DNA of 64,000 nucleotides from Pirellulales bacterium (GCA_963786255.1 CAWAYY010000021.1:3840-67839); one strand, 5' to 3'. Counted from the stretch's first letter, positions 1 to 64,000 are shown. Numbers and translations: made by a program. The notes: a model not told the origin generated them from the letters alone.

Positions 1-333
1 CGGCAACGTCAAGCAACAGACGGTGACGGCGTCGAGCACCGTTTCCGCGGAACGAAACGTCTGCGAGAGCCAAAGCCGGATCGCCATATCGAGACCCAGC
101 CGAACGGCCAATGCGACCAGCAGCCACAGCCCCGGCTCAATGGGCCAGACTGCGCCTCGCAGCACTCGGGCCAGCCACACGCACAAGCCGGTCCATGCGG
201 CGCCGTAGCCGATGGCGCCTGCCGCCGCCAGCATCAGGCCCCAGCCGCCCGGCTCCGAGACGCTGAGCTTACGAACCGCCGCCATGAACACGCCGCTCCA
301 AGCGACGCAAAGCAGTAGATGTACGACGCTCAT
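1..333 (-). CDS. hypothetical polytopic membrane protein, N-terminal part (gene continues past left edge)
   Basis: Absent from the ORF track because no stop lies inside the window. The reverse complement from ATG (333..331) reads MSVVHLLLCVAWSGVFMAAVRKLSVSEPGGWGLMLAAAGAIGYGAAWTGLCVWLARVLRGAVWPIEPGLWLLVALAVRLGLDMAIRLWLSQ... and stays open to base 1. It has helix-length hydrophobic stretches and G/C-rich third codon positions. No family recognised. Confidence 0.35.
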   Translation of the reverse strand, partial: MSVVHLLLCVAWSGVFMAAVRKLSVSEPGGWGLMLAAAGAIGYGAAWTGLCVWLARVLRGAVWPIEPGLWLLVALAVRLGLDMAIRLWLSQTFRSAETVLDAVTVCCLTLP

Positions 334-505
334 TCGCGGCGGCGCCGACTGGAGCGCGGCGGCCGGATATCGCCGTGCCGCCCGTTCGAGAATCAAAGGC
401 GGCGCTTCGGCGGTTTCCGGCTCTTGCGGCGGCTCGCTTTCCATGGATCGCTCCCAAGCGGCGTTCTGGCCGAGCATCGCCAGCGCAGGAAACGCCGAAT
501 GCGAT

Positions 506-532
506 CGCCCGCGTGGATCGTTCACGCGGGCG
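506..532 (-). terminator. GC-rich stem-loop downstream of the DUF2254 gene (candidate terminator of the atp/DUF2254 transcription unit)
   Basis: Perfect 10-bp inverted repeat CGCCCGCGTG (506-515) / CACGCGGGCG (523-532) with a 7-nt loop, about 55 nt past the stop at 585. There is no clear U-tract, so intrinsic-terminator status is uncertain. Confidence 0.3.
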
Positions 533-584
533 TCGCCGCGGGAGCCCGGTGAATGAGCCTTTTATCGGTACCGCGCCGGCGGCG

Positions 585-1918
585 CTAACGCTTGTTTTCC
601 AGGAGTTGATTGATCGCCTGGTAGCGCTCGGCCGCGTCTTGTCGATCGGCCTCGTCGGGCAAGCCTCGGTTGGCGGCCTCAAACACGAGTTGCGAATGGC
701 GTTCCAGGGCGCGAAGATCGTGCTGACGATGCGCACGGTCGGCGATGACGGTCAACGTTTCCAGCAGCCGGATCATGACGGCAGCGCTGGAACGGCCGTA
801 CTGGCGGATTTGATTGAATGCGGCGTCGGCGACCGCTCCGAACGCCGCCGGGTAAAGTATGACTCGTAAATGATCAGACTCGTCATAACAAATGGGAGAA
901 GGGGTCGCGCGCTGTGCGAGCCTGCAAAGGGCTTCTCCCAGCCGGTCGACGCAGGCAATGGCCGTGAAAGGATCGTTGACGCCGGGCGAGAGTGCGCGAA
1001 CGGCGACCTCGACGAGCTGGTCGACGGCGAACTCGACGTCCTGAAAAGGCGTTCGCTGAGATTCAATCAGAAACGCTCCGCGGATTGCCTCTGCGACGGA
1101 CTCATCGAGCGGCCGTGAAGACAAGACGCGGGCCAGCGCCTCGCCGGAAACGACGAATTGCCCCGGGCGGTGCAAGGCGCGGACCAGCAGATCATGTTCG
1201 GCGGCGACGGCCAGCAGGCCGGCGCCGTCGATGGCGGCCAGATAGCCGCAGGCCTCCGCTTCAATTGGGAGGCGCGTTCCTCGAAGTCCGCCGGGCAGCA
1301 GGCTTTGTTCGTCGGGTTCAGCTTCGGCTTCGCCGCCGCTGGCCGCCGCAGGCCACAGCCGGTCGATCGCTTCGTGTAACTCCTGGCTGACGGAAAGAAT
1401 CACGTGGTCCGCCTGAATCGACACCGCAACATGATGGATGAAGTAAATCAGCACGCCCAAGCTGACCAGCGCCAACGGCAATGCCCACCGCCACGCCGAT
1501 ACCCGGAACGAATTGCACCCCGTCGCGTTCGCGCACGGTCCTCAGCACCAGCAGGCAGTAAGTGAAGGTGGCAACGAAGGCGCCGAGCACGACCTGATTG
1601 CTGCGATCGCGGATGAAATTTCGCAGCAAGCGCGGACCGAATTGAGCGGACGCCAGCGACAACGCGACAATGGTGATCGAAAATACCGTGACCGCCACGG
1701 TTATCATGGAACCGGCGACCGTCGCCAGCACGCGCAACGCCCTCGGGACCGCCCGTATAGATCCACCAGGGCGAGTTGCGATCGATCCTCGCCAGGGCAA
1801 GCCGATCGAGTTCGACTGTGGCGGGCGCCAAGGCCGTCGAAAGTGCGACCATCAGCCCCGGCACGAACCAATAGCTCGTGCGGAGTGATTCCCAGTAAAC
1901 ATAAAACCTGGTTAACAT
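585..1918 (-). CDS. DUF2254-family membrane protein, interrupted by two frame breaks
   Basis: ORFs 1448..1918, 1318..1800 and 585..1481 read as one protein: MLTRFYVYWESLRTSYWFVPGLMVALSTALA... | ...LATVAGSMITVAVTVFSITIVALSLASAQFGPRLLRNFIRDRSNQVVLGAFVATFTYCLLVL... | ...LALVSLGVLIYFIHHVAVSIQADHVI...GVNDPFTAIACVDRLGEAL. An N-terminal TM bundle plus soluble C-domain is the pattern I know as DUF2254 (PF10011). Frame changes lie near 1740 and 1480. Confidence 0.7.
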
Positions 1919-1962
1919 GCAGTCCTCAACGTCACGCTGTTTTCGATGCCGATTTCATTTGG

Positions 1963-1988
1963 GCGGCCGCAACGATCCGTGCGGCCGC
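1963..1988 (-). terminator. intercistronic stem-loop between atpG and the DUF2254 gene
   Basis: 9-bp inverted repeat GCGGCCGCA (1963-1971) / TGCGGCCGC (1980-1988) with an 8-nt loop, starting 4 nt after the atpG stop (1992). No U-tract follows. It could be a terminator/attenuator or an mRNA-stabilising hairpin. Confidence 0.3.
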
Positions 1989-1991
1989 GAT

Positions 1992-2892
1992 CTACCATGC
2001 CCGGTCCTTCTCCTCGCTGAGCGTCTCGAAGCCGGCCACGATGTCGAGCAGCTCCTCGGTGATCGATTGCTGACGCTGCTGCCGGTAACGGGCGGTGAGT
2101 GCGGCCAGGTGGTCCTGAATGTTCTTCTCCGCGGCTTGCATTGAGGCCAGGCGGCTGGCGTTTTCACTTGCCAGAGATTCGGCGAACGCTCGGTAGAGAA
2201 CGACGAACAATCGCTGGCGAATCAGAGCCGAGAAAAGCGGACGCCAGTCCATGGTAAACGTCGGCAAAGAGACGCGACGGCCAACGTTTGGCGCCCAGTT
2301 CGCGGAGCCAGCCGGGATCGACCGGCAACAGCAGCAGCCGTTGAGGCCGCGAGCCCGCCCCGACAAGCGGCCGGTGGTGAAACAGGAAAAGGCGATCAAT
2401 GTCCTGCTCGACTCGCAATTCTTCCACCTTCAAGAGCAGCTCATGTACGATCGGCGTAATGCCTGCGACCGAAGCGGGGACCGGATAGCAGCTCGCGTCG
2501 GCGAAGCCTGCGTCTTCCAAACGCCCGGCCACTCGCGCGCCGACCGCCAGCACGGCGCCCTCTGCCGGTTTACCGGGAAGGAATTGCATCTGCTCCAAGG
2601 CAAAGCTCGCAACCTGGTCATTGAACGAACCGCACATGCCCTGGTCGGAGCCGAATACGACGGCGCCCCAGCGTCCGCTGAGTTGGGGCTCGGCGGCGGC
2701 GAATTCCTCCGGTTGGTTCCGCAAGACGATTTGCAGGCCCATCTCGATCGTGCGATTGTATTCGCTCAGCGAGGCGACGGCCTTTTCGTATTGCCGGATG
2801 CTCACGGCGGCCAGCGCCTTCATCACACGGACCACGGAATGCAGGTCCTCCGCGCTTTCGATCCGCCGGCGCATCAATTCAAGCGTCTGCAT
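1992..2892 (-). CDS. atpG: N-type F-ATPase gamma subunit, one frame break
   Basis: ORF 2164..2892 (MQTLELMRRRIESAEDLHSVVRVMKALAAVSIRQYEKAV..., gamma N-terminal helix) continues after a break near 2276 (...KRWP|RVSLPTFTMDWRPLFSALIRQRLFVVLYRAFAESLASENASRLASMQAAEKNIQDHL...) into ORF 1992..2399, the conserved gamma C-terminal helix. It is the last gene of the atpDCQRBEFAG order. Confidence 0.85.
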
Positions 2893-2899
2893 GCTCGTC

Positions 2900-4461
2900 T
2901 CATTCTTGGCTGTCGGCCACGGCTTGCTGCAGCACGCTGCGCAGCGATGCGTCGTCTTCGTCGCTCAAGTCGGCCCCGGCCTCCATCCGCCGAGCAAGCT
3001 CCGGCAACTCGGCGAGCAGCGCCTGGCGAATCGACCGTTCGGCATCGACCAATTGTTCGACGGCGACTGTATCCAGCAAGCCCTCGCCGGCCGCGAACAG
3101 CACTGCGATCTGCTGGGCGACCGGCAGCGGTTCATACTGAGGTTGTTTTAAGTACTTCGCGCACGCGGCGGCCGCGTTCCAGCGTTTTTCGCGTTTGCTC
3201 GTCCAGCCGGGTTCCGAATCGGGCGAACGCTTCCAGTTCCTCGAACTGCGCAGTAGGAAAGCCGCAGTTGCCCGGCCACCGCGCGGTAGCAGCGCAATTG
3301 GGCCTTGCCGCCGACTCGCGACACCGAGCGTCCGACGTCCACCGCGGGCAGGATGCCTTTGCGGAACAAGTCGGGCGAAAGGTAGATTTGACCGTCGGTG
3401 ATGGAGATCAGATTGGTCGGGATATAGGCGGAGAGGTTCTGGGCCTGCGTCTCGATGATCGGCAACGCCGTCAGCGAGCCGCCGCCGTATTTGTCTCGCA
3501 AGTGCGTTGCCCGCTCCAACAGCCGCGAATGAATATAAAAAATATCTCCGGGATACGCTTCACGGCCGGGAGGACGGCGCAGCAGCAGCGACAGCTCGCG
3601 GTAGGCTCGCGCGTGTCGAGTCAGGTCGTCGTAGACGATCAGCACGTCCTCCCCGCGATCCAAGAAGAATTCGGCCATCGCGGTCGCGGCGTACGGCGCC
3701 ACAAACTGGATTCCCGGCGGGGCATCGCCCGGGGCGACCACCACGACGCAGTAACGCAAGGCGTCGCGCCGCCGCAAGGTCGCGATCAACTTAGCCACGG
3801 CCGAACTGCGTTGTCCGATGGCGCAGTAGACGCAGACGGCTCCCGTGTCTTGCTGATTCAAAATCGTGTCGAGCGCGATGGCCGTCTTGCCCGTCTGGCG
3901 GTCTCCCAGGATCAGCTCGCGTTGGCCGCGGCCGATCGGCAGCAACGCGTCAATCGCCTTAATGCCGGTTTGCAAAGGCTCGGTCACGGGCGCGCGGTGC
4001 ATGATGGGCGGGGCCGATCGTTCCACCGGCCGCCGCTGCGTCGCGCGCAACGGGCCACGGTCGTCGAGCGGCTGGCCCATAGCGTCCACGACGCGGCCGA
4101 GTAATTCGTTTCCCACGGGCACGTCCAGAATGCGTTTCGTGCGGTGCGCCAGGCTGCCGGCCTTCAGATCCTGGCTGGGCCCCAACAGCACCACTCCGAT
4201 CTCTTTTGGCTCCAAGTTGAACGCCAAACCGAGCAGGCCGCCGGGAAACCGGATCAGTTCCTCCGCCTGAACGCCCGGCAAGCCGCGGACCCGCGCCACG
4301 CACTGGCCGAGTGCGGCTACCCGGCCGATCTCCCTGGCCGTGAACGCGGCTTGATGGCCGTGCAGGACGTCATCCAGCAGGCCCAGCGTCCCGTCAAGGG
4401 CGGCTCGGAGCGGTCCGCCGGCTCCGCTTGATGCCTGAGGCGTCCGGATGTGTCTTGCCAT
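2900..4461 (-). CDS. atpA: N-type F-ATPase alpha subunit, one frame break
   Basis: ORF 3148..4461 has the P-loop GDRQTGKT and [21 protein letters not shown]. One extra base near 3252 (...VAGQLRLSY|[57 protein letters not shown]...) joins it to ORF 2900..3103. Start ATG 4461 overlaps atpF by 68 nt, so the start is somewhat uncertain. Confidence 0.9.
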
Positions 4462-5227
4462 GTTCTATCGCCTTGTCTTCCAGGGCCTGAAAGAAATCGC
4501 TTTCCAGGGCTTCGAGGTAAGATTCCAGGTTCCAAGCCAGGCGGTGGGAATGGGCGTACAACTCGATTCCGCAGCCGAGCGCCGGTTCGACCTCGAAACG
4601 CACGACCACGCCGTCTTCCAATTGCTCGCGAAGGTTCTGCGTGATTCGCTCTCGCATTTCTGGAGCAACAGGAAAGGCGCTGCGGAATTCCGCCTCGCGG
4701 TCGGACGTTCTGATCGCTTCCGCCATGAGTTCTCGCTCCGACGGTTCCAGATTTCGGATGCGCTCCAGAAAAGTTGCGATCATCATCTGCTGCAACTCGG
4801 CGCTGGCTAAGTCTTTCAGCGCTCGGCGGACGATTTCGAAGACCCGCTGTCCCGCTTGTTCGCTCAAGTCCTGCAGGAATTGCGCCTTTTCCTGTTGCAA
4901 GCTCTCGAACCAGTGAACTCTCACTTGTTCGACTTCCTGCCGCGCCTCTTCGACGAGCTGTTGCCGTCGGGCTTCAGCGTTTTCCCGGGCGCGCTCCAGA
5001 ACTTCCTCTCGCTGGGCGTCGAGTTCTTCCTTGCGCTTGCGGTAGCGTTGCGCCTCCTGCTCGGCCTCCTCTTGCTGCCGCGCAGCTTCTTCCAACCGCG
5101 AAACGATCCTCGCCTCGCGGTCGTTCATGGCCTGGATGATCCGGCCATATAAAAAATGCTTGAGTAGCCAGACCAGGACCAGGAAATTAACGACTTGGGC
5201 GGTCAGCGTGAACCAATCAATCTGCAC
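4394..5227 (-). CDS. atpF: N-type F-ATPase b subunit (long form)
   Basis: 277 aa. A single N-terminal TM ([23 protein letters not shown]) is followed by a long charged coiled coil ([30 protein letters not shown]...). It is longer than canonical b, as expected in N-ATPase operons that lack a delta gene. Confidence 0.75.
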
Positions 5228-5230
5228 GGA

Positions 5231-5509
5231 TCATCCCCCCGACACGTTCACGACGTGCTCCCAGAAGGGGTTGGCGAAGATCAAGATCATCGACACGACG
5301 AAGCAATAGATGGCCGTCGATTCGATCATGGCCACGCCGACAAACAGCGTTCGCGTGATCGTGCCGGCGGCGTCGGGTTGCTGGGCCAGCGAACTCATGG
5401 CCCGCGACACGGCCCAGCCTTCGCCGATGGCCACGCCGACCGAACCGATGGCGATCGTCGTGCCGGCGATGATGATCGAGACCATGCCGATCAAGCCCAC
5501 GTTATCCAT
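5231..5509 (-). CDS. atpE: N-type F-ATPase c subunit (proteolipid)
   Basis: 92-aa helical hairpin: ...GVAIGEGWAVSRAMSSLAQQPDAAG...FVGVAMIESTAIYCFVV.... It carries the polar loop and the E-S-T-x-x-Y ion-site motif of Na+-type c subunits. Confidence 0.9.
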   Translation of the reverse strand: MDNVGLIGMVSIIIAGTTIAIGSVGVAIGEGWAVSRAMSSLAQQPDAAGTITRTLFVGVAMIESTAIYCFVVSMILIFANPFWEHVVNVSGG

Positions 5510-6227
5510 GGGATATTTCTCCTTTCAGGTTGTCTGGCTCAGGCTGCTCCGGTTGCCGGGGCTCGCGAAACCGCGAGGCGGCCGCAATGTAGACCAGGGC
5601 CAGGATGGCGAAAATATAGGCCTGGATCAGACCGGTCAGCAGACCCAGGACGTGCATGACAATGGGAAAGAAAAACGGGGCGACCGCCAAGAGCATGGCG
5701 GCGATCATCGTGCCGCTCATCACGTTGCCGAACAACCGCACCGCCAAGGCCAAGGTCCGCGATAGTTCGCCGATGACGTTGAACGGCAGCATGAATACGC
5801 TGGGCCGAACGTAGTTGCTCAGATATCCTGCCAGGCCGCGCTTTGCGACGCCAAACGCCGGCACCGCCACGAACACGCACAAAGCCAGCGCCGCGGTCGT
5901 CGAGAGCGAGCCGGTAGGCGGTTGGAAGCCGGGCACGACGGCCAGAACATTGCTGACGGCAATGAACAGGAACAACGTGCCAATGAAGGGGAGATAGCGG
6001 CTAGGCTCTTGCTGCGTGACGGATTCGATCTGGTCCTGGATGCTGCTCACCAGGACTTCCAGCAGGTTTTGACCTCGCGATAAGGCGGTTCCCCTCGACA
6101 GCCGTCGCGTTACCAGCCAGGAGACCAGCGTCATCAACGCCATCACGGCCCACGTGAACGCGATGGTGGCGTTCAGATGTATGGGCCCTGCCTGCCAGTA
6201 CACGATGGCGTCGGGAGTGAGCTGCAC
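5502..6227 (-). CDS. atpB: N-type F-ATPase a subunit
   Basis: GTG at 6227, 2 nt after the atpR stop: MQLTPDAIVYWQAGPIHLNATIAFTW.... It contains the stator-arginine context LALAVRLFGNVMSG. The ORF-track start at 6527 is upstream read-through overlapping atpR. Confidence 0.85.
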   Translation of the reverse strand: MQLTPDAIVYWQAGPIHLNATIAFTWAVMALMTLVSWLVTRRLSRGTALSRGQNLLEVLVSSIQDQIESVTQQEPSRYLPFIGTLFLFIAVSNVLAVVPGFQPPTGSLSTTAALALCVFVAVPAFGVAKRGLAGYLSNYVRPSVFMLPFNVIGELSRTLALAVRLFGNVMSGTMIAAMLLAVAPFFFPIVMHVLGLLTGLIQAYIFAILALVYIAAASRFREPRQPEQPEPDNLKGEISHG

Positions 6228-6229
6228 GG

Positions 6230-6559
6230 CTATCGTTCTCCCTGGAAGGGCGGCGATGGCGGAGCGTTTTCCAGACGCAGCCCGGCGACCACGGCGTACC
6301 GCACGAGGATAAATCCGACCAGACAGGCCAGCATTCGCTCCCAGTGACCGGCCATGACCAGGTAGAAGCCCAATAGCGTAAGGGCCGTGCGTCCTACCAG
6401 GCTGCCGACGGTCAGCGCCACGGGGCTGCGAACCGTGGGCAACCAACGCACGGTCAGCCACAATCCGCCGAAGTAGAACAGTCCGAGCCCAAGACCGGCG
6501 GCCCCAGCCAGGAGCAGGGGCGTCCATTCACTGTTCATGGTTATTCCGTTCTGTTTCAT
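6230..6559 (-). CDS. atpR: N-ATPase accessory membrane subunit AtpR
   Basis: About 110 aa with three hydrophobic helices (...LLLAGAAGLGLGLFYFGGLWLTVRWLPTVRSPVALTVGSLVGRTALTLLGFYLVMAG...). It sits between atpQ and atpB, exactly as in N-ATPase operons. The start is ATG 6559 or ATG 6538. Confidence 0.65.
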   Translation of the reverse strand: MKQNGITMNSEWTPLLLAGAAGLGLGLFYFGGLWLTVRWLPTVRSPVALTVGSLVGRTALTLLGFYLVMAGHWERMLACLVGFILVRYAVVAGLRLENAPPSPPFQGER

Positions 6560-6866
6560 GGTCCATCGCCGCTTGCTCCTGACTGACCCAGTACCAGGCA
6601 TTGGAGGCCCCCAGAGCGGCGCCCGCTAGGAGCAGGGCCAGCGTCCAGGAGAAGCGGCCGGGCCAGGTCATGTCGATCCAGACGCCCAGGGCCACGCCCA
6701 ACAGCGTCGGAATGGCCACCGCCCAGCCGACCAGGCCAAACATTCCCAAGCCAAACCAGAGCGTACGGTCCTGCTCGCGACGAGCGCGGATTCTCGCGCC
6801 TCGCGGCTGCCCACCTCGCGGTCGAACTCGGGCTGATGTTCCCCGGGCCGTTTGTCGTTTGCCGCT

Positions 6867-6874
<8 letters not shown>
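6528..6874 (-). CDS. atpQ: N-ATPase accessory membrane subunit AtpQ (putative F0F1-ATPase subunit family), one frame break
   Basis: ATG 6874 overlaps the atpC stop: MPEAANDKRPGEHQPEFDREVGSREA|RIRARREQDRTLWFGLGMFGLVGWAVAIPTLLGVALGVWIDMTWPGRFSWTLALLLAGAALGASNAWYWV.... It has two TM helices. A break near 6795 joins ORFs 6668..6910 and 6528..6749. Confidence 0.6.
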
Positions 6875-8656
<1,782 letters not shown>

Positions 8657-8926
8657 TCAGCGTGGCGATGGGCGTTGAGTATGGCGATGGGCGGCTGGAG
8701 CGCACGGGGCGCCCGAGCTTGCTCGCGACGAGCGGAGCCGTCGTCCCCCCGCGTTTAGCGGTCAGACTCGCTCATGGCATGGGAGGGCAAATCCGATACC
8801 ACTTGGCAGAGAAGCAGCGCAGGGGCCCCTCGCAGAGGCCCATCAAGACTAACACACGGCAAGCACGACGTGCGATTCCGCGCGTGTGCGGCGTTGCGCC
8901 AGATGCGAGGGTGACGCCCTGATAGC

Positions 8927-8963
8927 GGAATCGGTGACGATTCCGGGCCCTGCCGCGCAGGGC
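8927..8963 (-). terminator. two adjacent stem-loops downstream of the 9033 exoprotein gene
   Basis: CGGAATCG-GTGA-CGATTCCG (8927-8946) is immediately followed by GCCCTGC-CGC-GCAGGGC (8947-8963), 70-105 nt past the stop at 9033 and upstream of atpD. There is no U-tract, so support is weak. Confidence 0.25.
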
Positions 8964-9032
8964 AACGGAACGCTCTCGCTGTTCGGTCGCGTCGGAGCGA
9001 AGAGCAGGCGACGCCAACCGTGAGCGGCGGCG

Positions 9033-10322
9033 TCAGACGCGACCCAGGTACTCTGCCGAGCCGATGATCTGCGCGGCCACCACATCCGGCTGCTGGCCGG
9101 ACTTTAGCAGATCGAGGAAGTGCTGCAGCGAGGCGGAATCGGCGTCGCGGCCCAGATACGCCTGGTAGAAGCCGTGAACGACCTCGTCCGCATAGGCGTT
9201 GGTGGAATGCGGCTGCGTGAAATTCAACAGTTGCGTCATATATTCATCGCTGCCGAAGACGCTGGCCGCCGCCTGGGCGCGGACCGAAGCGTCTGCCAGG
9301 TTCTTTGCCGCCCAAGCCGCCGACGTCGCCGCGTCGGGGGAGCGATAGAGCAGGTCGTTATAGACTGCGTTCAAGAAGCCGCTGGCCGTGCCGCCGCCGC
9401 GGTTCTGGTAATACTCCGAAGAACTGATCAAGCTTTCGGCGATCTGGTCGACCGCATCGGCGCCGCTCGTATAGCTGCCGATCAGCATGTTGCTGAAGTA
9501 AGTCAGCGATGCGGCGTCGGCGGCGCGGTGCAACAGCAGGCGGTACAGGCCTTGAATCGTGTTGTTGCGGTATTCCTGAGAGTGCTCGATGTTGAGCGCC
9601 TCCTCAGTGCGGGAGCCTCCGCTGTTGATGCGGTTGGTCCAGTACTCGACGCCCTGTATCTCGCCCCGACGCGACAATACGTCGTGATAGACCTGGGCCA
9701 CGAAACGCTCGGTTTCGCTGCCGACGGTCGCTTGCGAGCTCGCCGTCGCCGCGGCGCCGGCCGCCGGCTTCACGGTGATTGTCACGTTCCAGGTTTTCGG
9801 TTCGCTGTATACGTGACTTCCCGCGACCGTGAACTTCGAGCCGGACAAGGTAATTGTGCCCGTGGACGAAGTTCCGTCGCCCCAATCGATGGTCGCCGTA
9901 TAGTCGGTGGTCGGCAGATTCGTGGCGGTATCGGTAAACGTGGCAACGGTCGCGCTGGAAACGGTTACGCCGGTCGATACGTTCACGGGCGAGCCGGTGA
10001 CGGAGACCGTGGAGCTGATGGGCGTCGCGGTGCTGCTGGCGGTGGCGTTGGCCGTGCCATCGGTGTCTTTAATGACGACCTTGACCGCTTCGGCGCCCGG
10101 CTGCGTGTAGGTGTGCGTGCCGGTCACGGTGAACGTGCCGCTGGCGCCTGTCACCGTGCCCGTGGAAGACGTACCGTCGCCCCAATCGATAGTCGCCGTG
10201 AAGTTTCCGGCGGTGGAGACGGTGTAAGTGTCGGTAAACTTGGCGACCGTACCCGTGAACGAGACGCCGCGGGTGGGCGAGAACGTGACCCCCGTAGCGG
10301 TCAGCACGTCGGCGTCGGCCAT
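9033..10322 (-). CDS. PKD/DUF4214 exoprotein, segment 4 of 4 (last PKD-like repeats plus C-terminal DUF4214 modules)
   Basis: The frame is actually open up to about 10662, where one extra C (GTCGACGAC-C-GGCGGC) separates it from segment 3. It contains ...FTATIDWGDGTSSTGTVTGASGTFTVTGTHTY..., then FVAQVYHDVLSRRGEIQGVEYWTNRINSGGSR..., LYRLLLHRAADAASLTYFSNML... and FYQAYLGRDADSASLQHFLDLLKSGQ (DUF4214 pattern). Confidence 0.85.
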   Translation of the reverse strand: MADADVLTATGVTFSPTRGVSFTGTVAKFTDTYTVSTAGNFTATIDWGDGTSSTGTVTGASGTFTVTGTHTYTQPGAEAVKVVIKDTDGTANATASSTATPISSTVSVTGSPVNVSTGVTVSSATVATFTDTATNLPTTDYTATIDWGDGTSSTGTITLSGSKFTVAGSHVYSEPKTWNVTITVKPAAGAAATASSQATVGSETERFVAQVYHDVLSRRGEIQGVEYWTNRINSGGSRTEEALNIEHSQEYRNNTIQGLYRLLLHRAADAASLTYFSNMLIGSYTSGADAVDQIAESLISSSEYYQNRGGGTASGFLNAVYNDLLYRSPDAATSAAWAAKNLADASVRAQAAASVFGSDEYMTQLLNFTQPHSTNAYADEVVHGFYQAYLGRDADSASLQHFLDLLKSGQQPDVVAAQIIGSAEYLGRV

Positions 10323-10617
10323 CGTCGCCGTACCGGTCGCCGAAATGGTCGCCGGCGAATTGACTTCCTTGATGGTGACGACCGGGTGGAACGGGCCCTC
10401 ATCGCCATAGACGTGCGTTCCCGTTACGCTGAACGTGCCGTTGGAGCCCGAGACGACGCCCGTCGTGCTGGTCGTGCCGTCGCCCCAATCGATCGTCGCC
10501 GTGTAATGAGTGCTGGCTTGGGTGCTGCCGGTATCGGTGAACGTGGCGACCGTGCCGTTGAACGTCGAGCCTTCGGTCCCCGTGATGCTTGCCGCCGTGA
10601 CGGCGAAGCCCGAGTCT

Positions 10618-11178
10618 TCATTTACGGTGGCCGTACCGGTGGCTTGTGCGTTCGTGCCGCCGGTCGTCGACCAGCGTGACCTTCATCGTATAGTAGCCGT
10701 CATCGGCATACAGGTGGTTGCCGCTGACGGTGAGCGTGCCGTTCGTGCCGGTGACGCTGCCGCTCAAGGTCGTGCCGTCGCCCCAGTCGATGATGGCCGA
10801 AAAGCCGCTGCCCGTTGCCAGCGTGTTCTGGTCAATGAAGGTGGCCACGGCGCCGCTGAAGGTCGTGCCTTCCGTGGTGTTCAGCGTCGCGACGGTAGTC
10901 GTGGGGAAGAAATCTCCTTCATGAATGGTCGCCGCCGCCGTCGCCGAGATGGTGTTGCCGGTCGACGAATTCTCGGCGAGGGTCACGGTGAGCGTCATCG
11001 CTCCCTCGTCCAGGTAGGCATGGCTGCCGCGGATGGTGAACGTTCCCTGGCCGCCGGTGATTACGCCGGTGGAACTCGTGCCGTCGCCCCAGTCGATCGT
11101 GGCGGTGAAATCGCTGCTGAGCGAATTCGGATTGGCGTCGGTGAACGTGGCGATTTCTAGGCTGGTGAACGAGCCCAC
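10618..11178 (-). CDS. PKD/DUF4214 exoprotein, segment 3 of 4 (PKD-like repeats)
   Basis: FTATIDWGDGTSSTGVITGGQGTFTIRGSHAY and FSAIIDWGDGTTLSGSVTGTNGTLTVSGNHLY. The same frame extends upstream to the break near 11590. The tail RRHERTSHRYGHRK is out of frame. Confidence 0.8.
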   Translation of the reverse strand: MGSFTSLEIATFTDANPNSLSSDFTATIDWGDGTSSTGVITGGQGTFTIRGSHAYLDEGAMTLTVTLAENSSTGNTISATAAATIHEGDFFPTTTVATLNTTEGTTFSGAVATFIDQNTLATGSGFSAIIDWGDGTTLSGSVTGTNGTLTVSGNHLYADDGYYTMKVTLVDDRRHERTSHRYGHRK

Positions 11179-11317
11179 CGAACCTTCCGTGGCGCCGAGC
11201 GGCGGAACGCTGAGAGCGAGAGGAGCGTCGGCGATATTGGCCGCGCTGGCAACGGTCAGCGCGGGCGAAGTGCCGGTGGCCGTTTCGAACAGCGTGACCG
11301 TGACGGAGTAATTGCCG

Positions 11318-12139
11318 TCATCCGCGTACGTGTGACCGCCGGAGACGGTGAACGTGCCGTTCGAGCCGGTAACGACGCCAGTGGTTACGCTCGTGCCGTC
11401 GCCCCAATTGATCGAAGCGGTGAAATCGTCCTGGGTGGCCGAAAGATTGCTGTCGGTGAAGGTGGCAACCGTCGTGTCGGTGGCAAGCGCCGTGGCCTCG
11501 GTGCCGGAGAACGTGGCGGCAGAACCTGTCAGGTCGGGATCGAAGATCAGCGCCGTGCTGTGCGCCGTTGCGCTCGCCGTGCCTGGCGCAGTTCTCGCCC
11601 AGGATGACGGTGACTTGTTCCGGACCGCCGGGCGAGGCGTAAACGTGGCTGCCGCTGACGGAGAATGAACCGTCCGAGCCGGTGACTGTACCTGTATCGG
11701 TCGTGCCGTCGCCCCAGTCGATAGTGGCGGTCAGATCGCCGGCCGCGGTGGATGTGATGGTGTCGGTAAATGTGGCGACCTGCCCGGAAAATGTCACGCC
11801 CGCCGTTGTGGCCAGCGTCAATCCCGTGGCCGTTAACACGTCGCCGTCGGCCACCGTTGCGGTTGCAGTGTCGGTGGCGTTGGCCGTGCCGCCGTTCTCG
11901 GAGATGGTGACGCTAAACGTCGGCGACCCCTGGGTCGCGTAGACGTGCGAACCCGAAATAGTGAACGTGCCGTTGGACCCGGTGATCTGACCGGTGGATG
12001 TGCTCGTGCCATCGCCCCAGTCGATCGTGGCGGTGAAGCTCTCCGCCGGAGTGACCGTGTACGTGTCGGTAAAGGTGGCGACGTTGCCGGAAAAGGTCGA
12101 GCCTTCGGTCGTTGAAATCGGCGAGGCGGTGACGCTCAA
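11318..12139 (-). CDS. PKD/DUF4214 exoprotein, segment 2 of 4 (PKD-like repeats)
   Basis: FTATIDWGDGTSTSTGQITGSNGTFTISGSHVY and LTATIDWGDGTTDTGTVTGSDGSFSVSGSHVY. It is in frame from about 12367 to about 11590, and the His/Arg-rich tail after that is out of frame. Confidence 0.8.
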   Translation of the reverse strand: MSVTASPISTTEGSTFSGNVATFTDTYTVTPAESFTATIDWGDGTSTSTGQITGSNGTFTISGSHVYATQGSPTFSVTISENGGTANATDTATATVADGDVLTATGLTLATTAGVTFSGQVATFTDTITSTAAGDLTATIDWGDGTTDTGTVTGSDGSFSVSGSHVYASPGGPEQVTVILGENCARHGERNGAQHGADLRSRPDRFCRHVLRHRGHGACHRHDGCHLHRQQSFGHPGRFHRFDQLGRRHERNHWRRYRLERHVHRLRRSHVRG

Positions 12140-13925
12140 CGTGTCGGCGTCGGCGACGGTCGCTGTTCCGGTAACGGTGATCGGCGTGGGCGTGGCGACG
12201 CCTTCGGAGATGGAAACGGTGAACGTCTCGGTCCCTTGCTGGGCGTACGTGTGCGAACCGCTGACGGTGAACGTGCCGTCCGACCCGCTGATGCTTCCTG
12301 CAGAGGTGGTCGTGCCGTCGCCCCAATCGATCGTGGCCGTGTACGAGTCCTTGGTGACGCCCGCAGAAGGGATCCGTAAAGACGATGACCGGAACGTTCG
12401 AGAGCGCCGTTCCTTCGGTGGCGGCGACGGCGGTCGACGTCGCCGACAGGTTCCCTTCGATCACCAGCGCCGTGCTTGAGAGCGAAGCCGTGGCGCCGAC
12501 CGAGGTGGTGTCGACGATCGAGACGGCGATGGACGCGATCTCGCCGGCCGCGTCATAGGTATGCGTGCCGCTGACGAGAAAGCCGCCGCTGCCGTTGGAC
12601 GTAAGCGTGCCCGTAGAGCTCGACGAGCCGTCGCCCCAGTCGATCGTGGCGGTGAACGTGTCTCCGGCGCGCGCCGCCTCGGGCGTAAACGCCGCCACGA
12701 CACCGTTAAAGCTCGTTGCTTCCGTGGCCGTGAAGCTCGTGCCTTGGGCGGTGAGCGGATTGTCGAAGGCGTTGATCAACTCGCCAAACAGGCCGTGCGT
12801 GCCGTCGCTGCCGCCGGCCGAGAAGAACAGCGTGCTGGCATTGCCGACCGAAGTATTGTTGCCGAACGCCAGGCCGTGCAAACCCGTGATCGTGATCGGG
12901 GTTCCAGACGAATCGCTCAGCGTGCCGGTATAGGCGGCCGTTGGAGCGGCGCTGGCGTTCGTGGTGAGCGAATACGTGTGAATCGTGCCGTCGCCGTTGG
13001 CCACCAGCAGGTCGTTGGCGAAGTCGCCGAACGAGGCCGGCGCGATCGCCATGCCCCACGGCGCGCTGATCTGCGGATCGTTCACGGTCGTGACCAACTC
13101 CGTCTGGAACGTGCCGTCCAGGCTGTAAACGTCGATCAGACCCTGGCTGCCTGCCGCGACTTTCGTGGCATCGTTCGTGTCCTGTTCGGCGTAGGTCACG
13201 AACACCAGCGGCGTGCCGCCGACCGAGAGCACTTGGATGTTGTACGGCGAGTAGCCGGTCGGCAGATTCGGATCCTGGAAGGCGCCGCTGACCAGCGGGG
13301 CGGAAAGTTGGAAGTGGTTGTCGAACACCGAAATCGTGCCCGCGGCGAAATTCGCCGCATACAGGTAATTGTTCGAATTCACCGTCACTTGCGCCAAACC
13401 GGTGTAGAAAGCGCCGGAGGCGGGATTGTTGCCGGCGGTGGCGGTGTCGGTGTCGAGCGTGGGCGCCACGGCCAACTGGCCGTTCTCGGAAGAGAAAATG
13501 AACGAGGCCGAGCCCGTTCCGCCGCCCGGAGTTTGCACGATGAAATCGCCCGTCGAGTTGGAGACGATGCCCGTGGGCCCGGTCAAGCTGCCGGGCATGT
13601 TGGCAATGGCGGGCGAATCGACCTTAAACGGCGAACCGGCGACGGCGCCGATGTAGCGAGAGATCGTATCGCTTCCGGCGTTGGCCACCCACGCGTCGCC
13701 ACTGCCGGGGGCCATGGCAATGCCATACGGATTCACCAGGTTCGGATCGACGATCAGGGCCGAGCCGGCCTGATCGCTGACCAGATTGACCTGCTCATAG
13801 CCGGAAGCGGTCAGAAGCTGCCGCTCCTCGAGCCGTTCCAGACGAAACGATCGTTGTGCTTGTCGTCCGGCAGCCGATGGACGTCGTGAAGAATTGGTTC
13901 GTTGCGCGCGGCGCCGCCGAGCCAT
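11913..13925 (-). CDS. PKD/DUF4214 exoprotein, segment 1 of 4 (basic leader, LERLEERQLL motif, TIGR03118-like propeller region, first PKD-like repeat)
   Basis: MARRRRAQRTNSSRRPSAAGRQAQRSFRLERLEERQLLTASGYEQVNLVSDQAGSALIVDPNLVNPYGIAMAPGSGDAWVANAGSD.... The NLVSD...DP.LVNPxG signature resembles the TIGR03118 family as I remember it. It is in frame only down to about 12367 (extra T in ...GATCCC-T-TCT...), and the remaining His/Arg-rich ORF is read-through. Confidence 0.8.
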   Translation of the reverse strand: MARRRRAQRTNSSRRPSAAGRQAQRSFRLERLEERQLLTASGYEQVNLVSDQAGSALIVDPNLVNPYGIAMAPGSGDAWVANAGSDTISRYIGAVAGSPFKVDSPAIANMPGSLTGPTGIVSNSTGDFIVQTPGGGTGSASFIFSSENGQLAVAPTLDTDTATAGNNPASGAFYTGLAQVTVNSNNYLYAANFAAGTISVFDNHFQLSAPLVSGAFQDPNLPTGYSPYNIQVLSVGGTPLVFVTYAEQDTNDATKVAAGSQGLIDVYSLDGTFQTELVTTVNDPQISAPWGMAIAPASFGDFANDLLVANGDGTIHTYSLTTNASAAPTAAYTGTLSDSSGTPITITGLHGLAFGNNTSVGNASTLFFSAGGSDGTHGLFGELINAFDNPLTAQGTSFTATEATSFNGVVAAFTPEAARAGDTFTATIDWGDGSSSSTGTLTSNGSGGFLVSGTHTYDAAGEIASIAVSIVDTTSVGATASLSSTALVIEGNLSATSTAVAATEGTALSNVPVIVFTDPFCGRHQGLVHGHDRLGRRHDHLCRKHQRVGRHVHRQRFAHVRPARDRDVHRFHLRRRRHAHADHRYRNSDRRRRRHVERHRLADFNDRRLDLFRQRRHLYRHVHGHSGGELHRHDRLGRWHEHIHRSDHRVQRHVHYFGFARLRDPGVADV

Positions 13926-14300
13926 AGTATGTCCCCTGGGAATTGGGCGGGAGCCACGGTCCCTGCCGACGAAAGGATGTCTAACGCTGTTCCATGCCGG
14001 CTCTCGATCGCTTGCCTCAACCTAGCCGGTAAAATTTCAGGTTAATCAGCGGTTGCAATCGCGCCAACAATTTGGCGTGCGAATTTGGGCAAAATGGATT
14101 CCTGTAGCGGAAAAGCGCGAGAGTTCCGTTGCCGAGACTGCCCCCGCCGAATTGTTCTCGATTCCGCTGCAGGCGTGTAGCGGTCCTCTCGACCGTGGCG
14201 GCGCGAGGGCTTCAAGTCATGGCGTGCAAAGAACTTGCGTTTTGCCGCTGGCGGCCCGGCGTTGAGTTGCCGCGGGCGTTGGGAGAACTGTGAAGAACCC

Positions 14301-14322
14301 GCGGAATTCTCGTGAATTCCGC
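14301..14322 (-). terminator. stem-loop just downstream of the DUF1501 gene
   Basis: GCGGAATTC-TCGT-GAATTCCGC (9-bp stem, 4-nt loop), 20 nt past the stop at 14342. The downstream T content on the minus strand is weak. Confidence 0.3.
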
Positions 14323-14341
14323 TACGGCGGGCGATTGGGCG

Positions 14342-15793
14342 TCAGGCCAGCAAGGCCTCGATCGCGCGCCCCTTGCCGTCCTTGGTCACGTGGAACGGAC
14401 GCCCCTCGGTGACGAAGGCCGTGTCGGGCTGGATGCCAAGCGCATGGTAGATGGTGGCATGAACGTCGGTCAGCGAGACGGGGTTTTCGACCGGAAGCAT
14501 GGGGTGCCGGTCGGCGGTGCGGCCGTAGACCAGGCCCGGTTTGAAGCCGCCGCCGAAGAACAACAGGCTGTTTGCGCTGCTGAAGTGGCCGTGGAAGCCG
14601 TAGAGCCGCTCGCTGTCGATCACGAGCTCTTCGCCCGATTGCATCTCGGCGAAGCCGATCGGTTCGACGCCCGCCTTCGGCTGGTTGGCGATGGTGCGGC
14701 CGAATTCGCTGGCGACCACGACGAGCGTGCGCTCGAGCATGCCGCGATCGGCCAGATCGCGGATCAACTGGGCGATGGGGCCGTCGATTTGTTTCTTCAT
14801 CTCTGCCAACCGCACGGCGCCGTCTTCGTGCGTGTCGAAGCCCTTGAAGGCGCCGTACTGATACTCGACCTGGACGAACCTTGCCCCCGCCTCGACCAGC
14901 CGCCGGGCCAGCAGGAGACCGTGCCCGAAGCGGCGACCGTAGTAATACTTCTTGTCGAGCAACTCGTCGGCGGTAATTCGGGGCTCGTAGGCGGCGATCG
15001 TCGACTCGTGTTCTTCGTCAGCATAGGCGAAGGCGCGTTTGACGGGCGAGTCCATCATGGCCCGCGCCGCTTCCATCGACTTCAGGTAAGCGGCCGCCTG
15101 CGCCGACTGATCGAGCCGCGACGGCCCGGCTTCGCTGATCGTCCGCAGGTACTTCAAACGTCGGTCGATCCGCTCCGGAGTCAGACCGGCCGCCGCTTCC
15201 AGCGTGGCGAGCCCTGCGACGGGATCGGGGATCATGAACGGCGCATACGGCAGGCCGTAAAAGCCCGGGCCGATGAACTCGTTGATGAACTGTTTCTCGG
15301 TGTCGCTGGTATCGATGTCTCGTCCGATGTAGATGTAAGGCGGTACGTTGCGGGCGCGGTCCCAGGATGCGCGCCGTGGCGGCGCCGATGCTGGGCGCTT
15401 TGACGCCGACCGGGAACAGATACCCGGTCATCATGTAATACTGGGCCTTCAGATGCACGGCGCCGAATTTGGTTTCGTTCGTCAGGCTCCGCAGCAGCGT
15501 GCCGTGGTGCATGACCGAGGCCATTTGTTCCAGGCCTTCGCCGAACTGCAAGCCGTCGACGGAGGTGGGAATGGGCCGGCACGTGCCGAGCAACTCGCTC
15601 CCCTTCATCCCCTTTTCAAACGGCGTGTGCTGTTTGAGATCCCACGTGTCCATCTGCGCTACGCCGCCCGGCAGCCAGATGAAGATTACCGAATCGGCCT
15701 TGGGCCGCAGACGCTGGCGCGGCTCCGCACCGCGGCGCTTGCCGCCAGGGCGGCCGCAGCGGTTGTTTGCAAGAATTGTCGGCGATTGAGCAT
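14342..15793 (-). CDS. DUF1501 domain protein (sulfatase-fold, Tat-type leader), two frame breaks
   Basis: ATG 15793: MLNRRQFLQTTAAAALAASAA.... This is followed by KADSVIFIWLPGGVAQMDTWDLKQHTPF, VVVASEFGRT and YGFHGHFSSANSLLFFGGGFKPG...HATIYHALG. Breaks near 15735 and 15363 join ORFs 15018..15653 and 14342..15235. Confidence 0.85.
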
Positions 15794-15855
15794 GTTATTT
15801 GATGTACTGAAACTCCGGGCTGCAGGCCAGCGCCCAGAGCATGTCGTGCAGGCCA

Positions 15856-17507
15856 TCACTGAGCGATTCGGCTTGCTTCCAGAAACTCCTTGCCGAGGCG
15901 TTTTTCGTCGGGCGTGGCGTGGCGGCTAAGGACGGTTTGATAGAGCTGGTCGACCAGGCGGCGATGATCGATCCGCTTCGGCAGCTTTACGAGCAGCGGG
16001 TATTGCTGGATCAGTTCTTCCAGTTCCGGGCCGTTGAGCAACTCGAGCGACTGGACGACGGCCACGTCGTTGGGCCGCGAGGTGCTGATTTCGTTCCGCG
16101 AAGAAGGTCGGCCCAGGGCCCGCATCAAGGCGGTCGATCGGCCGTCGAGAAACAGCCGTTCCTGCGGACGCAGTTGGCCGGTCATCGCCAGACGCAGGCT
16201 GTCGATCGCCTGCTCGGCGGTCAGCCGCCGTAAAGATGGCGAGCGATAGTAACGAGGCGCCGCCTGGCCGATTTCGAAATGGTCTTCCAACTCCGGATCG
16301 TACCGCCGTTGATAGGTGCGGCTGGTCAGGATCAGACGAATCGTGTGCTGCAGATCGCAGCCGTGTTCCATGAAGTCGTATGCCAGCCAAGCGAGCAAGT
16401 CCGGGTGACTGGCCGGCGAGTCGTCGCGGAAATCGTCGGCGGGCTCGAACAGACCCAGGCCCAGATAGCGTTTCCACAACCGGTTGACGATGGTCTTGGA
16501 AAATCGCGGGTTGAGCGGATCGGTCAGCAATTGAGCCGTCAGGTGCAAGCGGGCGTTCAGCGCGCTCGGCGCGTGGCTCGGCGCGCCCGGCAAATCGAAG
16601 GGAAACCGCGCCGCCACGAATTCGCCGCTTCGCGCATCGCAGCGAATGTGCTCCAGGTCTTGCGGCGCGAACAAGCCGGCAAAGGCCAGGAAACGGTCCT
16701 GCGGCCATTCCGTGTTTTCGAAATGGTCATGGCAGCTCGCGCATTTCATGCTCGTGCCCAGAAAGACCTGGCCCACGTTGGCCGCCGTCTGCAGCGTGAC
16801 CTGGTGGTCTTCGTTGCGCACGTAGCCGATCAGGTATCGGGTGCCGATCAGCTCTTCGCTCTTTTCGCGATGCCGGCCGGGCATGGTAGGATCGATCAAT
16901 TCGGCGGTCATCACGTCGAACGGGCGATTCTGTTCGAAACTCTCCAGCAGCCACTGGCGATAGTTGCCGCGAGTCGGAATGCCCCCTTGGCCCAGGACCG
17001 ACTGGCTGGCCAGGGCGTCTTCCCAGAACGGCGTCCAATGTGCGGCGTATTCTTCGCGCCGCGAGAGCAACTGATCGACCAGCCGCTCGCGCTTCTGGCT
17101 CGAACGATCCGCCTTGAACCGGTTCATTTCCAGCACCGTGGGAATGACGCCGATCACGTCCAGGTAGACGCGGTGCGCAAACGTGGCGTCGTCGCACAGT
17201 TCGGGCGGTTCCTGGGCGGCGCCCAGTCCGGCTTGTTTCCACGAGGCGACGATGAACTGGTCGACGGCATTGTTCGTTGGCTGATCGACCTTGGGCGGTT
17301 CCGGCGGAGGAATCGCTTGCTTGAGCCGGTGGCGCGCCGCTCGACGAGCATCTGCTCGCTGTCGCTTCCGGAAGCGGGTCCCTCGAAAGAAGCATTATCG
17401 GCAGCGCGAGCTTCGGGCGTCGCAGACGACAATGGCAGCAGCGTCGCCACGGCGGCTACGATCAAGCCAGACAGTCTGGGATGAGTGCGTTCAGTCATCA
17501 TCAACAT
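15856..17507 (-). CDS. DUF1549/DUF1553 domain protein (planctomycete PSD-type), one frame break
   Basis: Signal-like MLMMTERTHPRLSGLIVAAVATLLPLSSATPEARA. After a break near 17335 the frame of ORF 15856..17157 is open from 17394: ...IPPPEPPKVDQPTNNAVDQFIVASWKQAGLGAAQEPPELCDDATFAHRVYLDVIGVIPT...HWTPFWEDAL (DUF1549) ... CASCHDHFENTEWPQDRFLAFAGLF (DUF1553). This is the usual upstream partner of a DUF1501 gene. Confidence 0.8.
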
Positions 17508-17733
17508 TGTTCGGGGGCCTCGCCGCACGAGGCAAGGGCGTCAGCAGTTTGGGCGGCCGTAATGAACGAGAGCACGAATCGAGGCGGCAACCACCGGAGC
17601 AGGCAACGCCCAAGCTAGCTGCAAATCGCCGCCGCCCTTTGCGGAACTCGCCGGCGTGCCAAAATCTCGCGTCCACGCGGTCGCGTCAAACAATTTTGGC
17701 TACGCGCTTCCCGTTTTCCGAAGCGGCCGCGTC

Positions 17734-18896
17734 TTACTTCGGATTCTTGTACGACGGGCCGTTGATGTCCGAATCGGCGATAATCTGATGTTCCACGGTC
17801 AACTTGGGCGTGGCCTTGCCGTCGGCTTTCACCGTTTGCGGCGTGTAACGGACGTATTTGCGATGGAACGGATCGAGGAACCGATCTCCCTTCTGGAAGA
17901 TGGGCCGGTACTCGGTCATTTCTCCGAACCACTCCGGCCCCACGACCTGCGCGGGAATCCAGTGGCCGTTGCCTTCCTTATCGACCAGGTAGAACTCGGG
18001 GTAGTTGTGCCCTTCGACCCACACGCTGCGAGCCACGACCTTCGACAGCCGGCACATGCTGACGAACAAGGCGCTCATCTCCTCGCAATCGCCGCAGCCT
18101 TGTTCAATGGCGAACAGCGCTCCGCGGAAATTGCCGTTTTGAAAGTCGACGTTGTCTCGAGTCCAGCTCCAGAAACCTTTGACCGTTTCCCAGGCGCCGT
18201 CCTCCTGGTGTTGTTTCTCCAAGTCTCGCGCCAGTTCCACGATTTTCGGATGTTTCATTTCGAGCCCCGGCGCGGGCCCCGTGAACTGGTCGCGGACTTC
18301 GCTTGGCACGCCGCGGGGCAGGCCCAGTTCTTCCGCTGGAGCGACGAACTCCATCCGCCAACGCTTCATTTCATAAAGCAACTCGACCGAGGCCGATTTG
18401 CCTGCTTCAATCGCGGGGATCGTGAATTTGAAGGTCTTGCACTGGCCGGGCTTGACGGTGTATTCGAGCTTGCCCCCCTCTTCATACTTTTCGCTCAGCA
18501 AACGCGTCTGTTGTTCGGGCCAGTCCATCGGCGCGCGGCGCCACGACGACCACATTGCGGGCGTCGCTTTCGGCCGGGGCATTGACGCGAACCAGCACTT
18601 TCAGACGATAAATGCGCGGGTCGCTCAGTTCCAGGAACGGATCCTTTTCGAATTCCTGGTTGTTGTCGGCCGTCTTGCGAAAGGCCCGCCCGGGGCGTTT
18701 GGCGACTCGGGCGCGAACCGGTTTCGCCGAGCGAGAATCGTCGGCCGCCGAACTATCGTCCGCATCGCTGGAGGCAGAACTGCCGGTCGCTTTCGACTCG
18801 CTCTTTGGCTCTCGCCGAATTCAGCCAGCCCGCGCCGTAGGAAGCCAGGGCCAGCAGGAGCAGGAACGCCAAAGGAGTTGCAAGTCGGTGATGCAT
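17734..18896 (-). CDS. secreted transglutaminase-like (cysteine protease fold) protein, two frame breaks
   Basis: ORF 17734..18582 carries GCGDCEEMSALFVSMCR ... GHNYPEFY ... HWIPAQV (transglutaminase-core Cys/His pattern). The N-terminus MHHRLATPLAFLLLLALASYGAGW (ATG 18896) and a Ser/Asp-rich linker are recovered through breaks near 18805 and 18545. Confidence 0.7.
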
Positions 18897-19339
18897 CAAG
18901 ACCTCGCCGCCAGAAAAGAGCCGCTCTTTGTCCTCATCGTCGTGCGCCAAAGACTCCTTCCTCAAGCGATCGCTGAACGTCTGTTGAGCAACGGCGGAAG
19001 GCTTCCGCCCGCCGTCGCATCGGGAGCGTCCGGCAATGAAATGGCAATATGGTCAGTATGCTAGGTATGGGTAAACTTGTCAAAATCTTCCTGCCAGCGT
19101 TCAATTCCGGCGGCCTGCCGATCAAGAGCCATCAGCAGCGGCCGTCCATGGCGCTAATTGGAAAGTATCAAATAACTTGCGATGGGGAACCGGTGCGCCT
19201 CTCGCCTTGCTGGCTGGCCAAAATACTGCTCTTTTCCCGGCCCCGACTTTTAGGTATTCCAACGCCTCGATTCCGCCAGCGATTCTGCCCTTTCGGCGGT
19301 TGCTTTGGATTTTCCTCGGGCTATGGGAGCGACTGCGCG

Positions 19340-20143
19340 ATGCAAGTGGTGATTCTTTGCGGCGGACAGGGCACTCGCATCCGCGACGTGGCCGACGACA
19401 TACCCAAGCCGATGATTCCCATCGGCGGCAAGCCGATCCTCTGGCACATCATGAAAAGCTATGCGCAGCAGGGCTTCTCCGAGTTCGTGCTCTGCCTGGG
19501 CTACAAGAGTTGGGTCATCAAACGTTACTTTCTCAACTACTACCTGGCGGGGGTCGACTTCAGCCTGCAACTCGGCTCGCCTGACCAACTCCAGATCCAC
19601 GATGACGTCGACGAGGCCGATTGGCGCGTGACGCTGGCTGAAACGGGTGCTCATTCGATGACCGGCTGCCGGGTAAAACGCATCGAGCCGTACATTCAGG
19701 GCGAGAGGTTCATGCTGACCTACGGCGATGGCGTTTCCGACATCGATCTGCGGCGCCTGGCGGACTTCCATTGCCAGCACGGCAAACTGGGAACCGTAAC
19801 GGCCATTCAGCCGCCCAGCCGCTTTGGCGAGATCGAATTGAACGGACCGCGCGTGGTCGACTTCATGGAAAAGCCGCTGACCGCCAAGGGACGAATCAGC
19901 GGTGGTTTCTTTGTCTTCGAGCGGAGCTTTTTTGACCGGCTCGACGAGGACCCGGACTTGATCCTGGAACGCGAGCCGCTCACCCGACTGGCAAACGACG
20001 GCCAGCTCATGGCGTACTTGCACGACGGTTTCTGGCATCCGATGGACAGCAGCCGCGACCACAATCACCTCAACCAGTTGTGGTCCCAAGGGCAGGCGCC
20101 TTGGAACACGTGGGAAAAACCTCGGCTGCGCAAGGCAGCCTGA
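19340..20143 (+). CDS. rfbF: glucose-1-phosphate cytidylyltransferase
   Basis: ATG 19340: MQVVILCGGQGTRIRDVADDIPKPMIPIGGKPILWHIMKSYAQQGFSEFVLCLGYKSWVIKRYFLNYY...GGFFVFERSFF...GFWHPMDSSRDHNHLNQLWSQGQAPW. Close to Salmonella RfbF along its full length. The ORF-track start at 19049 is upstream read-through. Confidence 0.9.
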   Translation: MQVVILCGGQGTRIRDVADDIPKPMIPIGGKPILWHIMKSYAQQGFSEFVLCLGYKSWVIKRYFLNYYLAGVDFSLQLGSPDQLQIHDDVDEADWRVTLAETGAHSMTGCRVKRIEPYIQGERFMLTYGDGVSDIDLRRLADFHCQHGKLGTVTAIQPPSRFGEIELNGPRVVDFMEKPLTAKGRISGGFFVFERSFFDRLDEDPDLILEREPLTRLANDGQLMAYLHDGFWHPMDSSRDHNHLNQLWSQGQAPWNTWEKPRLRKAA

Positions 20144-20185
20144 GAGGGAATAGTTTTTGGCAAGCAAAGCAGGAAGCAATCGCTC

Positions 20186-21221
20186 ATGACGCAAACTGAC
20201 GGGTTTTGGCAGGATCGCCGCGTGTTCGTGACCGGTTGCACCGGACTGGTTGGCTCTTGGACCGTGCGGACCTTGCTGGAGCGTGGCGCTCACGTCGTGG
20301 GGCTGGTCCGGGACCGTCTGCCGCAGAGCGAGTTGGCGCGGAGCGGACTCGACCGGCGAATCGACATCGTGCACGGTTGCGTCGAGAACTATGCACTCCT
20401 GGAACGCACGCTTGCCGAATACGAAATTCAGACGGTCATTCATCTGGCCGCCCAGACGATCGTCGGCGTCGCCAATCGCAGTCCGCTGTCGACGTTCGAA
20501 ACCAATATTAAGGGCACGTGGAACCTGTTGGAAGCCGCAAGGCGCTGCGGAACGCAGCCGCAGGTAATCGTCGCCTCGTCTGACAAAGCCTATGGCGAAC
20601 AAACGCAGTTGCCTTACACGGAAGATGCGCCGTTGGACGGGCGGCACCCATACGACGCCAGCAAGTCGTGCACTGACATCCTGGCTTTGACCTATCATCA
20701 CACCTACCGCCTGCCGGTTTGCGTAACGCGGTGCGGTAACTTCTATGGCGGCGGCGATCTGAACTGGAACCGGATCGTGCCCGGCGCCATCCGTTCGGTG
20801 CTGCGCGGAGAGCCCCCGCTGAATTCGTTCCGATGGCAGCTATGTTCGCGACTATTTCTACGTCAAAGACGGCGCGGCCGCCTACCTGCACCTGGCCGAA
20901 TGCATGGCGGTGCAACCGGAGGTCGTCGGCCAGGCGTTCAATTTCTCCACGGAAATCCAGGTCACGGTGTTGGAACTGGTCGAGCGGATCTTGCAGCAGA
21001 TGGGGTCGTCGTTGCAGCCGGACGTGCGCGGCGAGGCCAGCAATGAAATCAAACACCAGTACTTGTCTGCCGCGAAGGCTCGCGAGTTGCTCGCCTGGCG
21101 ACCCCGTTACCAACTCGACGAATCTCTGGCGGAGACGATCGACTGGTATCGGAAACACGTCGCCGCGCTCGATGCCGGCCGGGGCGAGAGCCGGCCGACC
21201 CCGTTGCGCAAAGCGGGCTAG
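20186..21221 (+). CDS. rfbG: CDP-glucose 4,6-dehydratase, one frame break
   Basis: [25 protein letters not shown]... (FW..RVFVTG.TG..GSW is the RfbG N-terminus), [13 protein letters not shown]. An extra base at about 20822 (...RGEPPL|[26 protein letters not shown]...) joins ORFs 20186..21046 and 20904..21221. Confidence 0.85.
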
Positions 21222-21280
21222 CGGCAAGAGGCAATAGAGCGTCGCCCGTTGACAGCCAGCCACCCGAAAGACGGCGCCTG

Positions 21281-22226
21281 ATGAAACGCGATAGAGTCCT
21301 GATTACCGGCGCAAGCGGCTTTATCGGCGCTTGTCTGACGCGAGACCTGATCGCCGCAGGGCACGAGGTCCATGTGACGCTGCGCGCCCAGTCGTCTCGC
21401 TGGCGGCTAGCGGGCCTGGAAGGGCAATTCGTCGAACATCAGGCGGATCTGCGAGACCTCGCCGCCGTGCGGCGCGCCGTCGAGGCGAGCCGCCCCGAAG
21501 TCGTCTATCACCTGGCGGCCCACGGAGCGCTCTATCAGCAGCAGGACCGCGCCGCGATTCTGGCCACCAATCTGCTGGGGACTTGCAACCTGTTGGACGC
21601 GCTGGACAAGCATGAGTACCGCATGCTGGTGCAGGCGGGCAGCTCGTCGGAATACGGACACAAATCCGGCGCCATGCGCGAAGACGACCGGCTTGAGCCG
21701 CGGACCGATTACGCCGTCTCCAAGGCCGCCGCCACGATGCTCTGCCAGGCTGCGGCGCGACAAGGCCGCCCGGTGACGACCGTCCGCGTCTTCTCGGCCT
21801 ATGGACCTTGGGAAGATCCCAGCCGGCTCGTCCCGTACGTAATGGACTGCTGCCTGCAAGGCGAGACGCCGCGCGTCACTTCCGGGCGACAGCCGAGAGA
21901 TTTCATCTTTGTCGAGGATTGCATCGAGTTGCTGAAACTGCGCGGCCCGCATGCCTGGCGTGAGCGGGCAGATTCTGCACGCCGGCAGCGGTCGGCAGCA
22001 GACGGTGCGCGAGATGGTCGAGACCATCATCGACGTGTGCGGTCAGCGGCAAGGGATGGCTCAATTCGGCGGCGAGCCGGCGCGGCCCGACGAACCGGTA
22101 ACGTGGGTCGCCGGCATCGACCGCACCGTTGAGTTGACCGGCTGGCGGCCCCGGCACGATTTGCGAAGCGGCATTGAGCACACTTGGGCCTGGCGCCGGC
22201 GTTTGAGACAAGGGCTCGCGGCATGA
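21281..22226 (+). CDS. NAD(P)-dependent SDR epimerase/reductase (candidate CDP-4-keto-3,6-dideoxyhexose reductase), one frame break
   Basis: MKRDRVLITGASGFIGACLTRDL (GxxGxxG), YAVSK catalytic pair. An extra C near 21941 (...DCIELLKL|AARMPGVSGQILHAGSGRQQTVREMVE...) joins ORFs 21281..22132 and 21951..22226. The specific reaction is an inference from operon context. Confidence 0.75.
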
Positions 22227-22422
22227 CGCAAGTCGCGTCCCCGCCGCTGGCTCATCAGATGCCCGCGGCTGCATTCGACGAATTTCAAAACTCGATGTGG
22301 CAAGATGAAATGAACCAAGGGGCGAACAGGGCAGTTGTCGGCCGGTCGGACAATTGGTCTGGAGTCCTCGCGAACGTTGCTGCGGGCCTCGGGCTCTACA
22401 ACCTCAACCAGCCGGATTTGTT

Positions 22423-23485
22423 ATGAAGAGTTCGCCTGAAAAACGCCTGTTCAGCCTGGTGGTGCCGGTGCTTAATGAGCAGGACGTGTTATCGGATACC
22501 TACCAGACCCTCAGCGGCGTGTTGAGCGGGCTCGGCATGCCTTTCGAAGTGGTGGTGGTGGACAACGGCAGCACCGATCAAACGCCCCAGATGATGCAAG
22601 AAATCTGCGCGCAACGATGCGAGCTGGAAGTTCTTGCGTCTCAGTCGCAATTTCGGTTATCAGAATTCGATCACGGCCGGCATGTTGGTCGCTCAGGGCG
22701 ATGCCATCATGGTCATCGACGCCGACTTGCAAGATCCGCCCGAACTGATCCCCACGTTCGTCGCCAGGTGGCTCGAAGGCTACGACATCGTCTACGGCGT
22801 GCGCGAGAGCGCACGGGCGAGAGCCCCTCGCATTATCCCGACGATGATGGCCATGCGGCTGATTACCTGGATGAGCGACGACATCAAGCTGCCGGCCCAC
22901 AGCGGCGACTTCCGCTTGATCACGCGTCGCGTGCGCGACGCTTTCGCCCAGTTGAGCGAGACGAACCGCTACGTCCGCGGTTTGATTCACTGGCTTGGCT
23001 ACCGTCAGATCGGCATTCCGTATGTGCGGGTCGGTCGGGCCAAGGGAACCAGCAAAGTCAACCTGCCGTACCTGATCGGCTTCACGCTGAATGCGATCTT
23101 TAGCTTCTCGATCAAGCCGTTGCGGATGTTCAGCCTGCTCGGCGTCGGCGTGTTGACGGTGGCCGCCGTGTTGGCAATGACGTACCTGGTCATGTCGTTT
23201 CTTGTCAGTCCGCCGCGCGGCATTACCACCGTGCTGATGCTGCTGCTGATCAACCTGGGCGTCATGTCGCTGGGCATCGGCGTATTGGGCGAATACATCG
23301 CCAAGATCTACGCCGAGAGCAAACGGCGCCCGCTCTGGCTGGTCGATTACGCCCTGAACTTCGAGCCGCCTGCCGTTGAGCCTCGCACTGATCCGCCCCA
23401 CATCGCTTCGCCCCGCTTCGCTCCGCCGGATCTCGTTTCGCCGGCGACGGCTTGGAGGAGCGAGGCGATACCGGGAGAAGTCTAA
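22423..23485 (+). CDS. family-2 glycosyltransferase (polyprenyl-phosphate sugar synthase-like, with C-terminal TM helices), one frame break
   Basis: ATG 22423: MKSSPEKRLFSLVVPVLNEQDVL...VVVVDNGSTDQT.... After a break near 22615: ...WKFLRLSRNFGYQNSITAGMLVAQGDAIMVIDADLQDPPELI.... Two C-terminal hydrophobic helices resemble DPM1/ArnC-like enzymes. Confidence 0.85.
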
Positions 23486-23602
23486 GGTCTGGAATCAAGG
23501 CGCCAAGCCGGAAGCCGGCAGTCCGATTGGTCGCGGGTCGTTCTACTGGTTGCCACAGCGTGCTACCCGATACTTGATGCTTTCCTCTCTCCTCGCCTGT
23601 TT

Positions 23603-25306
23603 ATGAATCGTCCGATCCAACGTGCAACAGAGACGCAACCGGAGCGCGATGCTCCGCCGCCGCTGTGGCCCTACTTGCTGCTCTGCGCCGCGGCGGCGCT
23701 GTGGATCGACTTCGGCTCATTGCACCGTTGGCACCATTCCGATTCGCTGTTACCGGCGCTGATCAGCCTGTATCGCTGGACTCCCTTCTATTGGGAACTG
23801 GATCGGATCGGCATGCTCGTGCCATTGATTGCGCGACCGGTCAAACATCCGCTGTTTAATCTGCTCGTGCAGGACGGGCTCTATGTGTTTTGCGCGCTCT
23901 GCGCTCGTGCTGATGCCCCGCTATTTGTTGCGCAACGCGACCTTTCCGGTCGTCGGCGTGCTCAGCGTCGCCGCGTTCCTGTCGCTGACGCCCGGTTACT
24001 ACCGTTTTGAATACATGATCGACACGCAGTACGGCGTGTGGCTGTTCTTGGGACTGGCGGGACTGGTCCTGCTCGAGCAGCCGGCCGGCGCCTCGCTCTC
24101 CTGGCCTCATCGGATTGCTGGCGTGACGCTGATGATCCTGGCGCACTGGGTTTACTGCACGGCGACCCTGTTTTTGGGACCGTTGATCGTTTTCCGCGCG
24201 GTGTTTTGCGTCAACGGCGGCGTCGACGTGTTGTTCGCCTTCCAACGCGGCGCAACGCTTCCGGCTGAAGCCGATGACGCGCGTGACCGACAACGACGCG
24301 GGAGTGTTTCGCGTCGCAGGGGCTGGCGCTTCCTGCGGGAAAATGCTGCGGCCGCTGAACTGGGACGCTCGCTGGTCGCGCTGGCGCTTGGCTTTGTCGC
24401 TGGTTTGGGTTTGATGCAGTTGGCGCCGATTCACGATACGGATTTCGCATCGCTGTCCGTCGGCGACTGGCCGCGAACCTGGGCGAACTTGATTTCGACG
24501 AGCTGGACTTCGCTGGCGCCGCAGCGCTGGCCCTGGTTTCTGTTGGCCGCAGCCGCGTTGGGGCTGAGCGCATACTGCCTTCCGGCGGTGCGCAAGCGGC
24601 GCAAGCGAACTGGCGGTCGGCTGCCGCGGCCTTGGCGGCGGCGACCATGATCGGCCTGTTTATCGGCACGCGGCACTGGGTCGTGGCAAACGCATACGCG
24701 TTTCGCTTTCTGCTGCCCAGCGCATTGATGACGCAGGCGGCGCTGTTGGGCATTGCCGCGGCGCCGCTGGCCCTCATCGTGAATCAGCGGACATGGTGCT
24801 TTGTTTGTCTGGCGGCGCTGCCGTTAATGCTTGGCGCCGCGGCGATCGGCTACGGTCGCCCTTCGCTCGATGGCGTTTATAAGAATCTCGATCCTTACTA
24901 CGATGCGACAGCGACGGGAACGCCGCCTGGCATTGGCACGCGAGATATGCTCGATAGCCGCTGCACGCATGTGGCGGGCGATTATTGGAAAGTCTGGCAC
25001 GCGGTATTCCGCGCCAACTTGGCGCTTTATGAGCGGGGAGAGCGGAAAGTGATTTGGGGGCTCTCGTTGCGAAGCCGGCCCACGTATCGCTACTGGAGCA
25101 AGATTCCTCGCGAGCAAATGCGGGTTGGCATTGCGGCGGGCGGCGATCCGGAGGCCGACGCCTACCTGGCTCATTATCAACTGGGGCCGCTGGGGGTGAG
25201 CGAACAACGGGAGAGCCTGTGGCTGCTGCAGCCGCGGGAGGTTTTGGCGGCCAAGGCGTCGGACAAAACGCCCGCCAGAACCGCTCTGCGATTAAAAGCA
25301 CGTTGA
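23603..25306 (+). CDS. large polytopic membrane protein of the glycan operon (no family recognised), two frame breaks
   Basis: ORFs 23603..24010, 23829..24650 and 24632..25306 join, with breaks near 23908 and 24600, into ~567 aa with many hydrophobic helices (LWPYLLLCAAAALWIDF, VVGVLSVAAFLSL, VWLFLGLAGLVLL, IAGVTLMILAHWVY...). The soluble C-terminal part includes DYWKVWHAVFRANLALYERG. Confidence 0.55.
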
Positions 25307-25343
25307 GCGGCGGCGACTTGGGGCGAACGCACAACCTTATCGA

Positions 25344-26186
25344 ATGGTGCATAGAGTGGCGACTAGCTTTGATCCTCGAGAACTGAGAAAGACGGTGCTC
25401 CGCATGGCATACGCCGGTTCGACCGTGCATATTGCCTGCGCCTTTTCGTTGATCGAGATCATGGCGGTGCTGTATCGCTCGCAGTTGCGTTTGGGCTGCG
25501 GCGGGCCGCACGCCGAAGATCGCGATTATCTGGTGCTGAGCAAAGGCCATGGAGTGATGGCTCAATATGCCTGCCTGCGCGAACTCGGCTGGTTGAACGA
25601 TGACGAGCTGGCACGCTATTTCGGCGACGGCACCCGGCTTAAGGGGCTTTCCGACGCCCACGTGCCGGGATTGGAAGTCAGCTCCGGCTCGCTCGGGCAC
25701 GGTCTCTCCGTCGGCGTTGGCCTGGCGCTGGCCGCTCGACGCAAGGGCGCCGATCAACGCGTGTTCGCCGTCGTCGGAGACGGCGAGATCAACGAGGGCT
25801 CGATCTGGGAGGCGCTGCTGTTCGCCGTCCAATTTCAACTTTCCAATCTGGTGCTGATCGTCGACGCCAACGGCTTTCAGGCGATGGGTAGCACCAAGGA
25901 AGTCATGGATCTGGGAGACCTGGCCGCCAAGTTGAGAGCCTTCGGACTGGAAACTCGCGAAGTCGACGGCCACGATGAACAGGCTCTCGACCGCACGCTT
26001 GGCGCCCTGGTCAGGCATCCTTGTGCGGGTCCGCGGGCCGTCGTCGCGCATACCGTCAAAGGCAAGGGCGTGTCGTTCATGGAGAGCGACAATCGCTGGC
26101 ATTACACGAGACTGACGGCCGAGACCTACGCCGCGGCGATGGCCGAGTTGGAACCGGGCGCGTCGCAATGCAAGGAGGCTGCCTGA
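25344..26186 (+). CDS. transketolase, N-terminal (ThDP-binding) subunit
   Basis: 280 aa, intact. LSKGHG, GSLGHGLSVGVGLA and VVGDGEINEGSIWEALLFA...NLVLIVDANG (GDG-x-N ThDP motif) are present. Its stop overlaps the start of the next gene (CTGATG). Confidence 0.85.
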   Translation: MVHRVATSFDPRELRKTVLRMAYAGSTVHIACAFSLIEIMAVLYRSQLRLGCGGPHAEDRDYLVLSKGHGVMAQYACLRELGWLNDDELARYFGDGTRLKGLSDAHVPGLEVSSGSLGHGLSVGVGLALAARRKGADQRVFAVVGDGEINEGSIWEALLFAVQFQLSNLVLIVDANGFQAMGSTKEVMDLGDLAAKLRAFGLETREVDGHDEQALDRTLGALVRHPCAGPRAVVAHTVKGKGVSFMESDNRWHYTRLTAETYAAAMAELEPGASQCKEAA

Positions 26187-27147
26187 TGCGGAACGCTTTC
26201 TCCCGAGCGCTGGTCGATGCGGCGCGCAACGATCCTCGCGTCGTGCTGCTGACCGGCGACCACGGCTATGCCCTGTTTGACGAATTTCGCCAGGTCAGTC
26301 CCGAGCAGTACGTCAACGCCGGAGTTGCAGAACAGAACATGGTCGGCGTGGCGGCCGGGCTGGCCAAAGCAGGCTTGCGGCCCGTCGTCTATGGCCTGAG
26401 CGCTTTTGTGCCGGTCCGCGTGCTGGAGCAGATCAAGCTCGACATTTGCTATGAGCAGTTGCCCGTGCTGCTGATCGGCGATGGCGCCGGGGTCGTCTAC
26501 AGTTCGCTCGGCACGAGCCACCAGAGCACCGAAGACATAGCGGCGCTGCGGCGCTGCCGCACTTGAGCCTGCTGTCGCCGGCAGACGCCCAGGAAATGAC
26601 CGCCTGCATGAAGCTGGCGTTGGATTGCGCCGGTCCGGCCTACTTGCGGATGGGCAAGTCGGACTTGGGCGTCGTTCACGCAGAGCCGCTGTCGCTAGGC
26701 TGGGGCGGGTTGCCGTGCGTACGCCGCGGGGACGGTCCGCTCGCTTGGATTGCGACCGGTTCGATGGTCAGAACGGCCTTGGCGGCCGCCGAGCGTTGGC
26801 CCGGCAGCGAGGTCTTCAGTGCGCCGTGCCTGAAGCCGCTCGATGAAACGGCGGTTCGCGAGATTTGTCGACGGCATGAAGCTGTGATCGTGCTGGAAGA
26901 GCATTCCGTCTACGGCGGCTTGGGGTCGGCCGTGACGGAGATCTCGGCGGCGACTTGTCCCACGTGGGTATGCCGCGTCGGCATACCGGACCGCTTTTCG
27001 CAGTACTGCGGCAGTTATCAATATCTGATCCGAGAACATCGGCTCGATATCGAGGCCGTCGCGGAGCAGGTTGCAACGTTTCTCGACCGCGTGCCTGACG
27101 CGGCCAGGCTCGTCGGCGCCCAGGTCACGACCAAACGGGCGGCGTGA
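26186..27147 (+). CDS. transketolase, C-terminal (pyrimidine-binding) subunit, one frame break
   Basis: ATG 26186: MRNAFSRALVDAARNDPRVVLLTGDHGYALFDEFRQVSPEQYVNAGVAEQNMVGVAAGLA.... A break near 26551 (...TEDIAALR|ALPHLSLLSPADAQEM...) joins ORFs 26021..26566 and 26563..27147. Confidence 0.85.
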
Positions 27148-27201
27148 AACGAAGGCGCCTGATGGTCGTCGGCTCGGGCGGACGGCAAGCGAGCGTCGGC
27201 A

Positions 27202-28575
27202 ATGTCCGTTGACTTTTACAGAAACCCAATCTTCCCGGAGTCTCCCGCCCGCATGTCGCAAGAACTTCACGACAAGATCCTCGACCTGGTCCGCCAGTAC
27301 TACCATGCTGCGCACGCGAGCCGCGAGTTTGTTCCGGGGCAGAGCAAGGTTCCCTACGCCGGTCGGGTGTTCGATGAACGCGAAATGGTCGCAGCGGTTG
27401 ATTCGATGCTCGACTTCTGGCTCACGTTCGGCGAGCAGGGCGCCGCATTCGAACGCGAGCTGGCCGCTTATGTCGGCGCCAGGCACGCCTTGGCGGTGAA
27501 TTCAGGTTCCAGCGCCAACCTGGTCGCCTTCGCCACGCTTACCAGCCCGCAGCTCAAGCGACCGCTGGAACCGGGCGACGAAGTAATCACCGTGGCCGCG
27601 GGCTTTCCCACGACGGTGGCGCCGATCGTTCAATACGGCTGCATTCCGGTGTTCGTCGACGTATCGCTTGAGACGGCCAATGCGCTGGTCGACCGCGTGG
27701 CCGACGCCGTCGGCCCCAAAACGAGAGCCATCATGCTGGCCCACGCGCTGGGCAATCCTTACGACCTTGACGCCGTGATGGATATCGTGAAACGCCACGA
27801 CTTGTACCTGGTGGAAGACAACTGCGACGCGTTGGGCAGCGAATATCGCGGCGTTCGGACCGGCACGTTCGGCCATCTGGCGACGCAAAGCTTCTATCCG
27901 CCGCATCACCTGACGATGGGCGAAGGGGGCGCCGTGCTGACGGGAAACGGTCGCTTGCGCCGGATCGCAGAGTCGTTCCGAGATTGGGGCCGCGACTGTT
28001 GGTGCGCGTCCGGCCAGGACAATACCTGTGGCAAGCGATTTGGCTGGAAGCTCGGCACGTTGCCCGAAGGCTACGATCACAAGTACATCTACAGCCACCT
28101 GGGCTACAATCTCAAGCCGCTTGATGCGCAGGCCGCCATCGGCCTGGAGCAACTCAAAAAGCTTGACGGATTTGTCGCCGCACGCCGCGCCAATCATGCC
28201 CGGCTGCTCGTTTCGCTGCGACCTTACGAAGAACATTTGATTCTGCCGCAGGCCACGCCCTACAGCGATCCCTCGTGGTTCGGCCTGCTGTTGACCGTGC
28301 GTGACGGCGCTCCCTTCTCGCGAGCGGAACTGGTCGCTCACCTGGAACAGAGCGGCATTCAGACCCGGCAACTGTTTGGCGGGAATTTGCTGCGGCAGCC
28401 GGCCTTCGAACGAGTCATCCATCGCACGGTCGGCGGACTGGAAAACACGGACAAGATCATGCGCGATGCGTTCTTCATCGGCGTCTATCCCGGCTTGACC
28501 GCGGCCATGCTCGAGTACGTCGAGCAGACGTTTCACCAATTCTTCGCAGCCTTGTCGGCCAGGCGCGCCGCTTGA
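27202..28575 (+). CDS. rfbH: CDP-6-deoxy-4-keto-hexose 3-dehydrase (E1; RfbH/DdhC/AscC type, PMP and [2Fe-2S] enzyme)
   Basis: 457 aa, intact. VNSGSSANL, GDEVITVAAGFPTTV and SFYPPHHLTMGEGG (His replaces the usual DegT lysine). The cysteine spacing C-x57-C-x-C-x7-C (NCDALGS...RDCWCASGQDNTCGKRF) equals the E1 iron-sulfur motif. Confidence 0.9.
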   Translation: MSVDFYRNPIFPESPARMSQELHDKILDLVRQYYHAAHASREFVPGQSKVPYAGRVFDEREMVAAVDSMLDFWLTFGEQGAAFERELAAYVGARHALAVNSGSSANLVAFATLTSPQLKRPLEPGDEVITVAAGFPTTVAPIVQYGCIPVFVDVSLETANALVDRVADAVGPKTRAIMLAHALGNPYDLDAVMDIVKRHDLYLVEDNCDALGSEYRGVRTGTFGHLATQSFYPPHHLTMGEGGAVLTGNGRLRRIAESFRDWGRDCWCASGQDNTCGKRFGWKLGTLPEGYDHKYIYSHLGYNLKPLDAQAAIGLEQLKKLDGFVAARRANHARLLVSLRPYEEHLILPQATPYSDPSWFGLLLTVRDGAPFSRAELVAHLEQSGIQTRQLFGGNLLRQPAFERVIHRTVGGLENTDKIMRDAFFIGVYPGLTAAMLEYVEQTFHQFFAALSARRAA

Positions 28576-28827
28576 ATTTGCGCGGGCGTGGCGGTCCCGG
28601 CGGCTGATGACAAGTCGCAATCGATGTGCCTTCAGGAATACGCATGGCGACAGTACTTCGCGACCAAAAGAAATCTCGGCGTGTCGAGTCAGACCCGCCT
28701 TCGGGCGAAGCGAGGGCGCCGAAAGTCGGCGCGGAGGGTCGGCGCTGCAGAGCTCGCAGCGCATTGAACGGCCGGCGCGGGGTATCTGGCGGCGGCCGCG
28801 CTGTCGACGCTGATCCTGGTCCGGATC

Positions 28828-30551
28828 ATGAAGCTGTGGCACGCGGATTTGTCGATTCCGATGAGGCATTTTTGGGATGCGCTGCTGACCCAGATGTGGG
28901 TCAAAGGCGTGTTCGAAAACGGCTGGTATCTGCACAATCCGAACCTTGGCGCCCCGACCGGCATGGATATGCACGACTTTCCCATGGCGGACAGTCTGCA
29001 TTTCTTTGTCATCAAGTTGCTCTGTTTGGCATCGCCCAACTATGCCGTGGCGTTCAACTTGTATTACCTGCTCGGCTTTCCGCTGGCGACCGTCAGCATG
29101 TTGTTCGTGCTGCGGAGGTTCAGCGTTTCCTACCCGGCGGCGCTGGCGGCGAGCTTGCTGTTTACTTTTTTGCCTTACCATTTCGTCCGCGGGCAACAGC
29201 ATTTGTTTCTGGCGTCGTATTACGTCGTGCCGCTCTCGACGATGGTTGCGCTGTGGCTTTATCTGGGACGCATTGGCGGCGCCGCAGAACTGAGCGACTC
29301 TCGCGGGCGGTGGATCGGCAGCCTGGCGATTGCCGTGCTGCAGTCGTGCGCCGGCGTTTACTACGCCGCCTTTGCTTGCTTCCTGTTTCTTGTAGCCGGA
29401 CTTGCGGCGGCGCTCGATATCACGCCGCTTCAAACCGTTGGCGGTCGCTGCGTTGCTCTTCGGCGTCACGACCGCCGGAGCCCTGGCCAATCTCTCGCCC
29501 AGCCTGCTTTATTGGCGCGAGCACGGACGGAACCGGTCGGTTGCTCGCCGCGACGCGCTGGAGGCCGACATTCACGGCTTGAAGATCGGCCAGTTGCTGT
29601 TGCCCGACTCGCAACATCGCATCGGCCGCTTTGCCCGGGTGACGCAAAAAGTACGATAGCTGGCCCCTGGCCGACGGCGAAAAGATAGGGGCCACGCTGG
29701 GCGTTGTCGGCAGCGTCGGCTTTCTGGTTCTGATCGGCGTGCTGTTGCGACGCCGGGGAGAGGGGCCGCAGCCGAGCGTGCTCTCAGGGCTGGCCGTGAT
29801 GAACATCTTTTCGGTGCTGCTCGCGACGATCGGCGGCTTTGGTTCGCTCTTCAATTTTCTCGTGTTCGCCCAGATCCGCTGTTACAACCGGCTGAGCATT
29901 TACATTGCCATGTTTTCGCTGTTCGCCGCGGCGTTGCTGCTTGACCGTTTTGCCGCCTGGTGGCTTGCCGCCGGCCGCAGCAAGTGGCAGTTGACGACGT
30001 TGCTTTCGCGCTCGTCGCGGCTCGGCATCATCGACGAAGCGGGCCGAGGACGCGTGCCGGACTACGCGGGCCTGAAGGCCGACTTTGAAAACGACGCCGA
30101 GTTCGTTCGCCGCATTGAAGCGGCCGTCCCGACGGGATCGATGGTCTTTCAACTTCCGTATTTCCCTTTTCCCGAGGCGCCGCACATCGTCGAACTGGGC
30201 GACTACGAAGAGTTCCGGCCCTATTTTCACTCTCGCTCGCTGCGCTGGAGCTACGGCGCAATGAAGGGCCGCAATGACGACAAGTGGCAGAGCGAAGTCG
30301 CAGAACGGTCGCGGGAGGAATTTGTCCAAGCGATCGCCGAGCGGGGATTCGCCGGCATCTATATCGACCGACTCGGATATGCAGATCGGGCGGCGGCGCT
30401 CGAAGCGGAGCTGACGGACATTCTCGGCCAGCCGCCGCTTGTCAGCGGCAACATTCGGATGTCGTTCTTCCCCTTGCCACAAGCAAACGCGCCGAAGAAC
30501 ACGGATCGTACGGTCGACCAGACCGCTTCCGCCTTATCGACTCGCGGTTGA
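28828..30551 (+). CDS. large polytopic membrane protein with C-terminal soluble domain (GT-C-like or phosphoglycerol-transferase-like; family not recognised), two frame breaks
   Basis: ORFs 28828..29688, 29402..29659 and 29739..30551 join, with breaks near 29421 and in the A5 run 29646-29650 (...RVTQK|KYDSWPLADGEKIG...). There are about 10 TM helices (FPMADSLHFFVIKLL, NLYYLLGFPLATVSMLFVL...), then FQLPYFPFPEAPHIVELGDYEEFRPYFHSRSLRWSYGAMKGRNDDKWQ. The frame is open upstream to 28768, so the true start is uncertain. Confidence 0.6.
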
Positions 30552-30823
30552 AAAAACGCCGCGCCCGTCCTCTTTTCCGTTCCGCCGCCTGGCATGAAGG
30601 CCAAGCCGGAGGAACGCCTCTTACGGCGTTGGCTGTGACGAGGACGCTTGTCGCCCGTCCTCTGGGCTTGCAGTCTGCTTCCGTTTGGCGCGATTGCGGG
30701 GCTTAGGCCGCCGTTGGGCAGGTCCGCCTGGACAAACGCTTGAATGTCCGCTTGCGATAACCTAGGTTTGACCAAGATCCGCCGATTTGGTCGGAGCCCG
30801 TTTACAACACGCGGGGGAGAAGC

Positions 30824-31213
30824 ATGAAGACGATTTGGCTGGCCGCTTTGGCCATGGCCGCGCTGGGGGCTACGGAAGTGCGTGCCGAGCAGGCGTACTA
30901 CTACTCGCCGCCCTACCAGAAATTCGGCGACTATGCGCCGACGATGTACGCGAATTCCGGGCGACCCTCGGCGCGGGCCGCCGCGCAGTATCGGTATTAC
31001 CTCGCGATGCGGCCCGTGATGGCGCCGGCAATCACAGGCGAGTACGCGGCCGTTCCCGAGTATGCCTTGCCCGGCACATTCCGCTACTATCCGCGCGTGA
31101 CGACCAGCTATTACCGGGCGCCAGCGCCGGTGACGCCGGGAGCCGGCACGTTCGGTTACGACTATCAGTTACGTCCCCCCGCGGACTATTACGGCGGATA
31201 CTGGGGCTGGTAG
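30824..31213 (+). CDS. small secreted Tyr/Pro-rich protein (hypothetical)
   Basis: 129 aa. GGGGGAGA lies 3 nt upstream of the ATG. Signal peptide MKTIWLAALAMAALGATEVRA|EQ. The mature part has about 20 Tyr in ~108 residues (AYYYSPPYQKFGDY..RYYPRVTTSYYRAP..ADYYGGYWGW). Confidence 0.6.
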   Translation: MKTIWLAALAMAALGATEVRAEQAYYYSPPYQKFGDYAPTMYANSGRPSARAAAQYRYYLAMRPVMAPAITGEYAAVPEYALPGTFRYYPRVTTSYYRAPAPVTPGAGTFGYDYQLRPPADYYGGYWGW

Positions 31214-31276
31214 TCAGCGGCTCGATCGGGCCTGCATGCCGCCGGCGCCAAACTGCGGCGGCTTGCCACGCTGACC

Positions 31277-31297
31277 GGCGACCCTCAATGGGTCGCC
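31277..31297. terminator. stem-loop between convergent genes (small secreted protein and icd)
   Basis: GGCGACCC-TCAAT-GGGTCGCC (8-bp stem, 5-nt loop), in the 132-nt gap between the stops at 31213 (+) and 31346 (-). Confidence 0.4.
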
Positions 31298-31345
31298 GGA
31301 GGATCAACTCGGTCGATTGAGCGGCGGCTTGAACCGGCCGACGCG

Positions 31346-32441
<1,096 letters not shown>

Positions 32442-32612
32442 GCAGCAGCCTACCTTTCCACTCTTACTTGGTCGTCGGCTCCGGGTTGGGCGAACCCCGG
32501 CGCACCGAGTCCCAACAGGAGCGGTATTAAACAGAACTTGTCGCCCAGTTTTGATTTCGAGCCAAGTCTGCCAAGCTAACAAAAGCCCCCCCGAGCGTCA
32601 ACGAGGCGGACG

Positions 32613-33719
32613 CTAGCCGGAGAACCGGCCGATCGCGCCGGAGGACGGGGGCGGCGGGCTGTTGCGGTATTCATCGGAGCTGATGATCTCGATTTGAATA
32701 TCGCGCTGCGAAGCGCCGGCGTGCATTTGTTGGACGAAATTGTTCAGCTCGTCGGAAGTTGGAGTTCGCTGCAGATATTCCTGATAGAAGCCGGTGACCA
32801 GGTTCTCGAAGTTCTCCGTGCTTTGCGTGAAGCGGAGCACCACCTGCTGTTTGGTCGCCAACTGCAGGTCGAGTTGCTGCGTCCAGTAGGCCAGTCCGTG
32901 CGCGTCGGCCTGACGGCTAAAGAGCCGCTGATACAGCGTCTGGATCCAGGCGGCGTTCGTACCGCCCGCGGATTGAAAGAACTCGTCCGAGCTGATCATG
33001 CCGGCGATGACGTTCTCCGGACCGCCGTCCCGTTTCCAAATGTTGCGCCAGAAGGTCACGCCGGCGGCGTCGGCCGTGCGCAGCAGGTACTCTTGATAGT
33101 ACTGTACGATGATCGGATCGAGTCGCTCGTTACTCTCGAAGATGCCTTGCGCGATCACGCCGGCCGCGTCGCCCTTCTGCAGCCGCCCGGTCCAGTACAT
33201 CAGGCCGCCGTCGTCCGGAGAGCGATGGAGCGCCTGCTGGTAGAGCTTCTCGACGATGCTCGCCTGATAAGACAAGACGCGCACGGCGACCGTCTCGCTG
33301 CCGGCCATGCCGTCGCTGGCTTCGTAGGTGAACGCGTCGACGCCGGCGAAGTTGGCGCCCTTGACGTACGTGAACGTACCGTCGAGGTTCAACGTCAACG
33401 TGCCATATTTCGGCCCGCTGACCAGCACGGCGGTTAGTGCGTCGCCGTTGGCGTCACGGTCGTTGCTCAGCACGCCGGCGCCCGCGGCGGTGGTGCTGCT
33501 GGCGGTGTCGCTCAGTACGAACGTATCGGCCAGAGCCACCGGGGCGTTGTTCAGCGTGATGTGGAACGTGACGGGCGCCGACGCATTGACGCCGCCATGG
33601 GCCGTGCCGCCGTCGTCCTTCAGTTGCAGCGTGATGGCGGCCGTGCCGGAGACGCCGGCGGCGGGCGTGAAACGCAAGTCGCCGGTGGCCGCGTCAACGG
33701 TCGGCTGTGTCGAGAACAA
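32613..33719 (-). CDS. giant exoprotein 2, segment 5 of 5 (last Ig/cadherin-like repeat, cadherin-like domain, four DUF4214 units)
   Basis: The frame is open up to the break near 33844 (...APSFTHGPDQ|AHAPPGSGPAVIHNWAANISAG...). Then DTFVLSDTASSTTAAGAGVLSNDRDANGDALTAVLVSGPKYGTLTLNLDGTFTY, and LYQQALHRSPDDGGLMYWTGRL..., LYQRLFSRQADAHGLAYWTQQL... (DUF4214). It ends SPPPPSSGAIGRFSG. Confidence 0.85.
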   Translation of the reverse strand: MFSTQPTVDAATGDLRFTPAAGVSGTAAITLQLKDDGGTAHGGVNASAPVTFHITLNNAPVALADTFVLSDTASSTTAAGAGVLSNDRDANGDALTAVLVSGPKYGTLTLNLDGTFTYVKGANFAGVDAFTYEASDGMAGSETVAVRVLSYQASIVEKLYQQALHRSPDDGGLMYWTGRLQKGDAAGVIAQGIFESNERLDPIIVQYYQEYLLRTADAAGVTFWRNIWKRDGGPENVIAGMISSDEFFQSAGGTNAAWIQTLYQRLFSRQADAHGLAYWTQQLDLQLATKQQVVLRFTQSTENFENLVTGFYQEYLQRTPTSDELNNFVQQMHAGASQRDIQIEIISSDEYRNSPPPPSSGAIGRFSG

Positions 33720-36700
33720 GCCGGGGTTGCTATTGCTTGTGATCTGGAAGTCAAGCGTCTGGCCGGCTTCGTTCGCTGCGCCGGCCGAAATGTTCGCGGC
33801 CCAATTATGTATGACCGCGGGGCCGGAACCCGGCGGCGCATGCGCTGGTCGGGGCCGTGCGTAAAGCTGGGCGCCTGGTTCACCTGGTTCACGTTGATGG
33901 TGATGAAATCGTCGGCATGCTCGCCCTTCTCGTCAGTAGCGCGCAGGTCGATGGTCGCCGGGCCGCCGTACTGATCGGAATTGAGGTGCAGGGTGAGCAT
34001 GCCGCCAGCCACGCTGGCGTCGAGCAGCGCAGAGTTGTCGTTGCTGGCCACCGACAACGTCAGATGGTCGCCATAAGGAATATCGACGTCGTCGAACACT
34101 TGGGCCACGCTGAACACCACGTCGGCGGCATTCTCGTTGAGCGTCTGATTGGCGACCGGCGCGACGACGGTCGGAGCATGGTTAACCGGGGTCAACTCGA
34201 TTTTGAAAGATTGAGTCGCCGACGCGTCGCCTTGGCTGTCCTCCAATTTGACTGAGACGTTGGCCGTGCCTTGTTTGTGCAAGCCCGGCGTGAAGGTCAA
34301 CTTGCCGCTGGAGTCGATGGCCGGCGCGACGGAGAACAGGCTCGGGTCGTCGGTCGTGACCACGAAGTGAACTGCCTGGGAGGTCAGGTTCGGACTGACG
34401 CTGATGCCGGTCGCCCAGTTGCTGAATGTCTCCGCGGGCGAATCCTCGGCGACGCTGACATCGTCGCCGGCCGTGAATTGGGGCGCCTGGTTGACCGTGA
34501 TGGTGAAGCTCTCGCTCGTCGAATCAACGCCGCCGTTGGCCGTGCCGCCGTCGTCTTGCAAGGTCACGGTGAAGGCGGCCTGGCCGCTCTGGTCGGGCGC
34601 CGGCGTGTAGGTCAACGCGCCCGTCTTCACGTCGATGGCCGGCGCCACGGAGAACAGATTCGGATTGCTGTTGTTGCTGTCCGGGACGACGTTGAATTGC
34701 AGCGTCTGCGGCGGATCGTAAGCCCCTTGGCTGATATTCGACGCCCAACCGGGGACCGTCTGCGGTCCCGCGTTTTCCTTGATGGTTTGGTCGGCGCCCG
34801 TGGCGAACGTCGGCGCCTGATTGACGAAATTGACGGTGATCACGAAGGTTTTCGTCGAAACGTCGACGCCGCCGTGGGCCGTGCCGCCGTTATCGTGCAA
34901 GCGGGCCGTCACGGTCGCTTGCCCATATTGGTGATCAGCCGGCGTGTAGGTCAACGTGCCTGTGTTAGGGTCGATCGACGGCGCTACGGCGAACAACTTG
35001 AGATTATCGGTCGTCACCGAGAAATTGAGCGTCTGGCCCGATTCCATCGGTCCGTCGCTGATGCCCGCCGCCCAACCAGCAACCGTTTGCGGCCCAGCAT
35101 TTTCGTTGACGGTCAGGTCTCCGCCGCTCGTAAAGGTCGGGGCGTCGTTGACCGGCGTGATCGTAATGGCAAAAGTCTGCGTGAAGACGTCGACGCCGCC
35201 GTTGGCCGTGCCGCCGTCGTCGTGCAGGTGCACGGTTACGATTGCCGTGCCGTAGGCATCGGGCGCCGGCGTGTAGGTCAAGGCGCCGGTTTGTAAAGCG
35301 ATGGCAGGAGGATCAGCAAACAGGCTGGCGTTGTCGTTGCTGACCACGAAATTGAGCGTCTGGTTGGCTTCATTCGGACCTGCCGTAATGTTCGTCGCCC
35401 AGGCGTTCACGGTCTGCAGGCCGGAGTCTTCCTGGATGGATTGATCGCCGCCAATGGCAAACGAGGGGGCGTCGTTGACGGGCGTAACGGTAATGGTGAA
35501 CGTCTTGGTCGTCGCATCGGAGCCGCCGTTAGCCGTGCCGCCGTTATCCTGCAATTCCACCGTGACGGTCGCCGAGCCGTAAGCATTGGCCGCCGGCGTG
35601 TAACTCAGGCGGCCCGCGAGATTGACGGTCGGCTGCACGGAGAACAAGGCGTTGTTGTCATTGCTGACCAGGAAGGTAAGCGTCTGCGCCGTTTCATTCG
35701 GACCGTCGTTGATATTGGCGGCCCAAAGGGGCGTGACTTGGGCCCCGGCATCTTCCAGGACGGTCTGATCGGGGCCCGTCGTGAAGTCGGGGGGATCATT
35801 GACGGACCTTACGCTGATTGTGAACTTCTGCGACGCAGACGCGTCGACGCCGCCGTTGGCCGTGCCGGCGTCGTCGTGCAGGCGGACGGTGACGGTCGCC
35901 GTGCCATACGCATTGGCGGCCGGCGTGTAGGTCAGATTGCCCGAAGCATCGATCGTCGGCTGAGCCGAGAACAAACTCTGATTGTCGCTGCTGACCACGA
36001 AATTGAGCGTCTGGCCCGTTTCGTTCGGACCGTCGCTGATATTCGTTGCCCAAGCGGGCACGGTTTGCAGGCCCGCGTCTTCCAGCACGCTCTGATTGGC
36101 GCCACCGGTGAAACTGGGCGGCTGATTGACCGGGTTGATCGTGATGGTGAACGTCAGCGGCGCGGAGACATCGACGCCGTTATTGGCCGTACCGCCGTCG
36201 TCGCGCAGTTGCACGGTCACCGTCGCCGTGCCGAACATGTTGACCGCCGGGGCATAGGTCAACTTGCCAGAAGGGTCAATGGCCGGCTGTACGGAGAACA
36301 AGGCCTGGTTGTCGTTGCTGACGAGGAACGCGAGCGCCTGGCCGGTTTCGTTCGGGCCGTCGTCGAGGTTGGTCGCCCAGCCGTTCACGGCTTGGGCGCC
36401 GGTATTTTCGAAGACGGCCTGGTCGGACCCAACCGTAAAGCGGGGAGCATCGTTCACAGGGGTGACGATGATCGTAAAGATCTGGGTCGCCGAGGTATCG
36501 ACGCCGCCGTTGGCCGTGCCGCCGTCGTCGTGCAGCAGCACGGTCACCGTTGCCGTACCGTAGGCGTTGGCTGTCGGCGTATAGCTCAAATTGCCCGCAG
36601 CATCAATCGCCGGCTGCACGGAAAACAAGGCGTTGTTGTCATTGCTGACCAGGAACGTAAGCGTTTGTCCCGTTTCGTTGGCGCCATCGCTGATGTTCGC

Positions 36701-36742
36701 GGCCCAACCGGACGCGCTCTGCGGGCCTGCGTCTTCCAGCAC
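33620..36742 (-). CDS. giant exoprotein 2, segment 4 of 5 (about nine ~110-aa Ig/cadherin-like repeats)
   Basis: The unit VN(D/Q)(A/P)P(S/T)FT.G.DQ.V.EDAG.QTV..WATNISDGPNE.GQTL.F.VSNDN..LFS.QP.ID..G.LTYTP..NAYGTATVTV.LHDDGGTANGG.D is repeated. The last ~75 residues (RMRRRVPAPRSY...) are out of frame. Confidence 0.85.
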   Translation of the reverse strand: MLEDAGPQSASGWAANISDGANETGQTLTFLVSNDNNALFSVQPAIDAAGNLSYTPTANAYGTATVTVLLHDDGGTANGGVDTSATQIFTIIVTPVNDAPRFTVGSDQAVFENTGAQAVNGWATNLDDGPNETGQALAFLVSNDNQALFSVQPAIDPSGKLTYAPAVNMFGTATVTVQLRDDGGTANNGVDVSAPLTFTITINPVNQPPSFTGGANQSVLEDAGLQTVPAWATNISDGPNETGQTLNFVVSSDNQSLFSAQPTIDASGNLTYTPAANAYGTATVTVRLHDDAGTANGGVDASASQKFTISVRSVNDPPDFTTGPDQTVLEDAGAQVTPLWAANINDGPNETAQTLTFLVSNDNNALFSVQPTVNLAGRLSYTPAANAYGSATVTVELQDNGGTANGGSDATTKTFTITVTPVNDAPSFAIGGDQSIQEDSGLQTVNAWATNITAGPNEANQTLNFVVSNDNASLFADPPAIALQTGALTYTPAPDAYGTAIVTVHLHDDGGTANGGVDVFTQTFAITITPVNDAPTFTSGGDLTVNENAGPQTVAGWAAGISDGPMESGQTLNFSVTTDNLKLFAVAPSIDPNTGTLTYTPADHQYGQATVTARLHDNGGTAHGGVDVSTKTFVITVNFVNQAPTFATGADQTIKENAGPQTVPGWASNISQGAYDPPQTLQFNVVPDSNNSNPNLFSVAPAIDVKTGALTYTPAPDQSGQAAFTVTLQDDGGTANGGVDSTSESFTITVNQAPQFTAGDDVSVAEDSPAETFSNWATGISVSPNLTSQAVHFVVTTDDPSLFSVAPAIDSSGKLTFTPGLHKQGTANVSVKLEDSQGDASATQSFKIELTPVNHAPTVVAPVANQTLNENAADVVFSVAQVFDDVDIPYGDHLTLSVASNDNSALLDASVAGGMLTLHLNSDQYGGPATIDLRATDEKGEHADDFITINVNQVNQAPSFTHGPDQRMRRRVPAPRSYIIGPRTFRPAQRTKPARRLTSRSQAIATPACSRHSRPLTRPPATCVSRPPPASPARPPSRCN

Positions 36743-37662
36743 GCTTGAGTTGCGCCGGCGGTAAAGCTGGGCGGCTGGTTGACGGCGTTGACCGTGATGG
36801 TAAAGGTCGCCGTGCCCGAGACGTTGACGCCGCCGCCCGCCGTGCCGCCGTCGTCATGCAGTTGCACGGTGACCGTCGCCGCGCCATAGGCGTTGGTCGC
36901 GGGCGTGTAGCTGAGATTGCCGGACGAGTCGATGGCCGGCTGCACGGCGAACAAGGCGTTGTTGTCGTTGCTGACCAGGAAATCAAGCGTCTGTCCCGTT
37001 TCGTTCGGACCGGCGTCAAGGGTTGTCGCCCAGGCGGCCGCGGTCTGCAGCCCTGCGTTTTCAAACGCGACCTGGTCGGCCCCGGCCGTAAAGCTGGGAG
37101 CGTCGTTCACCGGAGTGAGGACGATGGTAAAGGTTTGCGCCGCCGAGGTATCGACGCCGCCCTTGGCGGTGCCGCCGTCGTCGTGCAATTGCACCGTGAC
37201 CGTCGCCGCGCCATAGGCATTAGGCGCTGGCGTATAGGTCAATGTCCCCGCCGCATCGATCGACGGTTGAACGGAGAACAAGGATTTGTTGTTGTTGCTG
37301 ACCAGGAAATTAAGCGCCTGGCCCGACTCATTCGCGCCATCGTTCATGTTCGTCGCCCAGTTCGCTGCGCTCTGCGGGCCGGAGTCTTCCAGCGCGGTCT
37401 GTTTCGATCCAAGGTCGAAGGTCGGCGGCTGGTTGACGGCGAAGACCGTGATGGTGAACGTAATCGCCGCCGAAGTGTCGACGCCGCCGCCTGACGTGCC
37501 GCCGTTGTCGTGCAACTGCACGGTCACCGTCGCCGTGCCGATGGCATTGGTTGCGGGCGTGAACGTCAGCGCGCCGGAAGGACTGATGGCGGGTTGTGCG
37601 GAGAACAGGGCGCTGTTGTCGTTGCTGACCAGGAAATTGAGCGTCTGACCTGATTCGTTCAA
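36586..37662 (-). CDS. giant exoprotein 2, segment 3 of 5 (three ~110-aa repeats)
   Basis: Same repeat family (NESGQTLNFLVSNDNSALFSAQPAISPSGALTFTPATNAIGTATVTVQLHDNGGT...). It joins segment 2 near 37703 and segment 4 at about 36744, where a 2-nt remnant sits between ...AGATQ and VLEDAGPQ.... Confidence 0.85.
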   Translation of the reverse strand: MNESGQTLNFLVSNDNSALFSAQPAISPSGALTFTPATNAIGTATVTVQLHDNGGTSGGGVDTSAAITFTITVFAVNQPPTFDLGSKQTALEDSGPQSAANWATNMNDGANESGQALNFLVSNNNKSLFSVQPSIDAAGTLTYTPAPNAYGAATVTVQLHDDGGTAKGGVDTSAAQTFTIVLTPVNDAPSFTAGADQVAFENAGLQTAAAWATTLDAGPNETGQTLDFLVSNDNNALFAVQPAIDSSGNLSYTPATNAYGAATVTVQLHDDGGTAGGGVNVSGTATFTITVNAVNQPPSFTAGATQACWKTQARRARPVGPRTSAMAPTKRDKRLRSWSAMTTTPCFPCSRRLMLRAI

Positions 37663-39287
37663 ACCGTCGCTGATATCGGTCGCCCAGTTGGCGAAAGGCG
37701 CGGACCCGCGTTTTCTTTTACGGACTCGTCAGGTCCCGGAGTAAAGCTGGGCGCCGAGTTGAGCTTGCCGACGTCAATGGTGAAGGTTTGCGTGTAGGTG
37801 TCGCCGCCGCCGCCCGCCGTACCGCCGTTGTTGCTGAGCGTAACCGTCACCTGGGCGAGCCCCGAGTTGTTGGCGGCGGGCGCGTACGTGAGCGTGCCGG
37901 TGGAGAGATCGATCGACGGCTGCGTCGTGAACAACGCGGGATTGTTGTTGCTGACGGTCAGCTTCAGCGCCTCGTTGGATTCCCAGGTCGGACCGGCGAT
38001 GATGCTGGCAATGAACCCCGGCGTTGTTTGAGGGCCGGAGTTTTGCGAGATTTTCTGCGCTGGACCCGCGATCACGAAGCTGGGCGGCGAATTGATGGCT
38101 GAGGAGGCGCTTGTGCCGGCGTTCAATCTTAGTACGAAGATGTCTTGGTCGTTCTTGGCGCCGACGTTGTAGACGTCCGGCGGCGGACTGAAGTTGGCCG
38201 GCCCCTCGGAAACGCCCGTGGCATAGACGTTGCCTGAGCCGTCGACGAAAATGGCCGTGCCTTGATCTTCGCCTGAGCCGCCAAACTGCAGAGCATTAAC
38301 GTAGTTGCCGTCCGTGTCCAGCTTTGAGACGTAAATGTCGTAGCTGGCGCCGATGGCCGTCAATTCTTTCGCGGGCGTTCCGTTGGGATTGAAGTTGAGC
38401 TTTGCGGCGAATTCGCCCGTCGTGTAGACGTTACCCTGGGAGTCGACGGCAATTCCATAGCCTTCGACGTCGTAGCCGCCGCTGCCGGGCAAGAACGCGT
38501 TTCCCCAGACAAACTTGCCGTCATTGTCCAGCTTGGAAATGAACGTGGCGTTTGTCCCTTGCGTCGTCAGGTCCGAGCCGTTCGTGGGATCGAGTTGCAG
38601 TTTGCCTTCGAATACCCCCGTCGTGTAGACGTTGCCGTTGGAATCGATGGCGATCCGATTCAGCGGCGTGATCAATCCCAGGGGAGACGAGCCGCTGGAT
38701 GCAGAACTGATCAGCGCATCGGCCCAGACGACGCTTCCATCGGATGAACTGAACTTCGCCACGAAGTCGTTCGAAAGCGATCCGCCGTTGAGGTTATAAG
38801 TTCCGAGCTTCAGGCTGTTGGAAAAACTGCCCGTGATAATTGGATTGCCCGAGGGATCGACGGCCACGGAATCCGCGCCGTCGTACTCGCCGGAAGCGCC
38901 AAAGCTTTTGGCCCACAGCGGCGCGCCGTCGCTGTCGTACTTGACGATGAAGATGTCATCCTTGCCGACCGCGGCGAGCGTCGTTGCAGAGGGCGAGGTG
39001 TTGACCGTGTACGTTCCGGAGTAGGCGCCGACCACGAAAGCGTTGCCGTCGGAATCCACCGCCATGCCGACTGAATTCGACGCGGCCTTGCTCACCACCG
39101 CCTTCGCCCACAGCGTGTTGCCTTGATTGTCGAGCTTCCACAAGAAGGCCGTATCCGTAGAGACGTCAACGACGGTTGTGCCGAACGTCGTCTTGCCGGT
39201 CATCGAACCGGCGACGTAGACGTTACCGAACGCGTCAAGCTGCAGCCTAGGGCCGTACTGCCAATACGAGCTTACGGCTTGCCGCAC
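37659..39287 (-). CDS. giant exoprotein 2, segment 2 of 5 (second SBBP beta-propeller block, first Ig/cadherin-like repeats)
   Basis: SBBP-type repeats (AFGNVYVAGSMTGKTTFG, DSDGNAFVVGAYSG, DPSGNPIITGSFSN, DSNGNVYTTGVFEG, DSQGNVYTTGEFAA, DGSGNVYATGVSEG). Then INSPPSFVIAGPAQ... starts the repeat array. The frame is open upstream to the break near 39543. Confidence 0.85.
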   Translation of the reverse strand: MRQAVSSYWQYGPRLQLDAFGNVYVAGSMTGKTTFGTTVVDVSTDTAFLWKLDNQGNTLWAKAVVSKAASNSVGMAVDSDGNAFVVGAYSGTYTVNTSPSATTLAAVGKDDIFIVKYDSDGAPLWAKSFGASGEYDGADSVAVDPSGNPIITGSFSNSLKLGTYNLNGGSLSNDFVAKFSSSDGSVVWADALISSASSGSSPLGLITPLNRIAIDSNGNVYTTGVFEGKLQLDPTNGSDLTTQGTNATFISKLDNDGKFVWGNAFLPGSGGYDVEGYGIAVDSQGNVYTTGEFAAKLNFNPNGTPAKELTAIGASYDIYVSKLDTDGNYVNALQFGGSGEDQGTAIFVDGSGNVYATGVSEGPANFSPPPDVYNVGAKNDQDIFVLRLNAGTSASSAINSPPSFVIAGPAQKISQNSGPQTTPGFIASIIAGPTWESNEALKLTVSNNNPALFTTQPSIDLSTGTLTYAPAANNSGLAQVTVTLSNNGGTAGGGGDTYTQTFTIDVGKLNSAPSFTPGPDESVKENAGPRLSPTGRPISATV

Positions 39288-39346
39288 CCAGAGCAGGGTC
39301 CCATCGGACGAGTACTTGGCTACGAAGTCGTTATTGGCGCCGGTCG

Positions 39347-41362
39347 TCAGCTTAACGGCGCCCGGCCCCGAACCGAAAACGGTGTCGAAGCCGTCGAAAC
39401 TGCCGGCGAGATAGATATTGCCCGCCGCGTCGGCGAGGATTGAACTGCCGCTGGTAAAGCCATCGGTCTTGATGCCGAAGGCCAGTCCGAAGGAGAGCGC
39501 GGCGGCGGTCGCCTTGAAGCCGGCGTTGGCGATCGTCGTCTGCCCTGCGCCAGGACGATCGCGGCGCTTTGCCCCGTGGCGGGAGACACGCTGCTGCTTA
39601 ACGTCGGGTCAGACCCTGCGTTTTGCGCGGTCAGCGTATCGCCCGTCGGCACGTCGACTTTGATGTAATAGCTGATTCCGCTTTTCAACCCTTTGAAGCT
39701 GTACAACCCAAGCGCGTCGGAAACCGTGCTCGCCACCTCGACGCCGCTGCCCGGCGTTCCCTGATAAAGTGCGATGGCTATATTCGGCAGGCCCGGTTCG
39801 CTGGACTGGCGCACGCCGTCCTGGTCCTTGTCGTTCCAGACCGCGCCGTAAAGGGCCTGCGGCGGATAGTTGAGTCCCCAGATAAAGCCGTCCCACAGGC
39901 CTTGCGCCGCGACGTTTTTGACGTTCGGACCGGGATCGAAGTCGATCGTGTTGGAGAACGAACCGGCGACGTAGATGTTGCCGGCGGCCGTGGCGGCAAT
40001 TCCCCAGCCGAAGTCGCTGCCGTTTTCGCCGGCGACCGCGGCCCAGGCGTAGTGTCCCTGGCTGTCCAGTGTGGACACGTAAGCGTCCACGCCGCCCGCG
40101 CTCGTGCGATTGTCCGTGCCGGAGCCGGGATCGAAATCGGCGATGCCCTGAAAATTGCCGGTCGTATAGACGTTTCCGCGGCCGTCGACGGCAATTCCCA
40201 TCGCGTTGACGCCGCCGAAGGGACTCGCTCCGGAGACGTTGTGCAACACAGAGCCCCAGTCGTATCCGCCGGTAGCGCCGAGTTTGATCACGAAGGCGTC
40301 GGGGAACACGAAATCCGCATTCACGTAATCCGTGCCGCCGCTCGGATTGAGATTGACCGGTCCGCCGAAGCTGCCCGTGGCATAGACGTTGCCGGCGCTA
40401 TCGACGGTAATCGCCTCGCCTTGGCTTCGGCCATCGCCCTGCGGCAGGTTCGTGCCATTGAGCTCTTTAGCCCAAAGATAGTTGCCGCCCCCGTCCAGCT
40501 TGAGGATATAGGCGGCGCCGAAAAAAGTCGTCTGATCCTGGACGGCCAACGGCGACGGGTCAAAGTCTACGGTTCCTGAGAACTGTCCGGTGACGTAGAC
40601 CTCGCCCTGCGAATCGAGGGCGATTCCACGTCCCTGATCGGCTCCGTCAGCGCCAATTCCGTGGGCCCACGTCAAGGCGCCGCTGGAATTGAACTCGGCG
40701 ACGAAGGCGTCGGTCCCGCCGGCAGAGAGCAGCGTGACGTCGCCGACGCCCTGGCCGAACGTCGCCGTATTGCTGAAATCGCCGGTCACGTAGGCGTTGC
40801 CGGCGGAGTCGACGGCCACGCCGTAGCCGGCATCGCCGCCCGTGCCGCCAAACGCCTGGGCCCACAGGAAATTCCCATTCGAATCCAGCTTGGCCAGATA
40901 ACCGTCGCTGGCGCCCGTTGAGGTCAGCGAAGTGGAACCGAACGTGGCGGTGGGATTGGTGGAGGGGTTGGTGCTGAAGTTGCCCGTGATGTAGACGTTG
41001 CCGGAGGAGTCGACGGCCAGGCCTTCTTTCTGATTGATGGCCGACGAGGCCGTGTAAGCGGTCGACCAGACCTTCGCGCCGGTTGCCGTGTACTTGTAGA
41101 CGGCGTCGGTCCCCAACACGTAGACGTTGCCGGCAGCGTCCGCCGCGACGGCGAAGTCCTGGCCGCCATTGGGTCCCGCGACGGCGAACTGAAAGTCCGA
41201 AGCCAGCAGAACGCGTTCTTCAAGCGGCTCGTGGCAGATGGACCGCAAGGGGCGCTCAAACGACCTGAATGCCAGGCGATTGCCGGCCTCGGCTCTTCGC
41301 TTCTTTCGCTTGTTCCGCCGAGTCGGAACGTGGTTCGTAACCCAATCTGCCAGCCGGTTCAT
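39347..41362 (-). CDS. giant exoprotein 2, segment 1 of 5 (basic leader, PLEERVLLAS motif, first SBBP block, SdrD-B-like domain)
   Basis: ATG 41362: MNRLADWVTNHVPTRRNKRKKRRAEAGNRLAFRSFERPLRSICHEPLEERVLLASDFQF.... SBBP repeats (DAAGNVYVLG, DSSGNVYITGNFS, DSAGNAYVTGDFS, DSQGEVYVTGQFSG...). Then GAVWNDKDQDGVRQSSEPGLPNIAIALYQG...GLYSFKGLKSGISYYIKV. In frame down to about 39543. Confidence 0.85.
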   Translation of the reverse strand: MNRLADWVTNHVPTRRNKRKKRRAEAGNRLAFRSFERPLRSICHEPLEERVLLASDFQFAVAGPNGGQDFAVAADAAGNVYVLGTDAVYKYTATGAKVWSTAYTASSAINQKEGLAVDSSGNVYITGNFSTNPSTNPTATFGSTSLTSTGASDGYLAKLDSNGNFLWAQAFGGTGGDAGYGVAVDSAGNAYVTGDFSNTATFGQGVGDVTLLSAGGTDAFVAEFNSSGALTWAHGIGADGADQGRGIALDSQGEVYVTGQFSGTVDFDPSPLAVQDQTTFFGAAYILKLDGGGNYLWAKELNGTNLPQGDGRSQGEAITVDSAGNVYATGSFGGPVNLNPSGGTDYVNADFVFPDAFVIKLGATGGYDWGSVLHNVSGASPFGGVNAMGIAVDGRGNVYTTGNFQGIADFDPGSGTDNRTSAGGVDAYVSTLDSQGHYAWAAVAGENGSDFGWGIAATAAGNIYVAGSFSNTIDFDPGPNVKNVAAQGLWDGFIWGLNYPPQALYGAVWNDKDQDGVRQSSEPGLPNIAIALYQGTPGSGVEVASTVSDALGLYSFKGLKSGISYYIKVDVPTGDTLTAQNAGSDPTLSSSVSPATGQSAAIVLAQGRRRSPTPASRRPPPRSPSDWPSASRPMALPAAVQSSPTRRAISISPAVSTASTPFSVRGRAPLS

Positions 41363-41587
41363 GAGCAGCCCCCGAAGGTGCAGTAGAAGACTAATTACGC
41401 GCGACGCCCGACGCTCGTACAAAGGTGCTTGCCCTGACAGAATGCGCCGCGAAAAAGAAGCGAGGCGCAAGATGCCCACAAGCCTTCAAGGCTCAATCGT
41501 GGAGAGAACCCGCCCGTGTTTTTTTTTTGCGAAGCGGTTTCGCTAGCCCTGGCCCGACCCTTGTCCGATAACCCGCATCGGGAGGGT

Positions 41588-41616
41588 ATTTAAACCGACC
41601 AGAGTGTGCATGTCAA
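41588..41616 (-). promoter_or_regulatory. sigma70-like promoter candidate for giant exoprotein 2
   Basis: On the minus strand: TTGACA (41616-41611), a 17-nt spacer, then TTAAAT (41593-41588), inside the only AT-rich patch of the 495-nt gap between the two giant genes. This implies a ~220-nt leader before ATG 41362. Confidence 0.3.
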
Positions 41617-41857
41617 GAAATCACGGTTTTAACTTTTTTGCGGCGCGCGGCGGAGAGGTGGTCGGACGGGTGTGTGGAAGTCGCAGACGCGCTGAGCCAT
41701 AGCTTTGGGCCGCGCGGATTGCTGCGCAGCCGTGCGGCGGCTGACCGACGGGCCGTTCTTCTGCCGACCAGGCGCTCGCTTCGGCGCAAGGGAGACGTCG
41801 CACGCGTTGCCGTGCGCTTGCCCGTCAAAGTTTGTTGTTGCAGACCGAGCGGGCCGC

Positions 41858-43117
41858 TTAGATCGTGAATCGCCCCGCGACGCCTGCCGCCGGCGGCGGC
41901 GGGCTGCTGCGGTACTCTTCGGAGTCGATGATCTCGATCTGGATGTCGCGCTGCGAGGCGCCGGCCGCCATCTGCTGCACCAGGCCGTTCAACTCGTTGA
42001 ACGTGGGATTCCGTTGCAGGTATTCCTGATAGAAGCCGGTGACCAGGTTCTGGAAGTTCTCGGTGCTTTGCGTGAAGCCCAGCACCACTTCCTGCTTGGT
42101 TTTCAGACCCAGATCCAGTTGGTTGGTCCAGTAGGTCAGGCCTTGCTGGTCGGCGGTGCGGCCCAGCAGCCGTTGGTACAGCGCTTGGACCCAGGCTGAG
42201 TTCGTGCCGCCTGCGGAATTGAAGAACTCTTGCGAGCTGATCATGCCGGCGATGACGTTCTCCGGACCTCCGTCGCGCTTCCAGATGTTGCGCCAGTAAG
42301 TCAGGCCGGCGGCATCGGCCGTACGCAGCAGGTAGTCGTGATAGTACTGTTCGATGATCGGATCGAGCCGCTCGTTGCTCTCGAAGATGCCTTGAGCAAT
42401 CACGCTGACCGGATCGCCGTTGTCGAGCCGGCCGGTCCAGTACTTCAGGCCGCCGTCGTCCGGCGAGCGGTGAAGCACCTGCTGGTACAGTTTCTCGACG
42501 AGGCTGGCGTTGTAGGACAAGATCCGCACGGTCGCCACGCCGCTGTCGGCCAGGCCGTCGTTGGCTTTGTAAGTGAACGTATCGAGGGCGTTGAAGTTGG
42601 CGCCCTTGACGTAGGTGAAAGAGCCGTCGGCGTTCAACGTCAACGTGCCGGCGCTTGGGCCGCTGACGATTACCGCATGCAGCGTATCGCCGTTGACGTC
42701 CGTATCGTTGCTCAGCACGCCGGCGCCTGCGGCGGTGGTGCTGCTGGCGCTGTCGCTCAGCACGAAGGTGTCCGGCTGTGCGACCGGGGCCGTGTTGACG
42801 GTAATGTGGAACGTGACGGGCGCCGACGCATCGACGCCGCCGTTGGCCGTGCCGCCGTTGTCGTGCAACTGGACGGTGACGGTCGCCGTGCCCGTGACGC
42901 CGGCGGCGGGCGTGAACGTCAGGTTGCCGGTGGCGGCGTCAATCGCCGGCTGAGCCGAGAACAAGGCGTTGTTGTTGTTGCTGACCAGGAAGTTGAGCGT
43001 ATCCCCGGACTCGTTCGTCGGCCCCGCAGAGATATTCGTGGCCCAGTGAGACACAGTTTGCGCACCGGAGCCCGGCGCCAGGCGCTGATCGGAGCCGGCC
43101 GTAAAGCTGGGCGGCAT
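41858..43117 (-). CDS. giant exoprotein 1, segment 16 of 16 (last repeat, cadherin-like domain, four DUF4214 units)
   Basis: PSFTAGSDQRLAPGSGAQTVSHWATNISAG..., DTFVLSDSASSTTAAGAGVLSNDTDVNGDTLHAVIVSGPSAGTLTLNADGSFTY, LYQQVLHRSPDDGGLKYWTGRL..., LYQRLLGRTADQQGLTYWTNQL.... It ends SPPPPAAGVAGRFTI. Collinear with, and by eye about four-fifths identical to, 32613..33870. Confidence 0.85.
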   Translation of the reverse strand: MPPSFTAGSDQRLAPGSGAQTVSHWATNISAGPTNESGDTLNFLVSNNNNALFSAQPAIDAATGNLTFTPAAGVTGTATVTVQLHDNGGTANGGVDASAPVTFHITVNTAPVAQPDTFVLSDSASSTTAAGAGVLSNDTDVNGDTLHAVIVSGPSAGTLTLNADGSFTYVKGANFNALDTFTYKANDGLADSGVATVRILSYNASLVEKLYQQVLHRSPDDGGLKYWTGRLDNGDPVSVIAQGIFESNERLDPIIEQYYHDYLLRTADAAGLTYWRNIWKRDGGPENVIAGMISSQEFFNSAGGTNSAWVQALYQRLLGRTADQQGLTYWTNQLDLGLKTKQEVVLGFTQSTENFQNLVTGFYQEYLQRNPTFNELNGLVQQMAAGASQRDIQIEIIDSEEYRSSPPPPAAGVAGRFTI

Positions 43118-43886
43118 GGTTCACGTGGTTCACGCTGACGGTGATGGAGTCGTCGGCGGTCAGGCCCGCGGCATCCTTGGCCTGCAAATCGATGTGCGCC
43201 GTGCCGTACTGATCGGACTTGAGGTGCAGCGTGAGCATGCCATTGGCCAAGGTGGCGTCGAGCAAGTCGGGGTTGTCGTTGCCTGCCACGGACAACGTCA
43301 ATTGATCTCCGTAAATAATATCAACGTCGTCGAAGACGTTGGCCACGTTGAACACCAGGTCGGCGGCGTTTTCGTTGAGAGTCTTGGCAGCGACCGGCGC
43401 GGCGGGGTAGGGAGCATGGTTCACCGGCGAAAGCGTGATCTGGAAGTTCTGCGTCGCCGACGTGTCGACGCCGCCATGGGCCGTGCCGCCGTCGTCGTGC
43501 AACTTGACCGTAACGTTCGTCGTGCCCCGTTTGTTCAAGGCGGGCGTGAACGTCAGGTTGCCGTTGGCGTCGATGGCCGGCTGCACCGAGAACAGGCTTG
43601 GATCAGCAGCCGTAACGATGAAGTTCACCGTCTGGCTCGCCTGCTCGCTGGTCGTGCCCGCGTTGATGTCCGTGGCCCAGTTATTCACCGTATCCGTCGA
43701 GGAATCTTCATTAACAACGACGTTGTCCCCGGCCGTGAAACTCGGCGCGTGATTGACCAGGTTGACGGTGATGGTGAAAGTCTTGGTCGTCGTCTCGACG
43801 CCGCCGTTGGCCGTACCGCCGCCGTCATTTACTGTTACGGAGACGGTGGCCGTTCCGCTCATGTCGGTCGCCGGCGTGTACGTCAA
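42939..43886 (-). CDS. giant exoprotein 1, segment 15 of 16 (repeat units plus divergent DDVD-containing cadherin-like unit)
   Basis: VNLVNHAPSFTAGDNVVVNED..., SPVNHAPYPAAPVAAKTLNENAADLVFNVANVFDDVDIIYGDQLTLSVAGNDNPDLLDATLANGMLTLHL. The tail after VNHVNH (AAQLYGRLRS...) is out of frame, caused by an extra base at 43116. Confidence 0.8.
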   Translation of the reverse strand: MTYTPATDMSGTATVSVTVNDGGGTANGGVETTTKTFTITVNLVNHAPSFTAGDNVVVNEDSSTDTVNNWATDINAGTTSEQASQTVNFIVTAADPSLFSVQPAIDANGNLTFTPALNKRGTTNVTVKLHDDGGTAHGGVDTSATQNFQITLSPVNHAPYPAAPVAAKTLNENAADLVFNVANVFDDVDIIYGDQLTLSVAGNDNPDLLDATLANGMLTLHLKSDQYGTAHIDLQAKDAAGLTADDSITVSVNHVNHAAQLYGRLRSAPGAGLRCANCVSLGHEYLCGADERVRGYAQLPGQQQQQRLVLGSAGD

Positions 43887-43954
43887 GGTTCCCGTCGGGT
43901 CGATCGAGGGCTGGGCTGAGAACAGGCCCTGATTGTCGCTGGAGGCGGTGATCG

Positions 43955-44611
43955 TCAGAGTTTGCGCCGGATCGAAAGGCCCTTCGGTGATGTTCGTAGC
44001 CCAGCCGGGGATGGTTTGCGCCCGGCGTTTTCGTTGACGGTTTGGTCCGGTCCGAGGGTGATCGTCGGCGCGTGATTGACGAAGTTGACCGAGATCACGA
44101 AGGTCTGCGTATAGACGTCGACGCCGCCGTTGGCCGTGCCGCCGTTGTCGTGCAATACCACCGTCACGGTTGCCTGGCCGTAGGCATGGTCGGCCGGCGT
44201 GTACGTCAACGTTCCCGTGCTCGCGTCGATCGCCGGCGCGGCGGCGAACAAGCTGGGGTTGTCGGTCGTCACCGTGAAGTTGAGGATCTGGCCCGACTCG
44301 TTGGGCCCGTCGCTGATATTCGTCGCCCAGTTGGCCACGCTTTGCGGCCCCGCGTCCTCGTTGACGGTCTGATTGCCGCCGGGGGTGAAGCTCGGGGCGT
44401 CGTTGACCGGCGTGACGGTGATGGTGAACTGGTACGTTCCCGAAACGTCGACGCCGCCATTGGCCGTGCCGCCGTTGTCGTGCAACTGGACGGTGACGGT
44501 GGCGCTGCCGTTCGCGTTGGCTGCCGGCGTGTAGGTCAGCGTGCCGGACGAATCGATCGTCGGTTGCACGGAGAACAAGCCGTTATTGTTGTTGCTGACC
44601 AGGAAGTCCAC
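43955..44611 (-). CDS. giant exoprotein 1, segment 14 of 16 (two ~110-aa repeats)
   Basis: DFLVSNNNNGLFSVQPTIDSSGTLTYTPAANANGSATVTVQLHDNGGTANGG...VNDAPSFTPGGNQ...VNHAPTITLGPDQ. The break to segment 15 lies in a G3/C3 run near 44021. Confidence 0.8.
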   Translation of the reverse strand: MDFLVSNNNNGLFSVQPTIDSSGTLTYTPAANANGSATVTVQLHDNGGTANGGVDVSGTYQFTITVTPVNDAPSFTPGGNQTVNEDAGPQSVANWATNISDGPNESGQILNFTVTTDNPSLFAAAPAIDASTGTLTYTPADHAYGQATVTVVLHDNGGTANGGVDVYTQTFVISVNFVNHAPTITLGPDQTVNENAGRKPSPAGLRTSPKGLSIRRKL

Positions 44612-44627
44612 CGTCTGGCTGGCGTCT

Positions 44628-46259
44628 TCATTGCGGGCCGGCCGTGATATTCGTCGCCCAGTGGCTGACGCTCTTGGCGCCGGCGTCTTCCAGCACGGTT
44701 TGATTGCCGCCCGGGGTAAAGCTCGGAGCGTCGTTGATCGGGGTGACGGTAATGGTGAACGTCTGCGGGGCCGAGGTATCGACGCCGCCGTTGGCCGTAC
44801 CGCCGTTGTCCTGCAGTTCCACGGTCACGTTCGCCGTGCCGAAAGCATTGGGCGCCAGCGTATAAGTCAACGTTCCCGTGTTCGGGTTGATGGCGGGCGC
44901 CACGGCGAACAGGCTGGGCTTGTCGCTGCTGACAAGGAAGTTCACCGTCTGGCCGGACTCATTATTGGGGCCGGGATTGATGTTCGCGGGCGCGGCCCAA
45001 TTGATGACGCTGTGCAGGCCGGTATCTTCGCTGGCAGTCTGATCGGCCCCGACCGTGAATGTGGGGGCATCATTGACCGGCGTGACCGTAATGGTGAAGG
45101 TCTTGGTCGTCGTATCGACGCCGCCGTTGGTCGTGCCGCCGTTGTCGTGCAGTTGGACGGTCACGGTCGCCGTGCCGTTGGCGTCCGCCGCCGGCGTATA
45201 GCTCAACTCGCCCGTGTTCACGTCAACCGTTGGCTGCGCGGAGAACAGGGCGTTGTTGTTATTGCTGACGACAAAGTTCAGCGCCTGGCCGGATTCGTTC
45301 GGACCGGCGCTGATGGCCGTCGCCCAGTTCGGCACGCTCTGCGGACCGGCGTCTTCCAGCACCGTCTGGTTGCCGGCGGTGGTGAAGCTGGGCGGCTCGT
45401 TGACCGGGTTGACCGTGATGGTGAACGTTTGCGGGGCCGAGGTATCGACGCCGCCGTTGGCCGTGCCGCCGTTGTCGTGCATGATCACCGTGACGGTCGC
45501 CGAACCGCTGACGAAAGCCTGCGCCCGATAGGTCAGAATGCCGTTCGGGTCGATCGTCGGCTGCTCGGAGAACAGGCCGTTATTATCGTTCGTAACCTCG
45601 AAGCTCACCTGTTGGCTGGCTTCGTTGAGCGGGCCGGCCTTGATGTTGGTGGCCCAGATGACGGTGATTTCCTGGCCAGAACCTTCGTTGATCAACTGGT
45701 TCCCGGCGCCGGTGAACGACGGTGCATCGTTGACCGGGTTGACGGTGATGGTGAAGGTTTGGACGGCCGAGGTATCGATGCCGCCGTTGGCCGTGCCGCC
45801 GTCGTCGTGCAGCCGCACGCTCACGGTCGCCGTGCCAAAGGCGTTCGGCGCCGGCGTGTAGGTCAGATTGCCCGACGGATCAATCGCCGGTTGCGAGGAG
45901 AACAGCGAGTTGTTGGTGTTGGCGACCAGGAAATTCAGCGTCTGGCCGCTTTCGTTCGCCGGGCCCTTGCTGATAGTCGAGGCCCAGCCGGAGACGGTTT
46001 GCGCTCCCGCGTCTTCGTTGACGGTCTGGTTCCCGCCGGCCGTGAAGCTGGGGACGTCGTTGACTGAGCGGACCGTGATGGTAAAGGTCTGCACGGCCGA
46101 AGTATCCTGGCCGCCGAAGGCCGTGCCGCCGTCGTCGTGCAGTTGCACGCTCACGGTCGCCGTGCCGTTGGCGTCGGTCGCCGGCTGGTACGTCAACGCG
46201 CCGGTAATCGGATCGATCGCCGGCAGCGTGGCAAACAACGAGTCGTTGTTCGTCGTCAC
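44628..46259 (-). CDS. giant exoprotein 1, segment 13 of 16 (five ~110-aa repeats)
   Basis: VNDVPSFTAGGNQ, VNDAPSFTGAGNQ, VNEPPSFTTAGNQ, VNDAPTFTVGADQ and INDAPSFTPGGNQ junctions. The frame is open upstream to about 46390. The break to segment 14 is near 44633. Confidence 0.85.
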   Translation of the reverse strand: MTTNNDSLFATLPAIDPITGALTYQPATDANGTATVSVQLHDDGGTAFGGQDTSAVQTFTITVRSVNDVPSFTAGGNQTVNEDAGAQTVSGWASTISKGPANESGQTLNFLVANTNNSLFSSQPAIDPSGNLTYTPAPNAFGTATVSVRLHDDGGTANGGIDTSAVQTFTITVNPVNDAPSFTGAGNQLINEGSGQEITVIWATNIKAGPLNEASQQVSFEVTNDNNGLFSEQPTIDPNGILTYRAQAFVSGSATVTVIMHDNGGTANGGVDTSAPQTFTITVNPVNEPPSFTTAGNQTVLEDAGPQSVPNWATAISAGPNESGQALNFVVSNNNNALFSAQPTVDVNTGELSYTPAADANGTATVTVQLHDNGGTTNGGVDTTTKTFTITVTPVNDAPTFTVGADQTASEDTGLHSVINWAAPANINPGPNNESGQTVNFLVSSDKPSLFAVAPAINPNTGTLTYTLAPNAFGTANVTVELQDNGGTANGGVDTSAPQTFTITVTPINDAPSFTPGGNQTVLEDAGAKSVSHWATNITAGPQ

Positions 46260-46350
46260 GATGAAATTGAGCTGCTCGGTCGCCTCGACGGGGCCGGGAC
46301 CCGGAGTGATGTTCGTCGCCCAACTGGAGACGGTTTGTGCGGCCGCGTCT

Positions 46351-49300
46351 TCATTGACCGCCTGGTTCGGGCCCGCGGTAAAGCTGGGCGGCGTGGTTGA
46401 CGAAATTGAGCGTGATCTTGAAGGTTTGCGGCGTCGAGACGTTCACGCCGCCCAAGGCCGTGCCGCCGTTGTCCTGCAGCGTGACGGTCACATAGGCCAC
46501 GCCGCTGGCGTTGAGCGCCGGCGTATAGGTCAACGTGCCGGTCCCGGCGTCGATGCTGGGCTGCACCGCAAACAAGCTCGGCTGGTCGACCGCTACCAGG
46601 AAAATCAGCGTCTGGCCCGCTTCGTTGGGACCGGGGCTGATGGCCGTCGCCCAGTTGGCGACCGTTTGCGCCGGCGAGTTTTCGTCGACGGCCTGATCGG
46701 GGCCGGGCGTGAACGACGGCGGGTCGTTGACCGCATTGACGGTGATGGTGAAGGTCTGGGCGGCCGAAGTATCGACGCCGCCCAAGGCCGTGCCGCCGTC
46801 GTCGTGCAGGTAGACCGTGACGGTCGCCGAGCCATAAGCGTTGGCCGCCGGCGTATAGGTCAGGTTTCCGGAGGCGTCGATCGCAGGCTGCGCGGAGAAC
46901 AGCGAGTTGTTGTCGTTGCTGACCTGGAAATCCACTGTCTGCGCACCTTCGCCCGGGCCGGGGCTGATGGTCGTGGCCCAGGCGTTGACGGTCTGCAGAC
47001 CGGCGTCTTCGTTGACCGTTTGATTGGCGCCGACGGTGAAGCTCGGCGGGTCGTTGACCGCATTGACCGTGATGGTAAACGTCTGCTGTCCTGAAGCGTC
47101 GACGCCGCCCAAGGCCGTGCCGCCGTTGTCGAACAGCTCGATCGTGACCGTTGCAGAACCGTTGATGTTGGCCGCGGGCGTGTACGTCAACGTTCCCGTC
47201 GCCGGGTCGACTACCGGTCCGGCGGCGAACAAAGCGGGATTGTCGCTGCTGATCACGAAGTTCAGCGTCTGGCTCGCCTCATTGGGGCCGGCGCTGATGG
47301 CCGTGGCCCAGCCGGTGACGGTCTGCGGGCCGGCGTCTTCATTGACGGTTTGATCGGCGCCCTCGGTGAAGCTCGGGGCGTCGTTGACGGCGCTGACGGC
47401 AATGACGAAGGTCTGCGCGGCCGACGTGTCGAGTCCGCCGTAGGCCGTGCCGCCGTCGTCGTGCAGATAGACCGTGACGGTCGCCGAGCCGTAGGCGTTG
47501 GCCGCCGGCGTATAGGTCAGGTTTCCGGAGGCGTCGATCGCCGGCTGTGCAAAGAACAACGCGTTATTGTCGTTGTTGACCAGGAAGTTCAGCGTCTGGC
47601 CGGCCTCGTCCGTGGGGCCGGGGCTGAGGCTGGTCGCCCAGGCGTTGACGGTTTGCGGCCCGGCGTCCTCGTTGACGGTCTGATTCGGCCCTGCAGTGAA
47701 GCTCGGGGCGTCGTTAACGGCGTTGACGGTGATGGTGAAGGTCTGCGTCGGCGAGGTGTCGACGCCGCCCAGGGCCGTGCCGCCGTTGTCGTGCAGGTAG
47801 ACCGTGACCGTCGTCGAGCCGTTGGCGTTCGGGGCGGGCGTATAGGTCAACGTCCCCGAGGCGTCGATGGCCGGCTGTACGGAGAACAGCGGGTTGTTGT
47901 CGTCGCTGACCATAAACGTCAGCGTCTGGCTGGCTTCGTTGGGTCCCGCGGTGACGTTCGTCGCCCAGCCGGTTACCGTCTGCGGCCCGGCGTCTTCGTT
48001 TACGGTTTGGTCCGCGCCCTCGGTGAAGCTCGGGGCGTCGTTGATCGCATTGACGGTGATGGTAAAGGTCTGAGCGGCCGAGGTATCGACGCCGCCGTTG
48101 GCCGTACCGCCGTTGTCGTGCAATTGCACGGTTACCGTCGCCACGCCGTAAGCGTTGGCTGCGGGAGTAAACGTCAGGTCGCCGGTTACGGGATCGATCG
48201 CCGGGCCGGCTGAGAACAAGCCGGCGTTATCGCTGCTGATCAGGAAATCGACCGTCTGGGCCGCTTCGTTCGGTCCCGGGCTGATGCCGGTGGCCCAGGC
48301 CGATACGGTCTGCGGACCGGAGTCTTCGTTGACGGTCTGGTTGGGGCCGGCGGTGAAGCTCGGGACATCGTTGACGGCGTTGACCGTGATGGTGAAGGTC
48401 ACCGGGGCGCTCGTGTCCACGCCGCCGTTGGCCGTGCCGCCGTTGTCGTGCAGTTGCACGGTGACCGTCGTCGAACCGTAGGCGTTGGCGGCGGGGGTAT
48501 AGGTCAGGTTTCCGCTGGGATCGATGAACGGCTGCGCGGAGAACAACGCGTTGTTGTCGTTGCTGACCAGGAAGTTCAGCGTCTGGCTGCTTTCATTCGC
48601 CGGGCCCTTGCTGATGGCCGTGGCCCAATTGGAGACGACCTGCAGGCCGGCGTCTTCATTGACGGACTGGTTGCCGCCGGGCGTAAAGCTGGGGACGTCA
48701 TTGACCGCGTTGACGGTAATGGTGAACGTTTGCGGGGCCGACTTGTTGACGCCGCCATTGGTCGTGCCGCCGTCGTCTTGCAGGTAGACGGTCACCGTCG
48801 CCACGCCGTTGGCGTCGGGGGCGGGCGTGTAGGTCAGCGTTCCGGTGGCCGCATCGACGGTCGGCTGCGCGGAGAACAGCGCGTTGTTGTCGTTGCTGAC
48901 CTGGAAGATGACGGTTTGGTCGCTTTCGTTGGCGCCGGGGCTGATACCCGTCGCCCAACTGGTCGCCGTCTGCGGTCCGGCGTCTTCGTTGACGGTCTGG
49001 TTGGGGCCTTCCGTGAAGATCGGCGCGTCGTTGATGTAAACGACGGTGATCGGAATGGTGATCGAAGACGACAAGGCGGGCGTCGGCGAGTTGCCGTTGT
49101 CGTTGACCGTCACGGTAACCTGGGCCAGATCGCCCAGGTGGCTGTTAAAGTCGGCGTCTGGCGTGAAGGTCAGCCCTTCCAACGCGGCGTTGATGCCGGG
49201 CGTGGAAGTGAACGCGTCGGCCTCGCCCAGCGGCGCCGTGATGACCAGCAGGCTCGTGCCGTTGCCGTCGATGCCATTGCCGGGGACCACTCCGAGCGAA

Positions 49301-50766
49301 GCCAGTTCGGAAAGCGCGGTGGGAGAGAGGGTCAACACGCCGTGAAGGGCCTGCATCGTGAGCGTCTCGCTGCCGCCGTTGGCGTCGACGTCGAAGATCG
49401 AGAGCGCCTCGCTGGCGCCGACGAGCGTGCTGAACCCGGCGGTCCAACTGAACGTGGCGCTGTGAGGATGCGTGGCGTTGTTTTCGAACACCTTGAGCGG
49501 CGCCGCGCTGGTGCTGTTGAGTTGCACCAGTGGGGCCGAGTTGGTCGTATTGGCCAGCAGCAGCCGGAAGTGCGTCAGGCCGTCGGGGCTGTTGGCTTGC
49601 AGCAGGTTGCTCGCCCGGTCCGTGATGCCGACCGGCGTGGCGCCCGGATTGCTGGGATCGAACTGGTTGCCGTTGTCCAGGTAGACATCGTACTGGTGGC
49701 CATTCAGCCACACGCCGCTGGCGGCGACCAGGTGAATGATGTGGTTGTTATTGTCGTAATTGAAGAAGTAGTCGACGCCCGGCGTCAACAGCCGGCCGTC
49801 TTCGACCACGTCGAGCGTGTTGCCGGCGCCTGCGGCAAGCAGTGCCCCGGTGACGGTCACGGCGGCGTCCGGAGCGAAGCGGATGCGCCCGCTGGCGTTG
49901 CTTTCCACGCTCGCGGCGCCAAAACCGAGCGTTGCAGTGATCGTCTGGGCGGCGTCAGCCGCCAAGGTCGCCGTTGTGTCGCCAGCCAAGACGGTGATCG
50001 GCGTGTTCGTGTCGCCCATCGGCAGCGTGCTGGTCGTGAATTCGAACGTGGTGGTTGTTCCGTTGATGGTCACGGCGATCGTCTGACCGGAAATCGAACT
50101 TCCGGTGGCAGCCGGGCTAATCTCGACATAGGCGTACGGCAAGACGCTGGCGTCGTACACGCCGGGCCCTGCGCCGTCGTTGAGCTGGATGTTGAACTCC
50201 GACAAGCTCTGGCCGCGGACGAAGACGACGTTCGACGACGAGTTCAAATCGCTGGCGCCGTTGTCCACCGGCGACAAGAGCGCGGCCGTGAGGCCGACCG
50301 ACGGGTTGTCGACCCGTTCGACGGCGCCGCGGTCGATGAACACGTTGTTGCCCAACCCTGGGAAAGGCGAGACGTTGGGATCGGGGACGCGCAACTGGCC
50401 GTAGACGTCGACCGATGGCGCAATGATCGGCGAAGGGGCGATGCCCAGCGGCCCGGTGACCGCGGTCATCGTCGCGCGGTCCTGCAGGCTGTTGATCGAA
50501 CTGTCGATGGCCTGCGAGTATTCCTTCAAGTAGAAATTCGCCAGCCCCGGATCGGTGCCGGGCGTGATGAACAACGGATCGGTCGGCTGCAGTTGAATGT
50601 TGAAGCTGCCCAGGCCGACGTTGGAGTTGCTCGAATTGTTCTGGTAGAGGTTCTCGCCCAGGACAGGCTTGGACGGCAAGCTCTGTGACGACGCATCGAC
50701 GCGAATGCCGGTTTGCAGGTTGGCCAGGATGTTGTTCAGCATGGTCGGACTGGCGTTGTCGGCCAC
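46351..50766 (-). CDS. giant exoprotein 1, segment 12 of 16 (beta-helix end, TFEFTT module 5, Ig-like region, nine ~110-aa repeats)
   Basis: 1,471-aa ORF: NNILANLQTGIRVD..., GQTIAVTINGTTTTFEFTTSTLPMGDTNTPITV..., then from about 49040 INDAPIFTEGPNQ..., with repeats through VNFVNH. The last ~13 residues are out of frame (extra base at 46393). Confidence 0.9.
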   Translation of the reverse strand: MADNASPTMLNNILANLQTGIRVDASSQSLPSKPVLGENLYQNNSSNSNVGLGSFNIQLQPTDPLFITPGTDPGLANFYLKEYSQAIDSSINSLQDRATMTAVTGPLGIAPSPIIAPSVDVYGQLRVPDPNVSPFPGLGNNVFIDRGAVERVDNPSVGLTAALLSPVDNGASDLNSSSNVVFVRGQSLSEFNIQLNDGAGPGVYDASVLPYAYVEISPAATGSSISGQTIAVTINGTTTTFEFTTSTLPMGDTNTPITVLAGDTTATLAADAAQTITATLGFGAASVESNASGRIRFAPDAAVTVTGALLAAGAGNTLDVVEDGRLLTPGVDYFFNYDNNNHIIHLVAASGVWLNGHQYDVYLDNGNQFDPSNPGATPVGITDRASNLLQANSPDGLTHFRLLLANTTNSAPLVQLNSTSAAPLKVFENNATHPHSATFSWTAGFSTLVGASEALSIFDVDANGGSETLTMQALHGVLTLSPTALSELASLGVVPGNGIDGNGTSLLVITAPLGEADAFTSTPGINAALEGLTFTPDADFNSHLGDLAQVTVTVNDNGNSPTPALSSSITIPITVVYINDAPIFTEGPNQTVNEDAGPQTATSWATGISPGANESDQTVIFQVSNDNNALFSAQPTVDAATGTLTYTPAPDANGVATVTVYLQDDGGTTNGGVNKSAPQTFTITVNAVNDVPSFTPGGNQSVNEDAGLQVVSNWATAISKGPANESSQTLNFLVSNDNNALFSAQPFIDPSGNLTYTPAANAYGSTTVTVQLHDNGGTANGGVDTSAPVTFTITVNAVNDVPSFTAGPNQTVNEDSGPQTVSAWATGISPGPNEAAQTVDFLISSDNAGLFSAGPAIDPVTGDLTFTPAANAYGVATVTVQLHDNGGTANGGVDTSAAQTFTITVNAINDAPSFTEGADQTVNEDAGPQTVTGWATNVTAGPNEASQTLTFMVSDDNNPLFSVQPAIDASGTLTYTPAPNANGSTTVTVYLHDNGGTALGGVDTSPTQTFTITVNAVNDAPSFTAGPNQTVNEDAGPQTVNAWATSLSPGPTDEAGQTLNFLVNNDNNALFFAQPAIDASGNLTYTPAANAYGSATVTVYLHDDGGTAYGGLDTSAAQTFVIAVSAVNDAPSFTEGADQTVNEDAGPQTVTGWATAISAGPNEASQTLNFVISSDNPALFAAGPVVDPATGTLTYTPAANINGSATVTIELFDNGGTALGGVDASGQQTFTITVNAVNDPPSFTVGANQTVNEDAGLQTVNAWATTISPGPGEGAQTVDFQVSNDNNSLFSAQPAIDASGNLTYTPAANAYGSATVTVYLHDDGGTALGGVDTSAAQTFTITVNAVNDPPSFTPGPDQAVDENSPAQTVANWATAISPGPNEAGQTLIFLVAVDQPSLFAVQPSIDAGTGTLTYTPALNASGVAYVTVTLQDNGGTALGGVNVSTPQTFKITLNFVNHAAQLYRGPEPGGQ

Positions 50767-51484
50767 GTTGATGCCCGTGCCGACCGGTGCCGGCGGCGTC
50801 CGTATACCCGCCGTAGATCGTGTTATTCACGAGCCTGCCGAACGGCACGGCGGCCGACGGGCCGCTCGTGTTCGGATCGCCGGCAAAGGTGATGCCGTTG
50901 CCGCTGGCGCCCACGCCGTAGATCAGGTTGTTGATGATCGTCACGCCCGGCGCCAGGCGGGCGCTGTTGAGCGTGGGCGTGTTAACCACGGCGCCCTGGT
51001 GCGGGAAGCTGGAGTTGCTGTCGCCCGCCAGGTAGTTGGCGCCGCCGTCCAGGACCGGCACGCTAAGAACCTGTCCGCCGCCGATGACCGCGGCGCCGAG
51101 TACGGCGCCGTTTCCGCCGCCCGAGACCGAGACGATCGGCGCCGACGAGTAGCCGCTGCCGCCGTTGGTGATCGTGATGCTCACAATCTGCCCCTGGCCG
51201 TTGACGACCGCGACGCCTTGGGCGCCGCTTCCGCCGCCGCCGCTGAAGCTGACCGACGGACCGACCAACTGCCCGCGCGGCGAAGCCTCGACCAGGATGC
51301 CGCTGTTCTGCGAGTTGCTGATCTGGTTCCCTTCCAGGATCACGGCGCCTTGCGGCCGCGGCATCGTCGTGGCGCCGAAGTCGGGCGTGAACTGGTCGCT
51401 GACGCCGATATCGTACTTGATCACAAACGTGTTCTGCCCCGACAGGCCGCCGGGGCCGAAAAACGTCTGGTCGAGCGGGTTCAA
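50117..51484 (-). CDS. giant exoprotein 1, segment 11 of 16 (GSGYSSAP-type modules, beta-helix turns)
   Basis: LNPLDQTFFGPGGLSGQNTFVIKYD..., SGGGGSGAQGVAVVNGQGQIVSITITNGGSGYSSAPIVSVSGGGNGAVLGAAVIGGGQVLSVPVLDGGANY, VTIINNLIYGVGASGNGITF, LVNNTIYGG. In frame down to about 50790. The Arg/His-rich remainder is read-through. Confidence 0.8.
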   Translation of the reverse strand: MNPLDQTFFGPGGLSGQNTFVIKYDIGVSDQFTPDFGATTMPRPQGAVILEGNQISNSQNSGILVEASPRGQLVGPSVSFSGGGGSGAQGVAVVNGQGQIVSITITNGGSGYSSAPIVSVSGGGNGAVLGAAVIGGGQVLSVPVLDGGANYLAGDSNSSFPHQGAVVNTPTLNSARLAPGVTIINNLIYGVGASGNGITFAGDPNTSGPSAAVPFGRLVNNTIYGGYTDAAGTGRHGHQRGRQRQSDHAEQHPGQPANRHSRRCVVTELAVQACPGREPLPEQFEQLQRRPGQLQHSTAADRSVVHHARHRSGAGEFLLEGILAGHRQFDQQPAGPRDDDRGHRAAGHRPFADHCAIGRRLRPVARPRSQRLAFPRVGQQRVHRPRRRRTGRQPVGRPHGRALVAGGQRRQRFELVVERRLRPRPELVGVQHPAQRRRRARRVRRQRLAVRLCRD

Positions 51485-54400
51485 CTGCCGCCGTAAGCGC
51501 CGGCCAGCGGTCCGCCGTTGACGACGTTCTTGGCGCCGAACAGGTCGATAATGCCGACGACGTTGGCGTTGCCGGTTCCCGTCAGGCTGGCCGAGACGTT
51601 GAACGTGGCCGGATTGTAAACGGCGTTGATCGCATTCAAGATCGCCTGGGCGATGGTTTTCGGGGTCGTGTTGCCCGTGGAGTACGGCACGGCGACATTT
51701 CCGTCGGCAAGTCCGGCGCCGGGCTGCACCGGCTGCGTGGTGAACTCGAACGTCTGCCGGTGCTGGCCGTCGTCGATCATGAACTGCTGGCCGTTGGCGA
51801 ACGGCGTGTAGTCCAGCGTCGCGGAGGCGGAAACGATGCCGAGCCCGTAGCCAGGCCCCTTGTAGCTAGCCGCGTTCGAGGAGGGGAGGCCTTCGTCATC
51901 GACGTTCGAAACGGCGTCGACGCGGACGTCGAACGAGCCGAGCGATGTCAGCGTCTGCATTTGTGCGGCGGTCAGGGTGTAATGGGCCGTCACCCTTTGC
52001 CCCTGTGGCTGGCTGACCAGGGGATCATTGACGGTGATGTATTCATCGAAGCCGATGTCCGGGATCCTGACCTCAAGCTTGGACGGCTGACTCAGAGCCG
52101 TGGGCAATTGCCCATCGGCCGTCATCTGCACGTTCATCGACAGCGACAGCACGCCTTGCCCGTCGGTCGTCGGCGCCAGGTTGCTGAAGCTCCAGCTTGC
52201 GCTGTCGTGGTTCAGAAAAGGCACGAGGGTCTGCGTGAAGTCGGTGTTCAGCGAGAACGACGTACTGAGGCGGTCGTTGATGCTGAACGCGGCGTAAAGG
52301 CCGACGTCGGGATCGATGTCGTTGACGTTCGCGCCAAATTCGGCGCCGCGGCGGATTTCCAGCTCGTACGCTCCGCCGGGAATCGGTTTGATCGCGTTCG
52401 GGTCGGGATTGGTCGGCACGCTGAAGTAGCCGGTGTTTGCGGCGCCGCCAAGTTTGTTGGCGTTGGTCACCATTTCGCCCTGGCCGGCGAAGCCGATGAC
52501 GATGTCGTCGACGTACCAGCCCCCGTGGCTGAGGTTCTGGCCGATGCCGGCGCGGGCCGCCGTGCTCATGCTCAAATTGTCGTAGTTGGCGCCAAACGAG
52601 TTGTCGAAACCCAAGGTGTTCAGAGTCGCGTTCTTGTCGTCTTTGCCCTGCGCATAGTTGCCGGGGCTGGACGGATTGTAGGTCGTGCCCGACGTGCTGA
52701 AATCGAACCGCAGCTCCAGGTTGCTGTTGCCCGCGTAGGCGCTCAGGTCGATGTGCGCCTGGCGCCAGCCCGTGCTGGTAGTTACCGCGTCCCAGAGCGG
52801 CTGCACCTGTTGGCGCGGATCGCCGGAGCCGGTGTTTTCGGACGTGCTCCAGTACGCCGGCGCCTGCGTAGATGTGTCGAGGTTCGGGTTCGGGGCGCCG
52901 GCCAGCGCGGTATCGTTGGTCGCGACGAGTTCCCAGGTTTGCCCATTGTCGGGCGAAACGAACACGCGGGCCGAGCTGAACGGCCGCGGCGCCGTGTTCT
53001 TTACCGAGTACTCCCCGCCGGCGTCGAGGTAGTAATCGAAGTACAGCGCCGGCTTCTCGCCGGCGTTGTAGCCGCTCAAATCGAAAGTATTGGTGGTCAG
53101 CGAGCCGTAGGCGCCGCCCGGCAGGTTATAAGTGTTATAGGGCGTCGTGCCGTTATTGTACGTGGCGGATGCGTAGTTGTTGGCCGAGACGGGCAGTGCG
53201 TTCTGGGGCGTGTTCCCGGAGTTGCTGTGCGGCTCCAAACCGAAGTAGAAACTGTCGCCGCTCGCGGGCGGCTTATTGGGCGAGAGGGCGTTGCGGCTCT
53301 GGTCGGCGGAGACGTTGATGCCCTGGTTGGGATCGGCATTGGTATTGGTGACGTGCCACAGGTTATAGTCGAGCGTCGAAAACGCCAGGCTGTATTGAGA
53401 ATTCCCATTGACGTTCGGCAGCGTGACCGAGAAATCGCGGTCGTTCGCGTTCGCATCTGCTGGGTCGTGGAAAATCTGTTGCAAATCGCCGGCCACGGAG
53501 AAGGCGTAGAGCCTGCCCGAGTCGCTGGTCGCGAACAGGTCGTTCGCGTAGGCGCCGTTTTCCACGTTGACCGGACCGTTAGTCAGGCCGTGGAAAGCGA
53601 TCGGCTGGCCTGTCGTTGGGTCTTGGATCGGGTTTGAAGTTGTTATAAGGGTGAATGTGACGCCATTGGGATTGTAATTCCCCGACGAAGGGTTGGTGTA
53701 GAGAACTTTGTACAGATTGCCGGCGTCGGTCACGGCATAAAGAGTTGTGCCGATGGCAGCCAAGCCGGTAATGTTTTCTCCGGCGCCGAGGCCCCTGGCG
53801 ACCGCGTCCGGGGCCATCGGATTGTTAAAATTGGGGGCCGCAACATTACTGATGACAAACCCGGATGAACTCCCGGTGGCCGGATTGAGCTCGTAGAACA
53901 GATTGTCAACCTCATTGTTCGGCACGCCATTGGTAAGGCTGTTTTGCGTGGCGCGGTGGCCGACCGCGAACAAAAGCGGCGTACTGGTGGGGCCGTTGAC
54001 GTAGACGTACGCCATGGCGTCGAACTGGATGCCGGCGTTGGCGGCCGTGAAATTCGGCTGGGTGGCGCTGCCCGGGTTGTCGTAATACGTCGTGATTCCC
54101 GCGTTGCCGACCCTCGTGCCGGCGGCGTTGCCGGTGTTAATTTGTATCAGGTTGGTCGAGCCGTCGCTCAGGCCGGTTTCCATGCCGTAGAGCTGCCCGT
54201 TGTTTTGCATGGCGATGGCGTTCATGCCAAAGTTGCTGGTGCTCTGGTTGCTGATGGCTCCTTGGTCGGTTTGCTGGATGCCCGTGAACGGGTTGTAGGT
54301 GTACAGGTGCGTCGTCGTGGTGCCGGGCGCGTTTGCGCTGACGTACATCACCACGTCGGCCAGGTTGAAGGGCGTGGCATAGCTGTCGAGTTGCTGGTAG

Positions 54401-54990
54401 CCCGTGGTGGTGATGCCGCTGCCGTTGGCATCGACAGTGTAGGCGCCGGCCGGGTTGAGCGGTCCGGCGCCGGCCGACGCGGGCGTGTTGCCGAACAGCG
54501 GCGTCAGCGTGGTGGGATTCTGCGCCGTCGAACCGCCGACGGTGCCGATGTGGTCTTCGGAAATCCGCTGGATCGAATCGACCGGCTCCAGATGCACCAT
54601 GTAGTCGGTCGCGCTGCCCTTGAACGAGGCGTCAAGGCGCTGGGCAGCACGTTGCTGGAGTGGATCGCCACGTAATAGGTCTGGGCGCTGCCGGGCGTGC
54701 CCGTCTGCAACTGTACGGGGCCAATGTACGGGTCGAGCTGGCCGAAACTGCTGTGCGCCAGACCGCCGGAGTCGAGTCCCGCGCCGGGCTGGGGCTGCTG
54801 GTCGGCCACGTTCGAGTCGCGGCCCACGTAAATCAAGTTGCCGGCCGAATCGTAGACGTCGATCTCGGTGTCGGGCCGCGTCAGGCCGTCGGCGTAGCCC
54901 ACGTCGAACACGGTCGACCACGTTTTGGCGCCGCCCGAGAAGCCGCCGATCACCTGGATCTGCGCGTAGGTCAGATTGAACTTGTACCAC
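51481..54990 (-). CDS. giant exoprotein 1, segment 10 of 16 (propeller-like region, jelly-roll-like domain, TFEFTT module 4)
   Basis: In frame from about 54634 (DASFKGSATDYMVHLEPVDS...). Contains GNLYKVLY.., SGRLYAFSV.., SARVFVSPDNGQTWELVATND...WRQAHIDLSAYAGNSNLELRFDFSTSG (MAM/choice-of-anchor-like jelly-roll pattern) and GQQFMIDDGQHRQTFEFTTQPVQPGAGLADGNVAVPYS. The first ~118 ORF residues are out of frame. Confidence 0.85.
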   Translation of the reverse strand: MVQVQSDLRADPGDRRLLGRRQNVVDRVRRGLRRRPDAARHRDRRLRFGRQLDLRGPRLERGRPAAPARRGTRLRRSGAQQFRPARPVHWPRTVADGHARQRPDLLRGDPLQQRAAQRLDASFKGSATDYMVHLEPVDSIQRISEDHIGTVGGSTAQNPTTLTPLFGNTPASAGAGPLNPAGAYTVDANGSGITTTGYQQLDSYATPFNLADVVMYVSANAPGTTTTHLYTYNPFTGIQQTDQGAISNQSTSNFGMNAIAMQNNGQLYGMETGLSDGSTNLIQINTGNAAGTRVGNAGITTYYDNPGSATQPNFTAANAGIQFDAMAYVYVNGPTSTPLLFAVGHRATQNSLTNGVPNNEVDNLFYELNPATGSSSGFVISNVAAPNFNNPMAPDAVARGLGAGENITGLAAIGTTLYAVTDAGNLYKVLYTNPSSGNYNPNGVTFTLITTSNPIQDPTTGQPIAFHGLTNGPVNVENGAYANDLFATSDSGRLYAFSVAGDLQQIFHDPADANANDRDFSVTLPNVNGNSQYSLAFSTLDYNLWHVTNTNADPNQGINVSADQSRNALSPNKPPASGDSFYFGLEPHSNSGNTPQNALPVSANNYASATYNNGTTPYNTYNLPGGAYGSLTTNTFDLSGYNAGEKPALYFDYYLDAGGEYSVKNTAPRPFSSARVFVSPDNGQTWELVATNDTALAGAPNPNLDTSTQAPAYWSTSENTGSGDPRQQVQPLWDAVTTSTGWRQAHIDLSAYAGNSNLELRFDFSTSGTTYNPSSPGNYAQGKDDKNATLNTLGFDNSFGANYDNLSMSTAARAGIGQNLSHGGWYVDDIVIGFAGQGEMVTNANKLGGAANTGYFSVPTNPDPNAIKPIPGGAYELEIRRGAEFGANVNDIDPDVGLYAAFSINDRLSTSFSLNTDFTQTLVPFLNHDSASWSFSNLAPTTDGQGVLSLSMNVQMTADGQLPTALSQPSKLEVRIPDIGFDEYITVNDPLVSQPQGQRVTAHYTLTAAQMQTLTSLGSFDVRVDAVSNVDDEGLPSSNAASYKGPGYGLGIVSASATLDYTPFANGQQFMIDDGQHRQTFEFTTQPVQPGAGLADGNVAVPYSTGNTTPKTIAQAILNAINAVYNPATFNVSASLTGTGNANVVGIIDLFGAKNVVNGGPLAGAYGGS

Positions 54991-56876
54991 TGCACCGAAT
55001 TGAGCGCGGCCAGGTTTCCGGCCGCGTTGAGCGAACTGGTGTCGGTCGTGATCAAGTCGCCCAGGTTCTGCGCCGGCAGATTGTTGACGGGGGTATTGGC
55101 GCCGGTGGTGGTGGCGACCCCGGCGGCGACGCTGGTGTTAGCGATCAACGGCGAGTGGGCCGGCAAGCCTTCGACGTCGATGCCGTTAGTGGCGAAGCGG
55201 ATGTCGGCGTTCTGCACCGTCGAGCCCGGCACCTCGACCATTTGTTGCAACCGGACTTGGAGCTGATACTGTCCGCCGGCCAGTCCGTGGCTCTTGGCGG
55301 TGGTCGAACCGACGTTGGGCATGTACGTGACGCCCGGTATAGGATTGCCGTTTGCGTCGGTCGCGCCCTTGGCGTAAATGCGCACGTAGTAATTGTTCAC
55401 GCCTGCCGGGCCGGGCAGCGTGACGCGGAAGCCGGGATCGTACGGGTTAGTGGACCAGTAGTTTTCGAGCCCCAGGCCCGCCACGCCCGTCTGGCTGGCT
55501 TGCAGCGGTTGGGCCAGGTTGTTGGGCGAAAGGCCTGTCAGCATCGGCCCTGCTTGCAGCGGGTCGCCATTCGCCTTGGCGTTTTTCTGCTCGGCCAGGG
55601 CCTGATCGCTGCGTGCCAGCACATTGCCGTTGGCGTCGACCAACTCGACCACGGCGTCGAGCGCCGGCGACGTGTTGGTCACGCTGATGAACACCTGCGT
55701 GCCCGCCGCGCCCTCGAAATTGTAGGTGTCGACGTCTTGCGGGTGGTCGGGGCTGATCGAGCCATTGACCTGGAAGCCCAGCCGCAGGTTGTCGTCGCCG
55801 CTTTGCTGGTTCGCGGCGAGCTGGCCTAAAGACTGCGAGCGGGGGGGCGTCTCGTTCGTGCCCAGGCCGCCGGTCAAGGCGGGCTCCGCCTCGTTGAGCA
55901 TGGCGACGTTGCGGTCGTTCGAATACTGGTCCAGCAGCACGCTGTTCCAATCGCCCGGCGCAGGCGAGCTGGCGTTGCCGTCGCCGTTGGTGTCGTTGTC
56001 GGGCTGGCTGGAAGGCGTGAGCCCGGCGCCGACCGTGTCGTCCTTGATTGACGTGATAATCACCGGATGATTGGGCGTGCCGAGTATCTGAAGCTCGCCG
56101 CCGATGCGGTCGGTGATGTCGCCCGGCGAACCGCTGGCGGCGAAGCCCGCCCCGGCGGTCATCTTGATCACCAGGCTCTGGGTCGGACTCGACTGCATGC
56201 GCAAGCCGCCGACGCTCTGGAAGTTGGGCACGGTGACGTTGCCCTTGACCACGTGAACGATATCGACGTCGTCCCAGATGCTGGACGTTTCCAGGATGCC
56301 CCCGCGGACGACCATGCCGTTGATGCCATTTCCGCCGATAGCATTCAGCCGGACGAGCGGGCCGTGGTTGTCGTCGAACTGGCTGTAGCTCGCCACGGCG
56401 CCCGTGCTGCGGCCCCAATCGGGCACGAGCTGCGAATTGAGCGAATCGACGTCGACCGAGACGGCCGCTCCGGCGTTGTTTTGGATGATGTTGTTGACGA
56501 TCACCGGTTGGGCGCCGAGCACGAAGATCGTCGCCGCGTCGTTCGACAAGCGGCCGTTGCGGTTTGAGCCGTCGGCGCCGCTGGCGTTGTTCTCCAGCGT
56601 GCTGTCGGCAATGCGGACCTTGGCCTGGTGGATTTCGATGGCATCGAAATTGGCGAATCCGCCTTCGATGGCGGACGAACCGCCGCCGAAGGTGAGCCGC
56701 GTCTGGTCGAAGCTGCCGCTGGAGGTAGGCCAGAAATAGAAGCCGGCCCAGTCGCCGGCCTTGGCAGATACGGTCGCGCCGCTGTTGGGGGTGTCGAAGG
56801 TGCCGCCGCCGCCATAGCGCGCGTCGTTGATCGACGTGAACACGATCGGCTGCGCGGCGGTTCCTTCAGCGATCAC
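54504..56876 (-). CDS. giant exoprotein 1, segment 9 of 16 (right-handed beta-helix block, two PPC-like domains)
   Basis: QPIVFTSINDARYGG..GDWAGFYF, VIVNNIIQNNAGAAVSVDV, HPVIITSIKDD...PGDWNSVLL (beta-helix cap-like repeats). DVDTYNFEGAAGTQVFISVTN..LDAVVELVDANGNVLARSD and VQWYKFNL...TEIDVYDSAGNLIYVGRD are PPC-like. In frame to about 54634. Confidence 0.85.
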   Translation of the reverse strand: MIAEGTAAQPIVFTSINDARYGGGGTFDTPNSGATVSAKAGDWAGFYFWPTSSGSFDQTRLTFGGGSSAIEGGFANFDAIEIHQAKVRIADSTLENNASGADGSNRNGRLSNDAATIFVLGAQPVIVNNIIQNNAGAAVSVDVDSLNSQLVPDWGRSTGAVASYSQFDDNHGPLVRLNAIGGNGINGMVVRGGILETSSIWDDVDIVHVVKGNVTVPNFQSVGGLRMQSSPTQSLVIKMTAGAGFAASGSPGDITDRIGGELQILGTPNHPVIITSIKDDTVGAGLTPSSQPDNDTNGDGNASSPAPGDWNSVLLDQYSNDRNVAMLNEAEPALTGGLGTNETPPRSQSLGQLAANQQSGDDNLRLGFQVNGSISPDHPQDVDTYNFEGAAGTQVFISVTNTSPALDAVVELVDANGNVLARSDQALAEQKNAKANGDPLQAGPMLTGLSPNNLAQPLQASQTGVAGLGLENYWSTNPYDPGFRVTLPGPAGVNNYYVRIYAKGATDANGNPIPGVTYMPNVGSTTAKSHGLAGGQYQLQVRLQQMVEVPGSTVQNADIRFATNGIDVEGLPAHSPLIANTSVAAGVATTTGANTPVNNLPAQNLGDLITTDTSSLNAAGNLAALNSVQWYKFNLTYAQIQVIGGFSGGAKTWSTVFDVGYADGLTRPDTEIDVYDSAGNLIYVGRDSNVADQQPQPGAGLDSGGLAHSSFGQLDPYIGPVQLQTGTPGSAQTYYVAIHSSNVLPSALTPRSRAARPTTWCIWSRSIRSSGFPKTTSAPSAVRRRRIPPR

Positions 56877-58425
56877 GTTCGCGCCGGCTGCGCTTCGATG
56901 CGCGAGCCGCCCAGTTTGACCAGCACGCCCGGCTCGACCAGGAGCTGGCCGGCGTCCGCGCTACGTCAATGCCGTTGATCCGCAGGTTGCCGCCCGCGTT
57001 GCCCGTGATGATCAGGTTCTCCTGCAGCACGTAGGGAATGTCGGTGGCGGCGAACACGGCGGACACGTCGAGCGTGTCAAGCGACTGCCCGGCGTTGGTG
57101 TCGATGCGCACCAGGATGCCGTTGATCGTGTCCTGCGCAGCCCCGACATAACTCAGGCCGAGCTGCTGGCTGGCGTTGTTGGGGTTGTAGACCGGCGCCG
57201 TTGCTGCGGGACCGGTGGTCAACCGGTTGCCGTGGACGTCGGGTCCGAAACGCTGGTAATCGGCATAGAAGGCATCTGGAGTGAAGATCAGCGACCCGAT
57301 GCCGAGCGGGCCGAGCAGCGTTACGCCGTTGACGGCGATGTCGGTCGGCAGCGTGACGAGGTTGCCCAGCGATTCGGCCTGGTTGACCGCCGTGGCATAG
57401 ATGTTCGCGTTGATAGCGGCCTTGACGGCGCCGGCCACCTGGGTCGTGGTCGTCATGCCGGCGATCGAGATGCCAATGTACCCGGGCGTGACGACGCCCG
57501 TGGTCGTGAACTGGAACTTCACCGTGCCGAGGGTGAACTGGTCTCCATTGGCAGGGAGGGAGCTGACGGTGATCGTCAGATCGCTGCCGAAGTGGGTGCT
57601 TTCGAAGCTGTTGGGGTTGCCCGAGATGGCCGCTCCGGCGCCGTTGATGATCAGGTCGTTGGTGATTGCCGGCCGGGCGGTGTCGAGATAGATCGAGTCG
57701 TAGTTGTTCGGCACGCCGTTGACCACCACGCGGCCGCCGCCGTAGTTGATCGTGGCCTCGTTGACGCTGTTCAAAAAGATGCCGAGCGTCTCCAGGTCGG
57801 AGTCGTTATTGAACACCAACCCGCCCCAGTCGCCCGGCGCTGCGGTGAGGCCGGGATGGTTCTGCGGGGCGCCGAGCGAGGGCGTGTCATCGTTGTACGA
57901 GGTGAAGACGGCTTGCTGGCCCGGAACGCCCAGCACCTGAATGGCGCTCTGGCTCTGATCGAGGTTCACGGCCGAACTGCCGGCCTCGATGTTCGCCTGC
58001 CGCAGCTTGAACACCGCGCCGGCATCGACCATCAGCACGGTATTCTTGGGCAACTGCAGAATCGAATTGGCCGGCGAGTCGTCTGCGAGCAGGTTGCCGA
58101 ACTGGTCGGTTCCCACCAGGTACGAACGGTTGTTGTTGTTGATCGTCGGCGGCGTGACGCCGGGGATCGACTTGCTGAAAGGGGCCGTTTGCTTGTTGAC
58201 GGTGATCGGCTGGGCGCCCTGGAACAGGTAGACGTAAACGTAATTTCCGTCGTCGTTCGTGCTGAGCACGCCGTCGATGCGTCGCGTGACGGTTACGCCG
58301 CCGCCATCCGGGGCCGTCAGCTTGACCTGGCGGCCGGTTGGCAGCGTGAGCGTCGCCGTGTTGATGGCATCAAAGATCGCCAGCGACACGTTTGCCGACG
58401 TGGGGTTGGGCAGGTTGCCGATCAC
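56866..58425 (-). CDS. giant exoprotein 1, segment 8 of 16 (beta-helix block, TFEFTT-type module 3)
   Basis: QAVFTSYNDDTPSLGAP..PGDWGGLVFNNDSD, ITNDLIINGAGAAISGN, GDQFTLGTVKFQFTTTGVVTPGYIGISIAGMTTTTQVAGAVKAAINA. Two closely spaced breaks (about 56958 and 56884) lead into segment 9 through the short stretch DAGQLLVEPGVLVKLGGSRIEAQP. Confidence 0.85.
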   Translation of the reverse strand: MIGNLPNPTSANVSLAIFDAINTATLTLPTGRQVKLTAPDGGGVTVTRRIDGVLSTNDDGNYVYVYLFQGAQPITVNKQTAPFSKSIPGVTPPTINNNNRSYLVGTDQFGNLLADDSPANSILQLPKNTVLMVDAGAVFKLRQANIEAGSSAVNLDQSQSAIQVLGVPGQQAVFTSYNDDTPSLGAPQNHPGLTAAPGDWGGLVFNNDSDLETLGIFLNSVNEATINYGGGRVVVNGVPNNYDSIYLDTARPAITNDLIINGAGAAISGNPNSFESTHFGSDLTITVSSLPANGDQFTLGTVKFQFTTTGVVTPGYIGISIAGMTTTTQVAGAVKAAINANIYATAVNQAESLGNLVTLPTDIAVNGVTLLGPLGIGSLIFTPDAFYADYQRFGPDVHGNRLTTGPAATAPVYNPNNASQQLGLSYVGAAQDTINGILVRIDTNAGQSLDTLDVSAVFAATDIPYVLQENLIITGNAGGNLRINGIDVARTPASSWSSRACWSNWAARASKRSRRERDR

Positions 58426-59399
58426 GACGGCGAAATTCGTATCGGTCGGCGAAACCTGAATGCCGTTGCGCCCGTGGCCACGAATTCGAAATTGAACGTG
58501 TACGGGCCGACGACGACTTGGAACGTTTGCCCGAGGGCGATGCCGTTCTGACTGACGGCGAGCGCAAGCGTCGCGTGGGCGTTCGGCTCAACGCGCACGT
58601 TCACCTGCTCGCCGGCCGCGGCCGCGCCGGTAACGATCGGATCGTTGAGGGCCGCGTTGATCGTGTTGTATGGATTAGTGTTGGAGCCGATCGCACCAAC
58701 GCCGGTTCCGCCGTTCGGCGCGGCCTTGTCGACGTAGACCGTCTGGCCGACGTTGAACCAGAAGTTGTACGCGCCCGTTCCGCCCGGTCCGGAGTTGCCG
58801 ACGAGCGGATCGAGTTGCGTGGTTCCCCACAGCACCAGCGGGAACGGGTCGCTGGCCGAACCGGTCAGATTGCCCTTGGCCTGCGGATCGACCACGATGG
58901 TCGTCGTCAGCGCGCCGCCCACCTCGATGCGGCCGTTGCCAATGTCGGTGAGAATGTATTGGCCATTGGTGTTGTTGAAATGGCCGTCGGCAATCGCCTG
59001 GTTCAGGGCGTTGATCAAGTTCTGCGTCACCGCCTCCTGCGTGTCGCCCGCGTTCAACTGCACATTGACGTGTCCCGGCGTGTTGGCGGGCTTGGTCTCT
59101 CCGTTGTAGAACGTGATCGTCTCGGTTACGGCCTGTCCGGTGTTTTGGTCAACGTCGGTCAGCGTGAAGCTGTAAGGATAATTCGGCTGGCCGACGGAAG
59201 GGAACGCACTGGCGCCGCCGGCGGGCACGAACAGCGACACGCCGGGGTTGGTCAGCGGTTTGGTCGCGGTCGGCTGGAAGTTGAGCCGCAACTTATACTG
59301 CCCGAACGTGTTGCCGCCCCAGCCGCTGTAGGCCACGTTGGGATCGAACTGGTCGTTGCCGGTTGCGGTGACGACGGCGTAGTAGATGCCGGGCTGCAC
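58422..59399 (-). CDS. giant exoprotein 1, segment 7 of 16 (PPC-like domain, unassigned region, module 2)
   Basis: In frame from about 59474: PNLWWRKEIARNDNYYGTDSFASLGVQPGIYYAVVTATGNDQFDPN...GQYKLRLNF (PPC-like). Then ...NPYNTINAALNDPIV... and GQTFQVVVGPYTFNFEFVATG. The break near 58470 continues NGIQVSPTDTNFAVVIGNLPNPTS in segment 8. Confidence 0.8.
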   Translation of the reverse strand: MQPGIYYAVVTATGNDQFDPNVAYSGWGGNTFGQYKLRLNFQPTATKPLTNPGVSLFVPAGGASAFPSVGQPNYPYSFTLTDVDQNTGQAVTETITFYNGETKPANTPGHVNVQLNAGDTQEAVTQNLINALNQAIADGHFNNTNGQYILTDIGNGRIEVGGALTTTIVVDPQAKGNLTGSASDPFPLVLWGTTQLDPLVGNSGPGGTGAYNFWFNVGQTVYVDKAAPNGGTGVGAIGSNTNPYNTINAALNDPIVTGAAAAGEQVNVRVEPNAHATLALAVSQNGIALGQTFQVVVGPYTFNFEFVATGATAFRFRRPIRISPS

Positions 59400-60213
59400 G
59401 CCGAGGCTGGCGAACGAGTCGGTTCCGTAGTAGTTGTCGTTGCGCGCGATCTCCTTGCGCCACCAGAGATTGGGTGACTGTCGTTCCGGTGGTGGTGACC
59501 GTGATGGGGCCGGCCAGTTCGACGATGCCGGCGCCGATCGTCGCCGTCACGTTCAACCCTTGCGTCTGGATGGCGCCGATGATCGAGACCGCGATATCCT
59601 GCCGCGAGCTCGAGGACGTAAAGGGCACGGCGATGTTGCCGTCGCCCAGCACGCTGCCCGGATCGACGGATTGCGTGGTGAACTCGAATGTGACCGTGCT
59701 ACCCGTGTTGTCCGTGATGGTGAACGTATCCGTGTTGACGGCCTGGGCGCCGCTGGCCGGCAGGCTTAAGTCATTGAACTCTTCGTACAAAGTCAGCAAC
59801 GTGTTGAGCTGGCTGACGCCGGCCAAGCGCTGGGCCTGCGTTTCGGCGTTGAGCGTGCCGGGCGAATCGATCGTGAATTTGTAGGGATCGATCTGGTTGC
59901 TGGTCGGCTCGTAGGTGAACTGCAGGTTTGTGATGTCGGCGATGCCGGGGAATAGGCCCTGCGCGCCGCCGCCTGCCTGATTCGACTCCGCGCCGCCGTT
60001 CATCACCGTATCCGGCGGGCTATTGTCGTTGTGCGGCAAACCAAGCGTGTGGCCGATCTCGTGCATCGCCACGCTCATGAAGCCGCTGCCGTACAGGCTC
60101 GAACCCCAGTCGATGCCGCCATTGATAATGGCCTCGCCGATGCCGAGCGAAGCAATGCCGCCGACGGTGGGCGGCACGGCTTGACGCGCCTGGAGCGCAC
60201 GTGGGTCGCCCAC
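59293..60213 (-). CDS. giant exoprotein 1, segment 6 of 16 (metzincin zinc site, PPC-like domain, TFEFTT module 1)
   Basis: GFMSVAMHEIGHTLGLPHNDNSPPDTVMNGG (HExxHxxGxxH plus a candidate Met-turn). IDPYKFTIDSPGTLNAETQAQRL..LLTLY is PPC-like. DTFTITDNTGSTVTFEFTTQSVDPGSVLGDGNIAVPFTSSSSRQDIAVSIIGAIQ. In frame to about 59474. Confidence 0.85.
   Translation of the reverse strand: MGDPRALQARQAVPPTVGGIASLGIGEAIINGGIDWGSSLYGSGFMSVAMHEIGHTLGLPHNDNSPPDTVMNGGAESNQAGGGAQGLFPGIADITNLQFTYEPTSNQIDPYKFTIDSPGTLNAETQAQRLAGVSQLNTLLTLYEEFNDLSLPASGAQAVNTDTFTITDNTGSTVTFEFTTQSVDPGSVLGDGNIAVPFTSSSSRQDIAVSIIGAIQTQGLNVTATIGAGIVELAGPITVTTTGTTVTQSLVAQGDRAQRQLLRNRLVRQPRRAARHLLRRRHRNRQRPVRSQRGLQRLGRQHVRAV
60031..60063 (-). 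other. metzincin zinc-binding motif HEIGHTLGLPH inside giant exoprotein 1
   Basis: The plus strand 60031-60066 GTGCGGCAAACCAAGCGTGTGGCCGATCTCGTGCAT is the reverse complement of ATG CAC GAG ATC GGC CAC ACG CTT GGT TTG CCG CAC (M-HEIGHTLGLPH). Confidence 0.85.
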
Positions 60214-60722
60214 GACGATCCATCGGCGCCGCTGTAGCCCGACGCCTCGATAAAATGCAGCCCGGTGTAATAGCTGTAGAGCTGGAAGATCTCGCGAATC
60301 GTTTGCTTCTGATTTTCGGTGATCTGGTTGTGCAGCGGCTGATGCGTCGTCGGATTGCTCCCGTAGACGTCCGGAAAGCTGTAGGTATATTCCTGGGCGC
60401 TGCCGGCAACGATGCTGCCGACGTGGTTCTCGTCGCTGATCGGAATATCACGGTGCCCGGGGTCGGCCTTGCCGCCTGGAAACACGAGACCGCTGATGAT
60501 GGATTGCTGGCTGATGTTGCCGCTGAAGATCACCGTCTGCTGGTCCGAAGGCAGCGGGTCGGGCAGTCCGGCGACGGGCGAGCCCGGCAGTTCCGTCGCG
60601 CTGGCGAACGTACCGTTTCTGAGCGGAGGAGGGGGAGATCGTGAAGTGAGCGACGGCCGTGGCCCAGTCGCCGCTCGCTTGGGCGACCTCGCTGGCTCCC
60701 CAGAAGCTGCCGTCGCTGTCAA
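60075..60722 (-). CDS. giant exoprotein 1, segment 5 of 16 (linker and N-terminal half of the metzincin domain)
   Basis: In frame from the G5/C-rich run near 60632 (...HFTISP|PPLRNGTFASATELPG...): DIPISDENHVGSIVAGSAQEYTYSFPDVYGSNPTTHQPLHNQITENQKQTIREIFQLYSYYTGLHFIEASGYSGADG. A break near 60220 leads into segment 6. Confidence 0.8.
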   Translation of the reverse strand: MTATAASGEPARSPKRAATGPRPSLTSRSPPPPLRNGTFASATELPGSPVAGLPDPLPSDQQTVIFSGNISQQSIISGLVFPGGKADPGHRDIPISDENHVGSIVAGSAQEYTYSFPDVYGSNPTTHQPLHNQITENQKQTIREIFQLYSYYTGLHFIEASGYSGADGSSWATHVRSRRVKPCRPPSAALLRSASARPLSMAASTGVRACTAAAS

Positions 60723-61365
60723 CGTTGATGCCGCTCATGTCCCCTTCGCGGCTACCGGCGTAGTTCGCCTGACCAGCCTGAACGAGCACGGGCGTATTCA
60801 TGGCCCCCGCGGTATCGCTCGCCGCGCGGCCTGTGACGTAGGTCGACATGAACTGGCCGGCGGTTGTGCCCGATGCGGTGAATACCATGCCGATATCGCC
60901 CTGCTGGTTGATGGCGATGGCGGGATAGGCATAGTACGTGTTCGGTCCGCCGGTCACATCGCCCTGCTGCATCAGCGTGGGCGTGCCGCTGCTGGCATCG
61001 ATTTCGTACCACTGGATCTCATCGACGTTGCCGACGGCGTCGGAAACCGCGTGAGCCGCCACGATTACGCCGTTCACCATCGACGCGCTCATGATCCGCG
61101 AATCGGTGCCTGTCGTGATCGCCGAGCCGTCAGGCTGCAATTCAGGCACGGCCTGGTGATAGGGGATCACCGGCAGAGTGGTCGTGGTGAGCGTGGGGGT
61201 GTTAGTAAAGCAAATTCGACATCTTGATGACGTCGACCGACTGATTGTCGCCGTGCTCGGTGACAAACCACATGGGATCGCCCGGCTGCGAGTCTTGCAT
61301 GGCCGTCGGCCGCAGGTTGTACGCGCCGGCCACGTCGTGCTGAAACGCGTTGACGCCGAGCGCAA
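60448..61365 (-). CDS. giant exoprotein 1, segment 4 of 16 (unassigned globular region, part 3)
   Basis: In frame from about 61210: TNTPTLTTTTLPVIPYHQAVPELQPDGSAITTGTDSRIMSASMVNGVIVAAHAVSD..EIQWYEIDASSGTPTLMQQGDVTGGPNTYYAYPAIAINQQGDIGMVFTASG...SGINVDSDGSFWGASEVA. Propeller-like by eye; no family recognised. Confidence 0.7.
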   Translation of the reverse strand: MRSASTRFSTTWPARTTCGRRPCKTRSRAIPCGLSPSTATISRSTSSRCRICFTNTPTLTTTTLPVIPYHQAVPELQPDGSAITTGTDSRIMSASMVNGVIVAAHAVSDAVGNVDEIQWYEIDASSGTPTLMQQGDVTGGPNTYYAYPAIAINQQGDIGMVFTASGTTAGQFMSTYVTGRAASDTAGAMNTPVLVQAGQANYAGSREGDMSGINVDSDGSFWGASEVAQASGDWATAVAHFTISPSSAQKRYVRQRDGTAGLARRRTARPAAFGPADGDLQRQHQPAIHHQRSRVSRRQGRPRAP

Positions 61366-61462
61366 GGGGCGTGCCGCTCGTCAGCGCGCTGATCGAAATG
61401 GAATTCACCAGCACGTGTGGGACGTTGAAAAGCGTGTAATCGAAGCTGTTTTCCGTGATCAC
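61202..61462 (-). CDS. giant exoprotein 1, segment 3 of 16 (unassigned globular region, part 2)
   Basis: The frame is open upstream to about 61596 (IGRANSFTAADWNFFELNTSEPGIAIQDYPGNIGYTADALVITENSFDYTLFNVPHVLVNSISISALTSG...WFVTEHGDNQSVDVIKMSNL). Confidence 0.7.
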   Translation of the reverse strand: MITENSFDYTLFNVPHVLVNSISISALTSGTPLALGVNAFQHDVAGAYNLRPTAMQDSQPGDPMWFVTEHGDNQSVDVIKMSNLLY

Positions 61463-61530
61463 CAGGGCGTCGGCGGTGTAACCGATATTGCCGGGGTAGT
61501 CCTGGATTGCGATGCCCGGTTCGGAGGTGT

Positions 61531-61986
61531 TCAGTTCAAAGAAGTTCCAATCCGCGGCGGTAAACGAGTTGGCGCGGCCGATTTCGATACGGCCAGCACG
61601 ATCGCATCGCTGCCGGCTTCGTTCGTGTAGATATCGGCGACGACAAAACGCTGCACCGAAGGAACAAAGGTGCTGAAGGCGTCGCCCAGGAAAGAGCCCG
61701 GGTTGGTTGTCAGGCCGCCAGTCGTGAAAAAGAGAGTGTTGAGCGAGTCGGTGGCGATGGTCGCCCCGGTAGTCTTGCTGAAAAGGGAAACCGCGGTATT
61801 GACGGTCTCGACGTAGCTGCTCGGCCCGACGGCGCCTTGAGTGTCGGGCGGCTCGATACCGTAGCCGTTAAGCGTCTGATTCGACGTGTTGCTAATGCCT
61901 TGAAAATGGTTGACAAGGTTGACCGGGGGCGTCGCCACGACGGGCTGGAGCGTCGTGGCCGGCACTTCGTCATTACCGATCCGCAA
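61531..61986 (-). CDS. giant exoprotein 1, segment 2 of 16 (unassigned globular region, part 1)
   Basis: The frame is open upstream to about 62022 (STALGSGNGAFRLRIGNDEVPATTLQPVVATPPVNLVNHFQGISNTSNQTLNGYGIEPPDTQGAVGPSSYVETVNTAVSLFSKTTG...). In frame down to about 61596. Confidence 0.7.
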   Translation of the reverse strand: MRIGNDEVPATTLQPVVATPPVNLVNHFQGISNTSNQTLNGYGIEPPDTQGAVGPSSYVETVNTAVSLFSKTTGATIATDSLNTLFFTTGGLTTNPGSFLGDAFSTFVPSVQRFVVADIYTNEAGSDAIVLAVSKSAAPTRLPPRIGTSLN

Positions 61987-62921
61987 GCGGAAGGCGCCGT
62001 TGCCCGAACCGAGCGCAGTCGAGATTGAAGCCCGACTGGAACACGATTCGCGCTTCGTTATTCAGCGCGTCGTACTGGACGGAACCGGGCACGTGGATGG
62101 TCCCGTCGGCCCTTGGAAACGGATCCTCGAAGATCGCCTGCGGGTCAGGGACGTAAGTCACGTCGTCGGTCGTGGTCGCCGTGTTCTGTGTGGCGATGAG
62201 CTGGAATTGGCTGGCGCTCAGTTGCGTGCGATCGCCCGGCAGCGTCTGAACGGGGGCGTTGAAGTAGACGTCGATCTCGTTGTTGTGCGGCGTGAGCACG
62301 CCATTGCTGTCACGCGTGACCGGCTGCGGCACGACCGAGAGCACTTGCGGACCGAGTTGCAGCCGGAAGTCCTGCGTGACGTTTTGGCCGCCGTTGAAGG
62401 ATAAAGCCGGGCGTGCCGTGTCCTTCAACGCGCCGGCGCCGGCGCCGACGACGGTGATCTGGTAGAGATCGTCCGGCAGCGGCGAGCTGAAGCGCATCAC
62501 CACCTGGTTGGGCTGCGCGGGATCGATGCCGATGTAGCCGGGCGTAATCGCGACATCGTTGCCGTTGTAGCCGACCGACCGATCGTTCGCGTCGAAAACT
62601 CCGTCGCCGCCCGTGCCCTCAAGCTGAACGCCGCTGAGCGTGTTCGGATCGAGCGTTTCGCCAGCCGAAAGCAGGAAACGGAACGTGAGCTGCGTCGGCG
62701 CCGTGTGCAGCGTTGCGTTCGGGAGCAGCACGCTGCCATCGTTGGGAATGATGGAGATGAGCTGCGGCCCGCTGGTGAGCAGCAAGCGCCCTTCCAAGGC
62801 TTCCAGGCTGCGGCTTTCGGCCTTGCCTACTTTGCCTGACTTGCCCCGACGAGTATTGGAACGCCGCGAGACGCGACCGCTGCGCAGAATCCCACTGACG
62901 GAACGACTGCCAAACGCCCAT
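61973..62921 (-). CDS. giant exoprotein 1, segment 1 of 16 (basic leader, SLEALEGRLLL motif, Ig-like sandwiches)
   Basis: The only plausible start is ATG 62921 (MGVWQSFRQWDSAQRSRLAA...). A break near 62855 leads into ...RRSNTRRGKSGKVGKAESRSLEALEGRLLLTSGPQLISIIPNDGSVLLPNATLHTAPTQLTFRF... (ORF 61973..62797). It is preceded by an ~820-nt non-coding region. Confidence 0.75.
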
Positions 62922-63744
62922 GTCCTTCGATCCCCCTGAAATCGTAAAAAAATTGTCCTGGCCCGGCGCCGTCGAGACGCCTAATTGGACAATGGCAAAC
63001 GTTGACGATTGTGATCCGACGCTACAACGAACGCAACAGAATGGTTTAGGGAAAATAAAAAAAGACGCGGAACTGGGGCGCAAGGCCGCCCGGGCCGATC
63101 GCAATCCCCGGTCCGGCCCGCCGTGGCGGCGGCTTCACGCTCGGCGGGCGTGCTGGCCGGGCCGGTGCCTGGCGCATCGCCAGGCAGATTAGGAGTGGAT
63201 CTCGGGGTGAGAATCGGAGCAGGGCAGGGGCGCTGGCGCTCTGTCAGGGCCCCTGCGGCATATCTTCGCGGACGTGGTGCGTGCCGCAGCAGTGGGCTCG
63301 AGGCACGCGAGACTTCTATGCCATGCCTGTCAGATTCCAGAGAGATTTCATGGCGAAGATTAGCTATCGAAAGTAATTGTGATAAAGGAAATTAAAAAAA
63401 TGTTGATTTATAGATTTTGTCCGTTAAGATAGCCGCTGAACAGGAACAAAGAAGCGGCTCGGAAGGAACGTTCGCCCCGCGGGCGGCGTTCCTGATTAAG
63501 ACTTCTCGATGGCGGTTGGTTCACGCCCCAGCGTTCGCTGGCGGAGGCTGCCGATGTTCTTGGATAATTGCCGCCCTGGGGCGGCGGTTCTTGGGCGCTG
63601 CGCGCCGCCTGTCGTCTTTCCGTTCTGTATCGAGTCGAGCTCTCGATTCGAAGCCGGGCTTTCCGCCCAAACCTGCACTCTTTGTCACTTCCTTGAGTAG
63701 GAGCGTCTCCATGTGTTTTCGTCCCCGGTCTGTTGCAGTGCGCG

Positions 63745-64000
63745 GTGCGCGGTTTCACGCTGGTCGAGCTGTTGGTCGTGATTGCCATCATCGGCATTTT
63801 GATCGCCCTGTTGTTGCCGGCCGTGCAGGCCGCACGTGAGGCGGCGCGGCGTTCGCAATGCTTGAACAACTTGAAGCAAATCGGTCTGGGGCTGCAGAAC
63901 TATCTGGATATCAATCGCTGTTTTCCGCCGTCATCGATCAACGCCGGATTCTACGGCAGCAGCAGCACGGCGTTTGCTTGGGGTCCGGGCCAGATGACCA
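63745..64000 (+). CDS. DUF1559 / prepilin-type N-terminal cleavage-methylation domain protein (5' part; continues past right edge)
   Basis: From GTG 63745: [85 protein letters not shown].... This is the classic planctomycete [17 protein letters not shown]...[14 protein letters not shown]...C.NNLKQ signature. The alternative is ATG 63711 plus a frame break. Confidence 0.85.

What the first reader, a model, noticed from the sequence alone, without database searches (positions are those of the whole stretch)
41858..62921. One ~21-kb, ~7,000-codon giant exoprotein gene is hidden behind at least 17 frame breaks
Sixteen minus-strand ORFs tile 62921->41858. The gaps in the ORF track are under ~90 nt and are all bridged by upstream extension of the next frame. 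At each junction the protein continues sensibly in the next frame:
- ...AIHSSNVLPSAL|DASFKGSATDYMVHLEPV (about 54634)
- ...TTGTTVT|PNLWWRKEIARNDNYYG (about 59474)
- ...GAYGG|QLNPLDQTFFGPGG (about 51488)
- ...HFTISP|PPLRNGTF (about 60632)
There is only one plausible start (ATG 62921, basic leader plus SLEALEGRLLL) and one terminal stop (41858).
Reconstructed order: leader, Ig-like sandwiches, ~480-aa unassigned globular region, metzincin (HEIGHTLGLPH), PPC-like domains, right-handed beta-helix blocks (NNIIQNNAGAAVSV, NNTIYGG, NNILANL), propeller-like and jelly-roll-like regions, GSGYSSAP-type modules, about 18 copies of a 110-aa Ig/cadherin-like repeat, cadherin-like domain, four DUF4214 units.
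ORF-by-ORF annotation would report about 16 unrelated hypothetical proteins instead of one megaprotein.
Basis: partly seen in the sequence, partly recalled or inferred. Interest (0 to 1): 0.75.

Follow-up and report, generated by a model that had tools for sequence, protein, structure and literature searches.

The report
Giant planctomycete surface-protein gene, broken by errors
The sixteen reading-frame pieces are one 21-kb gene for a 7,020-residue surface protein of a Pirellulales bacterium; the 17 frame breaks are most likely single-base errors of a noisy long-read assembly, and both the gene type and the artefact are already known.

Summary
On the minus strand, 16 overlapping open segments tile 62921->41858. 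Third-codon-position G+C content (GC3) stays high along them, with no non-coding gap. A codon-model frame path needs 17 single-base frame events and no in-frame stop, and it gives a 7,020-aa product.

Uninterrupted orthologous ORFs in short-read Pirellulales MAGs and in isolates (6,000 to over 7,400 codons; up to 69% identity) align colinearly. Together with stand-alone homologues of an inserted domain, they span 16 of the 17 breaks well. The break at ~60618 has thinner support. They also confirm the start (MGVWQSF...LEALEGRLLL) and the stop.

The breaks are almost certainly assembly errors. Unrelated genes in the window are broken at a similar density: ATPase alpha and gamma, DUF2254, DUF1501 and a second giant paralogue. 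Nanopore-derived relatives show the same tiling.

Architecture, N- to C-terminus:
- basic leader with a LExLExRxLL motif
- Ig-like domains
- an inserted beta-propeller, absent from the relatives whose loci cover that region
- M10-like metzincin plus a PPC-like segment
- a poorly characterised ~3,000-aa backbone with a beta-propeller/beta-sandwich core
- 20 tandem-95/Big_9 repeats
- four DUF4214 units

It is a new member of a large, known class of planctomycetal giant genes. Interest is low.

The parts
41858..62921 (-). Whole giant gene: 21,064 nt as assembled. Removing 9 extra bases and restoring 8 missing ones gives 7,020 codons plus the stop.
   Evidence: The ends match orthologues L020/L007 (start) and L003 (stop).
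62777..62921 (-). N-terminal basic leader with the LExLExRxLL motif (MGVWQSFRQWDSAQRSR...SLEALEGRLLLTSGPQLISIIPN). It contains frame event 1, at ~62837-62807.
   Evidence: L007 begins MGVWQSFPRWDSAR...VEALEGRLLLTSGPSLISIIPN. The same motif occurs in most family members whose N-terminus lies inside the locus and in the stand-alone propeller proteins.
61933..62776 (-). N-terminal Ig-like/beta-sandwich region (aa 49-329). Frame event at ~62017.
   Evidence: 66% identity to L005 and 57% to L020 across the junction. Only a weak CopC-like Pfam hit.
60619..61932 (-). Inserted ~438-aa beta-propeller domain (aa 330-767). It is absent from the close relatives whose loci cover this region (L001, L005, L020, L012, L013) and has no tblastn match in any of the 82 fetched loci. 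Frame events at ~61590, ~61204 and ~60618.
   Evidence: No tblastn hit in the 82 loci. 67 homologues, mostly 500-750-aa stand-alone proteins, 45-56% identity at 99% coverage. AlphaFold2 pLDDT 94.3, pTM 0.93. Generic or sialidase-like propeller matches, TM 0.42-0.49.
59920..60371 (-). M10 (matrixin)-like metzincin catalytic domain. HEIGHTLGLPH is at 60063-60031, followed by DTVMNG. Frame event at ~60197-60221.
   Evidence: On the stitched sequence, Peptidase_M10 scores 24.5 bits against a cut-off of 24. It aligns to MMP-12 residues 18-124, E 0.005. The motif is conserved in L003 and L005. Relatives P0082 and P0086 carry Peptidase_M10 + PPC.
54630..59922 (-). PPC-like segment, then ~1,700 aa of conserved backbone with no significant Pfam or NCBIfam match. 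Frame events at ~59454, 58469, 56964 and 56890.
   Evidence: One 1,821-column HSP at 69% identity to L003 spans five junctions: these four and the one at ~60197. Only sub-threshold PPC and Beta_helix hits.
51487..54629 (-). Family hallmark core: beta-propeller plus beta-sandwich, with the nearly invariant FS.LDYNLWH.T motif (DYNLWH at 53370). Bounded by frame events at ~54629 and ~51486.
   Evidence: Alignments A1 and A3. 1,519 representative proteins match the profile. The AlphaFold2 model is confident only for residues ~80-440 and 500-650, and its propeller matches are generic.
49144..51486 (-). Beta-helix-like segment and linker region (aa 3813-4593). Frame event at ~50785.
   Evidence: Beta_helix E 0.0025, below the cut-off. 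56-71% identity to L003, L004 and L005 across the junction.
42602..49143 (-). Twenty tandem copies of a ~110-aa Ig/cadherin-like repeat (tandem-95 / Big_9 / Cadherin_5). Frame events at ~46395, 44633, 44023 and 43118.
   Evidence: TRF finds period 330 nt x 15.3 copies. A repeat HMM finds 20 copies whose register runs through all four junctions. NF012211 scores 147.9 bits against a cut-off of 90. Big_9 and Cadherin_5 hits.
41858..42601 (-). C-terminal module of four DUF4214 units, a proline-rich tail and the TAA stop at 41860-41858.
   Evidence: DUF4214 scores 141 bits in 4 stretches. The alignment with L003 ends at the last residue of both proteins.

Best explanation
Window 62921->41858 (minus strand) is one gene for a ~7,020-residue, cysteine-free, multidomain extracellular or cell-surface protein of a Pirellulales (Planctomycetota) bacterium. 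The 17 frame breaks are single-base insertion/deletion errors in the consensus of a noisy, probably low-coverage long-read assembly. They are not biological features. Shown: the pieces are colinear with single intact ORFs in accurately sequenced relatives, and unrelated genes in the same window carry the same kind of break at a similar density. Inferred function: an N-terminal basic leader with a LExLExRxLL motif directs export. The protein carries an M10-type zinc metalloprotease domain, two beta-propeller modules and beta-helix/beta-sandwich modules that would bind or process substrates. A stalk of 20 Ig-like repeats and a DUF4214 C-terminal module complete it. It would therefore act as a giant surface adhesin or enzyme scaffold, as is assumed for other planctomycetal giant genes.
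For: Tiling and continuous GC3. Frame path of 17 events (9 of +1, 8 of -1), no in-frame stop, no shared motif. Intact orthologues: L003 >7,426, L004 >7,477, L005 >7,439 and L020 >7,107 codons open; L012 6,420 aa and L013 6,410 aa complete; isolates Stieleria marina 5,400 aa and Neorhodopirellula pilleata 5,715 aa. Colinear alignments at 62-69% identity cross 14 junctions. Two more are crossed by full-length homologues of the insert, and the stitched insert folds with pLDDT 94. The repeat register is kept through four junctions. The 25-aa interlude between two close -1 events matches the orthologues. Errors are window-wide: the ATPase alpha C-terminal domain is spread over three frames, gamma over two, DUF2254 over at least two, DUF1501 is truncated, and a second giant paralogue has 4 internal events. 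Event density is 0.81 per kb in this gene and 0.46 per kb in the paralogue. Nanopore-derived MAG loci and L001/L002 show the same tiled fragments (PMC12313526). For function: no Cys in 7,020 aa; Peptidase_M10 at threshold, an MMP-12 alignment and a conserved HExxHxxGxxH; tandem-95 repeats and DUF4214.
Against: No reads, coverage or platform information are available for this contig, so the error explanation is indirect. The breaks do not sit in long homopolymers (longest run 2-3 nt in the six intervals I could narrow), so they are not the classic homopolymer error. The junction at ~60618 lies exactly on the boundary between the inserted propeller and the backbone, and only one marginal alignment crosses it. 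Function is inferred from domain content only. About 3,000 aa have no significant family match. The metzincin evidence is at threshold. The LExLExRxLL leader has no hydrophobic signal-peptide core and matched no NCBIfam model.
Confidence: 0.9

Rival explanations
1. The gene is a true pseudogene: a formerly giant gene now decaying through real frameshift mutations in the organism.
For: The frame breaks are present in the only sequence available. Giant genes are costly and can be lost. The breaks are not in long homopolymers.
Against: Core genes of an ATPase operon and other unrelated genes in the same window are broken at a comparable density. There is not one nonsense substitution in 7,020 codons. 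GC3 stays at 0.8-0.9 in every piece. Identity to orthologues is uniformly 62-69% across pieces. Relatives from long-read assemblies show the same pattern, while short-read ones never do.
Confidence: 0.05
2. The breaks are mixed: most are assembly errors, but one or a few are real. The most likely candidate is the one at ~60618, next to the inserted propeller domain. The product would then be truncated, or the gene split in two.
For: Junction 60618 coincides with a domain-insertion boundary and lacks solid ortholog support. The insert is unique to this genome among the fetched loci.
Against: The f1 frame runs on for another 170 nt without a stop and the f2 frame is open from 60734. Coding GC3 is continuous. 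One more random error in 21 kb fits the background rate. The orthologues fuse both flanks in one ORF.
Confidence: 0.04
3. The pieces are sixteen separate genes, or the product is made by programmed ribosomal frameshifting or transcriptional slippage.
For: Start-codon-limited ORF calling lists separate ORFs. Public gene calls on related long-read contigs also list separate proteins.
Against: The pieces overlap in different frames with no intergenic space. Homology to single ORFs runs across the junctions. Seventeen shifts in both directions share no slippery motif. The same 'shifts' occur in ATPase genes.
Confidence: 0.01

Closest known systems
Planctomycetal 'giant genes' (Reva & Tummler 2008; Kohn et al. 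2016, PMC5177795)
   Same: The gene is over 20 kb, single-ORF in relatives, non-PKS/NRPS and of surface-protein type, from a Pirellulales lineage. The cited paper reports genes over 20 kb in 15 of 29 planctomycetal genomes.
   Different: This copy is seen only as 16 frame-shifted pieces. No member of this particular family has a tested function.
Unnamed Pirellulales/Planctomycetota family with the FS.LDYNLWH.T propeller/beta-sandwich core. NCBI names fragments of it 'PPC domain-containing protein' (P0080, P0088).
   Same: Order of modules: LExLExRxLL leader, Ig-like region, M10 metzincin + PPC, backbone, core, beta-helix, Ig-like repeats, cadherin-like domain, DUF4214. Identity to L003 and L005 is 62-69% over thousands of residues.
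   Different: It carries a ~438-aa beta-propeller inserted between the N-terminal Ig-like region and the metzincin. This insert is missing from L001, L005, L020, L012 and L013. It also has a longer repeat array than L001.
Matrixin/serralysin-type (MEROPS M10) metzincins such as MMP-12 and karilysin
   Same: HEIGHTLGLPH zinc-binding motif with a Met eight residues further on. Helix A through the motif aligns with the MMP-12 catalytic domain.
   Different: The sequence match is only at threshold. The domain is embedded in a 7,020-aa protein. No pro-domain cysteine switch is possible because the protein has no Cys. Activity is untested.
Giant repeat adhesins of Gram-negative bacteria (LapA, SiiE and MpIBP type, secreted by type I systems; from general knowledge)
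   Same: It works like them in outline: a long stalk of tandem Ig-like repeats with ligand-binding or enzymatic modules, and a cysteine-free composition rich in Thr, Asn, Gly and Ala.
   Different: No RTX/HemolysinCabind repeats or C-terminal T1SS signal were detected. The termini differ: a LExLExRxLL leader and a DUF4214 tail. It is not a member of that group.

Membership tests
Planctomycetal giant gene (>5 kb; >20 kb class) | Single ORF longer than 5 kb (here more than 20 kb) | tested here: met
   21,064 nt from ATG to stop. A single ORF only after correcting 17 one-base events. Orthologues are single ORFs.
Planctomycetal giant gene (>5 kb; >20 kb class) | Encoded in a Planctomycetota genome | tested here: met
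   79 of the 80 related genomic loci are labelled Planctomycetota; the one exception (L071) is labelled beta proteobacterium. The closest at 52-59% (tblastn) and 62-69% (BLASTP) are Pirellulales MAGs. DUF1501 and LExLExRxLL-leader proteins lie nearby. No rRNA or tRNA gene in the window for a direct assignment.
DYNLWH-core giant protein family (unnamed) | Nearly invariant F-S-x-L-D-Y-N-L-W-H-x-T motif within a propeller/beta-sandwich core at about residue 2,000-4,000 of a giant protein | tested here: met
   The motif is at aa 3185 (window 53370). Invariant columns in A1. Profile hits place the domain at residue ~2,000-4,000 of 3,000-7,700-aa proteins.
DYNLWH-core giant protein family (unnamed) | Colinear module order with intact members from N- to C-terminus | tested here: met
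   Ordered HSPs against L003, L005, L020, L012 and L013 run from q1 to q7019, apart from the inserted propeller.
Metzincin, family M10 (matrixin-like) | HExxHxxGxxH zinc-binding motif | tested here: met
   HEIGHTLGLPH at aa 953, conserved in L003 and L005.
Metzincin, family M10 (matrixin-like) | Profile match above the curated threshold over the catalytic domain | tested here: inconclusive
   PF00413 scores 24.5 bits against a cut-off of 24, but only profile positions 106-127 are matched. The phmmer alignment to MMP-12 covers residues 18-124 at E 0.005.
Metzincin, family M10 (matrixin-like) | Met-turn beneath the zinc site, and catalytic activity | not testable with these tools
   A candidate Met is present (DTVMNG, 8 residues after the third His).
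Tandem-95 repeat protein (NCBIfam NF012211) / Big_9 | Score above the curated cut-off, with multiple tandem copies | tested here: met
   147.9 bits against 90, 8 stretches in one piece. 20 copies found with a self-built HMM.
DUF4214-containing protein (PF13946) | Pfam match above the gathering score | tested here: met
   141.3 bits against 23.2, four units at the C-terminus.
RTX / type I-secreted giant adhesins | Calcium-binding RTX nonapeptide repeats near the C-terminus | tested here: not met
   No HemolysinCabind or related hit in any piece. The C-terminus is DUF4214.
Programmed frameshift gene | Conserved slippery sequence at the shift site, with the shift conserved in relatives | tested here: not met
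   No shared motif at the 17 sites. Relatives are in frame at every site that could be compared.
LEPR-XLL domain proteins (NCBI product name, recalled from memory) | Match to the NCBIfam model | tested here: not met
   No NCBIfam hit for the window's N-terminus or for that of Stieleria marina, even at E <= 10. The resemblance of the LExLExRxLL motif is only a lead.

The most novel reading that the evidence does not exclude
At least some of the frame breaks are real. One version is that the population carries a decaying or split giant gene. Another is that the break beside the uniquely inserted beta-propeller marks a recent, still unresolved domain-insertion event. Separately, the propeller insertion itself may define a new architectural variant of the family.
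Probability: 0.06. Interest if true: 0.35.

Novelty: new member of a known kind. Interest (0 to 1): 0.18.

Why it matters
The main value is practical. Annotating this contig ORF by ORF would report about 16 unrelated hypothetical proteins for this gene and about 5 more for its neighbour, where there are two giant surface proteins. The same fragmentation already appears in public protein sets derived from long-read metagenomes. This inflates counts of hypothetical proteins and hides giant genes. Biologically, the gene adds one more member, with an extra propeller module, to a large and functionally untested family of planctomycetal giant proteins. It does not open a new question.

Tried and rejected
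1. Looking up the window's own protein P0001 in the contig index gave nothing, so the source sample, platform and coverage remain unknown.
2. Pfam and NCBIfam on the separate pieces left pieces 2-5 and 7-11 unannotated.
3. NCBIfam found no model for the LExLExRxLL leader. A literature search for 'LEPR-XLL' gave only two incidental mentions.
4. I tested whether the indels sit in homopolymers. In the six intervals narrowed with orthologues, the longest run is 2-3 nt. My script then failed on the closely spaced pair at 56964/56890, which I checked separately. A homopolymer signature is therefore not supported.
5. The structure prediction of the 1,050-aa core was only partly confident (pLDDT 55.5), and its PDB matches were generic propellers. 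No function could be drawn from it.
6. The insert's PDB matches put sialidases on top, but at TM 0.42-0.49 and about 10% identity. I do not call it a sialidase.
7. Consensus promoter and terminator scans at both gene ends found nothing.
8. No tRNA gene is present in the window for taxonomic anchoring.
Full report
**Observation.** Stop-to-stop scanning of the minus strand gives 16 open segments between 62980 and 41861. Each overlaps the next in a different frame. Third-codon-position G+C content (GC3) of about 0.8-0.9 follows exactly that path in 300-nt windows, so no stretch looks non-coding.

I trained a codon-usage model on the long pieces. I then ran a Viterbi decoder that allows single-base skips and forbids in-frame stops.
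- From ATG 62921 to the TAA at 41860-41858 it needs 17 frame events.
- Their approximate positions are 62837, 62017, 61590, 61204, 60618, 60197, 59454, 58469, 56964, 56890, 54629, 51486, 50785, 46395, 44633, 44023 and 43118.
- Nine events are an extra base and eight are a missing base.
- No nonsense codon is needed, and the product is 7,020 aa.

Two events are invisible as ORF junctions. One lies between the ATG, which is in another frame, and the LEALEGRLLL motif. The other is one of a pair of -1 events 74 nt apart. The 25-residue interlude between that pair (AGQLLVEPGVLVKLGGSRIEA) matches the orthologues residue for residue.

**Is it one gene?**
- A homology search with the longest non-repeat piece found few proteins. 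The best was a partial protein from a Pirellulales MAG.
- Two related ENA contigs with 'contig_N' names (L001, L002) carry colinear homologues that are themselves cut into many same-strand gene calls. L001 stays in frame where the window breaks, and the window stays in frame where L001 breaks.
- A scan of species-representative genomes with a profile of the conserved core returned 80 loci. 79 are labelled Planctomycetota, mostly Pirellulales; L071 is labelled a beta proteobacterium.
- In short-read (megahit/SPAdes) MAGs and in isolates the homologue is one uninterrupted frame. L003, L004, L005 and L020 are open for more than 7,426, 7,477, 7,439 and 7,107 codons. L012 and L013 are complete at 6,420 and 6,410 aa. 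Stieleria marina K23_9 has 5,400 aa and Neorhodopirellula pilleata Pla100 has 5,715 aa.
- The stitched window protein aligns colinearly with these at 62-69% identity (L003, L005). Single alignments cross 14 of the 17 junctions. One 1,821-column HSP at 69% identity crosses five.
- The first residues (MGVWQSF...EALEGRLLLTSGP.LISIIPN) match L007 and L020. The last residue aligns with the last residue of L003.
- Inside the repeat array, an HMM of the 110-aa unit finds 20 consecutive copies. Their register runs straight through four junctions.

**The inserted domain.**
- Residues 330-767 (window 61932-60619) have no counterpart in the close relatives whose loci cover this region (L001, L005, L020, L012, L013). 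tblastn also finds no match in any of the 82 fetched loci.
- The stitched 434-aa sequence finds 67 homologues. Most are stand-alone 500-750-aa hypothetical proteins at 45-56% identity and 99% coverage. They have the same LExLExR-type leader.
- Those full-length matches validate the two internal junctions.
- AlphaFold2 models the stitched sequence with pLDDT 94.3 and pTM 0.93. The fold is a beta-propeller. PDB matches are generic, with sialidases on top at TM 0.42-0.49, so I claim no enzymatic identity.
- The third junction (~60618) lies exactly at the boundary between insert and backbone. Only one alignment, to L012, crosses it, and by 7 residues. It is the least supported of the 17.

**Why the frame is broken.** The same defect occurs in unrelated genes of the window.

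| Gene | Defect |
|---|---|
| ATPase alpha | C-terminal domain read in three frames (Pfam profile positions 16-51 in one, 47-125 in another) |
| ATPase gamma | profile 2-191 in one frame, 211-285 in another |
| DUF2254 | profile 45-134 in one frame, 127-367 in another |
| DUF1501 | lacks its N-terminal half in frame |
| Second giant gene, ~41360->32615 | 4 internal events in ~8.75 kb |

- Event density is 0.81 per kb in the finding's gene and 0.46 per kb in its neighbour. ATPase alpha has 2 events in about 1.5 kb.
- All 17 disruptions are +/-1 indels in both directions, with no shared slippery motif. There is no nonsense substitution in 7,020 codons.
- Loci from the Microflora Danica MAGs show the same overlapping, frame-switching pieces. 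Those MAGs were made by deep Nanopore sequencing (PMC12313526). Short-read relatives never show the pattern.
- The best explanation is therefore consensus indel error in a noisy long-read assembly. This is an inference, because no reads or coverage are available; the window's own protein could not be traced to a sample.
- One caveat: in six junction intervals narrowed with orthologues, the longest homopolymer is 2-3 nt. These are not classic long-homopolymer errors. They look like the random indels of a low-coverage or unpolished consensus.

**What the protein is.** The modules, N- to C-terminus:
- **Leader.** A basic leader with the LExLExRxLL motif. The motif is shared by most family members but has no classical hydrophobic signal core and no NCBIfam model.
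- **Ig-like region.** About 280 aa.
- **Inserted propeller.** Described above.
- **Metzincin.** HEIGHTLGLPH followed by DTVMNG, conserved in L003 and L005. On the stitched sequence, Peptidase_M10 scores 24.5 bits against a cut-off of 24. It aligns to MMP-12 residues 18-124 at E 0.005. Relatives P0082 and P0086 have Peptidase_M10 followed by PPC.
- **PPC-like segment.** Supported only at sub-threshold level in the window.
- **Backbone.** About 1,700 aa of conserved sequence with no family match.
- **Hallmark core.** It carries the nearly invariant FS.LDYNLWH.T motif. A partly confident model shows a beta-propeller plus a beta-sandwich.
- **Beta-helix-like stretch.** Sub-threshold only.
- **Repeats.** Twenty tandem-95/Big_9/Cadherin_5 copies.
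- **C-terminus.** Four DUF4214 units and a proline-rich tail.

The protein has no cysteine and is rich in Ala, Thr, Gly and Asn, which is usual for extracellular bacterial repeat proteins. From this I infer a giant exported surface protein. It would combine a stalk of Ig-like repeats with binding or hydrolytic modules. No step of that mechanism has been tested.

**Comparison with what is known.**
- Giant genes are a documented trait of Planctomycetes. All 29 genomes examined by Kohn et al. had genes over 5 kb, and 15 had genes over 20 kb (PMC5177795).
- The core profile matches 1,519 representative proteins (816 at E <= 1e-30). Most of the best are 3,000-7,700 aa long, with the domain at residue ~2,000-4,000, as in the window.
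- The gene is thus a new member of a large family that is already present in public sequence data, though unnamed and functionally untested. Its one distinguishing feature is the extra propeller module.
- It resembles type I-secreted giant adhesins in overall logic. It lacks RTX repeats, so it is not a member of that group.

**Verdict.** The cause is an assembly artefact, novelty is modest and interest is low. Its value is as a caution for annotating long-read metagenomes. Public protein collections already contain fragments of such genes as separate 'proteins' (P0008, P0009, P0010, P0085).

Noticed in passing
window 32613-41479 (minus strand): A second, paralogous giant gene lies directly downstream. 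It encodes ~2,900 aa and has the leader ...HEPLEERVLLAS. Domains: SBBP beta-propeller repeats, SdrD_B, Big_9/cadherin repeats and four DUF4214 units. Its C-terminal tail is almost identical to that of the first gene. It is cut into 5 pieces by 4 frame events at ~39541, 37706, 36753 and 33841.
   Followed up: partly
window 1995-7274 (minus strand): An F-type ATPase operon (epsilon-like, membrane subunits a/c/b, alpha, gamma; the order resembles the N-ATPase type). Alpha is read in three frames and gamma in two. This is the clearest sign that indels affect the whole window.
   Followed up: partly
window 588-1954 and 14342-15653 (minus strand): A DUF2254 membrane-protein gene is split over two to three frames. 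A DUF1501 gene has only profile positions 148-390 in frame. Both are further frameshifted genes.
   Followed up: partly
L019, L028, L032, L041, L045, L065, L077, L078; L001, L002: Relatives from Nanopore-based MAGs (Microflora Danica) and from two ENA 'contig_N' assemblies show the same tiled, frame-switching fragments of giant genes.
   Followed up: partly
window 60619-61932; proteins P0013-P0060: The inserted propeller belongs to an uncharacterised family with no Pfam match on the propeller itself. Most members are stand-alone 500-750-aa proteins with a LExLExR leader. Some carry extra DUF11, PKD, dockerin or fn3 domains.
   Followed up: partly
window 62922-63400 (upstream of the start, minus strand): An unusually A+T-rich, low-GC3 non-coding stretch with T runs (TTTTTTTAATTTCC, GTCTTTTTTTATTTTCCC) lies upstream of the ATG. 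A purine-rich GGGGGATCGAAGGAC sits just before it. No sigma-70 consensus match was found.
   Followed up: partly
L071 (CAVVXV010000013.1): One related locus is labelled 'uncultured beta proteobacterium' (MFD05442.bin.2.270), whereas all the others are Planctomycetota. This could be a mislabelled or chimeric bin, or a transfer event.
   Followed up: no
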